A stretch of DNA of 64,000 bases, from IMG/VR virus record IMGVR_UViG_3300033141_003854, positions 52-64,051 of that record. One strand, written 5' to 3'. The position numbers were made by a program, and so were the translations under genes. Each line of letters opens with the position of its first letter. Positions within the stretch are counted from its first letter, which is position 1. The notes beneath the pieces are model-generated. The model was not told the DNA's origin, ran no database searches, and worked only from the letters and a program-made list of their open reading frames with translations. Positions 1 to 64,000 of this stretch are shown in pieces. Source of the DNA: a virus. Lineage: Duplodnaviria > Caudoviricetes.

Positions 1-63
1 TCTCTACTTTGAGATGGGGGAGTTGTTTTTACTTTAGGCATATTTACCTGCTCAGCAATTTAT
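1..63. repeat. Terminal direct repeat (circular assembly overlap), copy 1
   Basis: Bases 1-63 are identical to 63938-64000. Confidence 0.97.
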
Positions 64-76
64 TATGCATATTATA

Positions 77-1528
77 CTATAAGTGCAGAAAGCTAATATG
101 CCTCCACTGCTTAAAAGGCGCAATTATTTGCCTTGCGCCACTTACACTATCTATTTTATCATCATGTCGGCCTTCTGGGAAACCCGAAAGTTGATCTAAA
201 AAGGCTTCATTCCAGTTTCCCTGTACCAGGTAAAACTGACCATTGGCAGCCTCAGCAAACCAAGCATTAGCCCTCATAATTTTATCACCTTCTGGACGAT
301 GCCCTTCCACTTTCCATGATTTGCCAAGCTGTTCCTGAATATATATTTTCAGTTCTTCTACCTGATTTTTGCCTCCCGCGCCAGGCTCTTGCTCAACAAA
401 AACCCGTACATACGGCCCATCTCTTTCAGCAGTAGCTACAATCTGATCTTTAATATCTTTCCACTTCCAATAGCCACTTCTTTGATCTTCAATGTAAAAT
501 TCGTTTGGATCACCAGGAACCCAGGATAGGCGAGTTCCTACTGTTTCATCAGGATCGTTGCGCTTTCTACCCGAAATCTTTTTCTCTGACGCCGCCAAAT
601 CCCAATACCGGATGCGAGATTTTACTTGTTCAGGCCTTGACGGGACAACTTTACCTCTGAACCAGGCAGGATCACCAAGTACACCACCTTCTTCAACAAA
701 TTTACCTTCAACTTCCTGTAGGCGCAACCAGCCGGCGGGATAAGCTGCTAGCAGGGAAGCATAAAATCCTGGGTCAAGGTTTTCTTTGTTATCGAAAATA
801 GAACCGTAAAAGATTTCAACCAGACTGCGATCTTTTTCCTGTTCAGCAAATGCTTTGAATACTTCTTCTGGTATATCTTGCTTTTCAAAAAACTCGTATA
901 TCCAATGCTGTTTACCACGAGGCGTGGTTGTAATCCAGGCTTGCGGTTCTTCCCCAACACGTACTGATGCTATTGCGTATTTCCAAGATAATCCGTCACG
1001 ATCCCTACCAGCTTCGTCATACCAGAGCCAATTGATATTCGGCCCTCTGGCACTATCAGGGTCTTTCAAACCTTTACAAATTACTCTTACGCCGTTTACA
1101 AATGTGATGACAAAAGGCTGGTTTGGAAACCAATCCGGATTTGCCATGTATTTATAGCGCGGCACAACCATTTCCCAAGGTATCCACTCCCGAAACTCCG
1201 GCCAGGTGGATACTCGAAAATTGGAAAAATCGGGATTTAGCACCGCCCCGTTTTTACCTTCCGAGATTTTCTTTAGAGCTTTTTGCGCGCCGGCCGCAGT
1301 TTTCCCTGAACCTCTCGCCCCAATAAATGCAACAAATCTTGCATTTGAGCTGTAAAAATCTAGATGTGCATCTGTCGGATTATACTGATTGCCATCGTTT
1401 TTCGTAAAAAATCCCTGGCTGTCAGTAGGAAAAACGTGTTCAGATGGCAGCTTTATTTTTTGAGCCGGGTCTATGCCTCGCCTGCGCAGTTCATCGAGAA
1501 GTAATGCTAGTCGTTTTTGTTCATCCAT
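77..1528 (-). CDS. terL: Terminase large subunit
   Basis: Walker A GARGSGKT, Walker B WYDEAG, coupling motif TTTP, nuclease acidic motifs YWDLAAS and HDDKIDS; adjacent to portal. Confidence 0.95.
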   Translation of the reverse strand: MDEQKRLALLLDELRRRGIDPAQKIKLPSEHVFPTDSQGFFTKNDGNQYNPTDAHLDFYSSNARFVAFIGARGSGKTAAGAQKALKKISEGKNGAVLNPDFSNFRVSTWPEFREWIPWEMVVPRYKYMANPDWFPNQPFVITFVNGVRVICKGLKDPDSARGPNINWLWYDEAGRDRDGLSWKYAIASVRVGEEPQAWITTTPRGKQHWIYEFFEKQDIPEEVFKAFAEQEKDRSLVEIFYGSIFDNKENLDPGFYASLLAAYPAGWLRLQEVEGKFVEEGGVLGDPAWFRGKVVPSRPEQVKSRIRYWDLAASEKKISGRKRNDPDETVGTRLSWVPGDPNEFYIEDQRSGYWKWKDIKDQIVATAERDGPYVRVFVEQEPGAGGKNQVEELKIYIQEQLGKSWKVEGHRPEGDKIMRANAWFAEAANGQFYLVQGNWNEAFLDQLSGFPEGRHDDKIDSVSGARQIIAPFKQWRHISFLHL

Positions 1529-2048
1529 CTGTCACAGGCTCGATAGAAAGTGGTGATCTTGACACAAGCCGCTGGACTTCTTCCAACAAATCTTCATCTG
1601 TCATTTTCATCATTTTTTCGAGAGCCTGAGGTAGGCCACGGCTTTCTTTCTCAATTCTGACGCCTTCAACCAGCAAACGAATCGCAGAACTAACTGTCAA
1701 CCTATCAGCATTGTCTCTAAGCCATTCCAAAGCACTATGCTGCATAAAATTGCCGATTTCAGCATGACGCTGAAACATCTCAACTTTTTCAGCAATTGAG
1801 CGCTCCTCAAGTTCTTGAATTATCTGCTCATCAAGAACCCTAGCACGCTCTTCAAAATCTTCTTTTATCCAAGAGCCGAGTGTAGATTTTGCTGGCAGTT
1901 TATTACCAATTTCGTCTGTTTTTCCGCATAAAATATTATATAACCGGGTAGGTTCGGGTTTACCAGCATTGAACCAGATAAAAAATATCTGGGTTTTGAG
2001 ATGATCGTTATATCTGCCCTTGTTGTTAGGCTTTATTTTGATACTCAT
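1521..2048 (-). CDS. Probable terminase small subunit
   Basis: 175 aa, N-terminal HTH-like region plus coiled coil, overlaps terL start. Confidence 0.6.
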   Translation of the reverse strand: MSIKIKPNNKGRYNDHLKTQIFFIWFNAGKPEPTRLYNILCGKTDEIGNKLPAKSTLGSWIKEDFEERARVLDEQIIQELEERSIAEKVEMFQRHAEIGNFMQHSALEWLRDNADRLTVSSAIRLLVEGVRIEKESRGLPQALEKMMKMTDEDLLEEVQRLVSRSPLSIEPVTDG

Positions 2049-2283
2049 TCAGCCTCCTGGCACGAATACTCTTCAGGATTGGAGATGTAACTTTTGTGCT
2101 TAAATTGTGCGCCCAGGAATGATGTTCTCTGCATAATAACACCGTGTTATCTTCCGTCTGCCAGTTCAGATTTAGAGATTTTGGGTCTAATTCATGCACA
2201 TCCTTGGCGGGTTTTCTGCATACAATGCATTTCCCACGAAATTTGTCTCTAATCAAGGTTCGGAAATCGGTGTCCGTAGACAT
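2026..2283 (-). CDS. HNH endonuclease (packaging-associated)
   Basis: CIVC...DVHE...DNTVLLCREHH..AH; likely start MSTDTD at 2283 rather than 2547. Confidence 0.75.
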   Translation of the reverse strand: MSTDTDFRTLIRDKFRGKCIVCRKPAKDVHELDPKSLNLNWQTEDNTVLLCREHHSWAHNLSTKVTSPILKSIRARRLNEYQNKA

Positions 2284-2653
2284 AAGAATATTTCTGGAAA
2301 TTATTTTTGCGAATCCAGGCACGGTATGCATTATAGCCTGTCCAGACACGCATGGCCTTTTGTACCAAGAATTCATGCCAGCGAGTATCGTCTTCAGCAA
2401 ATTCATCACCCATCTCGATAAAAACTTTTCTGGCCTTCTCAGGGTGTTCACAAATCCAGCGAAGGGCTGCGGTCTGCACTCCCGGCTCGCTGAAAGGCTT
2501 ACCAGAGACGGGATTGATAATGCCTTCCTGCTCCATGCGCATAACAACTTTTCTCAGGCTACCCAATTCAACCCAGAGACGAAAACAAAGTTCATCGTCA
2601 ATTAATCGTTTCTTTCTGCCCATAATAGTCATGTTTTTATTTTCTCCTTGCAA
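2249..2653 (-). CDS. Hypothetical protein, possible HTH DNA-binding protein
   Basis: LGSLRKVV...INPVSGKPFSEPGVQTAA resembles an HTH; AAGGAG near the start; first gene of the packaging operon. Confidence 0.5.
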   Translation of the reverse strand: MQGENKNMTIMGRKKRLIDDELCFRLWVELGSLRKVVMRMEQEGIINPVSGKPFSEPGVQTAALRWICEHPEKARKVFIEMGDEFAEDDTRWHEFLVQKAMRVWTGYNAYRAWIRKNNFQKYSYVYGHRFPNLD

Positions 2654-2766
2654 GTAATTAATTAATATTCTAGGATCATAGTTATTAATTAAGACTGAGT
2701 TATTTTTTTTTAGAAAGAGTCTATTAATTAATAATATATTAAGATTAATAGATTCTATATTTTCTT

Positions 2767-2806
2767 TTTCTAGATAGAATTTTTTTAAAAAAATTCTATC
2801 TAGAAA
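2767..2806. repeat. Perfect 40-bp palindrome in AT-rich intergenic region
   Basis: TTTCTAGATAGAATTTTTTT|AAAAAAATTCTATCTAGAAA, no loop. Confidence 0.95.
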
Positions 2807-2885
2807 GTATATATATTAATATATTAATTAACAGATTCTTTGTATTTTTCCTTTCAAAAATCAAATTTTCAATCTCTCTGGTTGA

Positions 2886-2913
2886 ATTATACGCATCTTC
2901 TGACATTTGTCAA
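2886..2913 (-). promoter_or_regulatory. Sigma70-type promoter for the packaging operon
   Basis: Minus strand TTGACA-N16-TATAAT. Confidence 0.8.
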
Positions 2914-2950
2914 GGGCATATTAGAATTTGATTAATATTCTGATTAGGCA

Positions 2951-2979
2951 TTGACAAACTAGAAAATTGCTAGTAAAAT
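2951..2979 (+). promoter_or_regulatory. Sigma70-type promoter (divergent partner)
   Basis: TTGACA-N17-TAAAAT, 6 nt before ATG 2986 (possibly leaderless mRNA). Confidence 0.8.
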
Positions 2980-2985
2980 GCCTGC

Positions 2986-3261
2986 ATGGGTCATAGTTAT
3001 TACATGGGTCATAGTTATTCTACCACGAGTATGCTCTGGTATGATGGCAGTAAAGCATCCCTTGATGATAAAATCAAGGCTGCGATGACTTATTACCAGA
3101 GAAAACTCAACAAGTTACCGAGGTATTGCATCCTGAATAGCAAAATGCGGGAGGAAGGAGAGGTAAATATAGACAAAATAACTATTATTTATAGCAAATA
3201 TCCGCCGTATAAAGACTATTTTTTATTGGACTTTAGAAAGGATTTTACCAAATCTAAATAG
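2986..3261 (+). CDS. Hypothetical protein
   Basis: ORF directly after promoter; starts with an 18-bp tandem duplication (MGHSYY MGHSYS). Confidence 0.65.
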   Translation: MGHSYYMGHSYSTTSMLWYDGSKASLDDKIKAAMTYYQRKLNKLPRYCILNSKMREEGEVNIDKITIIYSKYPPYKDYFLLDFRKDFTKSK

Positions 3262-3294
3262 CGATCACATGCAAACAGGTTGATAGAACATTTT

Positions 3295-3386
3295 AGGGGT
3301 GGCGGGGCGTATATCGTCCTGGTAGGTGATGCTGTGCATCTGGAAAGCAGTGGTAACGGCCTGCCCACCCTTACTACACCACCCTA
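3295..3386 (+). ncRNA. Candidate multi-branch structured RNA
   Basis: GC-rich intergenic segment with five nested helices found by eye. Confidence 0.5.
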
Positions 3387-3399
3387 TGCAGACAGCTAG

Positions 3400-3636
3400 G
3401 TGATACCAATGGCGAATAAATATTTAGATGCTATTCAAAGAATACGTAAATGGTTGCCGCGCGATCCGCATTTGGTAGCTTATGAAGTGCGCGAATGGCC
3501 GGCGACAAAGGAATCCGGACTGGACGATCTTGCATGGTCAATGTGTCGCGATGGCTCGGTATCAATCAATGATACCAAGTATCTTTTAGATAAACTAGAA
3601 GCATACTTGTTGAGGGAAGATGTAGAAGATGAGTAA
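3400..3636 (+). CDS. Hypothetical protein
   Basis: ORF in a co-directional small-gene run. Confidence 0.6.
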   Translation: MIPMANKYLDAIQRIRKWLPRDPHLVAYEVREWPATKESGLDDLAWSMCRDGSVSINDTKYLLDKLEAYLLREDVEDE

Positions 3637-3793
3637 ATATTTTGATTTTACGTTTATGATTAGTGACATCAACAAAGATCAAGCAGCAGCCATTTTGGAA
3701 GTTGTAGTAAATATGGTTGAGGCTTTAGGGGGAACGTTAGGAGGCGGCTTTTTTGTTGAAAAGGATGAAGAAGATGGGGAAGAAACGTCTTGA
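3629..3793 (+). CDS. Small acidic hypothetical protein (54 aa, not in ORF track)
   Basis: MSKYFDFTFMISD...VEKDEEDGEETS; overlaps neighbours at both ends. Confidence 0.55.
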   Translation: MSKYFDFTFMISDINKDQAAAILEVVVNMVEALGGTLGGGFFVEKDEEDGEETS

Positions 3794-4010
3794 AAAGTGT
3801 CGAAGGGGAACTGATTTTGTCAATTATGCAGCCCGAAAGGGTGCTGAAATCAGGAATGGTAAAGGTTCTCACCATATCATCAAAACCGAGCTTGGCATGT
3901 GTGTAGTCCCTGTGCATAACAAGGATTTAGGCAAAGGCTTACGAACTAAGATTTTCAAGACTTTCGTCGCGATTGGCTTATCGATCTGGTTGTATATTTG
4001 GATATTTTGA
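3774..4010 (+). CDS. hicA: HicA-family protein with C-terminal hydrophobic tail
   Basis: GKGSH...VVPVHNKDLGKG HicA signature; tail FVAIGLSIWLYIWIF. Confidence 0.75.
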   Translation: MGKKRLEKCRRGTDFVNYAARKGAEIRNGKGSHHIIKTELGMCVVPVHNKDLGKGLRTKIFKTFVAIGLSIWLYIWIF

Positions 4011-4029
4011 ATATGTATAAGAGGATGAA

Positions 4030-4212
4030 ATGTTGACAACAGGCAAAACCTTTAGAAAAATTTTGGGGACAATTCTATTTTTATCGCCAGTTTGGGTTGT
4101 GATTGCGGCATTTGCTAAAGTCGGACTTTTGATTGAGCTAATTATAGTCTTTGGCATGGCTTTTTTAGTATTTCTGTGTATTCGTGTTGGCATGGATTTG
4201 TTGGAAATGTAG
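4030..4212 (+). CDS. Small two-TM membrane protein
   Basis: Two hydrophobic segments; GAGG RBS. Confidence 0.6.
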   Translation: MLTTGKTFRKILGTILFLSPVWVVIAAFAKVGLLIELIIVFGMAFLVFLCIRVGMDLLEM

Positions 4213-4638
4213 AATTTAGGATTAGAAAATGGGTGAGGCCTTATCCAACTACCTTTTTCAACCAAAAAACGCTTAGAATCGCTGTTTGATGCCGTAGAAA
4301 GGAAACTAGAGTGATTTTGTGGGTGACAGAACGATAGAATACGAACCGGATGCCATTTGTGACCAGTGCGGTCATAAAGGCGCATACGATTTTATGGGGG
4401 ATTATTTTTGCGCGAAGTGTGCCAGCAAACTTATGAAAGCGCACGAGCCGGATGTTATAAGAAAGGGTGTGAAAGATGACCGAAATGAATGATTATCAAT
4501 TGTGGCAGGAATACATAGAAGCACAAAAACGAGTGGATGAATTATACGAAGAGATAAAGAGGCGCGAGTTGCATAAAAAGCCAATTGTACAGTGGAGCAA
4601 ATTTGCATCCCGATCTGTGCGCGATAAAGAGGAACATC

Positions 4639-4821
4639 ATGACCGATAAATTATACGTTCGCGACGACAATGGAATATTGTGGACGTTCGACGGCTACCG
4701 CGTTTTTGTGGTTGGCACTGAGGATGTCCCTGGTAGTGGTTATTCCGCCGAAGATTGGGCTGAAGCCATAAAAAAGCTGAATGAATATGACTACATAACT
4801 GGCCCGAAAGAGAGTGAGTGA
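4639..4821 (+). CDS. Hypothetical protein
   Basis: MTDKLYVRDD... preceded by GAGG. Confidence 0.55.
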   Translation: MTDKLYVRDDNGILWTFDGYRVFVVGTEDVPGSGYSAEDWAEAIKKLNEYDYITGPKESE

Positions 4822-5021
4822 TGAGTAGTAAAGATTATCCACTACTGTATAAACTAACAACGAATTTAGTAAGCCAAATTAATGGATTGCCTGCTGACGA
4901 GTTGATGAAGCTCAAGGATGAATGTGATAAGGTCACGCAATCAAATTGCTGGTGGATATTATATCGTCTTGGGTCTGTTGTCCATGATATTGTAGATAAT
5001 TCATTAATAGACTGCGAATAA
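4818..5021 (+). CDS. Hypothetical protein
   Basis: Translationally coupled to the preceding ORF. Confidence 0.55.
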   Translation: MMSSKDYPLLYKLTTNLVSQINGLPADELMKLKDECDKVTQSNCWWILYRLGSVVHDIVDNSLIDCE

Positions 5022-5224
5022 GCAGGATGGCATGTATATGTGTTTACTAATCATAAGGGGAATATGTGACAATAACACCGTGTTATCTTATTTGCATTTT
5101 CAATAAAAGTGCAGTAGTTTTATATCAAAACTGGTACTTTCCTGATATAATTTGTCATGGTAGAATATTACAAATTCAGATGAAAATGACACGAAGACCA
5201 CTTCAAATATCTGGATGGTAATCA

Positions 5225-5482
5225 ATGGAACATGACATTCAAAACGCTATCTTCAAAGAAATTCAAGATGTTCTAAAAAACAATGGTTCAGTATCTCAAT
5301 CAACCAAGGATCGGCTTATATTGGCGTCCATCGCAGAATTGTACAGAATTGTGATGCCACTTAATGCTTATCTTCCCTGGCTCAAGGCCGCTAGAGGGCT
5401 TACAGTTACCCTGGCGGCTTTATTTATTGCCCTCATATTTTCAATCTTAACAGGACAGGTTCAGCTAGTATTTGGCAATTAA
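5225..5482 (+). CDS. Small membrane protein (possible holin-like)
   Basis: C-terminal TM helix TLAALFIALIFSILTG; TG-G-TAGAAT -10 at 5158-5166. Confidence 0.5.
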   Translation: MEHDIQNAIFKEIQDVLKNNGSVSQSTKDRLILASIAELYRIVMPLNAYLPWLKAARGLTVTLAALFIALIFSILTGQVQLVFGN

Positions 5483-6875
5483 AATGCAAAAAAGACTATC
5501 TGGGAATGAACTTTTAGACTCTTGGGAGGAAGCTAAGAGTCAAGGTCTTTCCGCAAGAAATTTTGCGAAAATGCATGGCTTTCCGACAGTAAAGTCTTTG
5601 GAAAGCGCGTTATACAGAGCTAGAGAAAAGAAAAAATCTTCTCCAGAAGAGCCGAAAATAATAGACGAAGTAGTAGATAATCACAGGTTTGTTACCTATT
5701 TGTCGCCAGAAATCCGGTCTTTAGAACAGCTTATTGATGTTTGTAAAATTGATACGAAGGTCTGGAATATTTACAAACACGTAATCAATAAATATCCTGG
5801 TTATGCTAAACTGAAACAGCAAGAAGTCTATTATGAAGATGGGCGCATTGTAAGCGGTTTTGTAAAGTCTGACGGAAAACTTACTGTTGTGCCGATGTTT
5901 CAAGTTAAGGCTTGGATGGTTTTGAGAGAACCAGAGCCGATCAAGCCCGTTATCAGGCCGATCAGTATTAAAGCCAAAATACCAAAAAGCAGACAAAAGA
6001 AGACTAAACCAAGAGGTAAAGCATTATTCTTACCAGATTTACATTTCGGCTTTCGTAGAGATGTTACCAGCGGCAAACTAATGCCTTTTCACGAACGCTC
6101 TGCATTAGACATTGTTTTACAAATAATGCAGAGCGATAGTTTTGATTATGTGATTTACTTGGGTGATGTGCTTGATTGGTCTTCATGGTCAGATAAGTTT
6201 GTAAGGAAGCCAGAGTTTGCCTTTACTACTCAGCCTGCTCTAAACGAATTTGGCTGGTGGATGCAGATATTCAGGCAATTACAGCCTAATGCAAAGCATG
6301 TTTTATTAGATTCAAACCACGAGCAAAGATTAGAACGGATGCTTATGGTTCATTTACAAGAGGCTTATGGACTGAAACCGGCATTGGGCTATAAAATTCA
6401 TCCCGTTATGAGCATACCAAACTTATTAGCTTTGGATCAATTAAGCATAAAATGGGTTCCTGGCTACGAAGATGGAAATGCACAGTATTGGATAAATGAT
6501 AATCTATACTCAGAGCATGGAAAAATTGCGAGGCAAAACCCTGGGGATACAGTACGCGAGATTGCCAAGTATGCGCCTGCAAATGTTGTGTTTGGGCATA
6601 TTCATAGAAACGAAAGTGCCACGTATACCAGAGACATGAGAGATGGATATAAAACTGTTTCAGCCGTTTGTCCTGGTTGTTTGTGTCGAGTAGATTATGT
6701 TGTACCAGGACATAGAAAAGGCCAGAACTGGCAACAGGGCTTTGCCGTGGCTGAGTATGATGGAGAATATGTAAACATTCAGACGTATGAGATTTTACAT
6801 GGGAAAACGATATATAATGGGAAAATTTATGTGGGAAAAGATCGAACCAAAGAGATTGAAAAGGCCGTTCTCTAA
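5472..6875 (+). CDS. Calcineurin-like metallophosphoesterase with N-terminal HTH-like region
   Basis: PDLH, GDVLD, SNHE, HG and GHIH motifs in canonical order. Confidence 0.88.
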   Translation: MAIKMQKRLSGNELLDSWEEAKSQGLSARNFAKMHGFPTVKSLESALYRAREKKKSSPEEPKIIDEVVDNHRFVTYLSPEIRSLEQLIDVCKIDTKVWNIYKHVINKYPGYAKLKQQEVYYEDGRIVSGFVKSDGKLTVVPMFQVKAWMVLREPEPIKPVIRPISIKAKIPKSRQKKTKPRGKALFLPDLHFGFRRDVTSGKLMPFHERSALDIVLQIMQSDSFDYVIYLGDVLDWSSWSDKFVRKPEFAFTTQPALNEFGWWMQIFRQLQPNAKHVLLDSNHEQRLERMLMVHLQEAYGLKPALGYKIHPVMSIPNLLALDQLSIKWVPGYEDGNAQYWINDNLYSEHGKIARQNPGDTVREIAKYAPANVVFGHIHRNESATYTRDMRDGYKTVSAVCPGCLCRVDYVVPGHRKGQNWQQGFAVAEYDGEYVNIQTYEILHGKTIYNGKIYVGKDRTKEIEKAVL

Positions 6876-6914
6876 TAAAGCTTTAATCTTTTTCATTCTA
6901 AAATATGCTAAAAT
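6872..6914 (+). promoter_or_regulatory. Direct-repeat class promoter
   Basis: CTAA-N7-TTAA-N22-TAAAAT with TG extension. Confidence 0.7.
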
Positions 6915-6934
6915 ATAGATAATTAATAGCTTAT

Positions 6935-7001
6935 GGAGCTAGTGGTGTAATTGGAAGCATAGGCGGCGGCCAGGAGTCAGTTCGAATCCGATCTAGCTCC
7001 A
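6935..7001 (+). tRNA. Degenerate tRNA-like RNA lacking a normal anticodon arm
   Basis: GGAGCTAG/CTAGCTCC stem, D-loop-like GTAATTGG, T-loop TTCGAAT; central arm only GGCGGCGGCC. Confidence 0.55.
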
Positions 7002-7091
7002 ACATGAACACAATAATAATCACTTAATGGAACTATAAAAGAAACCAGAGATGACCTATACTCCAATCAATGAGGAAGAAAAAATATAAAT

Positions 7092-7277
7092 ATGTTCATT
7101 GTCGTTGTTTTAGACCTAAATACTGAATCTTTTGATTACATTCTGACGGGGAGTTATTTCACGAATTATGCCGATGCCGTTCGTGCAGTTGAAACAGCTA
7201 AAAAGGAAGATGAACAGTGGGGGTGGAAACATAAATACAAAATTATACCTTTGATTGATCGGAGTAAGGAAAGGTGA
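7092..7277 (+). CDS. Hypothetical protein
   Basis: ORF in small-gene run. Confidence 0.55.
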   Translation: MFIVVVLDLNTESFDYILTGSYFTNYADAVRAVETAKKEDEQWGWKHKYKIIPLIDRSKER

Positions 7278-7298
7278 AGATAAAGGAGATCAATAAAA

Positions 7299-7553
7299 AT
7301 GGGCAGAAATTTGAAACATCAAGATAAAAACATTACAAACTATCACAACGATCATATTGCGTCTTGCCTTTGTTGTAAATATTTTTATGGCTCTCTAGGT
7401 GAACCCGGTTATTCAGAATGGACGCCTCCGTATCCGAGCTACATTGAGTGTAAAAAGGGTGAATTTGATTTTGGGCCGGGGGACGGGTTTTTTACGATGA
7501 TAAGTACCATTCATAATACTGCATTGCATTGTACTTTATATAGTCCCAAGTAG
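7299..7553 (+). CDS. Cys-rich hypothetical protein
   Basis: AAGGAG RBS; SCLCCKYF...GYSEWTP..C. Confidence 0.65.
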   Translation: MGRNLKHQDKNITNYHNDHIASCLCCKYFYGSLGEPGYSEWTPPYPSYIECKKGEFDFGPGDGFFTMISTIHNTALHCTLYSPK

Positions 7554-7574
7554 GACAGGAGGTAAATTATAGAG

Positions 7575-7730
7575 ATGGTGAAGACGCTATTACAATTTTT
7601 ATTGCCTCCTTTACTTGCTTTTTTCTTGTTGATGTCGGGTTATTTTAGTTCAAAGAAGGATTATGAAAAAGCCATTTTTTATGTGGTCTGGGCAACCTTT
7701 ATATTGATTCTTTTACGAGTCTATTTATAA
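7575..7730 (+). CDS. Two-TM microprotein, paralog A (51 aa, not in ORF track)
   Basis: MVKTLLQFLL...KDYEKAIFYVVWATFILILLRVYL. Confidence 0.7.
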   Translation: MVKTLLQFLLPPLLAFFLLMSGYFSSKKDYEKAIFYVVWATFILILLRVYL

Positions 7731-7742
7731 TGGAAAATATAG

Positions 7743-7958
7743 TTGTTTGAAATGAAGAAGATAAAAATGGACACAAAAAAAGTTGAAATTCGGTGTATTT
7801 ATTGTAAAAAGACTTCTAAGGAAAGCGGAAGAGCGATGTTTATGGTATACGCACCTGGACAATATTATCAATGTTATCCAGAACTTTGTGATGAGAATAA
7901 AGAAAAGTATCTGCCGTGGGGAGATAAGTTAGAGAAGGGGCCACAAAATGAACAATAA
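7743..7958 (+). CDS. Small Zn-finger-like hypothetical protein
   Basis: CIYC...CYPELC. Confidence 0.5.
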   Translation: MFEMKKIKMDTKKVEIRCIYCKKTSKESGRAMFMVYAPGQYYQCYPELCDENKEKYLPWGDKLEKGPQNEQ

Positions 7959-8212
7959 TGATATGGATTTTCTAAATTTTATGAATGTCTTGGGGCGAAT
8001 TGAAAACGCTCTATATAGGCTAATTAAACAGCAAGATCAAATAATTGAATTGTTGAAGAATCAAGTATCTGCTGGACACATTGATAAATTAGATTATTCC
8101 CAAGAAGATGAAAAATAAATGAAAATCATTTCCAATTTAGCTTGAAAGCATAAAAATAAACTTGAAATTTGCGAGATAGCACGGTGTTATTGAAAAATAA
8201 GGAGAAATTTAC

Positions 8213-8419
8213 ATGAAAATTTCAGATCGGACAGAAAATAAGGCAGAAGCCTATTATAATCAAGATACCGGCGAATGGACATTTGCTAGTCCGCCAACGT
8301 CTTGTAAGGAAGAATTTGAAATGCATGGCGGGACAATATTTTGGCTGATAGTTGGTTGGTTTATTATGCTCGTAGCAATTATTGGCGTAATTTCCTATCT
8401 GTGTGTGGGAGGATATTGA
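8213..8419 (+). CDS. Small membrane protein
   Basis: AAGGAG RBS; C-terminal TM helix. Confidence 0.6.
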   Translation: MKISDRTENKAEAYYNQDTGEWTFASPPTSCKEEFEMHGGTIFWLIVGWFIMLVAIIGVISYLCVGGY

Positions 8420-8420
8420 T

Positions 8421-8564
8421 ATGTTTCTAATTCGGCCATATTTACAATATATTTGGAATATTTTACAACAGGAGGACGATGAAGAAGAATTAGCAATCCT
8501 GCATGACATGGCGGATGCGGATTGTCGAGATGAAGGTGAACACGATGTGGCAGATGAAGAATAA
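8421..8564 (+). CDS. Very acidic 47-aa protein (not in ORF track)
   Basis: GGAGG RBS; MFLIRPYLQYIWNILQQEDDEEE...DVADEE. Confidence 0.6.
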   Translation: MFLIRPYLQYIWNILQQEDDEEELAILHDMADADCRDEGEHDVADEE

Positions 8565-8640
8565 ATGTTTAGCGCAAGTGCATTTTGTACTGCGATAATT
8601 ACTGATTTTGGGATTATTATAGTATAAGAAAGGATGGACG

Positions 8641-8940
8641 ATGGCGTATAAAACGAAAGAACAATGCCAAGAATCTGTCGGCCCAGGTTGGGCTGAGCTT
8701 GTTGCCTGTTGCTGGCATCTATGTCAGAGCGTGCAACCACCCATAGAGGTGATGGACGCGAAAGAGAAATTTGGTCGCCTGCGCGTCTGTGTGGGGTCTG
8801 CGCCTGTGCCCATCCTCAATATCCTGGATCAGATTGAGATTCTTTCAAGCGAAATCTGCGAACTTTGCGGAGCGCCGGGCAAAAAGCGCGCCGGCGGATG
8901 GATAAAAACACTGTGTGATGATTGCGCAGAAAGTCGATGA
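8641..8940 (+). CDS. Conserved phage hypothetical protein with C-terminal Zn ribbon
   Basis: GPGW...KEKFGRLR...CELCG...GWIKTLCDDC pattern. Confidence 0.75.
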   Translation: MAYKTKEQCQESVGPGWAELVACCWHLCQSVQPPIEVMDAKEKFGRLRVCVGSAPVPILNILDQIEILSSEICELCGAPGKKRAGGWIKTLCDDCAESR

Positions 8941-8943
8941 GAG

Positions 8944-9186
8944 ATGATGATTAGGAAAAAGCTAACACACTGGAATTATCGAATTGTAAAGCGTGCTTAT
9001 GATGGGTATGACACTTATGGTATTCACGAGGTTTACTATGAAGGAAATAATATCGTGCTGGTAAGCCCAGAGCCACTGCCTTTATTTGACATTACTCTGG
9101 AAGGGCTTAAGAAAGAAATGGAACTTTATCAAAAAGCATTTGAAAAGCCGATCCTAAATTATAGTGATGTAGTAGGCAAATTATAA
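8944..9186 (+). CDS. Conserved phage hypothetical protein
   Basis: WNYRIV...YGIHEVYY pattern. Confidence 0.7.
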   Translation: MMIRKKLTHWNYRIVKRAYDGYDTYGIHEVYYEGNNIVLVSPEPLPLFDITLEGLKKEMELYQKAFEKPILNYSDVVGKL

Positions 9187-9321
9187 TGAAAACAAAAAGA
9201 TCATTTGTGAAAGAATATTTTTATATAATTTTCTTTTCGATATTAATTAGCAGCCCCATTAGTATTATTATTTCCATGATAATAATGCATTTATTTTATT
9301 TGATGTATTACAAATAATTAA

Positions 9322-10536
9322 ATGGGCAATATGATAATTAGTGATTGGCATGGCCTTTACCGCGAAGGCTGGAGAGGTGAGATTGTCCCCGAAGCGTTCT
9401 CTCATCCAGCGAAATTTGCTCGCGGCCTGATACGTCACATTTATGAGCACGTTATTGGCGAAGATTGGCTAAAACCAGGGGATACTGTGGTTGATCCGTT
9501 TGGGGGAGTTGCGCTCGGCAGCTTAGATGCCATGCGGCATGGGCTAAACTGGCTTGGCTGCGAACTGGAGGAACGGTTCGTTGACCTGGGCAACCAGAAT
9601 ATTGAGCTATGGCTGAAACGCTATGCTCCCCATTTCCCCAATTGGGGCACGGCGCGGCTGATCCGGGGTGATAGTCGGGAATTGGCAAATATGTTGGGTG
9701 AGGCGTCTGCGTGTATATCCAGTCCACCTTACGCAGAAGCGCGCATCGGCCAGGAAAGCGGACAAGAGCAGTGCGGCCATAATGACGCCTATGGTGCTAC
9801 ACCCGGCCAGCTTGGATCAATGAAAGCTGGTAAGTTTGATGCGGCGATAAGTAGCCCGCCGTTTGAGGCAACTGTCTTACACAATGGTGGTAAAGCCGAT
9901 TATCTTGAAGCCAAGCGATTATTTAGTGAATACGGAACCAGCAAAAATAATATTGGCAACTCAACCGGCGATGACTTCTGGATCGCAGCCCGCACTATCG
10001 TTGAACAGGTATATCAGGTGCTGAGACCAGGCGGACATGCTATCTGGGTTGTCAAGGCGTTCGTGAAGAACAAAAAACGGGTTGACTTCCCTGGCCAGTG
10101 GCAGCAATTATGTGAGGCGGTCGGCTTTGAGACACTTCACTATCATCGAGCATGGTTGGTAGAGCATAAAGGCATACAATTTGATTTAAGTGGCAAGAGA
10201 ATGGAGCGCGTTATAGAACGAAAAAGTTTCTTCCGGCGGTTGGCTGAGAAGAAGGCGCAGGCTGCGGCGTTTTGGATTAGAGTATCACGCCAGGATAAAG
10301 CCCGCCACCTGTGGAAAGCGCATAATGATTTATGGCGATACTACCATGAACAGATAGCCGAGAAGCATGAAGATGAAGACCCACCCATGGAAGTAACTAA
10401 ATATCGCATTACAGGCGCGGCGCAAATGTCAGCCTGGAATGAAGCGGGGAATCCAACAATGGAAATCGATACCCGCATTGACTTTGAGGTCGTGCTATGT
10501 ATGCGGAAGCCTGATGTCTCGCCGCGTAGAGACTGA
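9322..10536 (+). CDS. N4-cytosine/N6-adenine DNA methyltransferase
   Basis: HPAKF, SAM motif DPFGG, and two catalytic-type motifs SPPY and SPPF. Confidence 0.88.
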   Translation: MGNMIISDWHGLYREGWRGEIVPEAFSHPAKFARGLIRHIYEHVIGEDWLKPGDTVVDPFGGVALGSLDAMRHGLNWLGCELEERFVDLGNQNIELWLKRYAPHFPNWGTARLIRGDSRELANMLGEASACISSPPYAEARIGQESGQEQCGHNDAYGATPGQLGSMKAGKFDAAISSPPFEATVLHNGGKADYLEAKRLFSEYGTSKNNIGNSTGDDFWIAARTIVEQVYQVLRPGGHAIWVVKAFVKNKKRVDFPGQWQQLCEAVGFETLHYHRAWLVEHKGIQFDLSGKRMERVIERKSFFRRLAEKKAQAAAFWIRVSRQDKARHLWKAHNDLWRYYHEQIAEKHEDEDPPMEVTKYRITGAAQMSAWNEAGNPTMEIDTRIDFEVVLCMRKPDVSPRRD

Positions 10537-10555
10537 TAAAGAGATGGAGTTTTAG

Positions 10556-10717
10556 ATGAAAACATTTATGTTAATTTTATTGGAAATTGTTATTGCGCTT
10601 ATGGTAGGAATGGCTACTGCCTATACTTCCAACAGGGATTATGAAAAGGCAACCTTTTATATATCATGGGCGACTTTTTTATTGATGTTTTTAATGCTCC
10701 TAGTTATAACACAATAG
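10556..10717 (+). CDS. Two-TM microprotein, paralog B (53 aa, not in ORF track)
   Basis: MKTFMLILL...RDYEKATFYISWATFLLMFLMLL. Confidence 0.7.
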   Translation: MKTFMLILLEIVIALMVGMATAYTSNRDYEKATFYISWATFLLMFLMLLVITQ

Positions 10718-10753
10718 GGTACATAATAGTCAGTTAAAGTGACTATATTAGCA

Positions 10754-11731
10754 CTAGTCTACTTGTTTTAGGTAGTACCCATGTGCCCAAACGGGAATGT
10801 CGTTAATTAGCACCTGCCGCCAGTTACCAGAAATTTTGCCAGTTGCTTCTAGCACAAAGCCGGTACTGGCTCTCAGGGAAGCATGTACAATACTACCGTT
10901 AGGTGCATTTCTAAAATTCAGAGCATAGCAGTTAGTAATTACATATTTATTTGTTTTAGGTGGCTCGGTAATTGTAATTGGTTTACCGGCAATGGTTTCC
11001 AGATATTCATATTTCTCATTCCGCATAATCCAGTCAAACGAATAGAAACCATAAGCGGGAAAACCGCTGGTTTTACATGCCAGCATAAACTCTTTTACAT
11101 CGTCCTGGGTTGGCAGCCAATCGCCCCAATTATAGATTGAGCCAATAGGCAAAAATGGTTTATCAGTAATGTCTTGGTACTGGGCATAAGAAACTTTTAG
11201 CTGTAATGCGGGGCTGTGTGTACCAACCCAATAAACCTGCGGCTGATTAAAGGTAACCGCAGGCCGATTAAGAAACTGGGTATAAGGAAATTCAGGATGA
11301 AGCTTTGGATAGCGATATGTCGTCAGCCCAACGGGAAAATTCTTTTTAGCACCCAGATTATCTAAATACATTTCAACCTTCCGTTTTGCGCCAGTTACAT
11401 TTTTCCATTCCTTCTCAGCATTAATTACCAAATGCTCCAAGCCAAGTTTTTCAATGCGTTCAGCAGCCCTAGCCCCCTGAGGCCCAGGATTTTCGGGATA
11501 GACATAATGCCACCCACCAACTTCAATATCCTGATCCTTAATTGCATTAACATATTCCCTCAAAATCTTATCATTGCCCCCAATCTGATTATACGCCCCA
11601 TCTCTATCAGCAACCTTAATTGATACCCACTTCGCGCCCACGTCCTTCAAAATCCGCGCAGTAACAGGCGGCGCAGGTAATTGTCCCCCCTTCCATTTCA
11701 GCATATAAATATAAAACCCAAGACCCTTCAT
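10754..11731 (-). CDS. Putative endolysin (glycoside hydrolase TIM-barrel-like domain plus C-terminal SH3b-like domain)
   Basis: WVSIKVAD, GWHYVY, INAE, PQVYW; C-terminal LNFRNAP...GNWRQV...WAHGYYL; GAGGAG RBS. Confidence 0.75.
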   Translation of the reverse strand: MKGLGFYIYMLKWKGGQLPAPPVTARILKDVGAKWVSIKVADRDGAYNQIGGNDKILREYVNAIKDQDIEVGGWHYVYPENPGPQGARAAERIEKLGLEHLVINAEKEWKNVTGAKRKVEMYLDNLGAKKNFPVGLTTYRYPKLHPEFPYTQFLNRPAVTFNQPQVYWVGTHSPALQLKVSYAQYQDITDKPFLPIGSIYNWGDWLPTQDDVKEFMLACKTSGFPAYGFYSFDWIMRNEKYEYLETIAGKPITITEPPKTNKYVITNCYALNFRNAPNGSIVHASLRASTGFVLEATGKISGNWRQVLINDIPVWAHGYYLKQVD

Positions 11732-11846
11732 GGTTGCTCCTCGTAGAGTTATTCCTCGCAGAAAGATAAGAAATTTCTCATCTCATTCTCATCTTCTATT
11801 AATCTTCCCTTCCCGGACGCCATAAAGCAGAATTCCCAATAAGACA

Positions 11847-11855
11847 ATTATACCA
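11847..11855 (-). promoter_or_regulatory. Extended -10 promoter upstream of endolysin
   Basis: Minus strand TG-G-TATAAT. Confidence 0.5.
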
Positions 11856-12272
11856 ATAAAATAGCGCCCAGAGTGCAATAAACTTTTAAAATTTCCGCAA
11901 AATCACTTTTTCAATCCGCAGCTCATAACCAATCTTCGCAATTGAAGTAATTGTATCATATTTCAAAAAATAAAATGCTGATACCGCATATTATAGGAAA
12001 TCGAGAATCTTGAAATAACTATCTGCCATAGAAAATTTATACAAGATAATGCTAAGAAAAATTAGTGTCGGTTATCTATGCCAGAAAAAATCGAAATTTT
12101 TAAAAATTATAAATGTAGCCATTGGCGCGGTAATAAACGAGTCCCACTGCGTTCCCTAAATTCGACTAGTCTTATCGGAATGGTAGACGTTCGCAGGCTG
12201 GCGCGCCCTTGGAGTTGGTCCACTTGGTGCATGATAACTTGAACTGGTTGACTGGCGGGGCAATTGGAATTT

Positions 12273-12326
12273 CTAATCTGGCTTTAATCTTGGATTAATG
12301 TAACAGCCTGGCTGGTCGTGTATACT
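12273..12326 (+). promoter_or_regulatory. Direct-repeat class promoter of the microgene operon
   Basis: CTAA-N7-TTAA-N7-TTAA-N22-TATACT. Confidence 0.75.
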
Positions 12327-12334
12327 GGGGGTGT

Positions 12335-12475
12335 GGGGGTGGGCAACTTAGTGTAAATGGGCATTCAAGGGCTCTCCTCGCGTGGGTGGTACCCGCCACC
12401 CGCACAAGCGAACACGCGAGTCAGGCGGTCTAATCCCCGCCCGTGATCTGGGCACCGTGCCACCACTAGGCTGAT
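12335..12475 (+). ncRNA. Candidate structured leader RNA
   Basis: CTCGCGTG/CACGCGAG closing GGTGG/CCACC and CGC/GCG hairpins, then GGCGG/CCGCC hairpin. Confidence 0.4.
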
Positions 12476-12519
12476 ATATTGTCAACAACCAAGTCTATCT
12501 GTTTAAAGGAGAGTGGACT

Positions 12520-12696
12520 ATGAAGGCGCAACTATACCAAGACACGTTGGGGCGATGGTATTGGATGTATGTGGAGGATACCGTGATATATGAGAGTGGG
12601 CGGTATCTCACCAGGGAGCAGGCGATTGACGCACTGGTCTGGGAAAAGACGGCGTGGTTTACGCCGTCTGAGGAATTAAGTAAGATAGGAGAGTGA
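12520..12696 (+). CDS. 58-aa microprotein, weakly YegP/DUF1508-like
   Basis: MKAQLYQDTLGRWYW...SGRYLTREQAIDAL; AAGGAG RBS. Confidence 0.7.
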   Translation: MKAQLYQDTLGRWYWMYVEDTVIYESGRYLTREQAIDALVWEKTAWFTPSEELSKIGE

Positions 12697-12699
12697 ATC

Positions 12700-12840
12700 A
12701 TGAAAGTGGTAGTTATCTATGATGAGGATGGTCTGATCATTGCTGAGGTATCTATCACTGGCGATCAGGTGACTGTTGAGACAGATGATCGGTATGGTCA
12801 TACCGTAATTGACTATCAAGACAAGGAGAATGAATCATGA
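12700..12840 (+). CDS. 46-aa acidic microprotein
   Basis: MKVVVIYDEDGLIIAEV...; AGGAG RBS. Confidence 0.7.
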   Translation: MKVVVIYDEDGLIIAEVSITGDQVTVETDDRYGHTVIDYQDKENES

Positions 12841-12962
12841 AACAGATTAGAATCGTAGACCAGGACACTGGCGAGGTTGTGGTAGAACTGATTGTACCAG
12901 TTGCGGGTACTGAAGTTCATTACGTTCATCCCTATTTCGTCATTCAGATTCATGATTATTAA
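12837..12962 (+). CDS. 41-aa microprotein
   Basis: MKQIRIVDQDTGEVVVEL...; ATGA overlap; AAGGAG RBS. Confidence 0.7.
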   Translation: MKQIRIVDQDTGEVVVELIVPVAGTEVHYVHPYFVIQIHDY

Positions 12963-12976
12963 GAGGAGCGCGAATC

Positions 12977-13123
12977 ATGAGATTCTTACTCATGCTTATA
13001 CTGGCGGGGTACGCACTGGTCGCAGAGCAGAACTTACCAGTTGCGTTGTTAATCGTTGTAATCGCCTTGAGCCTGGACTTTGTGGATGTCCTCCAGGCGT
13101 GGCGCGAGAATAACCGCTATTAG
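12977..13123 (+). CDS. 48-aa two-TM microprotein
   Basis: MRFLLMLILAGYALV...ALLIVVIALSL; GAGGAG RBS. Confidence 0.65.
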   Translation: MRFLLMLILAGYALVAEQNLPVALLIVVIALSLDFVDVLQAWRENNRY

Positions 13124-13139
13124 ACAAGGAGAATGAATC

Positions 13140-13352
13140 ATGAAGGCAATACTGCGCAATCTGTTGGTTGAGGCGGGCATTACGCCCGTCTCGATTGAAA
13201 CAGAGTACTGCGACATGGCGTCCTGTGAGGGACATCATGTCGTCACAGTCAAGCCGAAGGACCTTGAAACGGCCTGGGAGGTCGCATGGGCGTATGCGGA
13301 ACAGACCCGCAATTTCGGGTCTGCTGATATTCGGGAGGTCGAACAATCATGA
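13140..13352 (+). CDS. 70-aa hypothetical protein
   Basis: AAGGAG RBS within the repeated leader. Confidence 0.75.
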   Translation: MKAILRNLLVEAGITPVSIETEYCDMASCEGHHVVTVKPKDLETAWEVAWAYAEQTRNFGSADIREVEQS

Positions 13353-13522
13353 CCGATATTACAACTACCGATATAGTGTATTACTGCCAGGCCGGCGGCC
13401 ATTATTGGACATGGTACTATTCCTCCGAGCACGGCGGGATATGGTATCCTGCCCATCTTGATGATACCGATGTGACTGAGGATGATGTCGTCATCCACAA
13501 GTATTGTGGATGTAATGACTAG
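13349..13522 (+). CDS. 57-aa acidic Cys/His microprotein
   Basis: MTDITTTDIVYYCQAGGHYW...KYCGCND; GGAGG RBS; ATGA overlap. Confidence 0.65.
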   Translation: MTDITTTDIVYYCQAGGHYWTWYYSSEHGGIWYPAHLDDTDVTEDDVVIHKYCGCND

Positions 13523-13544
13523 CTAACCGACAATTACATATCAG

Positions 13545-13591
13545 GCGCATGAGCCGCACGATCACAAGTGTAGCTTATGCGCTCTTTATTT
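13545..13591 (+). terminator. Intrinsic terminator closing the microgene operon
   Basis: GCGCATGAGC/GCTTATGCGC stem followed by TCTTTATTT. Confidence 0.65.
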
Positions 13592-13971
13592 AAGCCCTAA
13601 TCGGACAAAGTGGATGATACTTGACACATACACTATTCTTATACTGCGCAAACATAAACCACACGCCAGTATGAGACAATATAACCATGACTGTTACACC
13701 TCAGACCTGCTCAGTGTTTCAGTGTCCACTTGTTAGATCGAGAGGACAGTATTCCAGGTGGTCAGGTTATGGTCAGGCCAATATCAGACCATTGTCGATC
13801 CGCATTCATTCCGACAATTCAGAGAAGGTTAGTATTATTACTAAAAGGGTCGGAATTGGGCGGATTACCTCCGGCCGGGGGTTTCGTCGGTCGGTCACCA
13901 CAACAGGCATATTAAATGTCTGGCGTGCAATGTGCAATAAGATTTTTAAATTTTGTGCGATGGGGAATTTT

Positions 13972-14036
13972 CTAATAAATTTCTTACACTAGATTCATCT
14001 TCCCTTAATGATCCTTTCATCTTGGTATGTAATAAT
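13972..14036 (+). promoter_or_regulatory. Direct-repeat class promoter with five phased boxes
   Basis: CTAA, CTTA, TTCA, TTAA, TTCA at 11-bp period; TG-T-AATAAT 22 nt after the TTAA box. Confidence 0.6.
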
Positions 14037-14056
14037 AGTAGTAACAGAATACCAAT

Positions 14057-14081
14057 CTTATTGCAAATGATTTGCAATAAG
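14057..14081. promoter_or_regulatory. Palindromic operator-like site (12-1-12)
   Basis: CTTATTGCAAAT-G-ATTTGCAATAAG just downstream of the promoter; core repeated at 53835-53856. Confidence 0.7.
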
Positions 14082-14104
14082 GTGAGGATTTTTACCGATG
14101 AAAA

Positions 14105-14827
14105 TTGGAGAGTGAAATTATGAAGACAGCCAAAATAAATTATAAAAAACTTTTTAGTGCCTATACCAAATATTCAGAATATGCCATTGATTGGCACTCC
14201 ATTGATGATAAGTTAGCTGCTGAGATATTGGCTGAATATGCACGGGCGTCTGGTAAAAGAACTAAAAACATTGCTAAAGCAGCGAAGTTTTTAGGTGATA
14301 ATCGGGTTGAAGAAATAAAGAAGCCATACCAAGAGTTAATTAGTCACAAAATTGAACAACGACGCGCTATCAAAGAGAATATGAAAAGAATGTTATTAGA
14401 GTATGCCGAAAATTATGAGATTAAGCGCGCCGGTAAAATGATTTTATTGCGAAAATCGAGGGGAGGCGATCATCATACTCAAGGGTTTGGCGCGAATAAA
14501 TATGCAAAATCGGAATTGCAGGCTGATAAGTTATTATTGGAATTATCTGGCTTTAATGTTGAGATTAAGGAAATTGTAGGTGATTATGTGAATCGGATGC
14601 GCTACAATACTTATGAATTATGGGCGGATATAACAGAATTTGATTTCTGGATGCTAAAGGCTAAAGGCAAATTTATTTCTATGCTCGATTGGGCAGTTTT
14701 GTGCTGGCGCCACGGCACTAATCCTAAAGTATATTTTCCGTTTATATCAGATATTGATTATACCGAATCATTAAAACTTTCAAGAGATTCAAACTATGTT
14801 ATCAAATTAAAGGAGAAGTACCCATGA
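14105..14827 (+). CDS. Hypothetical protein
   Basis: 240-aa ORF; GGAG precedes the internal ATG. Confidence 0.75.
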   Translation: MESEIMKTAKINYKKLFSAYTKYSEYAIDWHSIDDKLAAEILAEYARASGKRTKNIAKAAKFLGDNRVEEIKKPYQELISHKIEQRRAIKENMKRMLLEYAENYEIKRAGKMILLRKSRGGDHHTQGFGANKYAKSELQADKLLLELSGFNVEIKEIVGDYVNRMRYNTYELWADITEFDFWMLKAKGKFISMLDWAVLCWRHGTNPKVYFPFISDIDYTESLKLSRDSNYVIKLKEKYP

Positions 14828-15315
14828 AATATCCGCATTTTGTAAAATCAAAAAGTAGAATCAAGGATTATCCATTCACTAGCTTCTATATGCCCGATGC
14901 AGATATAGAACGTATCAGGCGCGAATTCCCTAATGGCTGCGCTAGCCGGTTTAGTCTGCATACAATAACCATTGAAGGCAAATCACTAATGGACTGGATG
15001 GCGGAGCTAACTCCACCTAAATCGCCTGCAAGACGCGAAATTTTAGATGCATTTGAACGACTAAGAAAAGAAAACCAAATGTTATTATGGGATTGGAGCG
15101 AGTTAGTTCATTATGGTTATTGGCCATTATGGGATGAAAATTTTACTTTGCTATGTGGTAAGGGGAAAATCAAGCCAAATGAGCATACCGTTATCAAATT
15201 GCTAAAACGCAATCCCAAATGGGTGCAATCTCTATTTAATGAGATTATTGAAAATTATGTTTTGCCTTTGAGGCAAGTCATTAAGAAAAGGAGAGATGAT
15301 AATGAACGCAAATGA
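14824..15315 (+). CDS. Hypothetical protein
   Basis: ATGA coupling; AAGGAG RBS. Confidence 0.75.
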   Translation: MKYPHFVKSKSRIKDYPFTSFYMPDADIERIRREFPNGCASRFSLHTITIEGKSLMDWMAELTPPKSPARREILDAFERLRKENQMLLWDWSELVHYGYWPLWDENFTLLCGKGKIKPNEHTVIKLLKRNPKWVQSLFNEIIENYVLPLRQVIKKRRDDNERK

Positions 15316-15646
15316 TATTTTTAAGCTGTTAGACAAGGAAGCTGAAGAATTGTATCAATATATTCAAAGTGATACAATTCCAGAATCAGACAATGAATTA
15401 TACCAATACTTTGAAGATGGGCAATTTGATCCTATTGCCTGGGTTAATAATAATTGCCTTGAAGCTGATAGCCATAATTTGCTATTAGCGACCGGCGGCC
15501 CAGCTTATGGCGTCTCATTAGTACATGGCTCACCTTGCTATTGGTTTCAAGATTGGTTTCAGCCTAAAACTTTGAGGCAAGCTAATGATGGTTATGCATT
15601 TTATTTATATATATTTGAAAATTTGAAAGAACTGGAGGAAGTATGA
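15302..15646 (+). CDS. Acidic hypothetical protein
   Basis: LLATGGPA motif; AGGAG RBS. Confidence 0.7.
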   Translation: MNANDIFKLLDKEAEELYQYIQSDTIPESDNELYQYFEDGQFDPIAWVNNNCLEADSHNLLLATGGPAYGVSLVHGSPCYWFQDWFQPKTLRQANDGYAFYLYIFENLKELEEV

Positions 15647-15676
15647 TTGTCATGGCCCTTTTCGGATTGTTAATTA

Positions 15677-15729
15677 TTTCCATAAGCCTGGCTTATGCTC
15701 ACTTCTGGCGTAAGTTAGACTTATGGAAA
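15677..15729 (+). other. Long intergenic hairpin
   Basis: TTTCCATAAG...CTTATGGAAA with extended inner pairing. Confidence 0.65.
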
Positions 15730-15773
15730 ATTGAAGATCAAATTTTAGATTATCTGAAGAAGGAGAGTTCAGA

Positions 15774-16286
15774 ATGAATACCGTAAAGCTGACTAGATTT
15801 CAATCGAAACTTGCCAAGTGGCTGCAATCCGCCGCCAGTGACGATCCCGCCCGCGGCATTTTGCGGGGTATTAATGTCCAGGATACTTATAGCGTTACCG
15901 CTGATGGGTATCGTATGCATGCTATTAATCAGCCCATCCTTGAGGATGAGCGGGGCACATTTGAGTTAGGCAAAGTTCGGGCAGGCGAAAACATTGTCGA
16001 GCCGCAAGAAGTAAAAGGTGAGTATCCAGACTTCAGTTTTATACTGCCTACTAAGACGCCAGTTTTTGAGATTGCGGTCGATCCTGCTTTGCTTATTGAC
16101 GCACTAAAAGGGATGCCAAAAGGTAAACCAGTTCATCTACGATTTTTTGGTGATCTTGAGCCAATGGAAATTATGGGCAAAGTTGAACCATCCCGTAACG
16201 ATACAGAAGATGATCCTGTATATGTATACGCCCTAATTATGCCTATGAAGTTAGAATATGCGCCCGATCCCTGGAAACCTGAATAG
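15774..16286 (+). CDS. Truncated DNA polymerase III beta-clamp-like protein
   Basis: DPARGILRGI, TADGYRM, GEYPDF and C-terminal ALIMPM match the DnaN middle and C-terminal domains; only 170 aa. Confidence 0.8.
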   Translation: MNTVKLTRFQSKLAKWLQSAASDDPARGILRGINVQDTYSVTADGYRMHAINQPILEDERGTFELGKVRAGENIVEPQEVKGEYPDFSFILPTKTPVFEIAVDPALLIDALKGMPKGKPVHLRFFGDLEPMEIMGKVEPSRNDTEDDPVYVYALIMPMKLEYAPDPWKPE

Positions 16287-16306
16287 CTAATAATACTCAC
16301 CCAATC

Positions 16307-16349
16307 CTAAGCCTGCATTAAGCAGGCTTTTATTTTTTAAGTTTATAAT
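16307..16349 (+). promoter_or_regulatory. Direct-repeat class promoter overlapping a terminator
   Basis: CTAA-N7-TTAA-N22-TATAAT. Confidence 0.7.
16309..16338 (+). terminator. Intrinsic terminator
   Basis: AAGCCTGC-ATTAA-GCAGGCTT followed by TTATTTTTT. Confidence 0.8.
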
Positions 16350-16384
16350 GGGGTTATGGCCGACAAATGATAGGAGAGTAAAAT

Positions 16385-17056
16385 ATGAAAAAAGCGATTT
16401 TTATAAAGGATGTAAGTGATAAATATTGTTGGCATAAATCTGATTTGTATTATTTATTTGAGCCGATTACATACAGATGTGAGAATACACATTATGTAGT
16501 AGTATGTACAGAAACGCCGACAAAAACCGCCGAGATGCCAGAAATATTTATATTTCCTGCCAATTCAAATGGGGATATTTTGGATTGGGAGAAACCAATT
16601 TTACGGCGAGGTATATATGATAGTGAAGTCGCCGTAGAAACTGCATTATTTGCTGCTGGTTACGTAATAGAGAAAAACATCAAAACGAACCCAAATGATC
16701 TTTTTGAAGTTAGATATGATGGATTAAAATTAACCGATAAAGGACAGGAAATTTTTTATGGAAATATTTCTAGGCAATATGCAATAATTCTTTCTATTAA
16801 AAAATGGGTGTTTATTAGAAAATATATAAAAGAAACATCAAATATTCCTCGTGATGGAGGGCTGGTTACATGCGCCTTATGTAAATTATATACAGTAAGT
16901 GATTGTATAGATTGCCCAGTATTTCAACATACTAAAAATACGAATTGTAAGGGTTCTCCCTATGATCAATATCTTCTAGCATTACGAGGTGCCAATGTTC
17001 AAGCCGCAATAAATGCGGCAACAGATGAAATTGTCTTTTTGGCAAGTCTTTTATAG
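16385..17056 (+). CDS. Hypothetical protein with Cys-rich C-terminal domain
   Basis: CALC...CIDCPV...C..SPY; AGGAG RBS. Confidence 0.75.
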   Translation: MKKAIFIKDVSDKYCWHKSDLYYLFEPITYRCENTHYVVVCTETPTKTAEMPEIFIFPANSNGDILDWEKPILRRGIYDSEVAVETALFAAGYVIEKNIKTNPNDLFEVRYDGLKLTDKGQEIFYGNISRQYAIILSIKKWVFIRKYIKETSNIPRDGGLVTCALCKLYTVSDCIDCPVFQHTKNTNCKGSPYDQYLLALRGANVQAAINAATDEIVFLASLL

Positions 17057-17068
17057 GGAGAATGGAAA

Positions 17069-18553
17069 ATGAAATATAGCAAATATCAAGAAGCAATTTT
17101 CGATTTTATCGCCAGCAAAGATTCTAATCTTGTAGTAGACGCCAAAGCCGGTTCAGGCAAAACCACTACAACAGTTGCAGGGCTGAGCCATATAAACCCA
17201 AACAAAAAGGTGGCGTTCGTTGCTTTTAATCGAGAAATTGCTCAAATCCTTCAGGCCAAGGCTCCCGATTATGTGCAATGCAGTACAATTCACAGCCTTA
17301 ATTTTCGCAATTTGCGCAATTCTGTTAGAGGCAAAGTTGAAGTGAATCGTTGGAAGGTAGGTGATATTATTGATACGTTTATCAAGCCTCCAGAGCGATA
17401 CGCAAAATATGAAGAAAAAGAACGACATCGTACATTGAAAAATCAGTTGCGTAGTGCAATAAGCATGATAAAGAACACACTTACTGATTACAACGATCCT
17501 AAAGCTGTTATCAACACACTAGATGAATATGGTGTTGATATTGATCCTACACTTGAGAGTCGGATTTTAGGATTAATCCCTCGAATTATGGATAAGGGGC
17601 TTGAAATAGATTATGAAGTTGATTTTGACGATATGATCTATATGCCACTAGTTCTGAATATGCCCTTAGAACAATTTGATTTTCTGGCGGTTGATGAAGC
17701 TCAAGACCTTAATCCTGCCCAGATTGAATTTGTGCTGCGTTCCATTAATGGGACAGGGAGGATTATGGCTGTAGGCGATCCTCAACAGTCCATTTATCAC
17801 TGGAGAGGTGCGGATGCCTTTGCTATACCTAAAATTATTACTGCTACAAAGTCTGAAGTTTTGCCTCTATCTATTTGTTATCGTTGTGGGAAAGATATTA
17901 TTACATTGGCTCAAACCATCGTACCGGAAATTGAGGCTTGGGAACAATCCCCGCCAGGATTAGTGAAAGACATCAAAGAATATGAACTTATATCCATGCT
18001 GAAAGATCAGGATATGATTTTATGTCGTACAAATGCGCCACTTATTTCTTTGGCATTTTCTTTGTTGTCCAAAGGAATGAAGGCAGTTGTTAGAGGACGA
18101 GATATTGGAAAACGGCTGGCAGAAAAGGCTAGAAAAGCTACAAAGGGTGCAATGGATTTACATGATGTTTCTGCTCGACTATACTTAATGCGGCGGAAAG
18201 AACTTGAGAAAGCCGAATTAATCCGTAGAGATCGAGCCAGAAAAAATAAGATTTCCCGTATCAAAGATGAATATAATTGCCTTTTTGCAATCTTACAAGG
18301 CATCTCACCTTTGAGTACACCAGACCGGTTTATTTCTGCTTGCGAAGAAATCTTTAGCGATGATACTCATAGCGGCATCATTCTATCAAGTGTACATAGA
18401 GCTAAGGGCTTGGAAGCTGAGAGAGTATTTATTCTCAAGCCTGAACTAATGCCTCATCCTTTGGCTAATTCTGAGCAAGAATTACAGCAGGAGATGAACA
18501 TTAAATATGTGGCTATAACTAGAGCCAAAAAGGAGTTGTATATTGTACGATAA
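17069..18553 (+). CDS. UvrD/Rep-family SF1 helicase
   Basis: AGSGKT, VDEAQD, VGDPQQSIY, HRAKGLE, YVAITRAK. Confidence 0.95.
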   Translation: MKYSKYQEAIFDFIASKDSNLVVDAKAGSGKTTTTVAGLSHINPNKKVAFVAFNREIAQILQAKAPDYVQCSTIHSLNFRNLRNSVRGKVEVNRWKVGDIIDTFIKPPERYAKYEEKERHRTLKNQLRSAISMIKNTLTDYNDPKAVINTLDEYGVDIDPTLESRILGLIPRIMDKGLEIDYEVDFDDMIYMPLVLNMPLEQFDFLAVDEAQDLNPAQIEFVLRSINGTGRIMAVGDPQQSIYHWRGADAFAIPKIITATKSEVLPLSICYRCGKDIITLAQTIVPEIEAWEQSPPGLVKDIKEYELISMLKDQDMILCRTNAPLISLAFSLLSKGMKAVVRGRDIGKRLAEKARKATKGAMDLHDVSARLYLMRRKELEKAELIRRDRARKNKISRIKDEYNCLFAILQGISPLSTPDRFISACEEIFSDDTHSGIILSSVHRAKGLEAERVFILKPELMPHPLANSEQELQQEMNIKYVAITRAKKELYIVR

Positions 18554-18556
18554 TTT

Positions 18557-18599
18557 CTAATCATACTCTAATTTTATAATAATGTTTTCGTGCTAGAAT
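18557..18599 (+). promoter_or_regulatory. Direct-repeat class promoter of the replication operon
   Basis: CTAA-N7-CTAA-N22-TAGAAT with TG extension. Confidence 0.7.
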
Positions 18600-18634
18600 A
18601 TTAGGAGAAAGGAAAATAAGATGAAGAAAAAGCA

Positions 18635-18922
18635 TTGAATGAACTGGCAATGAAATATTATCGTATACACGGCGCAGTAAATGACTTAACTAATGATGAT
18701 GATGATTTCAAATACTTAGCAAAATTATTGGCTATAGAAGCCCTTACCCATAATTTTACCGAAAAAGACCTTGGCAGAAATTTGGTGGTAATTTTGATGT
18801 CAATGATGGCAATGGGCTTTACAATGGCATATCAGGCTGCAATTGAAGCAGGAGTGAACGAAACAGAAATCAACCGAATTTTGAATGAATATGATGGAGG
18901 CAATAATGAGCAAACAATTTAA
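18635..18922 (+). CDS. Hypothetical protein
   Basis: ORF after promoter; start uncertain. Confidence 0.6.
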   Translation: MNELAMKYYRIHGAVNDLTNDDDDFKYLAKLLAIEALTHNFTEKDLGRNLVVILMSMMAMGFTMAYQAAIEAGVNETEINRILNEYDGGNNEQTI

Positions 18923-19226
18923 ATCTCGTAAGACTTGTGGAATGTTATATGCAGGAGGAAGGGAGTATATTTTACTTCACCCTTACCCTGTCTCAGCAGA
19001 TAGCTGGCAACGGGATACTGATACCAGATTTTTCGTAGTTCCCAATGACCGAAAATTCCTTCTGTCTGATGACCGAAAATTAATTCCTTATTATCCAAAC
19101 CCACGTCACATTATAGTGCGAGGCGACTGGATTATTGACTATGATGGACTGAACCAAGACATTCAAGTTGAAATTGTAAATTGGGAAGGTGATTATGATC
19201 ATACGGATGAAATGGAAGATATTTAG
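18906..19226 (+). CDS. Hypothetical protein
   Basis: GGAGG RBS before MSKQFK. Confidence 0.65.
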   Translation: MSKQFKSRKTCGMLYAGGREYILLHPYPVSADSWQRDTDTRFFVVPNDRKFLLSDDRKLIPYYPNPRHIIVRGDWIIDYDGLNQDIQVEIVNWEGDYDHTDEMEDI

Positions 19227-19515
19227 GCCAGACAAGAGGCAATACCGGCAACAGTCTGTTGAGCTTGAGCCGGTAAATGTTTATGTTGAAGCCAAACTGG
19301 ATGATGATGATATTGTGGATGTAACTACAGAAGAAGTAATCATCACGCCAACAGGTTTCCGCAAAGTTCACCAATTGTTAGAAGATTTGTTTGTTGATGA
19401 TACATCAGAAACAGAATCTGATGACGATTGGGATGAAGATGATGATTGGAACACTGAGGAAACCGAAACTGTTGATGAAGAAGAGTTGGACTGGGACGAA
19501 GAAGATTTTGAATAG
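19189..19515 (+). CDS. Hypothetical protein with extremely acidic C-terminal half
   Basis: DDDWDEDDDW...DWDEEDFE. Confidence 0.7.
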   Translation: MIMIIRMKWKIFRPDKRQYRQQSVELEPVNVYVEAKLDDDDIVDVTTEEVIITPTGFRKVHQLLEDLFVDDTSETESDDDWDEDDDWNTEETETVDEEELDWDEEDFE

Positions 19516-19526
19516 GAGAGAATGAT

Positions 19527-20231
19527 ATGGGCTATAAAATGAAGCGAGTAAAGGGAAGTGGCGGCTTTGGTAGCTGGACTACAGCCAAAGTAGCAGTCAG
19601 CAAGGGCAAGGGCAAGGCCAAAGTCTCGCCCAAAGATGGTGAACCATTCATTGTAAACCTGAGTGATCTACCAGAAGGTCTGAAGGCGGGTGAGTGGTTG
19701 CTGAGGATTGACCAGAAAGAAGTTGTGGATTGGCGACCTCTTAATGGCTTATTTACCGGCAAGGTAGTTGAATTTGTCAGCAAAGAAGGCGAACCTCCAT
19801 CTCCACAAACTCAACATGTAGAATTTACCCGCGATGGCAAGACCCAATCCTATGATTACCAGTATTTCACAGTATTGATTGAAATCGTGGATGGGGAATT
19901 TGCAGGCCGAAAGATTCCCATGCGCCTACGATATAAATTCACGGCGGTTGAAGAGGAAGTCAAGGATAAGACGGTTGAAGTCGCTGCCCTGGCTGGTTAC
20001 GGTAAATATACTGACCAGCTAGAGGATTTTCTTCAGGTTACAGGTTTGCTTGTAAACGATGAGCTTGTGGGAGGGCCGATTAAATGGTCTGGTAATATTC
20101 TGCCCACATTAGCTAAACGCATCTTGCGCTTAGAAAAGCCATTCAATTTTGTGCTGAAGAATGGTTGGGTAGAAACCCTTTTTACTAAGGCAAACGTTCC
20201 AGACGAAGAAGATATTGACGAATTAGACTGA
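19527..20231 (+). CDS. Putative single-stranded DNA-binding protein
   Basis: Beta-rich with acidic tail DEEDIDELD, upstream of primase, followed by terminator. Confidence 0.5.
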   Translation: MGYKMKRVKGSGGFGSWTTAKVAVSKGKGKAKVSPKDGEPFIVNLSDLPEGLKAGEWLLRIDQKEVVDWRPLNGLFTGKVVEFVSKEGEPPSPQTQHVEFTRDGKTQSYDYQYFTVLIEIVDGEFAGRKIPMRLRYKFTAVEEEVKDKTVEVAALAGYGKYTDQLEDFLQVTGLLVNDELVGGPIKWSGNILPTLAKRILRLEKPFNFVLKNGWVETLFTKANVPDEEDIDELD

Positions 20232-20251
20232 TCCATTTCCCTTCTTTATGT

Positions 20252-20288
20252 GGGGCAGGGTTGCCTAGGGGTGTTGCCCTGCCCCTTT
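20252..20288 (+). terminator. Hairpin / weak intrinsic terminator
   Basis: GGGGCAGGG/CCCTGCCCC followed by TTT. Confidence 0.6.
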
Positions 20289-20299
20289 CATGGTGCTTT

Positions 20300-20689
20300 A
20301 TGGATGACAGAATAGTTACCTTCAATGATAAATCAACAAACCTGAACCGACAAAGAAGAGGAATACAGATCGGAGGTCTTATTCTAGCTTCTTTAGATGG
20401 GGGAGATATTGGAATTTTCCGTAAAGATGGCAAGCTGGCCATAGATTCATCTTTTGCGGATTTAGAAACCGCAAAATCCTTGGCTAAACACATAAATAAA
20501 ATCTATGGTGAATATATGCCCATTTGGGATGATTATCCCCACTTAGATATATTTGCTATCACCAGGCTGACCGTACCTGGCGGGGAACGGTTTTACGCCT
20601 TTGTAGAGCGTATTACTGGAAAATACAATCTTACCGATAAAGATTTATTACTAGCATGGAAATCCATAAAAGATGAGCATCTTAGATGA
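20300..20689 (+). CDS. Hypothetical protein
   Basis: MDDRIVTF...; overlaps primase start. Confidence 0.65.
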   Translation: MDDRIVTFNDKSTNLNRQRRGIQIGGLILASLDGGDIGIFRKDGKLAIDSSFADLETAKSLAKHINKIYGEYMPIWDDYPHLDIFAITRLTVPGGERFYAFVERITGKYNLTDKDLLLAWKSIKDEHLR

Positions 20690-21512
20690 CATTGTTTTAT
20701 ATCTAGATCAGCCAACCCGTTACGAAAATTATATAGCCAGTAGATGTCCTTTTCATGACGATAGCCGACCATCTTTTTTTGTTTACGAAGATGGGTTCTT
20801 TTGTAAATCCTGCGGCAAACGGGGCAGTATAAAAGCCCTCCAAGGGCATTTCAAAAAAGGTCTAGTTCGGTATAAGGAAGATGAGCCAAAATGGAGAAAT
20901 CCCTGGACGAAGTGGCTCAAACAGCAATCACTAGGCCAAATTCTAAAATCCAGTTGGGAGACATTAAAGAATAACCCATCTATGGGCAAATATTTGACTG
21001 ACCGGTCAATTCCTATTGAAGATCAGATCAGACTTGGTATTGGGTATCGAGATGGGTATTTTACATTTCCAATCAGGAATGAACGTGGTAAAATAGTAGG
21101 AGCAGTAGCAAGAGCAGAATCAAACAAAATTAAATCAAAATATGTAATTCCGGCGAGACAAAATCCAAACCTCTTATATGTTCCTGACTGGAAATTACTA
21201 GCTAATAGATTTATTTTTCTGACTTTTGGAATACTAGACGCAATGTCTTTAGCCATTCTGGGATCGCCAGCAATGTCAACAACCTCTGGCAAAAATTTAG
21301 ATTACACTACTCTTAATCAATTTAGAAAACGAATATATATTATTCCTGACTTGGGAGAAGAACGGGAAGCATCGGCTTTGGCATCTTCTCTTGGATGGCG
21401 AGGTGTGGTGTTAGACATTCATTATCCGAATGGCTGTAAAGATATAAACGACATTTTGATTCACCATAAAGAAACATTAGTTGAAACATTGAGGGAATTC
21501 AATAATGGCTAA
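20673..21512 (+). CDS. DNA primase (CHC2 Zn finger plus TOPRIM-like domain)
   Basis: CPFHDDSRPSF...CKSC; GILDAMS, IIPD, KDIND. Confidence 0.9.
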   Translation: MSILDDIVLYLDQPTRYENYIASRCPFHDDSRPSFFVYEDGFFCKSCGKRGSIKALQGHFKKGLVRYKEDEPKWRNPWTKWLKQQSLGQILKSSWETLKNNPSMGKYLTDRSIPIEDQIRLGIGYRDGYFTFPIRNERGKIVGAVARAESNKIKSKYVIPARQNPNLLYVPDWKLLANRFIFLTFGILDAMSLAILGSPAMSTTSGKNLDYTTLNQFRKRIYIIPDLGEEREASALASSLGWRGVVLDIHYPNGCKDINDILIHHKETLVETLREFNNG

Positions 21513-22671
21513 CTCTTGGCTTGATGTAAGTGAAATTGTTGCCGGTCTCATCCTTTCAGGACGAATCAGCCCTCATGCTGTCCGTCCTGATTTGTTTGTA
21601 CCACCCTATGACAATATGATAAAAGCGATACGGAAAGGGGAAAATGAGCCAGAAAGATTGATTGAGATCATTGGCCTATCCCCCGTGCAATCAGCTCATG
21701 AAGCAGTAAAAAACATGAACGGTCTGGGAGATTGCAATTGGGTTTCAATCTTAGAAAATTCTGCATTGAATTATGACGCTGGCACAAAACTTGAAAAATT
21801 CAGCCGAAAGCTCAAACAGGGGGAAGATGTAAACTGGACAGATTTAGCCTATTTATCTAAACGAGCATTACAAGAGAAGGCGAAAGACTTAGTTCCTCTT
21901 TCATCCATTGAAAGCGGTCAAGTGCCGTTTGTAGAGACGGGGTGGAATATATTCGATAAACACACCGGCGGCATCCCCGAAATCGGTCTAATTGTTATTG
22001 GCGGCATCCCTGGTGTAGGTAAGACATCATTCTCATGCAAAATGTCATCTAAATTTATACAGAAACACAAAGAAAAAACAGTGGTATTCTTCTCCCTTGA
22101 GATGGTCTTACCAGAAATTGCAGCGCGCTTTAGAGAGATTGAAACAATGACCAAAGACGAAGAAGAAAGATTATTGCTATGCGAAGTACCAGTTTCGCCT
22201 GAAGAATTATTAAACATGGCGGCTACAGTCGATGATATTGGCCTAATTGTCATTGACTTCGCGGACTATATGATAAAAGGGGAAACGTCTGAAAGCTCAA
22301 TGAGCCATATTTATCGAACCTTAGCAGTTGGTTCTAAAGAACTTAGAGTTCCCATCATTCTGCTATCTCAGCTTAACCGTAGTCCTGGCCTACCAAAACC
22401 TAATCATTTACGTTGGACAGGGCTAGCTGAGGCATTAGCTTGGATGATTATTATGTTGTATGATCCAGCAAGGGATTGGAAATCAGATGACGTAGAAGAA
22501 GAATACGGCCTTCAACCTGTCAAAAATACGGCCTATGCTATTATTTGGAAAGTAAGGGGAGGATTTAGAAAGCATATTGATGAAAGCCCCGGCGCAATTC
22601 TGATGCCTTTTAGAGGTGATAAAGGATGGGGTGATAAAAGATCAAAGTGGTTTTCTCTAATGAAAGATTAA
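21505..22671 (+). CDS. dnaB: DnaB-like replicative helicase
   Basis: GIPGVGKT, FSLEM, VIDF, LSQLNR. Confidence 0.9.
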   Translation: MANSWLDVSEIVAGLILSGRISPHAVRPDLFVPPYDNMIKAIRKGENEPERLIEIIGLSPVQSAHEAVKNMNGLGDCNWVSILENSALNYDAGTKLEKFSRKLKQGEDVNWTDLAYLSKRALQEKAKDLVPLSSIESGQVPFVETGWNIFDKHTGGIPEIGLIVIGGIPGVGKTSFSCKMSSKFIQKHKEKTVVFFSLEMVLPEIAARFREIETMTKDEEERLLLCEVPVSPEELLNMAATVDDIGLIVIDFADYMIKGETSESSMSHIYRTLAVGSKELRVPIILLSQLNRSPGLPKPNHLRWTGLAEALAWMIIMLYDPARDWKSDDVEEEYGLQPVKNTAYAIIWKVRGGFRKHIDESPGAILMPFRGDKGWGDKRSKWFSLMKD

Positions 22672-22699
22672 TCTAATGTTTCAATTTTTGTAGTATACT
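22657..22699 (+). promoter_or_regulatory. Direct-repeat class promoter
   Basis: CTAA-N7-TTAA-N22-TATACT, followed directly by palindrome TAATAACAC-G-GTGTTATTA. Confidence 0.75.
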
Positions 22700-22895
22700 A
22701 ATAACACGGTGTTATTAAAAATGAGAGGAAAACAAAAAATGAGAATATCAAAAACTGAACTGGTTGTAATATTTTATTTTAGTATTATTACCTTTTTGTT
22801 ATATTCTATATGGAAGAATACAAAACAAAAAAGCTTAAAACTTATTCCATCTGTATTTCCACCGAAACCATTTGGATTTTAAATTTGAAAAATAA

Positions 22896-22969
22896 GCTCC
22901 AGTAGCTCAAATAGATAGAGCATTGTCCATCTAAGCAACTTGTTGCTGGTTCAAATCCTGCCTGGGATA
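22896..22969 (+). tRNA. Degenerate tRNA-Arg(TCT)-like gene, likely pseudo
   Basis: TAGCTCA...ATAGAGC D-arm, loop CA-TCT-AA, GGTTCAAATCC T-arm; mismatches in acceptor and anticodon stems, A at position 33. Confidence 0.6.
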
Positions 22970-22982
22970 CAAGGAGAATAAA

Positions 22983-23381
22983 ATGAAAAAGAAACGAGAA
23001 TGGAAACAGATTGAAATTGATGAATCAACTTTTATTCCCTTTGATTGGAAAGATTCAACGCCAGGGGGAGAGAATTTAGGGCGGGCCGAGTTTCAAGTCT
23101 GCATTAAATTTAATGATAATCGCGTTTCAGAATTTTGGGTCTATCCAGTTCAAACTCATCTAAATACTTGTTGGCATTATTCTGGTGATGTCCCCGATTT
23201 TGGCATCTTTGCTCTTGAAGGATTAGAACAGCCTTGGGTATGGTTAGTTGGGCATTGTGATATACACAATACTCCATTTATTAGAATTTATTCCCCAACT
23301 AATGCAAGATACATTGAAATAAGTCAAGGAGGCTTAAATTTTTGGCGTAATACATATCACAATAGGAAATCAAATGAATGA
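22983..23381 (+). CDS. Hypothetical protein
   Basis: AAGGAG RBS. Confidence 0.7.
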   Translation: MKKKREWKQIEIDESTFIPFDWKDSTPGGENLGRAEFQVCIKFNDNRVSEFWVYPVQTHLNTCWHYSGDVPDFGIFALEGLEQPWVWLVGHCDIHNTPFIRIYSPTNARYIEISQGGLNFWRNTYHNRKSNE

Positions 23382-23683
23382 ATTAGATTTGATTACAATC
23401 TCCACTACTAAGTTATATCTATGGATAATCATGGTCAGTCTTGCTGGCTACTTTGCTGGTTATTTGATGGGAAAACATTATGATTAATGAATTTGGAACA
23501 GTTGGAACGTACATAGCTCGGATAATCGCTGGATTTAGTTTTTTATTATTTATCGTCATGCTCATAGATATGATCGTGGATGAGATTAACAAGATGAAAA
23601 ATAAATAATGTCAGACGATTATCTGCTTTTCGATCTTATTTTAGAAGTCTTTGGTTGTGAAAATGTAGAGATTACTGATACAT

Positions 23684-25369
23684 TTGAATATGAAGATTAT
23701 CAAAGCGATACCCCCAAAGATCAAACCAAAGCAACCAGTAGCGATTGACACAGAATGGTTTGGTATTGAGCAAAATAAAATTCACCGGCCAGGGGGAAAA
23801 TTCGCTTGTTTGACTGTTTGCTTTGAGCCTGGAATTGTTTATTTAATTCAAGACCCAAACGATGTTGCACCTACCCTGCAACAAATAAATGATGGTCTTT
23901 GGATTATTCATAATGCCAAGTTTGATATTACACACCTAAGAGCAATAGTAGACATCCCGCCCAGAGCATTGATTGTAGATACAATGCTCATGGAGCAAAT
24001 TCTATTTAGTGGTTATTACAATTTCTTCGGGTTAGAACATCTAGCTCGAAGATACTTGCATATTGAACTGGATAAAAGTACACAGGAAGAATTCATTACT
24101 GCAACAACAATGTCGCCAGAAATGCTGGAATATTCTGCTAGAGACGCAGATGTCTTGCTGAGAATATGGTTTGAGCAAAGAAAGATAATCAAAAAATCAG
24201 ACTTGAATGTGTGGAAAAAAGCAGATCGCCCGGCTTTGTGGGCCATATTAGATTTTATGGGATTTCGTTTAGATGTAGATGCCTGGCGAAACCTTGCTGA
24301 AAATAATAAACAAAGACAATTAGAAATTGATGCTGAACTTCCTATCAATCCTCGTAGCCATACACAAGTAAAGAAATATCTCAGAAAAAATGGCTTTAAA
24401 CGACTTCCTGATACTGGGGAGAAGCGGCTCAAAAAATATATCCGAAAATATCCTGATACACCGGCGGCAGAAATTGCAAAGAAAATTTTAGCGAGCCGCA
24501 CCTACGGCAAGCGAGCCAGTACCTACGGCATGAATTTTATTGAGAAATTTTTAGAAAAAGAAGATGATGGAATTTATGTTATTCATGCTGATTATAGAAT
24601 TATTGGTGCTGAAACTGGTCGAATATCCTGTCGTCGGCCAAATATGCAGAATATACCGGCGAGAGACACTAAAGAGTTTAGAAAATGCCTTATCGCTCGG
24701 CCAGGTAATAAATTAATTATCGCCGATTACAGTCAACAAGAAGTAGGAATTGGAGCTTATATTTCTGGTGATGAAAAGCTGATCGAAGCATTTAATTCTG
24801 GCAAAGATGTTTATATTCAAACAGCTAAAATTGTATTTGGAAAAGAAATTATAAAAAGTGATCCACTAAGAAAGGGGATGAAGGCAATAATGTTAGGCAT
24901 TGTATATGGTTTAACTCCATACGGCTTAGCAGAAAATGAAGATATGTCAATTGATGATGCCGAACGTTCCATTCATAAAATACTAAAAACTTTCTCCGGA
25001 TTGGACAGATGGCAAATTGAACAGCGAAAGACCAAAACCTATACAAAAACCGTTTTAGGAAGGAAAAGCTGGTTGAATCCTTATTCAAATCAGTGTGAAA
25101 GAAATGCCCTCAATAATCCAGTGCAAGGAACGGGTGTAGATATGCTAAAAGCTGCAATGGGAAAAATTCATCAAGAATGGTCTTTCGATTATCCTTATGC
25201 ACAAGTTGCTACTATTCATGATGAATTAGTTTTTGACGTTCCAGCAGAGATTACTAATGATGCGGCAAACCTGATAAAATCTAGCATGGAGTCTGTTGCA
25301 AATGAACTTTGCCCAGGCATGAAATTTAGAGTTGGCGTGGATATTGGAAACACATGGGCAGAAAAATAA
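23684..25369 (+). CDS. polA: Family A DNA polymerase (3'-5' exo plus pol domains), Leu762 type
   Basis: Exo motifs IDTE, HNAKFD, YSARD; motif A DYSQQE, motif B RKGMKAIMLGIVYG, motif C HDEL. Confidence 0.96.
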   Translation: MNMKIIKAIPPKIKPKQPVAIDTEWFGIEQNKIHRPGGKFACLTVCFEPGIVYLIQDPNDVAPTLQQINDGLWIIHNAKFDITHLRAIVDIPPRALIVDTMLMEQILFSGYYNFFGLEHLARRYLHIELDKSTQEEFITATTMSPEMLEYSARDADVLLRIWFEQRKIIKKSDLNVWKKADRPALWAILDFMGFRLDVDAWRNLAENNKQRQLEIDAELPINPRSHTQVKKYLRKNGFKRLPDTGEKRLKKYIRKYPDTPAAEIAKKILASRTYGKRASTYGMNFIEKFLEKEDDGIYVIHADYRIIGAETGRISCRRPNMQNIPARDTKEFRKCLIARPGNKLIIADYSQQEVGIGAYISGDEKLIEAFNSGKDVYIQTAKIVFGKEIIKSDPLRKGMKAIMLGIVYGLTPYGLAENEDMSIDDAERSIHKILKTFSGLDRWQIEQRKTKTYTKTVLGRKSWLNPYSNQCERNALNNPVQGTGVDMLKAAMGKIHQEWSFDYPYAQVATIHDELVFDVPAEITNDAANLIKSSMESVANELCPGMKFRVGVDIGNTWAEK

Positions 25370-25379
25370 GGAGGCAGAG

Positions 25380-25574
25380 ATGGAAATTACTAGGGATTAC
25401 AGTACTAGAGATCAGAAGTTTGTCTGGAAAATTTCTGTGCCTTGGGAAGAAATGAATGATATTTATGTATCTGCACAGAATGAATTTGCGTCAAAAGATA
25501 TTCCCGTATCTAAGATTCTTTCCAGATTAGCGCATTTGGCTCAAACTATAGAAGAAAGACATAGAGAAAAATGA
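25380..25574 (+). CDS. Hypothetical protein
   Basis: AGGAGG RBS before MEITRD. Confidence 0.65.
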   Translation: MEITRDYSTRDQKFVWKISVPWEEMNDIYVSAQNEFASKDIPVSKILSRLAHLAQTIEERHREK

Positions 25575-26089
25575 CTTGGGAAGATGAAATAGATTTTTCT
25601 TTTGCCTGCCCTCATTGTGGTACAGATGATTGTGTACCTCCTGCCGGCCCTAAGAAATCTCCAATCCTGCTCATAGGAGAAGCTCCTGGGAATGCTGAGA
25701 TCATAAAAGGAAAACCTTTTGTAGGGCCAACAGGAGGAATTTTGAGAGAGGAATTGCGAATGCTTAGCATTGATATTAAAATGCTGAGACTTGCAAACTT
25801 GTGGATACATAAACCAAATGGCAGGGAAGGTTGTAGAAACTATAGCATAGAAACCGTTATAAAAGAAGCAAAAGGCAAAAAAGCAGTCTTATTAATTGGC
25901 AGTGAAACTGTTTTATATTTTACGAATAAGCAGGTAATGTCAGTGAATGGGCTAAAAGTAAAATCACCACTATTATCACCCAAAATACTGATGGCTTGCG
26001 TACAGCCTGCAACAGTATTTCATCAATCAATTGGTGAACTGAGATTTGCCTTATCACAATTTGCAAAGGAGATAGATAATTTACTATGA
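25571..26089 (+). CDS. Uracil-DNA glycosylase superfamily (family 4-like) protein
   Basis: LIGEAPG..E...PFVGPTG; motif 2 reads QPA instead of HP[SA]. Confidence 0.85.
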   Translation: MTWEDEIDFSFACPHCGTDDCVPPAGPKKSPILLIGEAPGNAEIIKGKPFVGPTGGILREELRMLSIDIKMLRLANLWIHKPNGREGCRNYSIETVIKEAKGKKAVLLIGSETVLYFTNKQVMSVNGLKVKSPLLSPKILMACVQPATVFHQSIGELRFALSQFAKEIDNLL

Positions 26090-26763
26090 GCAAAGACGAT
26101 GAACTATCATTGGTTTTAGGATCGCTAGATCAGTCTATTTTAATCCGAAGTCAAGATACACTATATGCAATTGAAAAAATTGTTGAAAATTCAATTGAAA
26201 ATGGTGATGCTTTTATCGCCTTAAATGCCTGCAAGAGCTTAATTAAACTCTCGAAAATTTCAGGCATTACGCTTGCAAAAGGTTTATATCTGATCAAAGA
26301 AAATTGGGAACATTACAATATGGATGAACCATTTGAAAGAATCGCTTACGTTGCTATTGGGGTTCATCCAGATACAGTAAATCGTTATGTAGAAGTTTGG
26401 GAATTGTTTGCAAAAAATAAAATCCCAAAGCCTTATGTGGATAAACTGAAATCTCAAAACATTAAGAGCCTAATCCCTATTGCTAAGGCAGTGAAGCAGG
26501 GATATGAACTTGATGATAAAGACTGGAAAGCATTAGCAAATGCGCCAGACTTCTATACAATTCAAAACGAAATTCGGGAAATCAAAGGCCAAGAACCTCG
26601 AAAATCTACGCTTCAATTGCGCCTTGATGAATATGGCTCAATCTGGGCATGGAAAAGAAATGAGAGATATTTTGTAGGCTCTTTAGAAATAGATGATGAA
26701 GAAGAAGTTGTCCAACAAGCAATTAGCAAAATAACCAGAAACTCGGGGATTTTACAGCAATGA
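26086..26763 (+). CDS. Hypothetical protein
   Basis: 225-aa coupled ORF. Confidence 0.75.
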   Translation: MSKDDELSLVLGSLDQSILIRSQDTLYAIEKIVENSIENGDAFIALNACKSLIKLSKISGITLAKGLYLIKENWEHYNMDEPFERIAYVAIGVHPDTVNRYVEVWELFAKNKIPKPYVDKLKSQNIKSLIPIAKAVKQGYELDDKDWKALANAPDFYTIQNEIREIKGQEPRKSTLQLRLDEYGSIWAWKRNERYFVGSLEIDDEEEVVQQAISKITRNSGILQQ

Positions 26764-26883
26764 ATGAAAGACAAAAACAGGCTATTGATAATCTACTAAA
26801 TGCAGTTAGCCGCTGTTTGCAAGAAGGAATTAGTATGGTAATGATTGTTTCAATAATAACAAGTCTTTCAGAGGAAAAGGAAA

Positions 26884-27837
26884 ATGAGCATAAAGATTGT
26901 GGGCGACCCACCACCGATTAAAAGACTAATAACAAATTGTTATAGCCTAGACCGGGCATTTAAAAATAAAAATGGAGACTTGGGGTTTCCTTATGGAGTG
27001 GCCATTGAAATATTCGGCCCTCCTGGTTGCGGCAAGAGTACATTATCTTATTCATTATCTGGGATATTGGCCGCTCATCATAATAAAAACATTGTATTGG
27101 CTGACTTTGAAGGGCTTGACCCTGATTTTATGATTACAGTATTATCAAAGACTAACTTTGATGGTACAGTTTATTATGTTGCCAAACAAAAAGATGAAGA
27201 TACCCTAGATGAAATGATTGATCGCCTAGCTGAAGATGAAAATGCTATTGCTATTATTGATAGTGTTGGGGCAATTAGTCCCGTCTCAGAACTTGATGGC
27301 AAACCAGGGGAAATGTCGATGGGACGCAGGGCTAAATTAGTTGCACAAGTTTCCAGAAAATCAATTCATCTGTTGAGAGATGACGCAAATAAAACATTAT
27401 TTGTTATCAATCATGTACATCCTAACCTTGGCTTTGCTGGTACTACCACCCCAGGAGGTCAAACACTAAAATATCTTGTCTCAGTCAGGATAAGACTAAA
27501 ACAAAAAGAAAAATTTCCTGATGGTTCTTATGTCTTAGAAGGAACTATCAAAAAGAACCGTTGGGGGTATAATGATAATGTATTCTATGTATTCATGCTG
27601 GCAGGTTATGGGCTTCATCGTGGCCTTACCGCTATGTATGATGGAATGTTACTTGGCAAAGTAAAACGGAGTAAAGTAGTAAAGATTGGAGATAAATCTT
27701 TTGGTTATCTGAAAAACATTGTAGCAGAAGCCCATGCTGGTAATGATGATTTCTTTACTCCCTTTTTTGAGGTTCTAAATGCGGAAACTGAAGATACTGG
27801 AACAGACCAAAATTCAGAAAGAAAACCTGACGATTAA
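26884..27837 (+). CDS. recA: RecA-like recombinase
   Basis: EIFGPPGCGKS, IIDSV, MGRRAKL, INH, TTPGGQTLKY..SVRI. Confidence 0.93.
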   Translation: MSIKIVGDPPPIKRLITNCYSLDRAFKNKNGDLGFPYGVAIEIFGPPGCGKSTLSYSLSGILAAHHNKNIVLADFEGLDPDFMITVLSKTNFDGTVYYVAKQKDEDTLDEMIDRLAEDENAIAIIDSVGAISPVSELDGKPGEMSMGRRAKLVAQVSRKSIHLLRDDANKTLFVINHVHPNLGFAGTTTPGGQTLKYLVSVRIRLKQKEKFPDGSYVLEGTIKKNRWGYNDNVFYVFMLAGYGLHRGLTAMYDGMLLGKVKRSKVVKIGDKSFGYLKNIVAEAHAGNDDFFTPFFEVLNAETEDTGTDQNSERKPDD

Positions 27838-28309
27838 TAAAGCTAGAATTGAACTTAGTCTTCCATTTCTATCAAAAAAGATGTGCCTGGGTATTGATCC
27901 GGGCACAGTTAATTTAGGCATAGCCGCCGTTTATCCGCGAGAAGGAAACGGCAAAATTGCCTATCTCTATCAGGTTAAACTAAAACGCAATCCCGACCCT
28001 GTTCAGCGAATGTTAGATACTCAGATGGTTTTATCTGAATGTATCAGGTACTTCTATTATGAAGGGGTTGCTGTAATAGAAGGTTCTAGCTTTAGAGGAT
28101 ACCGCCAAACAGAATTGGCGGAGGTCAGAGCCGCATCTGTATTTTGGTGTATAGAAAAGAATGTTTCACCTGCAATTGTGCCATTAGCTGCCATCAGAAA
28201 GAAGGTCTTTGGGGCAGGCAAAATGCGGGCAAATGATTTTTGGGATTTGCCTAAATTTGATGATGCCATAGCCGCATTATCCTGTGCATATTATGCTAGT
28301 TCGCTTTAA
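27779..28309 (+). CDS. RuvC-like Holliday junction resolvase
   Basis: LGIDPG..NLG, AVIE, DDAIAA. Confidence 0.85.
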   Translation: MRKLKILEQTKIQKENLTINKARIELSLPFLSKKMCLGIDPGTVNLGIAAVYPREGNGKIAYLYQVKLKRNPDPVQRMLDTQMVLSECIRYFYYEGVAVIEGSSFRGYRQTELAEVRAASVFWCIEKNVSPAIVPLAAIRKKVFGAGKMRANDFWDLPKFDDAIAALSCAYYASSL

Positions 28310-28481
28310 TCGTCATTCTGGGCAGTATCTTACCATCTGAGGTAAGCATAATCTGATAAGATATTTCGCAGTTATGCTTTTTGAGTGCATTTGCAATTTC
28401 TTCAGCACACTTCATGGCTCGCTCATTGCGCTCGCGCTCTAGTATTTCAGCGGCCTGTTGAGGATTTATTTCTTTTTCCAT
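28296..28481 (-). CDS. Hypothetical protein, last gene of the tail operon
   Basis: MEKEINPQQ... with AAGGA RBS; converges on the RuvC-like gene. Confidence 0.55.
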   Translation of the reverse strand: MEKEINPQQAAEILERERNERAMKCAEEIANALKKHNCEISYQIMLTSDGKILPRMTIKAN

Positions 28482-28621
28482 TTTTGTCCTTTCATAGAAA
28501 TTTATTAATGATCGCTTGTTTAGCATCATCATGTAATTGAACTAAAGTTGGTAAATAATTCTCTGGGAGTTGAAACCAATTTTCTTGTATCTCAGTTGGG
28601 GGAATATCTTTCCAATTCGCT

Positions 28622-28972
28622 TCACTCCACGTCAGGCGGAATAAAATTATTGTCCGCCTCCTGCTCTGCCGTTGTTCTGACCGCATCTCTGGCCGCCTTG
28701 ATGTAGTAGTGTCGCGCCAAATCACGCATGACGCGCAGGATATAGCGATCCAAAATGCGTAGCTTCTGTTGATTAGTCAACTCGTCATACGTGACTGGGA
28801 TAGGCTTTCCATCTGGATCGTCTGGGTTGGGTTTTGTGTGCTCTCCTAGGCCGCGATCCCACAACTCATGTACCGCTGCATCTAGCGTTTGATTCACCCG
28901 TGTGGTCTCCGCCGTGTACTCAAGTTTTAACGCGAACGTTCCATCACCATTATTTATAATTGTTGCTGACAT
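28622..28972 (-). CDS. Possible tail fibre assembly chaperone
   Basis: AAGGAG RBS; directly downstream of tail fibre. Confidence 0.55.
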   Translation of the reverse strand: MSATIINNGDGTFALKLEYTAETTRVNQTLDAAVHELWDRGLGEHTKPNPDDPDGKPIPVTYDELTNQQKLRILDRYILRVMRDLARHYYIKAARDAVRTTAEQEADNNFIPPDVE

Positions 28973-28981
28973 TGTGTCTCC

Positions 28982-30868
28982 TTATGCCACTGCCAGAAGT
29001 CCGTATGCTTCTAGCTTAGCGAGTAGATCATTAAATTTTGTGGTTATGTCCGCAAGTGTGCCATCAGCGTCAGCAATGCCTGACGCCTGCACAACCGGCG
29101 TAGCGTTGTAAAAGCCAAGTTTCTGATTAGTTGCCGTGCCGATCTTTGTACCCGTGGTGGTGTCCAGCACAAAATCGCGTCCGTTGGCCGCAATCGCTAA
29201 TTGCACTGTCCCGCCGCTATTCTGGAATTCAACCAGGTTTACCGTCTGCGTGGCGTTGGCCTGAACAATGAATTGCTGGTCGTCGGCTGTGCCTACAACG
29301 TGGAGTTTGCCGTTTGCCGATGTTCCTCCGATGACGACGTTGCCAGTGCTTGTTATCCTCATCGCTTCTGTTCGTGCGGGGCTAAAAATTATTGGTTTAT
29401 TTTCACCTATTCCACCTGAACCGCTCGTGCTAAATAAAAGACCTGCTGCTCGGTATGCTTCAATCGTAAAATAACCATCATTGCTATATACAGTCCCCTG
29501 GAAAAATTGGTCATTAGTACCGAATACACTCGCAACTTGCAGAGTAAAATCTTGTCCTGACATAACAAAATTAAATCTAGCACCATCTCTATCACTGCTG
29601 GGATGGGTTAAATCAATTGTCGTATAATATCCATTGGCAATAGCAGTTGCATTAGAACCACCAGCAATTAGTCCTCTAACATCTAGCTTTTCCCTAGCCG
29701 ATGCCGTCCCAATGGCGACGTTGCCGGTGCTTTGTATAACCATGTGCTGAGCGGCTGTATATGCATCTGTCATCGTTCCAAATGCTATACCTCCTGGAGA
29801 ACCCGCAACTCCTATATATATAACCTTTTCATCAACACCAGCATCTGTGTCTTCAACCAATATCTTTGGGTTAGTGCTTGCTAAATGTAGAAGCCGTTGT
29901 GGACTTGTAGTACCGATGCCTACTTTACATCCCGTGATTTCAAGATAATTATTAGTATCATCAAATGTTAACAACGGCCCGGCAGCTTGCCCTATTGTTC
30001 CTCCATCTGCCATAACGATATTTCCCCCATCCATTGTTAAATCACCAGTCATTGTATCGCCATCTCTATTTACAAAGATATTTGTAAATGCGGAGCTTTC
30101 AACTCTCAGGGCGATACGACTATCATATTCGCCTTCCATTGATATTGTTACTGTTGGGTCGCTTCCCCCGCTGGTTACATTGGCATAGATTTTCAGCACT
30201 ACACGGTCAGTTGGATCAAATATAATATCCGTAGCCTGGCTTGAAGATAAAACATACTGCAAGCGAGAAAGAGTAAGATCGTCACTTAGCTCACTTGTCA
30301 TTAGCTCAGTTTCCACGCCTCCAGTAGTTCGCTTAAATAATTTCCAGTATATATTAACTGTCTTAGTACCAGTTTTATACATGAAAATTGTGCCGACATA
30401 TACACCAAGAGTAAGCTGATCTACTCCGGGAAATCCACTCTCAGTAACAAATGACCAAAGCAGTTGATCATTTCCTGCTGATAACGATGGTGTAGTTAAT
30501 TCTGTAGTCGGATCGCTTGTTTCATCATCATACATATAATAACTACCGGTAACGTCAGATATATCGTCCGATAAAAAGAAATTCCATGTTGATGCGGCGA
30601 CTGCCATATCTACATATTGTTTCGTTGCAGCATGAAGTTTGGCCGTTGGATCACTTTCTAATAATACAGCAGCAAAAGATGGACTTGATCCTGTGCCAAC
30701 ATCTTGATCAAACCAAATCCAATTAGTGCCATCATGAAACCCAAAAGCATTATGTACAGTATCAAATGCTATTTCACCAGAAACTAGGTCTCCTAAAGCC
30801 TCTATATTTGTCTTTGTATCTTTAAAGACTGTGGTTGGAAACCCTAACTGTTTATCGTCTTTTCTCAT
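28982..30868 (-). CDS. Tail fibre / receptor-binding protein
   Basis: HAATKQYVD, GDTMTGDL, repeated GNV.IG/VGIGTTSP fibre repeats. Confidence 0.85.
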   Translation of the reverse strand: MRKDDKQLGFPTTVFKDTKTNIEALGDLVSGEIAFDTVHNAFGFHDGTNWIWFDQDVGTGSSPSFAAVLLESDPTAKLHAATKQYVDMAVAASTWNFFLSDDISDVTGSYYMYDDETSDPTTELTTPSLSAGNDQLLWSFVTESGFPGVDQLTLGVYVGTIFMYKTGTKTVNIYWKLFKRTTGGVETELMTSELSDDLTLSRLQYVLSSSQATDIIFDPTDRVVLKIYANVTSGGSDPTVTISMEGEYDSRIALRVESSAFTNIFVNRDGDTMTGDLTMDGGNIVMADGGTIGQAAGPLLTFDDTNNYLEITGCKVGIGTTSPQRLLHLASTNPKILVEDTDAGVDEKVIYIGVAGSPGGIAFGTMTDAYTAAQHMVIQSTGNVAIGTASAREKLDVRGLIAGGSNATAIANGYYTTIDLTHPSSDRDGARFNFVMSGQDFTLQVASVFGTNDQFFQGTVYSNDGYFTIEAYRAAGLLFSTSGSGGIGENKPIIFSPARTEAMRITSTGNVVIGGTSANGKLHVVGTADDQQFIVQANATQTVNLVEFQNSGGTVQLAIAANGRDFVLDTTTGTKIGTATNQKLGFYNATPVVQASGIADADGTLADITTKFNDLLAKLEAYGLLAVA

Positions 30869-30872
30869 AATA

Positions 30873-33674
30873 CTATTCCTCTAACCAATGTAATAAAGTA
30901 GTAGATGCACCCCAAGATGCACTAGATTCAACAAAAAATCCCACTTCATCTGCGCTTATAAAATCTGTACTTAATTCAGTATAAATTATTTCCCAATTTT
31001 GACCATCCACTGACCAATAATATTCTCGGTTTGTTCCATCATCTTTTATTTTCATCCATAATCCATGAATAACCAGTTCTGGAATTACAGATTGCATAGT
31101 AGAATTAAAAGATGTGGGACTATCATATCTTTGAATTTTTATTTCACTCGCACTATCCCCAAAAGTAAATAAAGCCAGCTTTCCAGAAGAACTTTCTCTC
31201 CATATCATTCCTACTTTTTGGTAATTTTCTTTAAACATTCTTGGGAGCATGAAAGATATTATGGAATAGGGAGTAGATGGAGCAGATTTTTTTAGAATTC
31301 TAAGATTACCTCCCCCGCCTGAAGGACTGTTTAAATATATTCCTCCTCCAGTTTCAACCGCAGTTCCGCTGCCTTGATTAATCCAAGTAAAGTCATTAAG
31401 ACTTGGAGAACTAAATGGGAAGATTGGCCCCCAAGGTATCCAATTATTTCCATCATCTCTTTCTATAACAAATCCATCATGCGGAAAAAATACATCTCCA
31501 TTATTGCTAGATATTGGTCTATTTGCATAGTCATCAGAATATGTTTTATTTCCATTCCCCCCACTCCCAACCGCAATTCCTTCAACAGAAGTGGCGATAA
31601 CCACTCTCAAATCTTTTGCATCTGTAGCTACAGAGTCTATATCCACCGTAATTACATCGTTTTCAGCCAAGTCTGTTATATCAGGAGTTCCAGACTTGGC
31701 TACCCCATCTGCGTCATCATAAGCCAGTTGAGGTCGGTTAGCTTGTGTAGTAAATATTGTAGTTCCATTTTTGTTTATATCTACTATGGTAGTTCCAGTA
31801 ACTCCAGGATCATCACAATAGATATACACTGATTCAATAGTAGCAGTTCCAATACTTACAAAATGGGCGACTTCAGATGCCACTACCAATGTCCCATCGA
31901 TTTCTATTTGGTAGCTTGGTGTAAGTAAAGATGCCGCAGACGTAAATTCAATTCCAGTTTCATCAGATTTTACTGCTAAAAATTGACCACTAGCCCCAGA
32001 ATAAGTTGTAGGAGTATCATCTAAATCAAGAAAAGCAAGCCCAGAAATGGGCGCAAGATCAAATTCAGTATCATCATCAGATTTAAATTTTAATGTTTGA
32101 GTGCCGCCAATATCAACCAGATATAAAGCGCCTTTATTAGTGGACGGAGTTCCTACTGAGCCGGTAGGAACTTCATCAAGTGTCATCACGCCATTAAGTT
32201 CAAATTCCGTTTCTGGAGTGACAACCCCCAACCCAAGGTCACTAGCTGTAATTGTACCTGTTGCATGAAAATCACCAGATACTGCTGCTTTATCTGTATC
32301 CCAATAAGCTACAACAGGTGTTGCTGTTGAACCTGTATGGGTAGCATATAGTTCCCAATATGTGCCTCTAGCAGAAGGCGACCAGGCTTCTCTGGCTTTA
32401 GCTCTTAGCCATGCCTCGCCAACAAAATTTGAACCGTCATAACCTACTGCGGATAACCACACAATATCCTGGTCTTTAGTTAAAGCCGTGGGGCTGGCTT
32501 CAGTACCTCCGGCGGCGTAGCCAGCTAAACTAACCAGGCCACCATAAGAAACAAAAGTAAGACCAGACGAACCACCATCTTTTATACCGACAAATTTTGC
32601 GGCTGTTGCAAATGGTAGAGAATTACCTCCAACAAATAAAATATCGTTAGTATCATCATAAAAGAAATTAGCATTATCCTCATCAATAGACCCATCAGCA
32701 TTTCCAAATAAAACACTACCAGTAATATATGTCCCCACTGCCCCGCCTGCTGCTGTGCCAGATACAATTGTTGCATTACCACTATTATATACTTCAAAGC
32801 CATCACCGACAAAATTCAAATACGGCTGGTTAGGCAGACCTGAACCATCATCCTGAATAATATGTCCAAACGTTCCTGTTGGAATAAAACCATCACCAAT
32901 TATCCAGGGACGTAAATCATACAAATTACTCCAGGTAACTATTGACGTACCAGAAACCAGCATTACGCCAGCAAGGGGAATACCAGAAGTTTCCGGCAAT
33001 CCTGGCACATAGTTAATTACCTGACTTATGCCCGTCATAGACGGATCAAAATAATCATCGCCAGGCGTTAGCTGAGGATTACCATCATCATCTAACCAGA
33101 CCAATACCATTCTAGCATTGCTACCAGTAGGTTTGTAATCTACAATGCTTGAAGTACCAGTACCACCTGCATAATACCAAACAGAATTCCGATAATAAAC
33201 AGAAGGCTCAATAATTACATTTCCTGCGCCACTTGAACCTGATGGAATAGCAGCCAGAGGCATCATCTGTCTACCCCATACCCACACAGGATCACCACCA
33301 GGGGCATCAGGATCAAAAGAGTGTTGTGCGCCATGCCTAGGCAAATAAGAAGATGTACCCCAATTTTGATACCGCCCTAAATCTCTCCCTTTAATTACAT
33401 ATCTATTATTTTCCCTATATACTAATACAGGCAATCCATAAACGGGAGAAACTTGCTCATTATAGGCTTGAATTAGCTCACTAAGATCGTCCCTGAGACG
33501 TACATAAACATAACCTTCTCTATTAGGAACTTCTACTAATTTCTGCCCTCCAAGTTTAATGCCAAGTATCCCAGGAACAAGTAAAATCTCGTCCTGTTTA
33601 GTCAGATTTATTTTTTGAATTGATTTTCTAAATTTATGCTGTCCAATTGGCATAATGCTAATCTCCACAATCAC
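30873..33674 (-). CDS. Tail fibre / baseplate-associated protein, multidomain
   Basis: G/S/T-rich, FLDLDDTP.TY.G repeat unit, C-terminal lectin-like beta domain; position after hub. Confidence 0.8.
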   Translation of the reverse strand: MIVEISIMPIGQHKFRKSIQKINLTKQDEILLVPGILGIKLGGQKLVEVPNREGYVYVRLRDDLSELIQAYNEQVSPVYGLPVLVYRENNRYVIKGRDLGRYQNWGTSSYLPRHGAQHSFDPDAPGGDPVWVWGRQMMPLAAIPSGSSGAGNVIIEPSVYYRNSVWYYAGGTGTSSIVDYKPTGSNARMVLVWLDDDGNPQLTPGDDYFDPSMTGISQVINYVPGLPETSGIPLAGVMLVSGTSIVTWSNLYDLRPWIIGDGFIPTGTFGHIIQDDGSGLPNQPYLNFVGDGFEVYNSGNATIVSGTAAGGAVGTYITGSVLFGNADGSIDEDNANFFYDDTNDILFVGGNSLPFATAAKFVGIKDGGSSGLTFVSYGGLVSLAGYAAGGTEASPTALTKDQDIVWLSAVGYDGSNFVGEAWLRAKAREAWSPSARGTYWELYATHTGSTATPVVAYWDTDKAAVSGDFHATGTITASDLGLGVVTPETEFELNGVMTLDEVPTGSVGTPSTNKGALYLVDIGGTQTLKFKSDDDTEFDLAPISGLAFLDLDDTPTTYSGASGQFLAVKSDETGIEFTSAASLLTPSYQIEIDGTLVVASEVAHFVSIGTATIESVYIYCDDPGVTGTTIVDINKNGTTIFTTQANRPQLAYDDADGVAKSGTPDITDLAENDVITVDIDSVATDAKDLRVVIATSVEGIAVGSGGNGNKTYSDDYANRPISSNNGDVFFPHDGFVIERDDGNNWIPWGPIFPFSSPSLNDFTWINQGSGTAVETGGGIYLNSPSGGGGNLRILKKSAPSTPYSIISFMLPRMFKENYQKVGMIWRESSSGKLALFTFGDSASEIKIQRYDSPTSFNSTMQSVIPELVIHGLWMKIKDDGTNREYYWSVDGQNWEIIYTELSTDFISADEVGFFVESSASWGASTTLLHWLEE

Positions 33675-35247
33675 TTGGAGGTGTTAATAAATAAAAATCT
33701 GTTTGATACGCGCCAGAATCGTTTTCGGACATTACATGCATAATGGCCTTCCCACAAATGATGGACGTTCCCACATAACGAGTAAACCAATAAGAAAATG
33801 GAATATTTCCGCCCGGCCAGTTTATAGGAATAGATACTGATTCTTCGTTTCCTTCTTCTAAAGACACTCCTAACAAAGAAGATGCCTGTGCAACCCAAAA
33901 TCTTGAATTGACCTCATCAATCGAACCCCAAAATACTGGAGTAGCTGATCCAGTATGTAGAGATTTTGGAAAGCCCAAGCCAAGAGGAACCCAATCTGGA
34001 AGACGGTATAGTTGATAATAATCAACACCTGCTTCGGTTCTAAGTTTCCAAATAAACGCATAAGCCTTTTGATCTCCCTGACGCACTCTTGGGAGATAAA
34101 AAGATGAAACTGCGGTGCTATACATAATCCCATCTGATAATGTAACATATTTCAAATAAAATGGGCCAGTGGTATTTTCATCTGCATGAAAGAAATATGC
34201 TATATCTGTTGTTCTATCAATAACTGGCTGAGTATTATACATTCCGGGCGTAGAACCATCTACGGTTTCCACAATATTATCTGATATTAAAACCGTTTTG
34301 TCAGCACTATTTATGACTGCCATTGGATAAGGACAAACATTTACAGACGAAGTCAAACTACCAAAATTGGAGACAAAATTTGTTACTATCCAATCTTTAG
34401 AAATATTTACATTGGAAGAATACCAAAGAATTGGGCTGCTGGTTACTTCTGCATACTGAACATCTGAAACAGTACCAGTATCTAGATCATACCAAGTTAC
34501 TTGAATTAGTGTTTCATAGCTGGCAGTATAAAACATTACCCCAAAAACAATGTAGTTATAGTCGTTATAAGAATGATGAACAGCAAATAAATGTGACAAA
34601 CGACTATATGATTTTCCATTGTATATAATATCCCCACTCTCGCTGACAACCGCCTCATAGGTTTCATCGCAAAAATTTAATTTTATAAGTATTGAATCAT
34701 CAAACGCCCCCGGCTCGTGTCCAAACGCATAGACGGTTTCATTACTTAGTATAACCGCAAAATCTAAAGCAAAATTAGATGCTATTATAGATGCATCTTC
34801 TTGCCCATCTATAAAGGATATTCTGGAAAAACGTGTGTTTCCATCTCCAAATGTTTGATACCAACAAAAAAATAGATGATCATACGTTATTCCAAAATCA
34901 GTATCAAGACCCGACCAAGAAGTATTAAATGAATGAATTAATGTTGGGGTAAGATAAGATGGAAAAGGATCACGGAAAGTAACGGGAGATTCAGATGGAA
35001 ATTGATTTACTAAAACTCTAAGAAAACTACTTTCATCTCCAGTTGTCGAACTGCGAACCAGCGGCATAAGCTGAATGTTTCCTCTTCCTGACACATCAAA
35101 CTTATACCCCTTTACCATAATATCTGCCCGCCTAACACTTTTAGTAGACTGTTTTACTGACAACATTGTATTTTTAGCGGTTATATGAACTTTGTTACCG
35201 TCAGCGTCATAATTAAATTCTAGCAAGCTCATACTGTTCCCGTACAC
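33658..35247 (-). CDS. Minor tail protein (beta-rich)
   Basis: Position between hub and fibres. Confidence 0.65.
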   Translation of the reverse strand: MYGNSMSLLEFNYDADGNKVHITAKNTMLSVKQSTKSVRRADIMVKGYKFDVSGRGNIQLMPLVRSSTTGDESSFLRVLVNQFPSESPVTFRDPFPSYLTPTLIHSFNTSWSGLDTDFGITYDHLFFCWYQTFGDGNTRFSRISFIDGQEDASIIASNFALDFAVILSNETVYAFGHEPGAFDDSILIKLNFCDETYEAVVSESGDIIYNGKSYSRLSHLFAVHHSYNDYNYIVFGVMFYTASYETLIQVTWYDLDTGTVSDVQYAEVTSSPILWYSSNVNISKDWIVTNFVSNFGSLTSSVNVCPYPMAVINSADKTVLISDNIVETVDGSTPGMYNTQPVIDRTTDIAYFFHADENTTGPFYLKYVTLSDGIMYSTAVSSFYLPRVRQGDQKAYAFIWKLRTEAGVDYYQLYRLPDWVPLGLGFPKSLHTGSATPVFWGSIDEVNSRFWVAQASSLLGVSLEEGNEESVSIPINWPGGNIPFSYWFTRYVGTSIICGKAIMHVMSENDSGAYQTDFYLLTPPSDCGD

Positions 35248-37262
35248 CCATCATCAATAAAGTTCAGACTTTGCGCCCGACAGACAAAAAGTCCATTATG
35301 GTAAATATCAATTCCAAGGCCAAAAGTCGGAATTGGCGGAATTGTGATTGGTGGAATGCCAAAACTTCCACCACCATCATCTTCTGTACTGTCTGGAGGC
35401 ACATCAGGAATGACAATTGTAGCACCAGCAAATCCCTGAGTAACCTCATGCAAGGTAACTCTGGGCAAAAGAGCCTGAGCAATTGAATTGTATGTCCAAT
35501 CAATACTTTGAATAACAAAAGCCTTGTCAGTAAAAACAATACCACGAGCAGTATCTTCGGAAGTGGTTGTAATCTTTATAATCTCTTGAGGCGCAATATC
35601 TAAGTTACCAAAATTTGCCCGCAATCTCATTTCTACGTTTGGAAATCTCGCATTCTCCCAAGCCAACAAGTTCCCAACCATAGTATTCAATTCATCTTGA
35701 TCTTCTAAAGCAATGCCTTGTATGCGCTCTACTGTACCTCTATATTTAGGTGCAACACTTGGTGCGGACGCCAAAAACGCGCCAAAAGTATTTAAGCCTG
35801 GATCATAAGATATGCCCCCCATCTCAATAAAAGATGTTTCATCAATAAATTTTTCATCTATAACAGGTTCGTCAATCCAATCTCTTTTGGTAACGCTAAG
35901 AGTAGTAGATAAAGCTGTACTAGCATTATCTATTACAGACGCATCTTGTTCAGCCCAAAGTTTACCTTGTTTATCTGAAACAATTTTGCCAAATCTCGCC
36001 CCAGACATCAATTCATTTATTGCGTCATATATAGAAGTTCTGTCGGCATCAAAATACTGTATGTTTCTATCATCATCGGTATATTCAAAATCACAACACA
36101 ATAACACTGTGCTATGCCAGGCCAGATAATGATAAATGGCTCGACTGATTGTCATGTCTTTTAGTTCAAACCAAGTGGAAGGACTGTTCTTGCTTTCAAC
36201 CGACACAGAAAAACATTCAGATTCTTGCATTATTCCAGTAGGAGAAATAACATCAAATTCTACTGAATTATCTCGGTAGTTGTGCCGAATTGTGCCGCCA
36301 GAAATATATCCAACAAATTTAATGGATTGTCTGTTAATAGCGTTTCCGCCAATTGATTGTTTTGTGTCTCCATACCAATCTTCGCCAAAAATAACTACCA
36401 ATGCGCCATCTATAATAGCGGTTTTGTCTACGTTTTCTCTTACTCTAATGCTTACAGCATAACCACCACTATCCCTTGATCCCGACCACTGTAATATTTC
36501 CCAATTCAATATCGGTACATTACTTCCCTGCCCCGGCCGGTCATAAATTGAAACATATCTAATAGATTTATCTTCTCTATTAGACGCAGAAGTTACAGTA
36601 AGAAATGTTCTGTAATGGCCGGGAGTGTCATAAGTTACAAACCCAGGAGTATGGGACGTTGAACCTGTCGGAGTTCCGCCTTCAAATATCCAGCTATATG
36701 TAAGATTATCTCCAAGCACATTTGATGTGCCTGAAGCCGTCCAATATACTTGAGCTTGACCAGTAGCGGGATCAAGAAAACCGGCATAGTTTGAACCCAT
36801 ACAGATAAATGTGCCCAGAATAGAGTTCTGATCTGTATAGGGAATATCGTACATCTTATAAAAAATTACATTTTCTTCGTCTGCGGGGTCTTGAATAATC
36901 CTTGGAAATACGGGGATTATCTCAGTAAAGCCCAATACCGTAACATAATCATCTTGTTCCCAATTTATGTGGTCACTTTCTACAAAACGAAGGGCTGTAC
37001 CTGTTGCGCTTCTTGCCCAAGTTCTTCCTTTGCTATCATCGCCAATCGCAGAACCAACAAGCGTAACTAAAAATAAATCATTACCAATATCACTTGCCGT
37101 ACCGGAAGCATCATAGTATGAAATGGTTTGTTGGTCGGCATTGTAACTTCCGGTAACACGACATGAAAACAAAGTCTCAGGCTGAAATATTGACAAATAC
37201 AGCTTAGTTCTTTGGGGATAGGTATTTAGAAGTGTAGTCTCTGCACTAGTCGGTACTGTCAT
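35229..37262 (-). CDS. Baseplate hub / Tal-like protein with PKD-like domain
   Basis: LTYSWIFEGGTP...YDTPGHY..LTVT PKD pattern; follows Dit-sized gene. Confidence 0.7.
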   Translation of the reverse strand: MTVPTSAETTLLNTYPQRTKLYLSIFQPETLFSCRVTGSYNADQQTISYYDASGTASDIGNDLFLVTLVGSAIGDDSKGRTWARSATGTALRFVESDHINWEQDDYVTVLGFTEIIPVFPRIIQDPADEENVIFYKMYDIPYTDQNSILGTFICMGSNYAGFLDPATGQAQVYWTASGTSNVLGDNLTYSWIFEGGTPTGSTSHTPGFVTYDTPGHYRTFLTVTSASNREDKSIRYVSIYDRPGQGSNVPILNWEILQWSGSRDSGGYAVSIRVRENVDKTAIIDGALVVIFGEDWYGDTKQSIGGNAINRQSIKFVGYISGGTIRHNYRDNSVEFDVISPTGIMQESECFSVSVESKNSPSTWFELKDMTISRAIYHYLAWHSTVLLCCDFEYTDDDRNIQYFDADRTSIYDAINELMSGARFGKIVSDKQGKLWAEQDASVIDNASTALSTTLSVTKRDWIDEPVIDEKFIDETSFIEMGGISYDPGLNTFGAFLASAPSVAPKYRGTVERIQGIALEDQDELNTMVGNLLAWENARFPNVEMRLRANFGNLDIAPQEIIKITTTSEDTARGIVFTDKAFVIQSIDWTYNSIAQALLPRVTLHEVTQGFAGATIVIPDVPPDSTEDDGGGSFGIPPITIPPIPTFGLGIDIYHNGLFVCRAQSLNFIDDGCTGTV

Positions 37263-37609
37263 GTCTTTATATTAGAAACAACTAAAATAACATCCTGAAC
37301 GTACTGAGTAAAATATTCGCCTACTTCCGGCCTTTGAAGGGTACAACCAGAATAATCATAAAAAGTATAACTAGATGCATCCAATTTAGGCAAAGATGCC
37401 ACAACTGTTCCCGTAATTCCTTGTTGTTCATAGAAATTAAAAATTTGATTGAATTCATCTATATCCATAGCGCCCCAGCGCATTTCGAATTGATTTATTG
37501 CTGGGTATATAAAATGACCATCTCCTGTAACTCCTAAAGGAGAGGATAATGACCATCGTCCAGAAGCAGGTTGTAATGTTAGTTCTATATCATTAATTTT
37601 GTATGTCAT
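37259..37609 (-). CDS. Distal tail protein-like
   Basis: 116 aa immediately after tape measure. Confidence 0.6.
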   Translation of the reverse strand: MTYKINDIELTLQPASGRWSLSSPLGVTGDGHFIYPAINQFEMRWGAMDIDEFNQIFNFYEQQGITGTVVASLPKLDASSYTFYDYSGCTLQRPEVGEYFTQYVQDVILVVSNIKT

Positions 37610-40569
37610 CGCAATCCCATCGCTTTTTCAACTATTACCGCAGCCTGACTTAGTGTATTATCAATAATGTTTGCCTCTAGCCCAGAAGATAGCAAGATTT
37701 CTAATCTAATTTTACCATCCCTACGGGCAGAAGCGGGTAACGTACCACCAAATACTTTCCCTTCATTTGTGCCAATTCGATTGATAGGAGTAAAAGTCAC
37801 AACTTCTGGCACTTCGCCAAACATAGCCATAGTAGGCTTGGTTGCTACCAGCGTGCCGCCTTCTTGGAAAGATGTGTCTCCAGTATATTTCACCACAGGC
37901 GTGGTAGTACCTTCTAAACCCGGCGCACCTGTATATTTTACCGTAGGAATACTGCGATAAGCTTGACTTATTCTAGCGATTGATTCTGCAATTGCTGCGG
38001 TTGCAGTTTGAATAATGCCAATAAGATAACCATACATCTGCTCAGCAGTTCCACCAGGCCCATATTCCTTCATCAACAAATCACGAATCTTTCCCGCCAT
38101 TTCTTCTGTAATATCATATTCTTCTGAAAGAGCTTTAGCTAATTTTTCAAGTCGTTCATTATAACGAGCCTCAGCCTCAGCCATTTGCTCTTTGTGTCTG
38201 ATCTCTCGTTCTTCTTTTCTAATTCTATAATCTTCAGCTTCATCAGCCAATGCCCGTTCTCTAGCAAGTTTTGCATCTTCTCTTTCACGCGCCCTGGCCA
38301 ATGCAATTGATCGAATACGTTCTTCCAATTCTCGCTTCAATTGAGCCATGCGCTCGGCCTGCTGGCGAGCCAATTCTCGCATTTCAGCAGTACCTTGCTC
38401 TTTCAATTCCTTCATTCGATTATCGCGTTCGCGCTTTGCCCGATCTTTTTCTAACTTAAATCTGCGAACAAGCTGTAAGACCTCCCTAGCATCGCGTTCA
38501 CGAATAGCATCTTCCAGACTGAATAAGAAATCTTCCCGAAGCCTACGCAGACGTTCTTGATAATCTCTTTCGATTTTCAGCAAACGTTCTCGCTGTTTTT
38601 CTTGAATTTGTTCTCGTCTCAGCGCAAATTTACGTTGTTCATCTTCAACCTGGCGTTCATATTTACTTTGAGCGTCAGCAATTCTTTGCTGGTATCTTGT
38701 TTGAATGTCCTCCATACGGCGGAAGAATTTTGACCAAATATCCTGTATATTTCTGGTATTATCCCTGGACATTCGCTCCATGTCTCTAGCTAAATCTCTA
38801 GCTAAAGCATCTTGGCGGCTCTTCAAGTCTTCCATTGCCTTATCAATTTCATCTACCATATCCATAAATATTTGTTTTACTTGTTCTGCTTGCTTCTCTG
38901 CATTACCTGTATCACCAAGAGGTTCTTTATCATCAAAAACTTTCAGGTCTTCAAGTCTAAATTTGTCAAAAATCATTGCTTTTTCTAGTTCTTCATCTAC
39001 TATATTGAAAGCATCAGTAATTGCTTTTTGTATATCATCCATATCTTTTATTATTCCCTCTTTCCATCTACCAAAAACCAAAGTAGCTGCTGCTATTGGT
39101 TTGATAACCCCCTTCCATAAGGAAATACTAAATCGTTCAAGACCAGAAATGACATCAGAAAAAACACTAACAAGGGCAACTAACGCTTTTTTCCATAATA
39201 TATTGAATGGTAATAATTTAGTTCCCAAAATATCTTGTTGGTTTTGAATTTCAGCATTCGCAGCTCGAATTTTGCCTGCCAATGTGTCTTGAAAGTCCAC
39301 AGCATCTTCTGTAAGAGGATTAACTTGCTCCAAAATAACTTGCAAAGCAGCATACGCTCGCTCTTGTTCGGTTAGTTCAAGATACGACTTTCTAATACCT
39401 AGGGCATGTGCTTTTTCTTCTACCACCCTACGGTTTACTGCTAAACCTGCTCTCTGCATTGATTCAGCATAACCAGATGACATGAATAAGGCCATCTTTC
39501 TTGCAGCTTCATTTAGATCATCGCCTAGAAGAACGGCCAAAGTGGCAGATGCTTCTGCTACTTGCCCCATTTGTTTTTCAGTAAAACCAAAGTTTCTAGT
39601 CAAAAGCTGAATATTAGATATGCCACCAATTAATTCTTTTTGAGTAAATACCCCAAACTTTTTACCTAATTCTTCTGCCTGTTTGGCGGCGCTCTTGAAA
39701 GTTACATCTATGCCAGCACGCCGTAATGCTCTTGTACTTACTTCCAATCTGAATACGGATTGTGAAAATTCTATTGCACCTTGAGTGGATTGTGTTATCC
39801 ATTGCACAACCCGCTGTAAAACCTGAATTGCGCCGACACCTAAAATTGTGCCGAAGACAAGATTAGCAATATCCCCAACTCCCTTTATAGTGCGCCCAAA
39901 AATCTTAAGGCCTTCATCAGTTGTTTTTACTTGACTATTCAATTCCCCTAAAGCTACATTTATATCTTGAACATTAAATCCCTTCAAGCTCTGAGCAGCC
40001 TCATTGAATGAAACCCCTTGCGCCTTTGCCACGGCAACAATTTTTTGTTTAATCTGATCTATTTCCATGCCATAAGTCTTAGCGGCCTGTGACATTACGC
40101 CATAGCCTTGACGGGTTATGCGCACATATTCACGCATGGCATCATTTCGTAGTTTAGCTTTTCCTTTTTCTGTCTGCTCAATTTCCTTAGCCGCTTGCTT
40201 TTCTGCTGTGACGATTTCTCTAATTGCTGTCCTAGTAGCCTCAACAGTCATGCGCCATTCCTTTCTAACTTCAGCGATTTGTTCCTTCATTTCTTCTTGG
40301 GCGGCAGAAATGGCTTTTGGATCAATTGTTGTTTTCTTGAATTCTTGGAAAGATGCTTTTATAGCATCCACTTCTTTCCTGTACTCCACTCCTGCCTGAA
40401 CTGCCAATTTCATCGCCGCAGCAATGTCAGCAAAAGATGATTTACCCTCCTGCTTTGCGGCTATAAGCTCTTTTTTTACTTCTTCAGTTATCTGGCGCAA
40501 GCGAATAGAATCTTCTAATGCTTCATCACCTTCTACTATGTATCTGGTTACAATTGTCTCGTCAGCCAT
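37606..40569 (-). CDS. Tape measure protein
   Basis: 987 aa, long helical/coiled-coil, hydrophobic central part, FQEGG...MFGE.PE C-terminus; implies a tail of roughly 140-150 nm at about 0.15 nm per residue. Confidence 0.92.
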   Translation of the reverse strand: MADETIVTRYIVEGDEALEDSIRLRQITEEVKKELIAAKQEGKSSFADIAAAMKLAVQAGVEYRKEVDAIKASFQEFKKTTIDPKAISAAQEEMKEQIAEVRKEWRMTVEATRTAIREIVTAEKQAAKEIEQTEKGKAKLRNDAMREYVRITRQGYGVMSQAAKTYGMEIDQIKQKIVAVAKAQGVSFNEAAQSLKGFNVQDINVALGELNSQVKTTDEGLKIFGRTIKGVGDIANLVFGTILGVGAIQVLQRVVQWITQSTQGAIEFSQSVFRLEVSTRALRRAGIDVTFKSAAKQAEELGKKFGVFTQKELIGGISNIQLLTRNFGFTEKQMGQVAEASATLAVLLGDDLNEAARKMALFMSSGYAESMQRAGLAVNRRVVEEKAHALGIRKSYLELTEQERAYAALQVILEQVNPLTEDAVDFQDTLAGKIRAANAEIQNQQDILGTKLLPFNILWKKALVALVSVFSDVISGLERFSISLWKGVIKPIAAATLVFGRWKEGIIKDMDDIQKAITDAFNIVDEELEKAMIFDKFRLEDLKVFDDKEPLGDTGNAEKQAEQVKQIFMDMVDEIDKAMEDLKSRQDALARDLARDMERMSRDNTRNIQDIWSKFFRRMEDIQTRYQQRIADAQSKYERQVEDEQRKFALRREQIQEKQRERLLKIERDYQERLRRLREDFLFSLEDAIRERDAREVLQLVRRFKLEKDRAKRERDNRMKELKEQGTAEMRELARQQAERMAQLKRELEERIRSIALARAREREDAKLARERALADEAEDYRIRKEEREIRHKEQMAEAEARYNERLEKLAKALSEEYDITEEMAGKIRDLLMKEYGPGGTAEQMYGYLIGIIQTATAAIAESIARISQAYRSIPTVKYTGAPGLEGTTTPVVKYTGDTSFQEGGTLVATKPTMAMFGEVPEVVTFTPINRIGTNEGKVFGGTLPASARRDGKIRLEILLSSGLEANIIDNTLSQAAVIVEKAMGLR

Positions 40570-40571
40570 AG

Positions 40572-40871
40572 CTATAAACCCATTTCTTCACAAAATGCTT
40601 TTACCAGCAGTATTTTATTTTGAAATAACCCATCAGTAAATATCTCAATTACATCTAATGGGTCATTTTCCTCTGCGATTTCTTCAAAAGATTTTTCCGT
40701 CATAATTTCTAATGCATTTGCATAATCGCTATACCCTTCGCTATCCTTTATGTTCCGGATAATCTGATGAACAAAATCAAATGAATCATCTTCTATTTTA
40801 TCAGGAAAATATGGCTTTAGGGTCTTATATAGAAGGATTGCTCTCCTTAGAGGTAATATTTTTATTTTCAT
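40572..40871 (-). CDS. Tail assembly chaperone-like protein
   Basis: Between tail tube and tape measure. Confidence 0.55.
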   Translation of the reverse strand: MKIKILPLRRAILLYKTLKPYFPDKIEDDSFDFVHQIIRNIKDSEGYSDYANALEIMTEKSFEEIAEENDPLDVIEIFTDGLFQNKILLVKAFCEEMGL

Positions 40872-41505
40872 GCGTCTTTATTATTCCTGCTGGCATCATA
40901 GATTTATGAATTTTAACTTTTCTCAGGGCTTGCCTTGTCTTTTTCTCATCGTATGACATCCAATCTGGGCGAGGCAATGCCTTAAATTCTGTCTTTTTGG
41001 TTTGCGCATTGTATGGATAAGCAATCTCCGATAAACTCCAGTTCCATTCTCGATCCAATTGATCTTCTACTATGATTTCTTGCATCAAGGCTAACGCATC
41101 ATCAACATCCATCTCCGCAATATAATCTAATGTCCAGCCATAATTAGATGCAAATTTATGTGACCATAGATACCAGGAACGGTGTTCATAGTCCCAAGGA
41201 GTTTCTTTGGATTTCTCTGCGCTTTTTAATAATGGCAGTTCAATTTTAGGAGAATTTACATCTACTGAAATCAGATATGCTTCAATTACTTCATACCCAG
41301 GCGCATCTAAAACATCATCAAGAGAAATACCAATAACAGCGGAAACATAGGAACAGACATTTTCAGAGAATTTGTCTATATCCTGCGCCTCCGCTGTTTT
41401 GTATATGTTTGTACGAATGTCCTCTAGCGAAAACCAATCTTTCAGTTTTGGACGCGAAAGATGAAAATCTTTGCCCAAAAATTCAATCTGAATTTCATTG
41501 TTCAC
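40825..41505 (-). CDS. Tail assembly chaperone-like protein
   Basis: YGWTLDYIAEM pattern; position. Confidence 0.6.
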   Translation of the reverse strand: MNNEIQIEFLGKDFHLSRPKLKDWFSLEDIRTNIYKTAEAQDIDKFSENVCSYVSAVIGISLDDVLDAPGYEVIEAYLISVDVNSPKIELPLLKSAEKSKETPWDYEHRSWYLWSHKFASNYGWTLDYIAEMDVDDALALMQEIIVEDQLDREWNWSLSEIAYPYNAQTKKTEFKALPRPDWMSYDEKKTRQALRKVKIHKSMMPAGIIKTHENKNITSKESNPSI

Positions 41506-41511
41506 TTGGCA

Positions 41512-42153
41512 TTAGGTAATTACACTAGCATCGGCTCGAATGAAAACTCCGAATTGTTGGGCCGCTGGTTTGGCGCTATCAACAAAGGCTCTGAGCCGCA
41601 ATCCCGTGGCGTTCCAAGGAGTACCAAAGCTCATGTTGATCGTCCAGGCATCAACAAATTTAGCCTTGTGCAGTTGAATGGCAAAGTAATCACCAGCTTC
41701 AGTATCATATACAGTCGGAGCATAAACATGCCAGAATTGCGCATTATTGATCTTGCCCATGCCAAATTTTTGTGTGGGCGGCGTTTCAGTGACCGCTCCG
41801 CCGCCAAGCATGTGTCGCAAAACGTCTAGCGGGAAGAAAGATTGAATTGTAAAAGTAAATTCAAGATAGTTTCTCTGCTGAATGGTATCTTTCACGCCCA
41901 CATTATCACAGAGAACGTCATTCATAGTTAAATTCTCTGTCAGGCTTACATCGGATACACACCCAATCTCATAAACCGGATAGGTTGCAGTGCCAGAAAG
42001 TTGCCAATAGAACCCATCAGCATCAGGTGCATACCATTCTGGCGCATCTGCATCTTGGAAAAAGATGGTAGGCGCACCCTCAAGAAACAAATCTTCTTGA
42101 GAAGTCATTGTACCAACAGCAGAACCAGTAACAAGAGCCATTTTATACCTCAC
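41512..42153 (-). CDS. Major tail tube protein
   Basis: 213 aa; position after terminator; GAGG RBS before MALVTG. Confidence 0.8.
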   Translation of the reverse strand: MRYKMALVTGSAVGTMTSQEDLFLEGAPTIFFQDADAPEWYAPDADGFYWQLSGTATYPVYEIGCVSDVSLTENLTMNDVLCDNVGVKDTIQQRNYLEFTFTIQSFFPLDVLRHMLGGGAVTETPPTQKFGMGKINNAQFWHVYAPTVYDTEAGDYFAIQLHKAKFVDAWTINMSFGTPWNATGLRLRAFVDSAKPAAQQFGVFIRADASVIT

Positions 42154-42409
42154 TCACAATATTGAAGTAATGCGAAGCCTGACCACCACAACATGATCTA
42201 TAACCTCGCCTCTTTAGCATTATCTCAGCATCTTCTTTATCTACATCCTGCTGATGGCCAGCACCATTAAATGTATATAACTTCCTAGTTACTGGCCCCC
42301 AAATGTTAAGTTTCATGTCCCGCACCAAAACTAAGCGGACAGTCTGTTTTTGTTTTGTCGTAACTTTTACCCGCTTACGAGGCCGGTCATTATTAACTCT
42401 GCTCTCCAT
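42143..42409 (-). CDS. Small virion-operon protein with CCGG motif
   Basis: GPVTRKLYTF...RSCCGG. Confidence 0.65.
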   Translation of the reverse strand: MESRVNNDRPRKRVKVTTKQKQTVRLVLVRDMKLNIWGPVTRKLYTFNGAGHQQDVDKEDAEIMLKRRGYRSCCGGQASHYFNIVSEV

Positions 42410-42777
42410 ACATTGTCTCCGGCAGAAATCGCTGGTACAAGATTTCTGGTTGTTAGACTGATTGCAAGATTATTTTCTGAGAATGTTTTACTATGCAATT
42501 CATTGTTTATTATACCAGCAATTGTGTCTGCTTCAAGGCTTGAGTACAATTCGCTAAAAACAATAATTGTCACTTCAAAGTTTTGATAACAACTATCAAA
42601 TTGCATTGGTTCATTAGAGATCATTCTAACACGAATATTCGGATAAGAAAACTCTGTTCCCATCCATTGATCTTCTCTAATCTCATTGGCATCATTCAAC
42701 TGAGAAGTTACGGCTGTTAGGGATTTCAATTTAGAAACTATTGCCGCTTGTATCTCATTGTTACTGATGAAGCTCAT
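42367..42777 (-). CDS. Tail terminator-like protein
   Basis: IQAAIVSKL...YPNIRV pattern and position. Confidence 0.7.
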   Translation of the reverse strand: MSFISNNEIQAAIVSKLKSLTAVTSQLNDANEIREDQWMGTEFSYPNIRVRMISNEPMQFDSCYQNFEVTIIVFSELYSSLEADTIAGIINNELHSKTFSENNLAISLTTRNLVPAISAGDNVWRAELIMTGLVSG

Positions 42778-43301
42778 ATTACAGTTACCTTTTTTACGCC
42801 AACTAAAATAGATGCCTTGAACTCTCTTGCCAGAATTTCTCTTACTTCGTCTCGTGTTTCTGTGATTGTTGGTTTGATAAATGGATTAGGCGCAATACCA
42901 GGATGCTCAACATATTTAAATCGATAAATACCAGCAGTTCCTTGACCAGTTCTTGCTACAGAAATAAACTTTTCACTCGTCCAAGGAATAAATGCTGGTT
43001 CCCATTGAAAAGCTAGTGCAGGAGTTCCCTCTTTGGGCGCAATTCGATATTTGCCTTTTCCTCCTAAAGTAGCATGTTCACCAGAACCAAATTCAAAAGC
43101 GGCGGCCATTGGAGCTTTTTTCAAACTAACTATAATGTCAATATAAGCTGAACCTTTGCCCATATTTACTGGCCGGTCAACGCTAATAGCATCTTTTATT
43201 TCGCTAGCATATTCACCTGAGCTAACCTTTTTTATCATGTGGTCAGCTACCAGTTTACCTACTTTCAAAAGTCCATCGTATAGAATTCTACTGGTTGGCA
43301 T
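42774..43301 (-). CDS. HK97 gp10-like neck/tail completion protein
   Basis: AFEFGS...HPGIAPNPFIKP. Confidence 0.75.
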   Translation of the reverse strand: MPTSRILYDGLLKVGKLVADHMIKKVSSGEYASEIKDAISVDRPVNMGKGSAYIDIIVSLKKAPMAAAFEFGSGEHATLGGKGKYRIAPKEGTPALAFQWEPAFIPWTSEKFISVARTGQGTAGIYRFKYVEHPGIAPNPFIKPTITETRDEVREILAREFKASILVGVKKVTVI

Positions 43302-43665
43302 GTGCTTCTACGCTTCTAATTAAATTCAAGATCAAATAATTTCTGCGGTCTGATGGGTTCATGCTAGAATATCTTATTCCAACAACTCGAAATCTATCAT
43401 TTAAAAATTGGTGATTATAAGGAGCAGTTATTTCAATTTCATCTCTTTCTTTGATTGCCAATGTCCCAGGCATTATTGTCATGCCAAATGTCCTCAATGT
43501 CTGATAACCTTGCTGAAGTAATACCTGCTCAGGTTCTTCTGCTTCCATTCTAGCAGCTACATTGGAATAGATTACACTCCCAGAGATGGATGCACCACCA
43601 ACTACATCATCATCCTGAGTAGACATTCGCCAAACGTTTACCTTTAAATTCATACCAGCAGTCAT
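43288..43665 (-). CDS. Head closure (stopper)-like protein
   Basis: DDVVGG...IKERDEI pattern; position. Confidence 0.65.
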   Translation of the reverse strand: MTAGMNLKVNVWRMSTQDDDVVGGASISGSVIYSNVAARMEAEEPEQVLLQQGYQTLRTFGMTIMPGTLAIKERDEIEITAPYNHQFLNDRFRVVGIRYSSMNPSDRRNYLILNLIRSVEAHANQ

Positions 43666-43943
43666 GTAAGACTGTCCTTTTCACGTTGTACTGCCTTTTT
43701 GTACTGTTCCCAACGGTAGGCTTCTTCGTCATTCCAAGTCCAGTCGCCACCTACGATGGTTGGAACATTGCCATTGAATAATTTATTGCCATAAGCCTCT
43801 TTCCATCTTTCCCAAGCCTTTTCAACTTCTTCAGATGGGTTGGAATTAGGCCATAACATTCTAAGCCGAGCCTCTTCTTCCTCCTGATCTCTAAAAGCAG
43901 TTTCGATTGTTTGCTCCAATGTCATCCACTTTTTCCAAATCAT
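43662..43943 (-). CDS. Hypothetical protein
   Basis: GAGG RBS before MIWKKW; inserted among neck genes. Confidence 0.5.
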   Translation of the reverse strand: MIWKKWMTLEQTIETAFRDQEEEEARLRMLWPNSNPSEEVEKAWERWKEAYGNKLFNGNVPTIVGGDWTWNDEEAYRWEQYKKAVQREKDSLT

Positions 43944-44623
43944 TATAACCTCACAAGTCTGCGCCTTTTGTATTTTCTTACTAATCTCGCAACAAAATTT
44001 GCTCTGGCAGACGTACCAAAAGTGGTTCTCATCAGTTTTACACGATTTTCCCTGTATTCCTGGTTCGACCATTGCTGAATTCCAATGTCTCCTGGCGATT
44101 CATTACCATAGCCGATAATTTCATTCAGCATAAGATCGGAATATGTAGTAAGAGCTAACAGGAAATCGGGTTGTGTAGCAGTACCAGTAGGCAAGCCTGA
44201 GGTATAAGCAATTTCAATTTGATAGGGATAAGCTCTACCATGAGAACTACATTTACAATAGCCAATTAGATACTGAATATCAATAATGCCTCGCTCGTTG
44301 TCTCTTATTGCAGCATAAATATTATCCGTACCCGTGATAGTGTAGTAAACATCTCCATCAAAATCTATGAATTTTATATGGCCGATACTGTGAATATAGG
44401 CATAGTCGGTAATGAAATACCTATGGGTCGGGTTATAAAAATACGTTCCAGTAATTGTTGTCGGAAGTAAAAAGGTAGATAAATCTTCCGTTAAGGCCAT
44501 TTCCGCCATCAAATAAGCAGCGGTACGTTGCGCCGCCGCTCCCGTGCCGGTATTTCCCCCATAATTTTGAAAAGTCGCATCGTCCATAATAATAGGACTG
44601 GTATACGGATAAGTCGTATTCAT
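43943..44623 (-). CDS. Head-tail adaptor-like protein
   Basis: IEIAYTSG motif; position. Confidence 0.7.
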   Translation of the reverse strand: MNTTYPYTSPIIMDDATFQNYGGNTGTGAAAQRTAAYLMAEMALTEDLSTFLLPTTITGTYFYNPTHRYFITDYAYIHSIGHIKFIDFDGDVYYTITGTDNIYAAIRDNERGIIDIQYLIGYCKCSSHGRAYPYQIEIAYTSGLPTGTATQPDFLLALTTYSDLMLNEIIGYGNESPGDIGIQQWSNQEYRENRVKLMRTTFGTSARANFVARLVRKYKRRRLVRL

Positions 44624-44650
44624 TAAGCTGAATCCTTTAATAACACCGTG

Positions 44651-44926
44651 TTATTTATTAGTCAGATTTACATTCATTTTGGGCACAATGATCTGTTGTT
44701 CTTTTTGTTGTTGTGCCCTCATAATCTCCTCTCTGATTACTGCTTGCTCACCATGTATTCTCATATATTCGGCCAAAGCCAGAATTTGCATCGGGGTTAC
44801 ATTGATAAACTGTGCATTAAAAACAACCGAACCCGGCTCGGCAAATTTTATTACAATTATACTATCATTTTGTTGTTTTTCATCTACCATGATTTCCACT
44901 CTGTATATTGGAGCTTGTTGCCCCAT
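44651..44926 (-). CDS. Hypothetical protein
   Basis: Last gene of the glyco island; QIIVP tail. Confidence 0.6.
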   Translation of the reverse strand: MGQQAPIYRVEIMVDEKQQNDSIIVIKFAEPGSVVFNAQFINVTPMQILALAEYMRIHGEQAVIREEIMRAQQQKEQQIIVPKMNVNLTNK

Positions 44927-45735
44927 TTTGACATAAATAACATTCTGTTTTGATTTAATGGATAGGGAATTTTATATTTCTCAGCGGTTGCGCCTACCAC
45001 ATGAGTTCCAACCGCTTTTGGGTTTACTACTATATTATAGCCTAATTCTCTAACTTTCAAGCAAAAATCCACATCTTCATAAGTTCCCATGCCATAATCC
45101 AAGGAAAAGCCTCCGACTTTCTTCCAAATTGTTCGTCTAGTGAGTAATGCCGCGCCAGTAACAGCATACATTTCCCATACAGCATTTACTTTTGGATGAT
45201 CTGCCGACCAGCCAATATAGGCATGTGCAATTTCTCCCCTGATTGTTGTGTGTAATCCAATATGCTGAACTTTATTTGCAGGTCTAATGGCAGGATTTAT
45301 GCCATCAGCCAATTCTTTTGGAAACAATAGCTTCATTCCAGCAACGCCTATGCTTGGTTCATCTAATGCCTTTACTAATTCTACAAGGCTATTAGGTTGA
45401 AGAACTACATCCGAATTTAGAAAAAACATAAGTGGAGCTTTGGTAATTTTTGCGCCTTTATTACATGCCAGAGGAAAGCCTAAAGGATTAGGAAATTCCA
45501 CTACTGTAATATGTGGATCACTTACAATGTCTCGGTAATATACTTTTTCTTCTTTAGGAGTGCCATTATCCACAATTGTTACATGATATGAAAGCTCCCC
45601 AACTGCTTCAGGTATTGATTCTACACATTGTTGTAACAGATCAATATTTCGATGTACCGGAATAATGATGTCCAGTAAAACACTCGGTCTTACTACTCGT
45701 TGCATCTTTCGATTTTTTCGTTTTCTTCTGCCCAT
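44884..45735 (-). CDS. Glycosyltransferase family 2
   Basis: DIIIPV, IVDNGT, LGFPLACNKG, FLNSD, YEDVDFC. Confidence 0.93.
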   Translation of the reverse strand: MGRRKRKNRKMQRVVRPSVLLDIIIPVHRNIDLLQQCVESIPEAVGELSYHVTIVDNGTPKEEKVYYRDIVSDPHITVVEFPNPLGFPLACNKGAKITKAPLMFFLNSDVVLQPNSLVELVKALDEPSIGVAGMKLLFPKELADGINPAIRPANKVQHIGLHTTIRGEIAHAYIGWSADHPKVNAVWEMYAVTGAALLTRRTIWKKVGGFSLDYGMGTYEDVDFCLKVRELGYNIVVNPKAVGTHVVGATAEKYKIPYPLNQNRMLFMSKWGNKLQYTEWKSW

Positions 45736-46407
45736 TTAATCATTCCTCTCATATCCAAAGGCATACATTGTATCTTCAAAATATTCCCAGAATCGTTTCA
45801 GATGGTGAGGCTTAAAATACTTCGTCCAATCATTAATTCTCCCCGCCCTGAATGTATGAGACTTTGTACTTCTGAATTGTCTTAGCATAACATTCCATTT
45901 TGCACCTAAAATGTTTGCTAATCGCTTTGTTTCTCTTTCAGTATGTAGTACAAAATCCTCATATTTGAATTTATGAATCCAGTCGCATTTCAGCCAGCCT
46001 ACATACCTCGGAAATACATCTTTCCATTTTTCAATCTGTTCCATCAATTTAATATCTATCTGTTCATCGCTCAGTACAACATCCCTAACAGATAAACATG
46101 ATGGTGTTCTGCTATCCCAGAACATGGATGAAACTAGACAATCTCTCAAATCCCGCCTTATGAAAAGACAGTGGCGGTATCTTTTCAAGACTTTTTCATA
46201 ATCCTCATGATAAAAAAGATGTCCCCTGACAAATGAATTTGATGGAGAACCTACATCTCTTAGAATATCATCATCTGGATGGATAACATTTTTGACGAGT
46301 GCTTTAGCATTAACAACATGCGCTCCCCCATCTCTAGTTACTGCTATCATCAAATCAATCATATTAGTTCCAGATTTAGGAACAGAAATAAGAAAAATAT
46401 CAGTCAT
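45736..46407 (-). CDS. PAPS-dependent sulfotransferase
   Basis: 5'-PSB PKSGT, 3'-PB RDLRDCLVS, KYEDF, FRAGRINDW. Confidence 0.9.
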   Translation of the reverse strand: MTDIFLISVPKSGTNMIDLMIAVTRDGGAHVVNAKALVKNVIHPDDDILRDVGSPSNSFVRGHLFYHEDYEKVLKRYRHCLFIRRDLRDCLVSSMFWDSRTPSCLSVRDVVLSDEQIDIKLMEQIEKWKDVFPRYVGWLKCDWIHKFKYEDFVLHTERETKRLANILGAKWNVMLRQFRSTKSHTFRAGRINDWTKYFKPHHLKRFWEYFEDTMYAFGYERND

Positions 46408-47133
46408 CTAATAATCCTCTCTTGCCCAAACCGGCAAAGTTTCTGGAATACCCCCAAAATATTTGCTTAGAGGATGCAACATGCCTGCCTCTTTAGTTTT
46501 ATTATAAAAATCTCTTTTCCTTGATAATATTTTATCTGTCGGCCAGGGATCGTGTAATAAGCAATATGGAGGCAACAATTCAAACTTCATTACTTCAGCT
46601 AAATCCATCGTAAAGGCATGTATCCAGGGATCGCTTTCATCTGCTTTGAAATCTAATAAATCGGCTTGCCATGCCCACAAAGAAGGTGTCCACACTTTAG
46701 GCGATTCATTATTTACTATAGATAATTTGGGAAAATATGTGCCTTTTCTCCACAAATACAGCCTCACGGCAAATATAAAATCTACTGGACAACTACCCAA
46801 AATTTCTCTAGCATTTTGTTTCAGTAAATAATTCGGCACACAATCCACATCATCAAAAATTATCCAATCAGCCTTTTCATCTCTAGCCCAATCAATGAGA
46901 AAATTAATGTGTTTTCCGTGCGGGTTCCTCCAAACTCGGCCTTTCCAAACGCGTTCAGTAAAAGTCCTGACAGACACATTTGGAAATTTCTTGGCTAATG
47001 ACACCGTGTTATCTTCACTACCACCATCAGCGATTAATATTTTATCTGCCCATTGGTAAGATCGACAAAATCGTTCAATGTTGTATTCTTCATCACGAGT
47101 TCTGGCAATGACAATAATGTTATTTAATGACAT
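46408..47133 (-). CDS. Glycosyltransferase family 2
   Basis: RDEEYNI, ADGGSEDNT, FDDVD. Confidence 0.88.
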   Translation of the reverse strand: MSLNNIIVIARTRDEEYNIERFCRSYQWADKILIADGGSEDNTVSLAKKFPNVSVRTFTERVWKGRVWRNPHGKHINFLIDWARDEKADWIIFDDVDCVPNYLLKQNAREILGSCPVDFIFAVRLYLWRKGTYFPKLSIVNNESPKVWTPSLWAWQADLLDFKADESDPWIHAFTMDLAEVMKFELLPPYCLLHDPWPTDKILSRKRDFYNKTKEAGMLHPLSKYFGGIPETLPVWAREDY

Positions 47134-48256
47134 CTTTAATCCCTGCTTCTAATATATCAGTAGCCACTTCCCATTTTCGATTCTCTACGTATTCTCTAGG
47201 CTTCTGAGCCTGAAGACATTTATCACGATTATTGTAAACATAGTTCAATAATTCTACACCATGCGCTCTATCGGCAAAATACCGTCTAGCATTTCCGAAC
47301 GGATCGCGGTGAGTACAAATTGTATCCACGTCAATTAGAAATCCTCGTCCATCTGCCAATACTTCAGCCATGGCTGTACAATTTGTAGCAAGACAAGGAA
47401 GGCCTACTGCCATTGCTTCTAACAACGGCAGTCCCAAGCCCTCATTCTTGCTAGTCAACAAAAAAGCATCGCTACCAGCATATATCGACCATAAGGTTTT
47501 GAAATCAAGCCCACGCTCAAAGATCATTAGATTTCCTGAAATACCAAGCTCCTGAGCGTAATCCCGCAACTTCCAACCAAACCGCAACTTTTCTCTTGTA
47601 ACCAACACATATAGAAATTTTTGTTTGTCTTCTTTGTCAGAAATAAAATCGGCAAAAATCTCCATTGACCGTGATAACAATTTTCTTTCCTGATTATCAG
47701 CAACAGTCAAAACAACAAAATTTTCATCATTCGCATTAAAAAGAGAATTACGTACTGTTTTACGTTCTTCATCTGTCGGCATCCTCCAAGCTCCAGTATC
47801 AATCCCAATCGGAATGTATTCAGCATTTGCAACACCTGCCTTCTTAGCTTCTTCTGTACCAAACTCGGAAATAATAAATGCCTTATCCATCGCTGAAATG
47901 CCTACTGCCCAACTAACACATAAAGGATCGCCTTCAACTGGCATAATCCCAATATAAGGGCAAGGCTTTTGCTGAAATCTGCTCAAAATTTCTATTTGTA
48001 ATGGTATGTCCAGAGCAGTAACCATTACATCATAATCCCATACTATTTTCAAATTTTGGGTTATTGCCAATGCCTCTTGTAAATTTCGTGCTGGAATAAT
48101 AGAACAAGGATAATAATGCTCTTGGCCTTTGTAACCCAACCCAGGACATATAATCTCATATCCTCTTTTCACTAATTCTGTAATAAGAGGAATTGAAATG
48201 TTGAGATAACCAGAGCCAATTAAATTGAAATCGCTAATCCATAATATTTTTTTCAT
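47120..48256 (-). CDS. Glycosyltransferase family 4 (GT-B)
   Basis: IPIGID, NQERK, EGLGLPLLEAMAVGLP. Confidence 0.93.
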   Translation of the reverse strand: MKKILWISDFNLIGSGYLNISIPLITELVKRGYEIICPGLGYKGQEHYYPCSIIPARNLQEALAITQNLKIVWDYDVMVTALDIPLQIEILSRFQQKPCPYIGIMPVEGDPLCVSWAVGISAMDKAFIISEFGTEEAKKAGVANAEYIPIGIDTGAWRMPTDEERKTVRNSLFNANDENFVVLTVADNQERKLLSRSMEIFADFISDKEDKQKFLYVLVTREKLRFGWKLRDYAQELGISGNLMIFERGLDFKTLWSIYAGSDAFLLTSKNEGLGLPLLEAMAVGLPCLATNCTAMAEVLADGRGFLIDVDTICTHRDPFGNARRYFADRAHGVELLNYVYNNRDKCLQAQKPREYVENRKWEVATDILEAGIKDVIK

Positions 48257-49317
48257 CTAAATACCTTTTCATCCCATTGTTTTAGAATTCTCTTTGGACT
48301 AAATCTTTCTATTGCTTTCCGCTGAACTTCGGCCATATCTACGCCCCGACCAATTGTATCAACAACATTATTAATAAATGCTCGATGATTGTGGGAATTA
48401 TTCATATCGACTGCGATTAACGTTCCCATATTGGTTGTGGATAATGCGCCGTTAGCCGTTGTGATAGGATATGCACCAGTTACCTGCGCCTCAGCACAAG
48501 AAATGCAAAAGAGTTCATCGTATATGCAGGGATAGATAAACCACTCGGCTTCAAGTTCTTTTTCAATGAATTCTGCTCTAGAAATTGCGCCCATAAACTC
48601 TACATCATCATACTTCATCCAACTAAGGACATGACGCTCGTTCAGCCTGGATGAACCCCAAAGGCGATAATCAGATGTAATGGTGAGAGATAAATCAGGG
48701 ATTTTCCGCTTCAATGCAAACCACATAGCGTGCAAATATTGAAGCCCTCTATCTGGAACTGACGAAAACAGCACCCGATTTTTAATTTTGCTGATCTTTT
48801 TGTCTTTGTAATCATCAACTCTCACGGGAAGATCAATAACAATTACATTATCAATTTTATATGTCTGTTTAAAATAATTGCGATGAAATTCTGAAATACA
48901 AACTATTTTGTCAACATAAGAACTGAATTTAGCAAAATCTCCAATAGTATATTGATCGGTAGACCACCATACTTTCAATCCCTTAGCCACAATTGCTTTT
49001 GAATTGGGGGAGCGGAATACAATTAAAACATCTCTTTTATCTTTAGGATCAAATTGGCTGATTAGTCTTTGTTCAAAAGGACTGACATCTGAGGGAACTG
49101 GAGACAGAAGATTATATAAAATAACTTCATGTCCTGCCAAATGCCATTGTTCACACATAGTCAGCAGAGCCAATTCAGCACCGCCAACCCCAATTCTATT
49201 GGCATCTCCCCAAATTGTCTTAGATGTAACCCCAATCGGACTACCATCATTACAGAGAATATGAATATTTAATCCCATAATCATCCTCAACTTTCTATCT
49301 TCATTTGAAATTTCCAA
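48253..49317 (-). CDS. Glycosyltransferase family 4-like (GT-B)
   Basis: GVGGAE, SSVPDRGL, ELFCISCAEAQ. Confidence 0.9.
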   Translation of the reverse strand: MEISNEDRKLRMIMGLNIHILCNDGSPIGVTSKTIWGDANRIGVGGAELALLTMCEQWHLAGHEVILYNLLSPVPSDVSPFEQRLISQFDPKDKRDVLIVFRSPNSKAIVAKGLKVWWSTDQYTIGDFAKFSSYVDKIVCISEFHRNYFKQTYKIDNVIVIDLPVRVDDYKDKKISKIKNRVLFSSVPDRGLQYLHAMWFALKRKIPDLSLTITSDYRLWGSSRLNERHVLSWMKYDDVEFMGAISRAEFIEKELEAEWFIYPCIYDELFCISCAEAQVTGAYPITTANGALSTTNMGTLIAVDMNNSHNHRAFINNVVDTIGRGVDMAEVQRKAIERFSPKRILKQWDEKVFR

Positions 49318-49513
49318 TCATCAGCCTGCCATCAATAATAACCGTATCAGGCGTCTCTGGTTTCTGAATTGGATATGTCCAGATTACTAGTTCGTCTTTA
49401 TATTCTGGAAACTTGGTTCTCATGTCTGCCAATGCGTCGGCTTCAGTCTTTCCCGTTCCAACTATTGCTTTATTTCTAAAGCGGTCAAATTTACAAATTC
49501 TGAAGAATTTCAT
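49301..49513 (-). CDS. Hypothetical protein
   Basis: MKFFRICK... coupled between island genes. Confidence 0.55.
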   Translation of the reverse strand: MKFFRICKFDRFRNKAIVGTGKTEADALADMRTKFPEYKDELVIWTYPIQKPETPDTVIIDGRLMIGNFK

Positions 49514-50183
49514 CACTTTCTTCCTTTTCACATAAAATCCAATATTCGATAGGAAATGTATCCTTTGGAATGTACGGTTTACCATGAACTTTCATATTCT
49601 GTTCAATGTAAACATCCAAAAATATATCATCTGTACTTAGAAGTTCGCTCTCCTTTATAACTTTCCAGCCCGCTATTTCCAATAACCAAAGTAATTGTTC
49701 TTTTGCCATTACAGAATAATGATTTCTGCCTCTATATGTCCAATAATCAGGCGCAGGCGCAATTATTGCAAGATATTTTGCTGACACTCTATGCCATTCC
49801 ATCAACGTTATTACAGGCATAGGTGAATGTTCTAACGCATGACGAGCAAAAACCAAATCGAATTCGCCAGATCGAATTCCATGCATGAAAGTGAAATCAC
49901 CATAAAAGACATCTCCATAATTCATAGATGCTTCTTCACAATCCTCCCAACTCATGGAGATTCCTCGCCATTTTATCCCTAACTTTTTGAACATAGGAGC
50001 GCAAAATCCGCTTCCACAACCTACATCAAGAACATTCCAAATGTCAGGTATTTTCTTTAATAGAAAATTTATGGCATTAGAAGCCCATATAACATGACCT
50101 TCATCTGCTGGTTGGCTATACACATCATCTTCTAGCCTACACAGGTACTCATCTATCCAACTATAGTCTCTGTACATTTTCAT
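49491..50183 (-). CDS. Class I SAM-dependent methyltransferase
   Basis: VLDVGCGSG, FDLVFARHALEH. Confidence 0.9.
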   Translation of the reverse strand: MKMYRDYSWIDEYLCRLEDDVYSQPADEGHVIWASNAINFLLKKIPDIWNVLDVGCGSGFCAPMFKKLGIKWRGISMSWEDCEEASMNYGDVFYGDFTFMHGIRSGEFDLVFARHALEHSPMPVITLMEWHRVSAKYLAIIAPAPDYWTYRGRNHYSVMAKEQLLWLLEIAGWKVIKESELLSTDDIFLDVYIEQNMKVHGKPYIPKDTFPIEYWILCEKEESDEILQNL

Positions 50184-50340
50184 TCAGCCCATCTACTTTT
50201 TTCTTAATCTCTTCTTCATTTTCTGATGCAATACCAACCTGCTCAATGCTGATCAGTTTGGGCTGTTCAATTCTGCGAAATACCGTATATTTTCCATCTA
50301 AAGTTTTTAGATAATAATATGTAATTGTCTCTTTCGCCAT
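50161..50340 (-). CDS. Hypothetical protein
   Basis: GGAG RBS before MAKETIT. Confidence 0.5.
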   Translation of the reverse strand: MAKETITYYYLKTLDGKYTVFRRIEQPKLISIEQVGIASENEEEIKKKVDGLNENVQRL

Positions 50341-50341
50341 C

Positions 50342-50701
50342 TTACTGTACTCCGTTAGCGTGCCTCCCAAATTGAGCATGAGACAGACACACAATTAGTT
50401 CGCCAGGAACAAACTCGCTGGAAGGAGAAGCATCTTGACGGTATGCGTTATAGCCTACAATGCCCGCCGGGCTTCCACACGAACACATTGGCGTCCATCT
50501 ACCTATCGTTTGTTTCTTTGCTTCTGGATCATCATAAATAAAATGAGTATCATAGGGAGCGCATTTGACAAAACGTCCAAGTTCAGTAAAGAAAATCTTA
50601 TCCTGTCTGGTTACTTTATGCCCATCCATTGTAACTGCTTCATTGGGCGAGTTATAATGCTTTATGATTGCAAATGTAAAGTTTTTGAAATCTTTAGTCA
50701 T
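50342..50701 (-). CDS. Hypothetical protein with Cys/His motif
   Basis: CSCG...VCLSH...H; AGGAG RBS. Confidence 0.7.
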   Translation of the reverse strand: MTKDFKNFTFAIIKHYNSPNEAVTMDGHKVTRQDKIFFTELGRFVKCAPYDTHFIYDDPEAKKQTIGRWTPMCSCGSPAGIVGYNAYRQDASPSSEFVPGELIVCLSHAQFGRHANGVQ

Positions 50702-51474
50702 TTTTCTCCTTCATAATTGGCTCGATCAATTAATCTGGCTTGTAATTCATTTTCATAAACACGACTTCTACCCACACGAATTTTAGGGCGTTTATGCCAT
50801 TGATGATAAGTACATACATCCTTCACGGTTGTTGCAGTTCTGTGGAGAACCTGCTCGCGCAAATATATATCTTGGTCTGCGGTATATTGGGTATCATCTT
50901 CCCTAAATAACCCCAACCATTCCCAATCACATCTACGTTGTCCAGTTAAGTATGTAGTAATATTTGCTTCCCAGTGAATCTTCAATCCTCGATTGTCAAT
51001 ATCCGGCCAATAACGATATTTCCAAAATCCCGGCAAACTTTCAATTGCTCTAGGATTAGATTTCCAATCTATAAAATGTAACATCCAAGTATTTAATCGA
51101 GATAAAAATAGATTTTGAACACTAACTCTTCGTCCAACATAACTATTAATCATGTGTTGTATCATATATTCACTAGACAAAATCAAATCCGCCCCAGTAA
51201 ATATTACAAACTCTCCCTGAGATTGACAATAGCCAAAATTCCAGGCTGTTGCAGGAGTACGATCTGACGAACTGGAAATTTTGTGATAATGCAAATTTTT
51301 AATTTTTTTATTCCAATTCCAAACTGCGACTCGCAAATCCTCTTCGCTATTATCATCAACAATAATTAATTCGTAATCAGGATATATTTGAATTGACCAA
51401 GAATACAAGGCTCTATTCAAAAAGGATTTACGATTTTTTACGGCTAAAATAACACTAACTGAATAATTTTTCAT
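50698..51474 (-). CDS. Glycosyltransferase family 2
   Basis: SVILAV, IIVDDNS, WNFG, TGAD, HQWH. Confidence 0.9.
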   Translation of the reverse strand: MKNYSVSVILAVKNRKSFLNRALYSWSIQIYPDYELIIVDDNSEEDLRVAVWNWNKKIKNLHYHKISSSSDRTPATAWNFGYCQSQGEFVIFTGADLILSSEYMIQHMINSYVGRRVSVQNLFLSRLNTWMLHFIDWKSNPRAIESLPGFWKYRYWPDIDNRGLKIHWEANITTYLTGQRRCDWEWLGLFREDDTQYTADQDIYLREQVLHRTATTVKDVCTYHQWHKRPKIRVGRSRVYENELQARLIDRANYEGEK

Positions 51475-51495
51475 CGCTTTTCTTTCTATTATAAA

Positions 51496-51789
51496 CTATG
51501 ACACTAAATCATATGCCAAATCAAATTCAAACCAGCCACATTCATCACAATCTTTTATTACATAAAAATTGCCAGTAGTTCCACAACAAGTATCGCGTTC
51601 CCAAAAAGATATTTTGGGATAGTCTTTTAATCTAATGTTGGCCGTAGCTCCACATTTTCGACAAATCACGGGCAACGAATCTGTCCAAAAATCTTTCTTG
51701 TCTAATAAAAACCGAGACAGTTTTCCTAGCCTATTATCAAATCTTTTTTTATGTTTTAATAATTTATAGAACTCATTTCTTGTAACCAT
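51496..51789 (-). CDS. Zn-ribbon hypothetical protein
   Basis: CRKCG...CDECGW; GGAG RBS. Confidence 0.65.
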   Translation of the reverse strand: MVTRNEFYKLLKHKKRFDNRLGKLSRFLLDKKDFWTDSLPVICRKCGATANIRLKDYPKISFWERDTCCGTTGNFYVIKDCDECGWFEFDLAYDLVS

Positions 51790-51835
51790 TTTTATCTCCC
51801 AATGATTGCGAACGTAAAGTTTTTGAAGTCTTTGC

Positions 51836-52750
51836 TCATAGTAGTTTCACCGTCTCCAATATCTGCTGGATACGTGCGTTCCATGTATGCGGCTTTACTT
51901 TTCTGTAACCAGCGTCCGCCATTTCATTTGCAAACTCTGGGTTATTCAGTAAAAATTCTACCTGGTTTATTGCTTCCTGTACATTATCAAAGCCCAAATA
52001 ATGCTCGCCTTCAACAAAGAAAGTAGGCAAATCCGGTACACGATTAGTAACCAAGGGCAATCCCATACCAAAGGCTTCCCATACTCTAGCCGGTAAATCT
52101 TGCAAGCTAGACCAAGATAAAGCAATTTTTGATTGACCATAAGTTTTTCGATATTCATCATATACTACACCAAGATCATAGTATACATTCAAGCCCTTCG
52201 CTCTCAGGGCACGTATCAACCGATTTCTTTGGTCATATTTTAATCCAATCATGCAGGCATCATAAATCTTTTCTCTGTTTTCAGGATAATGATACCGCCG
52301 GCTGTAAGCATAAGGCAAATAAAAATCATTTTTCTCCATATATGGAGTTTGCATTGTAAAAGAATAGTCCACATATTTTCTAAATGGCTTATACCACATA
52401 CCTAAAACATGAGGATCAGTTTTGACATGCGCTATAATGCGACCAGGAGGTCTTGAATTGAAATGAAAACCAGCATCTATTACTAAAGATAAATCTGGCG
52501 TCCAAGGTATTTGATTTTCAACAATTCCCGGAGGCATCTCTTTATTTACCATCTCAGCAGGCAAAGGAAAATCTGGCGTCTTTACATATTTCTGTGGTAT
52601 TGTCATGCCACCATTCCAAGGTATCCAATTCCCTGTAAACGGCCCACAAGTCCAAAGCTCAACATCATCTCGGTCTTCTAAGGCTTCCCAAAAATATCTC
52701 AGCATTGCCAAGGGATAAAAAATTCCAAAAACAGCAACTTTTATTGCCAT
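51836..52750 (-). CDS. CgeB-like / Glyco_trans_1_2 glycosyltransferase
   Basis: YLPYAY, DLPARVWEA, HTWNARI. Confidence 0.88.
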   Translation of the reverse strand: MAIKVAVFGIFYPLAMLRYFWEALEDRDDVELWTCGPFTGNWIPWNGGMTIPQKYVKTPDFPLPAEMVNKEMPPGIVENQIPWTPDLSLVIDAGFHFNSRPPGRIIAHVKTDPHVLGMWYKPFRKYVDYSFTMQTPYMEKNDFYLPYAYSRRYHYPENREKIYDACMIGLKYDQRNRLIRALRAKGLNVYYDLGVVYDEYRKTYGQSKIALSWSSLQDLPARVWEAFGMGLPLVTNRVPDLPTFFVEGEHYLGFDNVQEAINQVEFLLNNPEFANEMADAGYRKVKPHTWNARIQQILETVKLL

Positions 52751-53958
52751 TACGTTCCCTTCTGTTTTATAAATTTGTGTATAACATCTAGCATATAAGA
52801 CAGATCATCCGGAAAAATTCCTGGCCAACAACCAACCCAGAAAGCGTTTTCCATCAGATAATCACTTCCTTTTGTGTTGCTAAAAATTTCATGATAGAAA
52901 GTTGACGCTACTGGCTGGCGTGTAATGTTTCCAGCAAAAATTTCTCTGGTGGCAATTCCCTTCGCCTCAAGATATGTAACAAATTCCTGCTTTGTAAACT
53001 TACTGGACTTGACTATGATGGGAAAGCCAAAGGGATAAACTGCATCATCACGTTTAATTATCTGAATGTGATCTGAAAACTGAGATAAACTTTCGTATAA
53101 GGCATCATAATTATTTGCTCTGCGATGTAATAAATTATCAATTTTATTCATTTGTGCAGAACCAATTGCGGCTTGCATATCAGTCATTTTCAAATTATAC
53201 CCTAATCGGGTAAATGTATATTTATGATCCCAACCTTTGGGTAAATCAGGCCACTTCCAATCAAATCTTTTACCACAAGTATTGTCTTGGCCAGGCAAAC
53301 ACCAACAATCCCGCCCCCAATCCCGATAACTATTTATAATCTTTAATAATTTTCCATCATTTGTAAGAACTGCCCCACCTTCTCCTGTGGTTATGAAATG
53401 TGCAGGAAAGAAGCTGAGAGTAGAAATATGACCAAGTGTGCCTAATTTCTGCCCGTTTATTTTACTACCAAAGGCATCAGCACAATCCTCAATAAAGAAT
53501 TTCCCTAAACGGTCACATTCTTCCCTTACTGCTTCAGCATCAAAAGGAAATCCTAAAGTATGAGCTTGAATAATTCCGGCCACTTCTTCCTGGCGTAATA
53601 CAGTAATGATTGTATCAATGTCAGGATTTAGTGTGGACGGATCATTATCTATAAACAATGGAACATAACCATATTGAACAAGTGGAGCAATGGTGGTTGG
53701 AAAGCAGGTTGCAGACGTAACTACCATGTGACCGTTGCGATATTTCTCAGCTATAGCTGCAATTGCCAATAAATTTGCGGATGAACCAGAATTGCACAAA
53801 CTTACATGACGAACTCCAAAGAAATTTTTTAGCTTTATTGCAAATGATTTGCAATATCTGCCTTCCGTGAACCATCTACCATTAGCGACATCTACCAAAT
53901 TTCTAACTTCGTCACCGTCAATAACTGCGCCAGAGGCAGGAATAAATTTTCTAACCAT
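52750..53958 (-). CDS. rfbH: NDP-4-keto-6-deoxyglucose 3-dehydrase (E1/DdhC type)
   Basis: NSGSSANL, SFFPAH (His in place of the aminotransferase Lys), WGRDCWC..DNTC...DHKY 2Fe-2S ligands. Confidence 0.93.
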   Translation of the reverse strand: MVRKFIPASGAVIDGDEVRNLVDVANGRWFTEGRYCKSFAIKLKNFFGVRHVSLCNSGSSANLLAIAAIAEKYRNGHMVVTSATCFPTTIAPLVQYGYVPLFIDNDPSTLNPDIDTIITVLRQEEVAGIIQAHTLGFPFDAEAVREECDRLGKFFIEDCADAFGSKINGQKLGTLGHISTLSFFPAHFITTGEGGAVLTNDGKLLKIINSYRDWGRDCWCLPGQDNTCGKRFDWKWPDLPKGWDHKYTFTRLGYNLKMTDMQAAIGSAQMNKIDNLLHRRANNYDALYESLSQFSDHIQIIKRDDAVYPFGFPIIVKSSKFTKQEFVTYLEAKGIATREIFAGNITRQPVASTFYHEIFSNTKGSDYLMENAFWVGCWPGIFPDDLSYMLDVIHKFIKQKGT

Positions 53959-54136
53959 TTATCCTCTCAATTTCATTACTGTCAGCAGCAATTTCAAAAT
54001 AAATAGTTTTGTAATAAGGAAAATACGAACCACATAACGCACAGTAAGGATTATACTCCTCGTTCAATAAACCACAGAAACTACATTGCCATACAATAAC
54101 GGTTGCTTTATTTATCATCTTCAAATGCCTGCTCAA
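53951..54136 (-). CDS. Small Zn-ribbon protein
   Basis: WQCSFCG...CALCG. Confidence 0.55.
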   Translation of the reverse strand: MSRHLKMINKATVIVWQCSFCGLLNEEYNPYCALCGSYFPYYKTIYFEIAADSNEIERING

Positions 54137-55028
54137 CTAATTTTTGCTTATACCATTCTGGTAATCCAGTCTTAATACCTCGCGATATTTGAGGCCAGAA
54201 ATGCGCAAAGAGTATATCTTTTATTTCATCTTCACATTCTTCACGAGTATCCTTTATGACCTCTTTAATAAGATTACCAATATCACGTGGCGATTGTTCT
54301 AATTCTCCTCGCTCCCGCAAATGTTGAACTGCTTTTTCCCAACGAGCATTAGTTCGATAGCGACTAACTATAGTCTGTAAAACATCTTTCTTAGATGGAT
54401 TAGATTTTTTCCATTCATTAGCATGAGTTTCCTTAAATTTTTCCGAAACATACTTCCCAATAGCTATCTTCTTATCTCTGGTAAATAGTTTGTAATTTTT
54501 AACCACTACTCCTTCAATCATTGAGCCACCAAGTAACGGCTTTGATTTCTCCAACAATTCATTGAAACTATTAATATTATCTACAATACCACAATAAAGC
54601 ATGGGCACACATTCAAGCCCAAGTCGTTCAGCTTCAATCTTCTTATCTGAATAATTCATGTATTCTTCAATGCCAATCATTACGTCAAATAATATCAAAT
54701 TATGTTTAGGAACACGCTCATACGCCAAAGAGTTATGTTTAGGTTTCCGAAGATACTCACACCGATAAACATAACCAGGGGTTAACGAGGGCTTCAATTT
54801 TTGAGCCGCTTCAACAGCCTCAATAAACATTTTTTCTGGAGCATTAATAACAATTTGTTTGCCCTTACTACGACAACATAATTCACCATCAATAATTGCC
54901 ATACTAAATTGGCTGCCATCTATTTTTTCTTCAACAATTACTTCATCATCAAAGATGCCAGCTATTGCTTTATGTCCAATTGCATATACCTTTGGATAGC
55001 TATTTATTCTGCTCATTTTCATCACCAA
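54108..55028 (-). CDS. ATP-dependent RNA ligase (Rnl2-like)
   Basis: Motif I EKIDGS, III CEY, IIIa LFDV, IV EGVVVK, V KYVS, helical C-terminal domain. Confidence 0.85.
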   Translation of the reverse strand: MVMKMSRINSYPKVYAIGHKAIAGIFDDEVIVEEKIDGSQFSMAIIDGELCCRSKGKQIVINAPEKMFIEAVEAAQKLKPSLTPGYVYRCEYLRKPKHNSLAYERVPKHNLILFDVMIGIEEYMNYSDKKIEAERLGLECVPMLYCGIVDNINSFNELLEKSKPLLGGSMIEGVVVKNYKLFTRDKKIAIGKYVSEKFKETHANEWKKSNPSKKDVLQTIVSRYRTNARWEKAVQHLRERGELEQSPRDIGNLIKEVIKDTREECEDEIKDILFAHFWPQISRGIKTGLPEWYKQKLVEQAFEDDK

Positions 55029-55731
55029 AAACCTTAGCCCATTTTTTATGCCATTTTCTCAGCCATTCTTTTCTGTTTCGTTCTGTGCGTTTACGTCTTT
55101 TCTCATCATAAGTATAAGACATTGCGCCCATGTGTTCAACCTTTCTGCCAGGCAAAGCACGTAGTTTAATGCCAAGATAATGCGCCATTGTAGATAAGTC
55201 TACATCTTCATAGTCACTAGGCTCATACAATATATCAAAACCACCCAAAGTGTTCCAGACTTTGCTGGTACAAGCTAACAGCCAGCCTTCGCAATAAGAC
55301 ACAATAGCTGGTTTACCTTTATAAGTTATTTCATTCCAGCCCGCCTTCCAGTCTATGATGCATCCACCAATCAGCACATTTTCATTGTCAGAGATTATCT
55401 GTTTTATGTCAGATATAAAGTCGCCATAAATAATTACATCATTGGAAAGAAACACCAAAATATCGGCATTGTATTTCATCGCAATTTTTGCGCCTAAATT
55501 CATTGAGCCGATAAAACCTTTATTCTCCTTGTTTCTTTTATACCTGATCTTGTGATGGTTGATCTGTTTTTGCCAAAAGGCTACGCCAGTTTCACAGTCT
55601 GAATCAGGAGATGCATCATTGATTAAGATAATTTCAAGCTCATGATTGCGGCAATGAGTATATAATTCCCATAACCGTTTATGGGTCAAGTCCCAATGAT
55701 TATAATAAGGCAGTATTACAGCAGTTTTCAT
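55000..55731 (-). CDS. Glycosyltransferase family 2
   Basis: VILPYYN, INDASPD, NKGFIGSMNLG, FLSND, YEDVD. Confidence 0.92.
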   Translation of the reverse strand: MKTAVILPYYNHWDLTHKRLWELYTHCRNHELEIILINDASPDSDCETGVAFWQKQINHHKIRYKRNKENKGFIGSMNLGAKIAMKYNADILVFLSNDVIIYGDFISDIKQIISDNENVLIGGCIIDWKAGWNEITYKGKPAIVSYCEGWLLACTSKVWNTLGGFDILYEPSDYEDVDLSTMAHYLGIKLRALPGRKVEHMGAMSYTYDEKRRKRTERNRKEWLRKWHKKWAKVFGDENEQNK

Positions 55732-55734
55732 TGC

Positions 55735-56586
55735 TTATTCAGGAAGATCAACACTTGCGTCTACCCTTCGCTTCAAGTCTTTTAAACCATCAAATACAGA
55801 ATAGACCGGAATACCCAAACTCTGAGCATATTCAGTCCTCAATCCTGCTCTTAATGGTCTGACTGCTTTGCCAGGAATGGCTATCGTTGGAATTACTAAT
55901 GTGGGATCAAAGCCAAACATATTTGCAATAGATAAAGCAAACTCGTATCGAGTAAGAACTCCTTTACCTGCGATGTGAATAATCGGAGTGTAGAACCCAT
56001 CATCCATCATTTTTGCTAGTTTTAATAATCCATCCACTAAATGTGGAATATAGGTAGGCGTTCCGCTAATTCTCTTGGTTACTTTCACTTCTGTGCCTTC
56101 ATCAAGCTGGCGAAGTAATTTAGTTACAAAATTGGGTGTTTTCTCATCATAAAGAACGGTTGTACGCACAATTATACTCTTGTTATAATCCAAACGATTT
56201 TTCTCTAAGTCAATTAGTAAATCTTCCCCCATAGACTTTGATTTTCCATAGACGCCTAAAGGATTCTTTGCAGCATTTTCTTTGTACGGCCCGGATACCC
56301 CATCAAACACATAATCTGTACTGATATGAATCATTCTCCCAGAAAATTCATAATTTAAGAGGGCCAAACCACTAATATTTACTGATGATACCTTACTGAT
56401 ATTGGAATTAATCTCAGCCAAATCTACATCTGTATATGCTGCACAATTAATTATAAGATCAAGGTTAAGGCTATCTAATTCATATCCCAGGCCACTACTA
56501 AGAATGTTGGATTTAATGGGGATACAGCCTCGTCTGACCAGTTCAGAACCTAATCTTCCATTTGGGCCGGTTACACCAATTCTCAT
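55735..56586 (-). CDS. rmlD: RmlD-like NDP-sugar 4-ketoreductase
   Basis: TGPNGRLG, NCAAYTDVD, ISTDYVFDG, YGKSK. Confidence 0.92.
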   Translation of the reverse strand: MRIGVTGPNGRLGSELVRRGCIPIKSNILSSGLGYELDSLNLDLIINCAAYTDVDLAEINSNISKVSSVNISGLALLNYEFSGRMIHISTDYVFDGVSGPYKENAAKNPLGVYGKSKSMGEDLLIDLEKNRLDYNKSIIVRTTVLYDEKTPNFVTKLLRQLDEGTEVKVTKRISGTPTYIPHLVDGLLKLAKMMDDGFYTPIIHIAGKGVLTRYEFALSIANMFGFDPTLVIPTIAIPGKAVRPLRAGLRTEYAQSLGIPVYSVFDGLKDLKRRVDASVDLPE

Positions 56587-56783
56587 GTTTTCCTCATCTC
56601 TTTCAATTCATTTAGTAATCCAATAGCATAATTACGATCAATGGTTGCCACTAGCTCATAATCACTATGTTTGACTTTGATATGCATATATTCACTGCCA
56701 GTCTGTAAAAACCATTCCAATATCTTTTCTGGATTTTTGGGATACCAGGTTTCAAAAATCTCAGCAGTTATTTCCTGCGTCAT
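56583..56783 (-). CDS. Hypothetical protein
   Basis: Coupled between the two reductases. Confidence 0.5.
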   Translation of the reverse strand: MTQEITAEIFETWYPKNPEKILEWFLQTGSEYMHIKVKHSDYELVATIDRNYAIGLLNELKEMRKT

Positions 56784-57603
56784 ATTCAGCCTTCAGCAAT
56801 TCTATTCCATCTTTGTAGGAATACAGAGGAAAACCCATTTTCCTGGCTAATTTAGTTACTAGCCCGCCAGAATATGGCCTTGGCGTAAGATCACTAAGTT
56901 TATATAGTCTTGGCACAACTTTGGATGCATCAATGTCTAATTCAATGCAAATATCTTGCCAGAACCGGTAGTGAGAAACTGTTTCAGTACCAGCAATGTT
57001 TATAATATCATAAGGAAAGGTGCTTATGATGCTCAGTAAATAAAGTAATGCTTCAGAAAAATGCCGGGCGTGCAGATATGATCTTTTGATTACATCACTT
57101 ATTACCACAACACCTTTACTTTGAATTCTGTTCAAGGTTGGTTTAATAGTATCCAAAGTAAAAACTTTGCTAGATCGCACAACTACTGTTCTGCCAGGCC
57201 ACATTGTTGCTATGGTTTCCCCCATATACTTTGAATTGCCATAAGCATTTATGGGGCGTGCTCTGGATGATTCTTTGTATGGGCCTCTACCCCCGCTGAA
57301 TACATGATCGCTGGAAACATAAATAAAGAATTTACCATTTTCAGAAAACTTTTCAATCAGATTTCCCGTGCCTCGCACATTTATTTGAAACGCGTGTAAA
57401 GGGTCATCTTCACAGACATCCACATCGGTTTCAGCGGCTAGGTGTACCAACGTATCTATTTTCCCCAACTTAATCGTTTCAGGCTTAGTTATATCAAAAT
57501 CAAGAGGCACAACATCAAGACCGATCTCCAACGCAAGCTGAAGAAGCTCTTTTCCAATAGTTCCTCTATGTCCAGTTATTCCAATTTTCATTTTCATCTC
57601 CAT
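56761..57603 (-). CDS. rmlD: Second RmlD-like NDP-sugar reductase
   Basis: TGHRGTIG, HLAAETDVD, SSDHVF, YGNSK. Confidence 0.9.
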   Translation of the reverse strand: MEMKMKIGITGHRGTIGKELLQLALEIGLDVVPLDFDITKPETIKLGKIDTLVHLAAETDVDVCEDDPLHAFQINVRGTGNLIEKFSENGKFFIYVSSDHVFSGGRGPYKESSRARPINAYGNSKYMGETIATMWPGRTVVVRSSKVFTLDTIKPTLNRIQSKGVVVISDVIKRSYLHARHFSEALLYLLSIISTFPYDIINIAGTETVSHYRFWQDICIELDIDASKVVPRLYKLSDLTPRPYSGGLVTKLARKMGFPLYSYKDGIELLKAEYDAGNNC

Positions 57604-57609
57604 AAAAAT

Positions 57610-57652
57610 ATTCTACCGCAAAAGGCAAAAACAAACATTAGAATTAGATTAA
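57610..57652 (-). promoter_or_regulatory. Direct-repeat class promoter heading the glyco island
   Basis: Minus strand TTAA-N7-CTAA-N22-TAGAAT. Confidence 0.72.
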
Positions 57653-57655
57653 TAT

Positions 57656-57982
57656 CTACTTCAATAACCCTCCACGACCTAATTTCCCATCACTGCCCTT
57701 GAACCAGGAGTAGTACAGCGAAGCTACACCATATACAGCAAAGAATATTACGGGAAAATTCTCTCTAGTAATATCTGCAAAATCTAAACTGCCTGCCAGC
57801 CACATCTCTAAGATCGCAACCAGACCGGCTACAATGCCTGTTACCACAATGGCTAACCGATCCTCCACGGGTTTACCCAGAAGTGCGCTCAGACCTCGCT
57901 TTATTAACTGAGAAATCGGCGAACCGGCGGCAGCTACAACCAGCATAATCAACACGTAAAACATATCTTGGTAGGTTTCCAT
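57656..57982 (-). CDS. Three-TM membrane protein, holin-like
   Basis: Three hydrophobic helices, 108 aa, AAGGAG RBS. Confidence 0.6.
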   Translation of the reverse strand: METYQDMFYVLIMLVVAAAGSPISQLIKRGLSALLGKPVEDRLAIVVTGIVAGLVAILEMWLAGSLDFADITRENFPVIFFAVYGVASLYYSWFKGSDGKLGRGGLLK

Positions 57983-57994
57983 TTTATTTTCTCC

Positions 57995-58234
57995 TTAAGG
58001 CAATTGTTTGCCTTGCTCTTTCAAATCATAAATTCGCTGAACTCTTACAGAACGTTGAATTTCTTGCGGCCTTGAAATACTGGGAACTGCTACACTGGCA
58101 ATAGCGTCTATAATATCTGCCTTGCTCATACTTCTATTAATTTTGACATCATAAAAACCTGCCAGAGTATATAATTCTCGTTTCTTTAGCCTTTTCAATT
58201 CTGACATTGACCAAATCTTTAGTCTTTCATCCAC
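57995..58234 (-). CDS. Rho-N/HeH-like small protein
   Basis: ELKRLKKRELYTLA...MSKADIIDAI. Confidence 0.65.
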   Translation of the reverse strand: MDERLKIWSMSELKRLKKRELYTLAGFYDVKINRSMSKADIIDAIASVAVPSISRPQEIQRSVRVQRIYDLKEQGKQLP

Positions 58235-58483
58235 TTACCTGCCTCCTCCAACCGTCCACCTTCGGACATCATCTTCATTTGCTAATCGAAATATCCTTCG
58301 CTTATTTCCTCCACAACAGGTTTTCGTCATAGATAACACGGTGTCAACATACTGTTCAGGTATCCAAGCCATGCAGATATTTGCTCTTACCCCAAAGAAA
58401 TATTCCACTCCCCCCAATCTGATAATCTTTGGAATTGTTTGATAGTGTTTTATGGCAACATTGCCATTATCATCTTTTATCAT
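58235..58483 (-). CDS. Small virion-operon protein with CCGG motif
   Basis: VLSMTKTCCGGNKRRIF. Confidence 0.7.
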   Translation of the reverse strand: MIKDDNGNVAIKHYQTIPKIIRLGGVEYFFGVRANICMAWIPEQYVDTVLSMTKTCCGGNKRRIFRLANEDDVRRWTVGGGR

Positions 58484-58761
58484 GCCGAATGAATTACAGA
58501 TTTTATGCTTCTAATTGAATCAGGATAGGAGGGAGGAAAGATCAATGTCTTAGAAATAAACCAGGTCTCTACATCGCGAACGTCTGGCGATTCTTTAAAA
58601 TCAATGTCGCCAGAACGGTTCATTACATAGACGTACGGAATATCATTGCGAAAGCAAAACCTTTGCCTTCTGATGTCTGTTTTATCAATTTCAACCAATG
58701 TTGCGCCATAAGCTAAAAAAGCTGCGGCTAAATACATATCATTGACTTTTATATCATCCAT
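58480..58761 (-). CDS. Hypothetical protein (DUF5659-like)
   Basis: DMYLAAAFLAYG..L..ID....F.F pattern. Confidence 0.6.
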   Translation of the reverse strand: MDDIKVNDMYLAAAFLAYGATLVEIDKTDIRRQRFCFRNDIPYVYVMNRSGDIDFKESPDVRDVETWFISKTLIFPPSYPDSIRSIKSVIHSA

Positions 58762-58778
58762 ATAATTATCCTTAATTT

Positions 58779-58824
58779 TGGTTTGGGGCAGATAGAAAGG
58801 AGTAAAAGATTCTGCCCCAAACCA
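58779..58824 (-). other. Strong hairpin after the capsid gene
   Basis: TGGTTTGGGGCAGA/TCTGCCCCAAACCA; no U-tract on the minus strand, so probably stabilising rather than terminating. Confidence 0.7.
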
Positions 58825-58836
58825 GTCAGTAAAATA

Positions 58837-60021
58837 TTATCCAATCGCCGTGCAGGTCGAAGCGATCCTGCCGGTAAACTGGCTAGTATATTTTCCTTGA
58901 GCGCAGCACGCCTTTATCACAAGCGCAGTAGCCGCCCAAACCTCAAAGGAAATGGCAGTACAGCCCGGTACAAGATCGTTCAGGCTCAAAGGAATTTGAG
59001 TCAGCCGGTAAACCAGTGGTTCACCATTATGCGTCATGCGTAATGCCCACAGATCAGCCTGGAAGTTCCCGCCTCCGATGTTAGTTCGGCGGAAGTTATT
59101 GTCAGCTACAACCACCAAGCGACCCACACCAGTATTGACGAAACCAGCGAAGTTAAAGCCTGGGGTAATGCGGTTGCCATCGGCAAAGTTCACTACCTGA
59201 GAACCAGCAAAGCCAAGCTGGAAGTAGCCGCTCAGCATTTCCTGAATTGCCTGTGGATGCCCAAAAACATGCGTAGGCTTTGCACAACTTTCACTCACGA
59301 AGCGGTCAAAGGCAGCCGCAGAGAATGAACCAGATGCGCTATTGTCGTTGGTGTGCATAGTGCAGGACATATTTGTAGCCCAATTCTCGATACCATCAAA
59401 TTCAAGAGAATTGGTATTTGAATCACCCTGAACAAGCAGACGATCCCACCCGTTCATCACCAAGACCATTGCGGTGCGGACTTCTTTTTCCTTCACGCCC
59501 AGTACAACTTCACGTTGGAAAGATGCAAGATCAGAGCCGCCGGGTACGCCTTCGCCAGTAGGAAAGCCACCAACTAAAGTGTTGATGCCATGCCAGCCTG
59601 CGCGGGCAACTGCGGTAGAGTGCATGATGTCACGAATAGATAATGTTTTCTTTGCGCCGATGTTTTTAATATTGACGGTTGTATTGTCACCATCATGCGT
59701 ATATTCTTCTGGACATTCACCATCTGCAAATGCAATGTAGCTAGAGCCAGAAGTAAACTCTAACGAAGTCATTTCCCGCCAGGTGTACGAGTTCAAAGAA
59801 GTACCAATTTCGGGAATCGCCTGGAGCAAGGTAACTTCCTCGCACATAGCGATAACTTCAGTAGGATCAAGCGGGGTTGGATATTGTGCGGTAAAATCCG
59901 CAGGTTGAGAATAAGGTTGAGGAAGAATAACCGGATCAGTCGTCTTGGAAACAAACGCTTTTTCCTTCGCAGCGCCTTCACCAAGATTTAGAACCGGCTC
60001 TCCCGTAATAGGATTAGGCAT
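58837..60021 (-). CDS. Major capsid protein
   Basis: 394 aa after protease/scaffold; LVQGD....LEFDGI motif; GGAGG RBS; own promoter and 3' hairpin. Confidence 0.9.
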   Translation of the reverse strand: MPNPITGEPVLNLGEGAAKEKAFVSKTTDPVILPQPYSQPADFTAQYPTPLDPTEVIAMCEEVTLLQAIPEIGTSLNSYTWREMTSLEFTSGSSYIAFADGECPEEYTHDGDNTTVNIKNIGAKKTLSIRDIMHSTAVARAGWHGINTLVGGFPTGEGVPGGSDLASFQREVVLGVKEKEVRTAMVLVMNGWDRLLVQGDSNTNSLEFDGIENWATNMSCTMHTNDNSASGSFSAAAFDRFVSESCAKPTHVFGHPQAIQEMLSGYFQLGFAGSQVVNFADGNRITPGFNFAGFVNTGVGRLVVVADNNFRRTNIGGGNFQADLWALRMTHNGEPLVYRLTQIPLSLNDLVPGCTAISFEVWAATALVIKACCAQGKYTSQFTGRIASTCTAIG

Positions 60022-60084
60022 TGTCAGACCTCCAAAAATTTTTTATTCGATCTGACGCTAAATAGCTTTACCAGAATTGTATCT

Positions 60085-60093
60085 ATTATAGCA
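60085..60093 (-). promoter_or_regulatory. Extended -10 promoter for the capsid gene
   Basis: Minus strand TG-C-TATAAT. Confidence 0.6.
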
Positions 60094-60098
60094 CAAAA

Positions 60099-61859
60099 TT
60101 ATACAGTTCGCTCAAGAATTTCACGAAGTTTTGGCGTCGGGCTTTTTACGGCCGGTTTTGACTTTTGCAAAAGATCGCTTTGCATATCAAAAGTAGGCCT
60201 CAAGCTGCGCCGTTCGGGAATTGCTTTATTCGTTGAAACCTGCTGAGATAACTGTGTAGTTAGAAGATTTAGCTGCTCAATTACTGGACGTAATGCCTCC
60301 GAAAAGGCAGAAACTACATCATTGGTCGTTGATTCTTCTTTGGGCTTATTTTCAGATGTGACGCTCTCTTTAATTGTCTCACCCAATTCATTGAAAACCA
60401 ACTGAATTTCTTTTAGCTTATCTTCCGGCGTCGCCATTTCAGACGCCATTACATTATCGTAAGTGGCTTTCAAATTCATAATAGCATCATCCAGCGGGTG
60501 AGGTTGCGGCTTGATAAGAGATTTAATCTCTTTCAATTCAGAAAGAACTACATCTTCGGTTTCGGCCTTCCACTCTAAACCTTCGCTCTTGTAAAGAGCT
60601 TTCAGCTTTTTAAGAGCAGTAGCTTTACCTGGGCCTTCATATTTCTTGCCGCGATAGCCTTCAGTCAGGGCCGCTTTAGCCGCTCCCATCAACCGGTGAT
60701 CGGGATTACCACTACAATCTTTGACAGGCAAATGCCAAGTACTTGGTTTGTTGGGGTCTTCAACCACTAAAAAGGCAGATGCAGGTTTATTGCAGCCGCC
60801 ATGCTTTTTAGTTTTAGCACGTTCCTCTACCGGCTTGGTTTCTTCTGCCGCTTTCACTTCTTTTTCCGTCTCAAGATCAGCGGCCCCTTCAAGAGCAACT
60901 TCTTCCGTAATTTTCTTTTCGTCATCAGACTTAATTACCAAAGCCTCAGATTTCCCAACAATTTTTGCCTGTTTTTCTTCTAATTCTTCCGCTAGTTCTT
61001 CACCAATAATTGTAGCAGCGTCTTCTTTTCGAGTAGCCATAGATTTATCTACCTCCATAAGAGTTCTTGTGTTTACTGGAACTCTAGTCATTGCTAAATG
61101 TATCAATTGTCCACGCAGATACACCTTTCCTTTTTGTTCTCCAGTTATCATTTCTCTGAGACATTCAGGACAAAAATCGTCTAGTGTCTCCCGCTCAAAA
61201 ATAAAACCATTGCTTTTATGTTTATGTTTATAGTCCAGAAATGCTATTGATACCCGCACTTTGTTGTCATTATCTTTATTATCACCATACAAATCATCAC
61301 AGACTGCCTTAAAACATGCTCGGCCTAATTTGGTGTCCCAAAATGTGCCTTTAGCCTTCAGGAATTTGCCATCAACGTAAATTACCTTCACATCGCCAGG
61401 CACACCATCACCATCAAAATCTGGATAATGAGATACCGACAGGTACGGCATCCCGCCCTTCCAAAATTCACTTCTAAAGTGTTCAGGCGCAAGTTCATTT
61501 TTATTAATGCGATCTAAGAAGTCATTATAAAGCTCTAGGCTCATATTATCGCCATAACTATCTTCGTCAATGTCGGAGGTATCCGCACGCCAGCGCATTT
61601 CCCCTGTAGCTTTATCAAACGATGCCCGTTTAATTGTTAAACTAAATTCCTGAACGTCAGCCTTGGGAACCCATTTATCGCCAGCTTTACGGTATTTGCG
61701 TTTTACTGCGCTCCACGCAATCCTCGCAGCACAGGCATCACGTTCCTTTTTGCTACTTTGTGTGCATGTATGCTCATAAGCATTATTAAATGCGGCTACA
61801 TAAATATCTTTGGCCTGTTGCGGAAGATTTCCAGGGGCTTCCTCAATTGTAATGGGCAT
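60099..61859 (-). CDS. Prohead protease/scaffold with N-terminal ChaB domain
   Basis: ChaB pattern LP..A..IY..AFN.AY...A..IAWSAVK..Y.K..DKWV; protease-like VSH, VSIAF, LIHLAMTRVPVN; helical C-terminus. Confidence 0.8.
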   Translation of the reverse strand: MPITIEEAPGNLPQQAKDIYVAAFNNAYEHTCTQSSKKERDACAARIAWSAVKRKYRKAGDKWVPKADVQEFSLTIKRASFDKATGEMRWRADTSDIDEDSYGDNMSLELYNDFLDRINKNELAPEHFRSEFWKGGMPYLSVSHYPDFDGDGVPGDVKVIYVDGKFLKAKGTFWDTKLGRACFKAVCDDLYGDNKDNDNKVRVSIAFLDYKHKHKSNGFIFERETLDDFCPECLREMITGEQKGKVYLRGQLIHLAMTRVPVNTRTLMEVDKSMATRKEDAATIIGEELAEELEEKQAKIVGKSEALVIKSDDEKKITEEVALEGAADLETEKEVKAAEETKPVEERAKTKKHGGCNKPASAFLVVEDPNKPSTWHLPVKDCSGNPDHRLMGAAKAALTEGYRGKKYEGPGKATALKKLKALYKSEGLEWKAETEDVVLSELKEIKSLIKPQPHPLDDAIMNLKATYDNVMASEMATPEDKLKEIQLVFNELGETIKESVTSENKPKEESTTNDVVSAFSEALRPVIEQLNLLTTQLSQQVSTNKAIPERRSLRPTFDMQSDLLQKSKPAVKSPTPKLREILERTV

Positions 61860-61865
61860 AACAAC

Positions 61866-62177
61866 TTACTCCACATACAAAACTGAAAACTTGTCTTTCC
61901 AGCCCAAACTGATAAGATGAACTAGAAAGGACGTTATCATTCCCATTATAATCTCATTTATCCCATTTACATAAAAATTAAAGATATTTGCGTGCAGAAC
62001 AACGGCTAAAAATAGGTAAACCCAAAAACCCAGACAAAGATCGCATTTCCAAAGTTTATTCAGGCATCCTCTAAACCACTTCCCAACCAAAGGCAAATGA
62101 TCCAGAGGAAAGACCTGAATAAAATAGATTGTTAATTTTCCTACGACAGCAAAAATTATATATTCTAATACTGTCAT
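61866..62177 (-). CDS. DUF1360-like membrane protein
   Basis: LWKCDLCLGFWV followed by TM helices. Confidence 0.65.
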   Translation of the reverse strand: MTVLEYIIFAVVGKLTIYFIQVFPLDHLPLVGKWFRGCLNKLWKCDLCLGFWVYLFLAVVLHANIFNFYVNGINEIIMGMITSFLVHLISLGWKDKFSVLYVE

Positions 62178-62443
62178 TTATCCAAGACCAAAATATACAT
62201 CATCTCATAGCCTTCTGGCATTGACTGAATGAGATGAGTAGCAAATAATTTATAGCCCTGCATATAATATTCTGCCAGCCGTTTTTCTACCTTCTCAGCA
62301 GTAGTAAACACGCCGGTTACTGTATCTTCAACGCCCATCCGAGAAATAATACGGGTAACGTGTCGAACGGGTAACAATTTTTCTTGCTTTTCAATAAGCT
62401 GTTCAACCTTAGTAGCATCTTTTTGTTTACTTGTGATCGCCAT
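62174..62443 (-). CDS. Hypothetical protein
   Basis: AAGGAG RBS. Confidence 0.7.
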   Translation of the reverse strand: MAITSKQKDATKVEQLIEKQEKLLPVRHVTRIISRMGVEDTVTGVFTTAEKVEKRLAEYYMQGYKLFATHLIQSMPEGYEMMYILVLDK

Positions 62444-62463
62444 CTTAAAATCTCCTTTTGGTA

Positions 62464-62492
62464 ATTATCATTCAATCTTTTTAGCGTGTCAA
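62464..62492 (-). promoter_or_regulatory. Sigma70-type promoter for the head operon
   Basis: Minus strand TTGACA-N17-GATAAT. Confidence 0.7.
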
Positions 62493-62502
62493 GTGCTATT
62501 GT

Positions 62503-63978
62503 TTAAATAATCTTGCTTAATTCTTCAACAATTAGGGTCTTTACGTCATCATCAGCATCTTCATAAATCTCCTCTATCTGTTCAAATGCCTTTTTAAATT
62601 CTTCATTCTGTAATGCAATTTCAAGTGCATCAGAACGAGGTATAACTTCACCATGACCGCCATCAGAAGGCGCAATGGGTCTACCTAACAATCCTGGCCG
62701 TTCGGGTTTTTCTTCTTCTGCTGGAATTCTGTCCTTTAGTTCTTCTGGTATTTTTTCAGGAATGGAAATGGAAATCAGTCCGTCAGCAATTATTTGTTGT
62801 CTAACCTCCTCAGGCAAGAATACGCCATCTTTGATAAGCTGAGAAAAAGCGGTAGCATTGGCTAACCTAGCTCTGCCAAGCGCAACGCTCAATTCATCAT
62901 CCAGATCAATCCATTTAAATTCAAGATAGGGTGGCAACATGCGATCAAAGAACAGTTTTAATTTTTTCTTTAGAATCGCTACGCCAGTTCGTCTTGTCCT
63001 GCGTTCTTGTCGGATTGAGCCTGCCAGGGTTTCTCCACCGCTGGACGTGGTTTGTATACCAATATCAGACAAAGATATACCATAAGCCGCACAAGCAATA
63101 GCGGCATACTTCAAAGTGGCCTTATCAAACATCAATTCTGTTGGTGAACGGGTAAACGAAACAAATTTAACTTCGCTTTCATGCTCATATAGAACGGGAA
63201 TTTTGAATGGGTCTATACCACCTAATAAGTCTCGCCAGGATTTTACCCATTCTTTTGCGCTATCCTCTGCCATATTTCCTAAATCAAGAATACCAATTTC
63301 AGGAGTATCCAACAGAAGATTGGCATAATATCTATCGCCTCTATTCAGCAGTTCAAGAGCCAAATAAATCTTTTCAGGAGGGGCCATGCCCCAACCATAA
63401 CGTTTTATCTCCGTTCTGGGAGACATAAACATTCGGTTGATTGCATGTTTGGGGAAATAAATTGGCTTATCAGCTAATTCTTTCAACCGCTGACCGACAG
63501 GCCAATCTTTGTTCAAAGTAGGAAATAATGTGCCACCATCAAGAGGTTCGATCCAAACCAGACGATTTTTATTTTCATCCGTGGGCGGAGTATCATTTTC
63601 CCATCCAAGTTCAACCGCTGCCCCAAAGGGAATATCTAAACAATCCTTCAATACCCGCTCTACGAGATCAACATAATCATGCCCAGAACCCTGCTCAAAG
63701 AATTTCTCATAATATTCAATATCATCTTTATGTTCATCACGCTTTGTGCTGTCTCTAGGCTCGATTTTCCACTCTAGCGCAGTAATGTTAGAAATCAGAG
63801 TTTCTCTACATACAGTAGCTATGGGTTGGTTAGCTACAACCAAACGCCACAATTCAGCATCAAACCATTGAGGCTGTTGCCACATTGGTAAGAACCGAGT
63901 TAAATATTCCGGCAATTGTAGGCTTCTTTGGCCTTTTTCTCTACTTTGAGATGGGGGAGTTGTTTTTACTTTAGGCAT
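62503..63978 (-). CDS. Portal protein
   Basis: 491 aa following terL across the circular join; GWGMAPPE, IACAAYGISLSDIG, LEFKWID portal-like motifs. Confidence 0.9.
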   Translation of the reverse strand: MPKVKTTPPSQSREKGQRSLQLPEYLTRFLPMWQQPQWFDAELWRLVVANQPIATVCRETLISNITALEWKIEPRDSTKRDEHKDDIEYYEKFFEQGSGHDYVDLVERVLKDCLDIPFGAAVELGWENDTPPTDENKNRLVWIEPLDGGTLFPTLNKDWPVGQRLKELADKPIYFPKHAINRMFMSPRTEIKRYGWGMAPPEKIYLALELLNRGDRYYANLLLDTPEIGILDLGNMAEDSAKEWVKSWRDLLGGIDPFKIPVLYEHESEVKFVSFTRSPTELMFDKATLKYAAIACAAYGISLSDIGIQTTSSGGETLAGSIRQERRTRRTGVAILKKKLKLFFDRMLPPYLEFKWIDLDDELSVALGRARLANATAFSQLIKDGVFLPEEVRQQIIADGLISISIPEKIPEELKDRIPAEEEKPERPGLLGRPIAPSDGGHGEVIPRSDALEIALQNEEFKKAFEQIEEIYEDADDDVKTLIVEELSKII

Positions 63979-64000
63979 ATTTACCTGCTCAGCAATTTAT
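63938..64000. repeat. Terminal direct repeat (circular assembly overlap), copy 2
   Basis: Identical to 1-63; portal start codon at 63978 corresponds to position 41, just downstream of the terL stop at 77. Confidence 0.97.

What the first reader, a model, noticed from the sequence alone, without database searches (positions are those of the whole stretch)
28982..60021. [S/T]-G-[S/T] tripeptide marks surface-exposed virion proteins: candidate glycosylation sequon
Hand count of [ST]G[ST]: capsid 2, adaptor 4 (in 226 aa), stopper 1, tail tube 2, Dit 1, hub 7, 529-aa tail protein 2, 933-aa fibre 13, 628-aa fibre 5. That is about 37 in about 3840 aa. I found none in about 5180 aa of terminase, portal, protease/scaffold, tape measure, PolA, DnaB, UvrD, RecA, phosphoesterase and DNA methylase. 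The internal virion parts (portal, tape measure, protease) lack it. Established: Ser-Gly is the attachment dipeptide for sulfated glycosaminoglycans in animal proteoglycans. Inference: this is the acceptor motif of the island's priming GT, giving a proteoglycan-like sulfated phage coat. Caveat: tail proteins are generally rich in G, S and T.
Basis: partly seen in the sequence, partly recalled or inferred. Interest (0 to 1): 0.88.

Follow-up and report, generated by a model that had tools for sequence, protein, structure and literature searches.

The report
Ser/Thr-Gly-Ser/Thr motif on phage coat
An uncultured phage family that always carries a large sugar-adding gene island also carries far too many Ser/Thr-Gly-Ser/Thr tripeptides on its outward-facing particle proteins, which may mark where sugars are attached, though this is not proven.

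Summary
The counts are right: 37 [ST]G[ST] in 3841 aa of nine virion proteins against 10.6 expected (0 of 2000 shuffles reach 37). The 66 other ORFs hold 4 against 9.6 expected. One slip: the RecA-like protein has a site.

The signal is at protein level and runs through the clade. In 21 related viral contigs the exposed tail proteins hold 492 against 125.8 expected (3.9x). Tape measure, chaperone, terminator, neck and island enzymes hold 25 against 28.9.

Exposed proteins of nine unrelated phages give 1.58x (range 0.7-2.1). Only the doubly flanked motif is enriched, and it ranks first in an unbiased tripeptide scan. Capsid, adaptor, tube and the small distal protein keep their sites while S and T interchange.

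Every clade member seen far enough carries an island of soluble glycosyltransferases and sugar-modifying enzymes between the capsid and adaptor genes.

My best reading, at about 0.4, is an acceptor or recognition motif for phage-encoded, transferase-by-transferase O-glycosylation of the virion.

Against it:
- One distant lineage without the island still shows about 2.5x in its hub and fibre.
- Some sites sit in deeply conserved structural blocks.
- No glycan has been observed.

The "proteoglycan-like, sulfated" part is not supported.

The parts
58837..60021 (-). Major capsid protein (394 aa). SGS sites at aa 91 and 230.
   Evidence: Weak PHROG major-head hit, E 1e-3. ESM feature search gives SU10 major capsid clusters at 0.98. 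Site 91 is kept in 14 of 14 and site 230 in 12 of 14 IMG/VR capsids. Both are kept in 120 of 120 best database homologs. The AlphaFold model failed, pLDDT 28.5.
44884..57603 (-). Glycosylation island. In map order from 44884: GT2, sulfotransferase, GT2, GT4, GT4-like, methyltransferase, 119-aa ORF, GT2, GT1-like (PF13524), RfbH-like 3-dehydrase, RNA-ligase-like, GT2, and two RmlD-like reductase/epimerases.
   Evidence: Pfam and NCBIfam (RfbH 470 bits against a cutoff of 423). No 19-residue window reaches Kyte-Doolittle 1.6 in any island enzyme. Homologs lie downstream of the capsid gene in 12 of 17 capsid loci. They lie upstream of the adaptor gene wherever the flank reached far enough.
43943..44623 (-). 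Head-to-tail adaptor (226 aa). TGT sites at aa 25, 58, 97 and 146.
   Evidence: AlphaFold pLDDT 78, pTM 0.72. Foldseek matches neck/adaptor chains of phage 812, DT57C, T5, GTA and Mycofy1, E 1e-6 to 3e-4. Sites kept in 9, 15, 1 and 11 of 17 homologs. Site 58 lies in a predicted strand, not a turn.
43288..43665 (-). SGS at aa 28.
   Evidence: Site kept as [ST]G[ST] in 15 of 17 homologs with S/T interchange. Weak DUF6093 hit.
41512..42153 (-). Tail tube protein (213 aa). TGS at aa 9, SGT at aa 53.
   Evidence: PHROG major tail protein, E 3e-4. Sites kept in 16 of 19 and 19 of 19 homologs. Site 53 sits in the block FYWGLSGT..YPV. That block is kept in distant representatives of 18-27% identity.
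37259..37609 (-). TGT at aa 66.
   Evidence: Site kept in 18 of 18 homologs (TGT 15, SGS 1, TGS 1, SGT 1). No family hit.
35229..37262 (-). Tail hub/tip protein (677 aa) with 7 sites. PKD-like domain at aa 166-232.
   Evidence: Counts. Weak PKD hit. In 23 aligned hubs, 159 sites fall on 71 columns, 47 of them singletons. Sites 177 and 199 are kept in 15 and 13 of 22.
33658..35247 (-). 529-aa tail protein with 2 sites.
   Evidence: No family hit.
30873..33674 (-). 933-aa fibre with 13 sites.
   Evidence: Homologs in 21 loci hold 216 against 49.8 expected. The C-terminal 200 aa resemble proteins of mycobacteriophages and a Caulobacter phage.
28982..30868 (-). 628-aa tail/fibre protein with 5 sites.
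   Evidence: No family hit.
37606..40569 (-). Tape measure protein (987 aa), an internal control with 0 sites.
   Evidence: 20 homologs hold 16 against 14.6 expected.
62503..63978 (-). Portal protein (491 aa), an internal control with 0 sites.
   Evidence: Weak Portal_Mu hit. 7 homologs hold 4 against 4.5 expected.

Best explanation
[ST]-G-[ST] is a selected protein-level motif on the exposed virion proteins of a large uncultured phage clade. Its extended form is roughly [P/V/I]-[S/T]-G-[S/T]-[Y/S/F/A] in an uncharged context. I read it as the acceptor or recognition site for O-glycosylation by the phage's own soluble glycosyltransferases.

The proposed mechanism, all inferred: late in infection the island is expressed together with the structural genes. 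One transferase puts a first sugar on a Ser/Thr hydroxyl next to the glycine of folded or assembling capsid, adaptor, tube, hub and fibre proteins in the cytoplasm. The other transferases extend it one sugar at a time. The building blocks are modified by the RfbH-like dehydrase, the two RmlD-like reductases and the methyltransferase, and in this phage the sulfotransferase.

Shown here: the motif statistics, their clade-wide reproduction, the inside/outside contrast, the site conservation, and the island's content and position.

Inferred: that the two are linked, which residue is modified, and which enzyme primes.
For: 1. Window: 37 against 10.6 expected, with 0 of 2000 shuffles reaching 37.
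2. Clade, 21 loci with GC 37-65%: exposed tail proteins 492/125.8 = 3.9x. 19 of 21 loci are at or above 2.9x. Tape measure, chaperone, terminator, neck and island enzymes give 25/28.9 = 0.86x. Portal gives 4/4.5, the scaffold-like protein 1/5.2, and island enzymes 9/9.4.
3. Nine unrelated phages give 85/53.8 = 1.58x, range 0.71-2.10. Small exposed proteins of five different folds give 10/2.05 in the window against 33/23.9 in the background.
4. Only the doubly flanked form is enriched: [ST]G[^ST] 0.81-0.97 and [^ST]G[ST] 0.97-1.05.
5. In a scan of all tripeptides with S and T merged, the motif ranks 1 of 158 in the window (z 8.1) and 1 of 3889 in the clade (z 32.6). It ranks 6 of 2672 in the background (z 4.3).
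6. S/T class is kept at motif flanks at 0.70 against 0.46 for other S/T (Mann-Whitney p 1.7e-5). The motif glycine is kept no better than other glycines, 0.66 against 0.66.
7. Conserved sites interchange S and T.
8. In the hub the sites turn over: 71 columns, 47 singletons.
9. Codons at the sites are diverse, so this is not a DNA motif.
10. The island has no transmembrane enzymes, and no flippase, polymerase, oligosaccharyltransferase or polyprenyl-phosphate transferase family was hit. This fits direct cytoplasmic transfer.
11. Precedents: virion glycosylation in mycobacteriophages Che8, Corndog and Myrna, as cited in passages of PMC12363180 and PMC11256854. A proposed G-[T/S]-X recognition sequence in the Kuenenia S-layer glycoprotein, read in passages of PMC5088730.
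Against: 1. Rctr41k and its relative L065 have no homolog of any island enzyme in what is sequenced. Yet their hub homologs hold 6/2.51 and 7/2.55, and their fibre homologs 7/2.71 and 6/2.76. Hub density is therefore about the same with or without the island.
2. Enrichment of 1.4-1.7x is generic to exposed phage proteins.
3. Tube site 53 lies in a longer block kept down to 18-27% identity, and hub site 199 lies in a PKD-like domain. Both look structural.
4. Che8, cited as glycosylated, shows only 1.73x, so glycosylation need not leave such a footprint.
5. The island transferases show no similarity to Che8 gp108-110; the best E-value is 0.11.
6. G010, a distant hub relative with a DegT-like gene and a GT4-like fragment, shows no enrichment (3/2.39).
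7. No clade member without the island was found, so co-occurrence cannot be separated from shared ancestry.
8. Counts across relatives are not independent events.
9. Surface exposure could not be computed, because the tools return no coordinates.
Confidence: 0.4

Rival explanations
1. The motif is a structural element with no link to the island. A glycine flanked by two small hydroxyl residues would be a favoured tight turn, bulge or packing element in beta-rich external virion proteins. This clade's tube, hub and fibre families would simply use it more. The island would modify something else, or only a few unrelated sites.
For: - Generic 1.58x in nine unrelated phages, where the doubly flanked form is also the enriched one.
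- About 2.5x in hub and fibre homologs of the island-free Rctr41k lineage, with some sites at similar positions.
- Tube site 53 sits in a block kept in distant homologs.
- A hub site lies in a PKD-like domain.
- Hydrophobic or Pro at -1 and aromatic or small residues at +3 fit strand-turn contexts.
Against: - The typical turn and strand tripeptides that lead the background scan (VNG, S/T-V-S/T, S/T-F-S/T, DG-S/T) do not lead in the clade, where the motif is alone at z 32.6.
- [ND]G[ST] is 1.87x in the background but only 1.09-1.23x here.
- The glycine is kept no better than other glycines, while the hydroxyl flanks are kept better.
- Adaptor site 58 lies inside a predicted strand.
- Five unrelated small folds all carry conserved sites at 4-7x.
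Confidence: 0.35
2. The motif is functional but serves something other than island-driven glycosylation. Examples: another modification of Ser/Thr by a host or phage enzyme, modification by a host glycosylation system, or a role in binding host surface polymers.
For: - The inside/outside contrast and the conservation of the hydroxyl flanks point to function.
- The island-free Rctr41k lineage keeps part of the enrichment.
- A host-type G-[T/S]-X recognition sequence has been proposed for an anammox S-layer protein. One capsid homolog is labelled as coming from a Brocadiales bin, a weak hint only.
Against: - No kinase or other candidate enzyme was identified in the window. I did not annotate every ORF.
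- Periplasmic or surface host systems would not reach cytoplasmic phage proteins.
- Single-flank G[ST] is not enriched.
Confidence: 0.12
3. It is chance, composition, or hindsight in the reader's choice of motif.
For: Tail proteins are rich in G, S and T.
Against: - Global and local shuffles give z about 8.
- The motif ranks first in an unbiased scan.
- The result is reproduced in 21 loci across GC 37-65%.
- Codons are diverse.
Confidence: 0.02

Closest known systems
Virion O-glycosylation of mycobacteriophages Che8, Corndog and Myrna (Freeman et al. 2023). I saw it only as cited in passages of PMC12363180, PMC11256854, PMC13313380 and PMC12582341. The paper itself is not held.
   Same: Phage-encoded glycosyltransferases with capsid and tail proteins as presumed targets, and no lipid-linked machinery in the phage. 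In Che8 the capsid protein ends in ...KTGS and holds 3 [ST]G[ST] against 0.41 expected.
   Different: The island enzymes show no detectable similarity to Che8 gp108-110; the best E-value is 0.11. Here the island is 13 kb with at least seven transferases and lies inside the structural operon. In Che8 three transferase genes lie at the genome end. Che8's exposed proteins as a set show only 1.73x. The acceptor sites in Che8 (C-terminal regions, as I recall) could not be read.
O-glycosylated S-layer protein Kustd1514 of Kuenenia stuttgartiensis (PMC5088730, passages read).
   Same: The authors propose G-[T/S]-X as the recognition sequence, that is, a hydroxyl residue next to glycine. Their glycan carries methylated sugars, and the island here has a methyltransferase.
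   Different: That is a cellular surface protein with a host system, and the sites were not mapped to residues. Here G[ST] without a preceding S/T is not enriched (0.97-1.05). No host link is shown.
Glycosaminoglycan attachment to Ser-Gly in animal proteoglycans
   Same: A serine next to a glycine, and a sulfotransferase in this window.
   Different: Acidic residues are depleted at -2, -1, +3 and +4. SGxG is 0.81-1.47x. Thr is preferred over Ser: TGT 4.6-5.3x against SGS 2.5-2.6x. No xylosyltransferase or polymerase family was hit. The sulfotransferase is not clade-wide.
Capsid glycosylation by virus-encoded enzymes in chloroviruses and other giant viruses (PMC9614988 and PMC7019647, search listing and abstracts only).
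   Same: The virus carries its own glycosylation machinery and decorates its capsid in the cytoplasm.
   Different: Those are eukaryotic viruses with, as I recall, mainly atypical N-linked sequons. N-x-[ST] is not enriched here (0.75-0.94).

Membership tests
Phage-encoded virion glycosylation (Che8 type) | Glycosyltransferase genes are encoded by the phage. | tested here: met
   Pfam GT2 x4, GT4, GT4-like and GT1-like. NCBIfam hits are all below the equivalog cutoffs except RfbH.
Phage-encoded virion glycosylation (Che8 type) | The transferases are homologous to Che8 gp108-110. | tested here: not met
   blastp of the three Che8 proteins against all window proteins gives a best E-value of 0.11.
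Phage-encoded virion glycosylation (Che8 type) | A glycan is covalently bound to capsid or tail proteins. | not testable with these tools
   This needs mass spectrometry or glycan staining of virions.
Proteoglycan-type Ser-Gly glycosaminoglycan attachment | Ser-Gly lies in an acidic context or as SGxG (recalled definition). | tested here: not met
   D and E are depleted by log2 -1.2 to -3.0 at -3, -2, -1, +3 and +4. SGxG is 4/2.7 in the window and 30/36.9 in the clade.
Proteoglycan-type Ser-Gly glycosaminoglycan attachment | A xylosyltransferase and glycosaminoglycan polymerases are present. | tested here: not met
   No such family appears among the Pfam and NCBIfam hits of the island proteins. 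Small ORFs of 91-119 aa have no hits or were not scanned.
Lipid-linked, oligosaccharyltransferase-dependent bacterial O-glycosylation (PglL/PglO type) | A polyprenyl-phosphate priming transferase, a flippase and a membrane oligosaccharyltransferase are present. | tested here: not met
   No such family was hit. The maximum 19-residue hydropathy of every island enzyme is below 1.6. The host could supply these parts; that was not tested.
Bacteroidota general O-glycosylation sequon D-[ST]-[AILVMT] (recalled) | That sequon is enriched on the target proteins. | tested here: not met
   10/18.3 in the window and 181/179.0 in the clade.
N-glycosylation sequon N-x-[ST] | That sequon is enriched on the target proteins. 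| tested here: not met
   23/30.7 in the window and 352/375.3 in the clade.
Kuenenia-type G-[T/S]-X O-glycosylation | A Ser/Thr preceded by Gly marks the glycopeptides. | tested here: inconclusive
   Every motif site contains G-[ST]. But [^ST]G[ST] alone is not enriched, at 0.97-1.05. The enzymes of that system are unknown to me, so no enzyme comparison was possible.

The most novel reading that the evidence does not exclude
A widespread clade of uncultured tailed phages coats every exposed part of its particle, from capsid to fibres, with a complex glycan. The glycan would contain 3,6-dideoxyhexose, be methylated, and in some members be sulfated. It would be built in the cytoplasm by the phage's own soluble transferases on a defined tripeptide sequon, [S/T]-G-[S/T]. 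This would be the first sequon described for phage-encoded protein glycosylation, and a glycan shield outside the actinobacteriophages.
Probability: 0.3. Interest if true: 0.85.

Novelty: new variant of a known kind. Interest (0 to 1): 0.62.

Why it matters
In what I could read, phage virion glycosylation is documented only for a few mycobacteriophages, and no acceptor motif was given. The capsid family here has at least 1585 database relatives, and every member seen far enough carries the sugar island. The motif therefore offers residue-level predictions that can be tested on nine proteins.

If true, glycosylated virions could be predicted from sequence. It would also bear on how environmental phages mask or tune their surfaces, for adsorption, stability, or evasion of host or grazer recognition.

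If false, the finding still documents an unusually strong clade-specific tripeptide signature on exposed virion proteins that needs a structural explanation.

Tried and rejected
**A DNA-level cause.** Rejected. Codons at the 37 sites are diverse, only four 9-mers recur (at most 4 times), and the motif persists across relatives with GC 37-65%.

**Local composition.** Rejected. Shuffling inside 30-aa blocks gives the same expectation.

**Other sequons.** N-x-[ST], D[ST][AILVMT] and SGxG are not enriched.

**Depletion of [ST]D[ST] and [ST]R[ST].** The window has 0/8.2 and 0/3.9, but the clade is only mildly depleted (0.63 and 0.70). I do not build on it.

**Searching for a clade member without the island.**
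- G008 looked island-free in one marker search. It carries the island, and the contig simply breaks inside it.
- G005/L017 lacks the island after the capsid gene but has a second, unrelated head module there. It is not a clean comparator.
- Distant tube homologs P0148, P0161 and P0144 gave no locus in viral or metagenome contigs.
- The wider hub alignment A2 was too divergent to search with.
- The genome-contig scan with A1 found no relative.
- The INPHARED phage collection has no match to the 24.5-kb stretch, capsid, tube or adaptor. The hub matches only Rctr41k.

**Structures.** The capsid model failed (pLDDT 28.5), and the profile search of solved structures found nothing. Surface exposure could not be computed because no coordinates are returned.

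**Literature.**
- Searches found no paper describing an [ST]G[ST] sequon in phages or a phage sulfotransferase acting on virion glycans. One search returned 0 papers.
- Freeman et al. 2023 is not held. Its site data, and any supplements, could bear on the comparison with Che8.

**Method caveats.**
- My gene calls in relatives come from a simple longest-ORF routine, so some starts are wrong. L008 and L010 capsids carry spurious N-terminal extensions.
- Rows dropped: L063 (same gene content as L052) and L064 (distant) from the clade pools.
- Homologs covering under 60% of the window protein were dropped.
- L003, L004, L013 and L014 were dropped as duplicates.
- Several hub loci are the same contigs as capsid loci.


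Full report
**What the window is.** It is nearly a whole IMG/VR virus record of 64,051 bases with direct terminal repeats. The plus-strand left arm holds replication genes: UvrD-like helicase, primase, DnaB-like helicase, family A polymerase, RecA-like protein and an N6/N4 methylase.

The minus-strand right arm is the late operon. Its order is terminase, portal, a 586-aa protein with a ChaB domain, capsid, three small ORFs, then a 13-kb sugar island. After the island come the adaptor, connector proteins, tube, chaperones, tape measure, a 116-aa protein, hub, and three large tail or fibre proteins.

**The observation.**
- Whole-protein shuffles expect 10.6 +/- 3.2. Shuffles inside 30-aa blocks expect 10.5 +/- 3.1. 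0 of 2000 reach 37.
- The other 66 ORFs hold 4 against 9.6 expected.
It expects only 3.05, so that absence alone means little.
- Codons at the sites are diverse, so the signal is in the protein.

**Is it more than phage tail proteins usually show?** I took the exposed virion proteins (capsid, decoration, tube or sheath, baseplate or hub, fibres) of nine unrelated phages: Rctr41k, lambda, SPP1, HK97, T7, TP901-1, Bxb1, P2 and Mu.

| Set | Observed/expected | Ratio |
|---|---|---|
| Nine phages pooled | 85/53.8 | 1.58x (range 0.71-2.10) |
| Che8 (cited as glycosylated) | 24/13.9 | 1.73x |
| Window, all nine proteins | 37/10.6 | 3.49x |
| Window, proteins under 450 aa | 10/2.05 | 4.88x |
| Background, proteins under 450 aa | 33/23.9 | 1.38x |
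| Window, larger proteins | 27/8.55 | 3.16x |
| Background, larger proteins | 52/29.9 | 1.74x |

Even at a background ratio of 2.1 the Poisson probability of 37 or more is 2.6e-3. So part of the enrichment is generic and part is not.

**The clade.** Capsid relatives of 63-81% identity exist in 17 IMG/VR loci.
- 12 show island homologs downstream of the capsid gene.
- 2 end too soon to tell.
- 1 (L011) has 8 kb of unmatched genes there.
- 2 (L013 and L017, one type) have a second head module instead.

Hub relatives exist in 23 loci. I dropped one duplicate-looking locus and one distant locus. In the remaining 21:

| Protein family | Observed/expected |
|---|---|
| Adaptor | 39/9.0 |
| 125-aa protein | 17/2.4 |
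| Tube | 39/7.2 |
| 116-aa protein | 30/5.1 |
| Hub | 149/48.5 |
| Fibre | 216/49.8 |
| All exposed tail proteins | 492/125.8 = 3.9x |
| Tape measure | 16/14.6 |
| Chaperone | 1/2.8 |
| Terminator | 3/3.7 |
| Neck | 1/1.9 |
| Island enzymes | 4/5.9 |
| All internal or non-virion | 25/28.9 |

19 of 21 loci are at or above 2.9x; the other two are at 1.8 and 2.0. Portal (4/4.5), the scaffold-like protein (1/5.2), terminase (2/1.5) and island enzymes from the capsid loci (9/9.4) are also flat, while the capsid is 31/12.1.

These loci span GC 37-65%. The counts are not independent events, because the proteins are homologous.

**Shape of the motif.**
- Only the doubly flanked form is enriched. [ST]G[^ST] is 0.97 in the window and 0.81 in the clade. 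[^ST]G[ST] is 1.05 and 0.97.
- Thr is preferred: TGT 4.6-5.3x against SGS 2.5-2.6x.
- Charged residues are depleted at -2, -1, +3 and +4. P, V and I are favoured at -1. Y, S, F and A are favoured at +3.
- In a scan of all tripeptides with S and T merged, the motif ranks 1 of 158 in the window (z 8.1) and 1 of 3889 in the clade (z 32.6). The next two in the clade are its own -1 extensions.
- In the background it ranks 6 of 2672 (z 4.3), behind ordinary strand and turn patterns.

**Conservation.** Fraction of homologs that keep each site as [ST]G[ST]:

| Site | Kept |
|---|---|
| Tube 53 | 19 of 19 |
| Tube 9 | 16 of 19 |
| 116-aa protein 66 | 18 of 18 |
| 125-aa protein 28 | 15 of 17 |
| Adaptor 58 | 15 of 17 |
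| Adaptor 146 | 11 of 17 |
| Capsid 91 | 14 of 14 |
| Capsid 230 | 12 of 14 |
| Both capsid sites, best database homologs | 120 of 120 |

- S and T interchange on both sides.
- S/T class is kept at motif flanks at 0.70 against 0.46 at other S/T positions (p 1.7e-5). The motif glycine is kept no better than other glycines, 0.66 against 0.66. That is not what a pure 'glycine turn' predicts.
- In the hub the sites move instead: 159 sites in 23 sequences on 71 columns, 47 of them singletons.

**The island.**
- Pfam and NCBIfam give four GT2, one GT4 and a GT4-like neighbour, and a GT1-like protein (PF13524).
- They also give a methyltransferase, a sulfotransferase and two RmlD-like reductase/epimerases.
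- One protein passes the RfbH cutoff (470 bits against 423). That is the 3-dehydrase of 3,6-dideoxyhexose synthesis rather than a plain aminotransferase.
- There is also an RNA-ligase-like protein.
- No enzyme has a transmembrane-grade hydrophobic stretch. No flippase, polymerase, oligosaccharyltransferase or polyprenyl-phosphate transferase family was hit. This fits sugar-by-sugar transfer in the cytoplasm.
- Position inside the structural operon and clade-wide retention make the virion the natural target. That step is inference.
- The transferases are unrelated in sequence to Che8 gp108-110.

**Labels.** The 226-aa protein folds as a head-to-tail adaptor. The capsid label rests on position, a weak PHROG hit and an ESM feature match to SU10 capsid clusters; its model failed. 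'Dit' and 'stopper' have no family support here.

**What speaks against the sequon reading.** The hub has one cultured-collection relative, Rctr41k (28% identity, a partial genome of 41 kb). Its structural module is contiguous and has no homolog of any island enzyme. The same holds for its relative L065, a 10-kb contig.
- Their hub homologs hold 6/2.51 and 7/2.55, and their fibre homologs 7/2.71 and 6/2.76. Some sites lie at positions similar to the window's.
- Hub density is thus about equal with and without the island, and fibre density is about half.
It rests on one lineage, whose missing genome part could hold transferases, as Che8's genome end does.
- Tube site 53 is part of a longer block kept in representatives of 18-27% identity, and hub site 199 lies in a PKD-like domain. 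Some sites are probably structural.
- I found no island-free member of the clade itself.

**Comparison with what is known.**
- Virion glycosylation by phage-encoded transferases is reported for Che8, Corndog and Myrna. I saw this only in citing papers.
- A G-[T/S]-X recognition sequence was proposed for the O-glycosylated S-layer protein of Kuenenia (passages read).
- The proteoglycan analogy fails on flanking charge, on SGxG, on the Thr preference and on enzyme families.
- The sulfotransferase keeps a PKSGT segment near its N-terminus, which I recall as the phosphosulfate-binding loop. It is seen in few relatives, so sulfation would be an accessory.
- My searches found no paper giving an [ST]G[ST] sequon for phages.

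**Verdict.**
- About 0.4: the motif is the acceptor or recognition site of island-driven O-glycosylation.
- About 0.35: it is a structural signature of these protein families.
- About 0.12: it serves another function.

The finding is a new variant of a known kind, and it is directly testable by co-expression and mass spectrometry.

Noticed in passing
L017 (= G005) 11372-21158 and L024; also L013: Two independent contigs carry this clade's terminase, portal, scaffold-like and capsid genes. These are followed not by the sugar island but by a second, unrelated head module: Terminase_6C, SPP1-type portal, Mu F-like and Phage_capsid_4. A different tail follows. I could not tell whether this is a real mosaic genome, a tandem element or a recurrent misassembly.
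   Followed up: partly
window 52750-53958 (-): Pfam files this protein as a DegT/DnrJ/EryC1 aminotransferase. It passes NCBIfam's RfbH model (470 bits, cutoff 423). That points to CDP-6-deoxy-hexulose 3-dehydrase and a 3,6-dideoxyhexose in the glycan.
   Followed up: partly
window 54108-55028 (-): An RNA-ligase-family (nucleotidyltransferase) protein sits in the middle of the sugar island (Pfam E 3e-15). Its role there is unexplained.
   Followed up: no
window 60099-61859 (-): The 586-aa protein between the portal and capsid genes starts with a ChaB domain (Pfam E 1e-13). It is the most motif-poor head protein: 1/5.2 over 10 homologs.
   Followed up: no
window 58837-60021 (-): The capsid family is very large and unnamed. 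1585 proteins scored E <= 0.001 among 8000 candidates. All of the best 120 are 66-86% identical, and none has a Pfam domain. Source labels include bins called Brocadiales, Thermoplasmata and Hodarchaeales, which are probably binning noise.
   Followed up: partly
window 30873-31500 (-), fibre residues about 720-933: The C-terminal 200 aa of the 933-aa fibre resemble hypothetical proteins of 25 Mycobacterium phage records (such as Redno2 and Thibault), a tail protein of Caulobacter phage CcrPW, and a 595-kb uncultured phage. This looks like a shared receptor-binding or lectin-like module.
   Followed up: no
L048 1439-2971; L074 5975-9061 (G008); L056 2429-2908: Some relatives have extra genes between the island and the adaptor gene that are also motif-rich. 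A 510-aa protein with a prealbumin-like (SpaA) domain holds 13/3.4. A 1028-aa protein holds 8/3.74, and a 159-aa protein 3/0.76. They may be head or neck fibres.
   Followed up: partly
window 11732-13686: A 1.9-kb stretch has no ORF over 116 aa and a raised GC of 0.47. It lies between the leftward gene 10754-11731 and the rightward early genes. It may be a regulatory or origin region.
   Followed up: no
window 22896-22969 (+): A marginal Rfam tRNA match (30.9 bits, gathering score 29) that ARAGORN does not call.
   Followed up: no
window, nine virion proteins: [ST]D[ST] is 0 against 8.2 expected and [ST]R[ST] 0 against 3.9. In the clade the depletion is mild (0.63 and 0.70), so much of this is probably chance.
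   Followed up: yes
L075/L076 (G010): A distant hub relative (24% identity) has a 629-aa protein with a GT4-like fragment and a DegT-like gene near its head genes. It shows no motif enrichment: hub 3/2.39, and every other ORF but one has none.
   Followed up: partly
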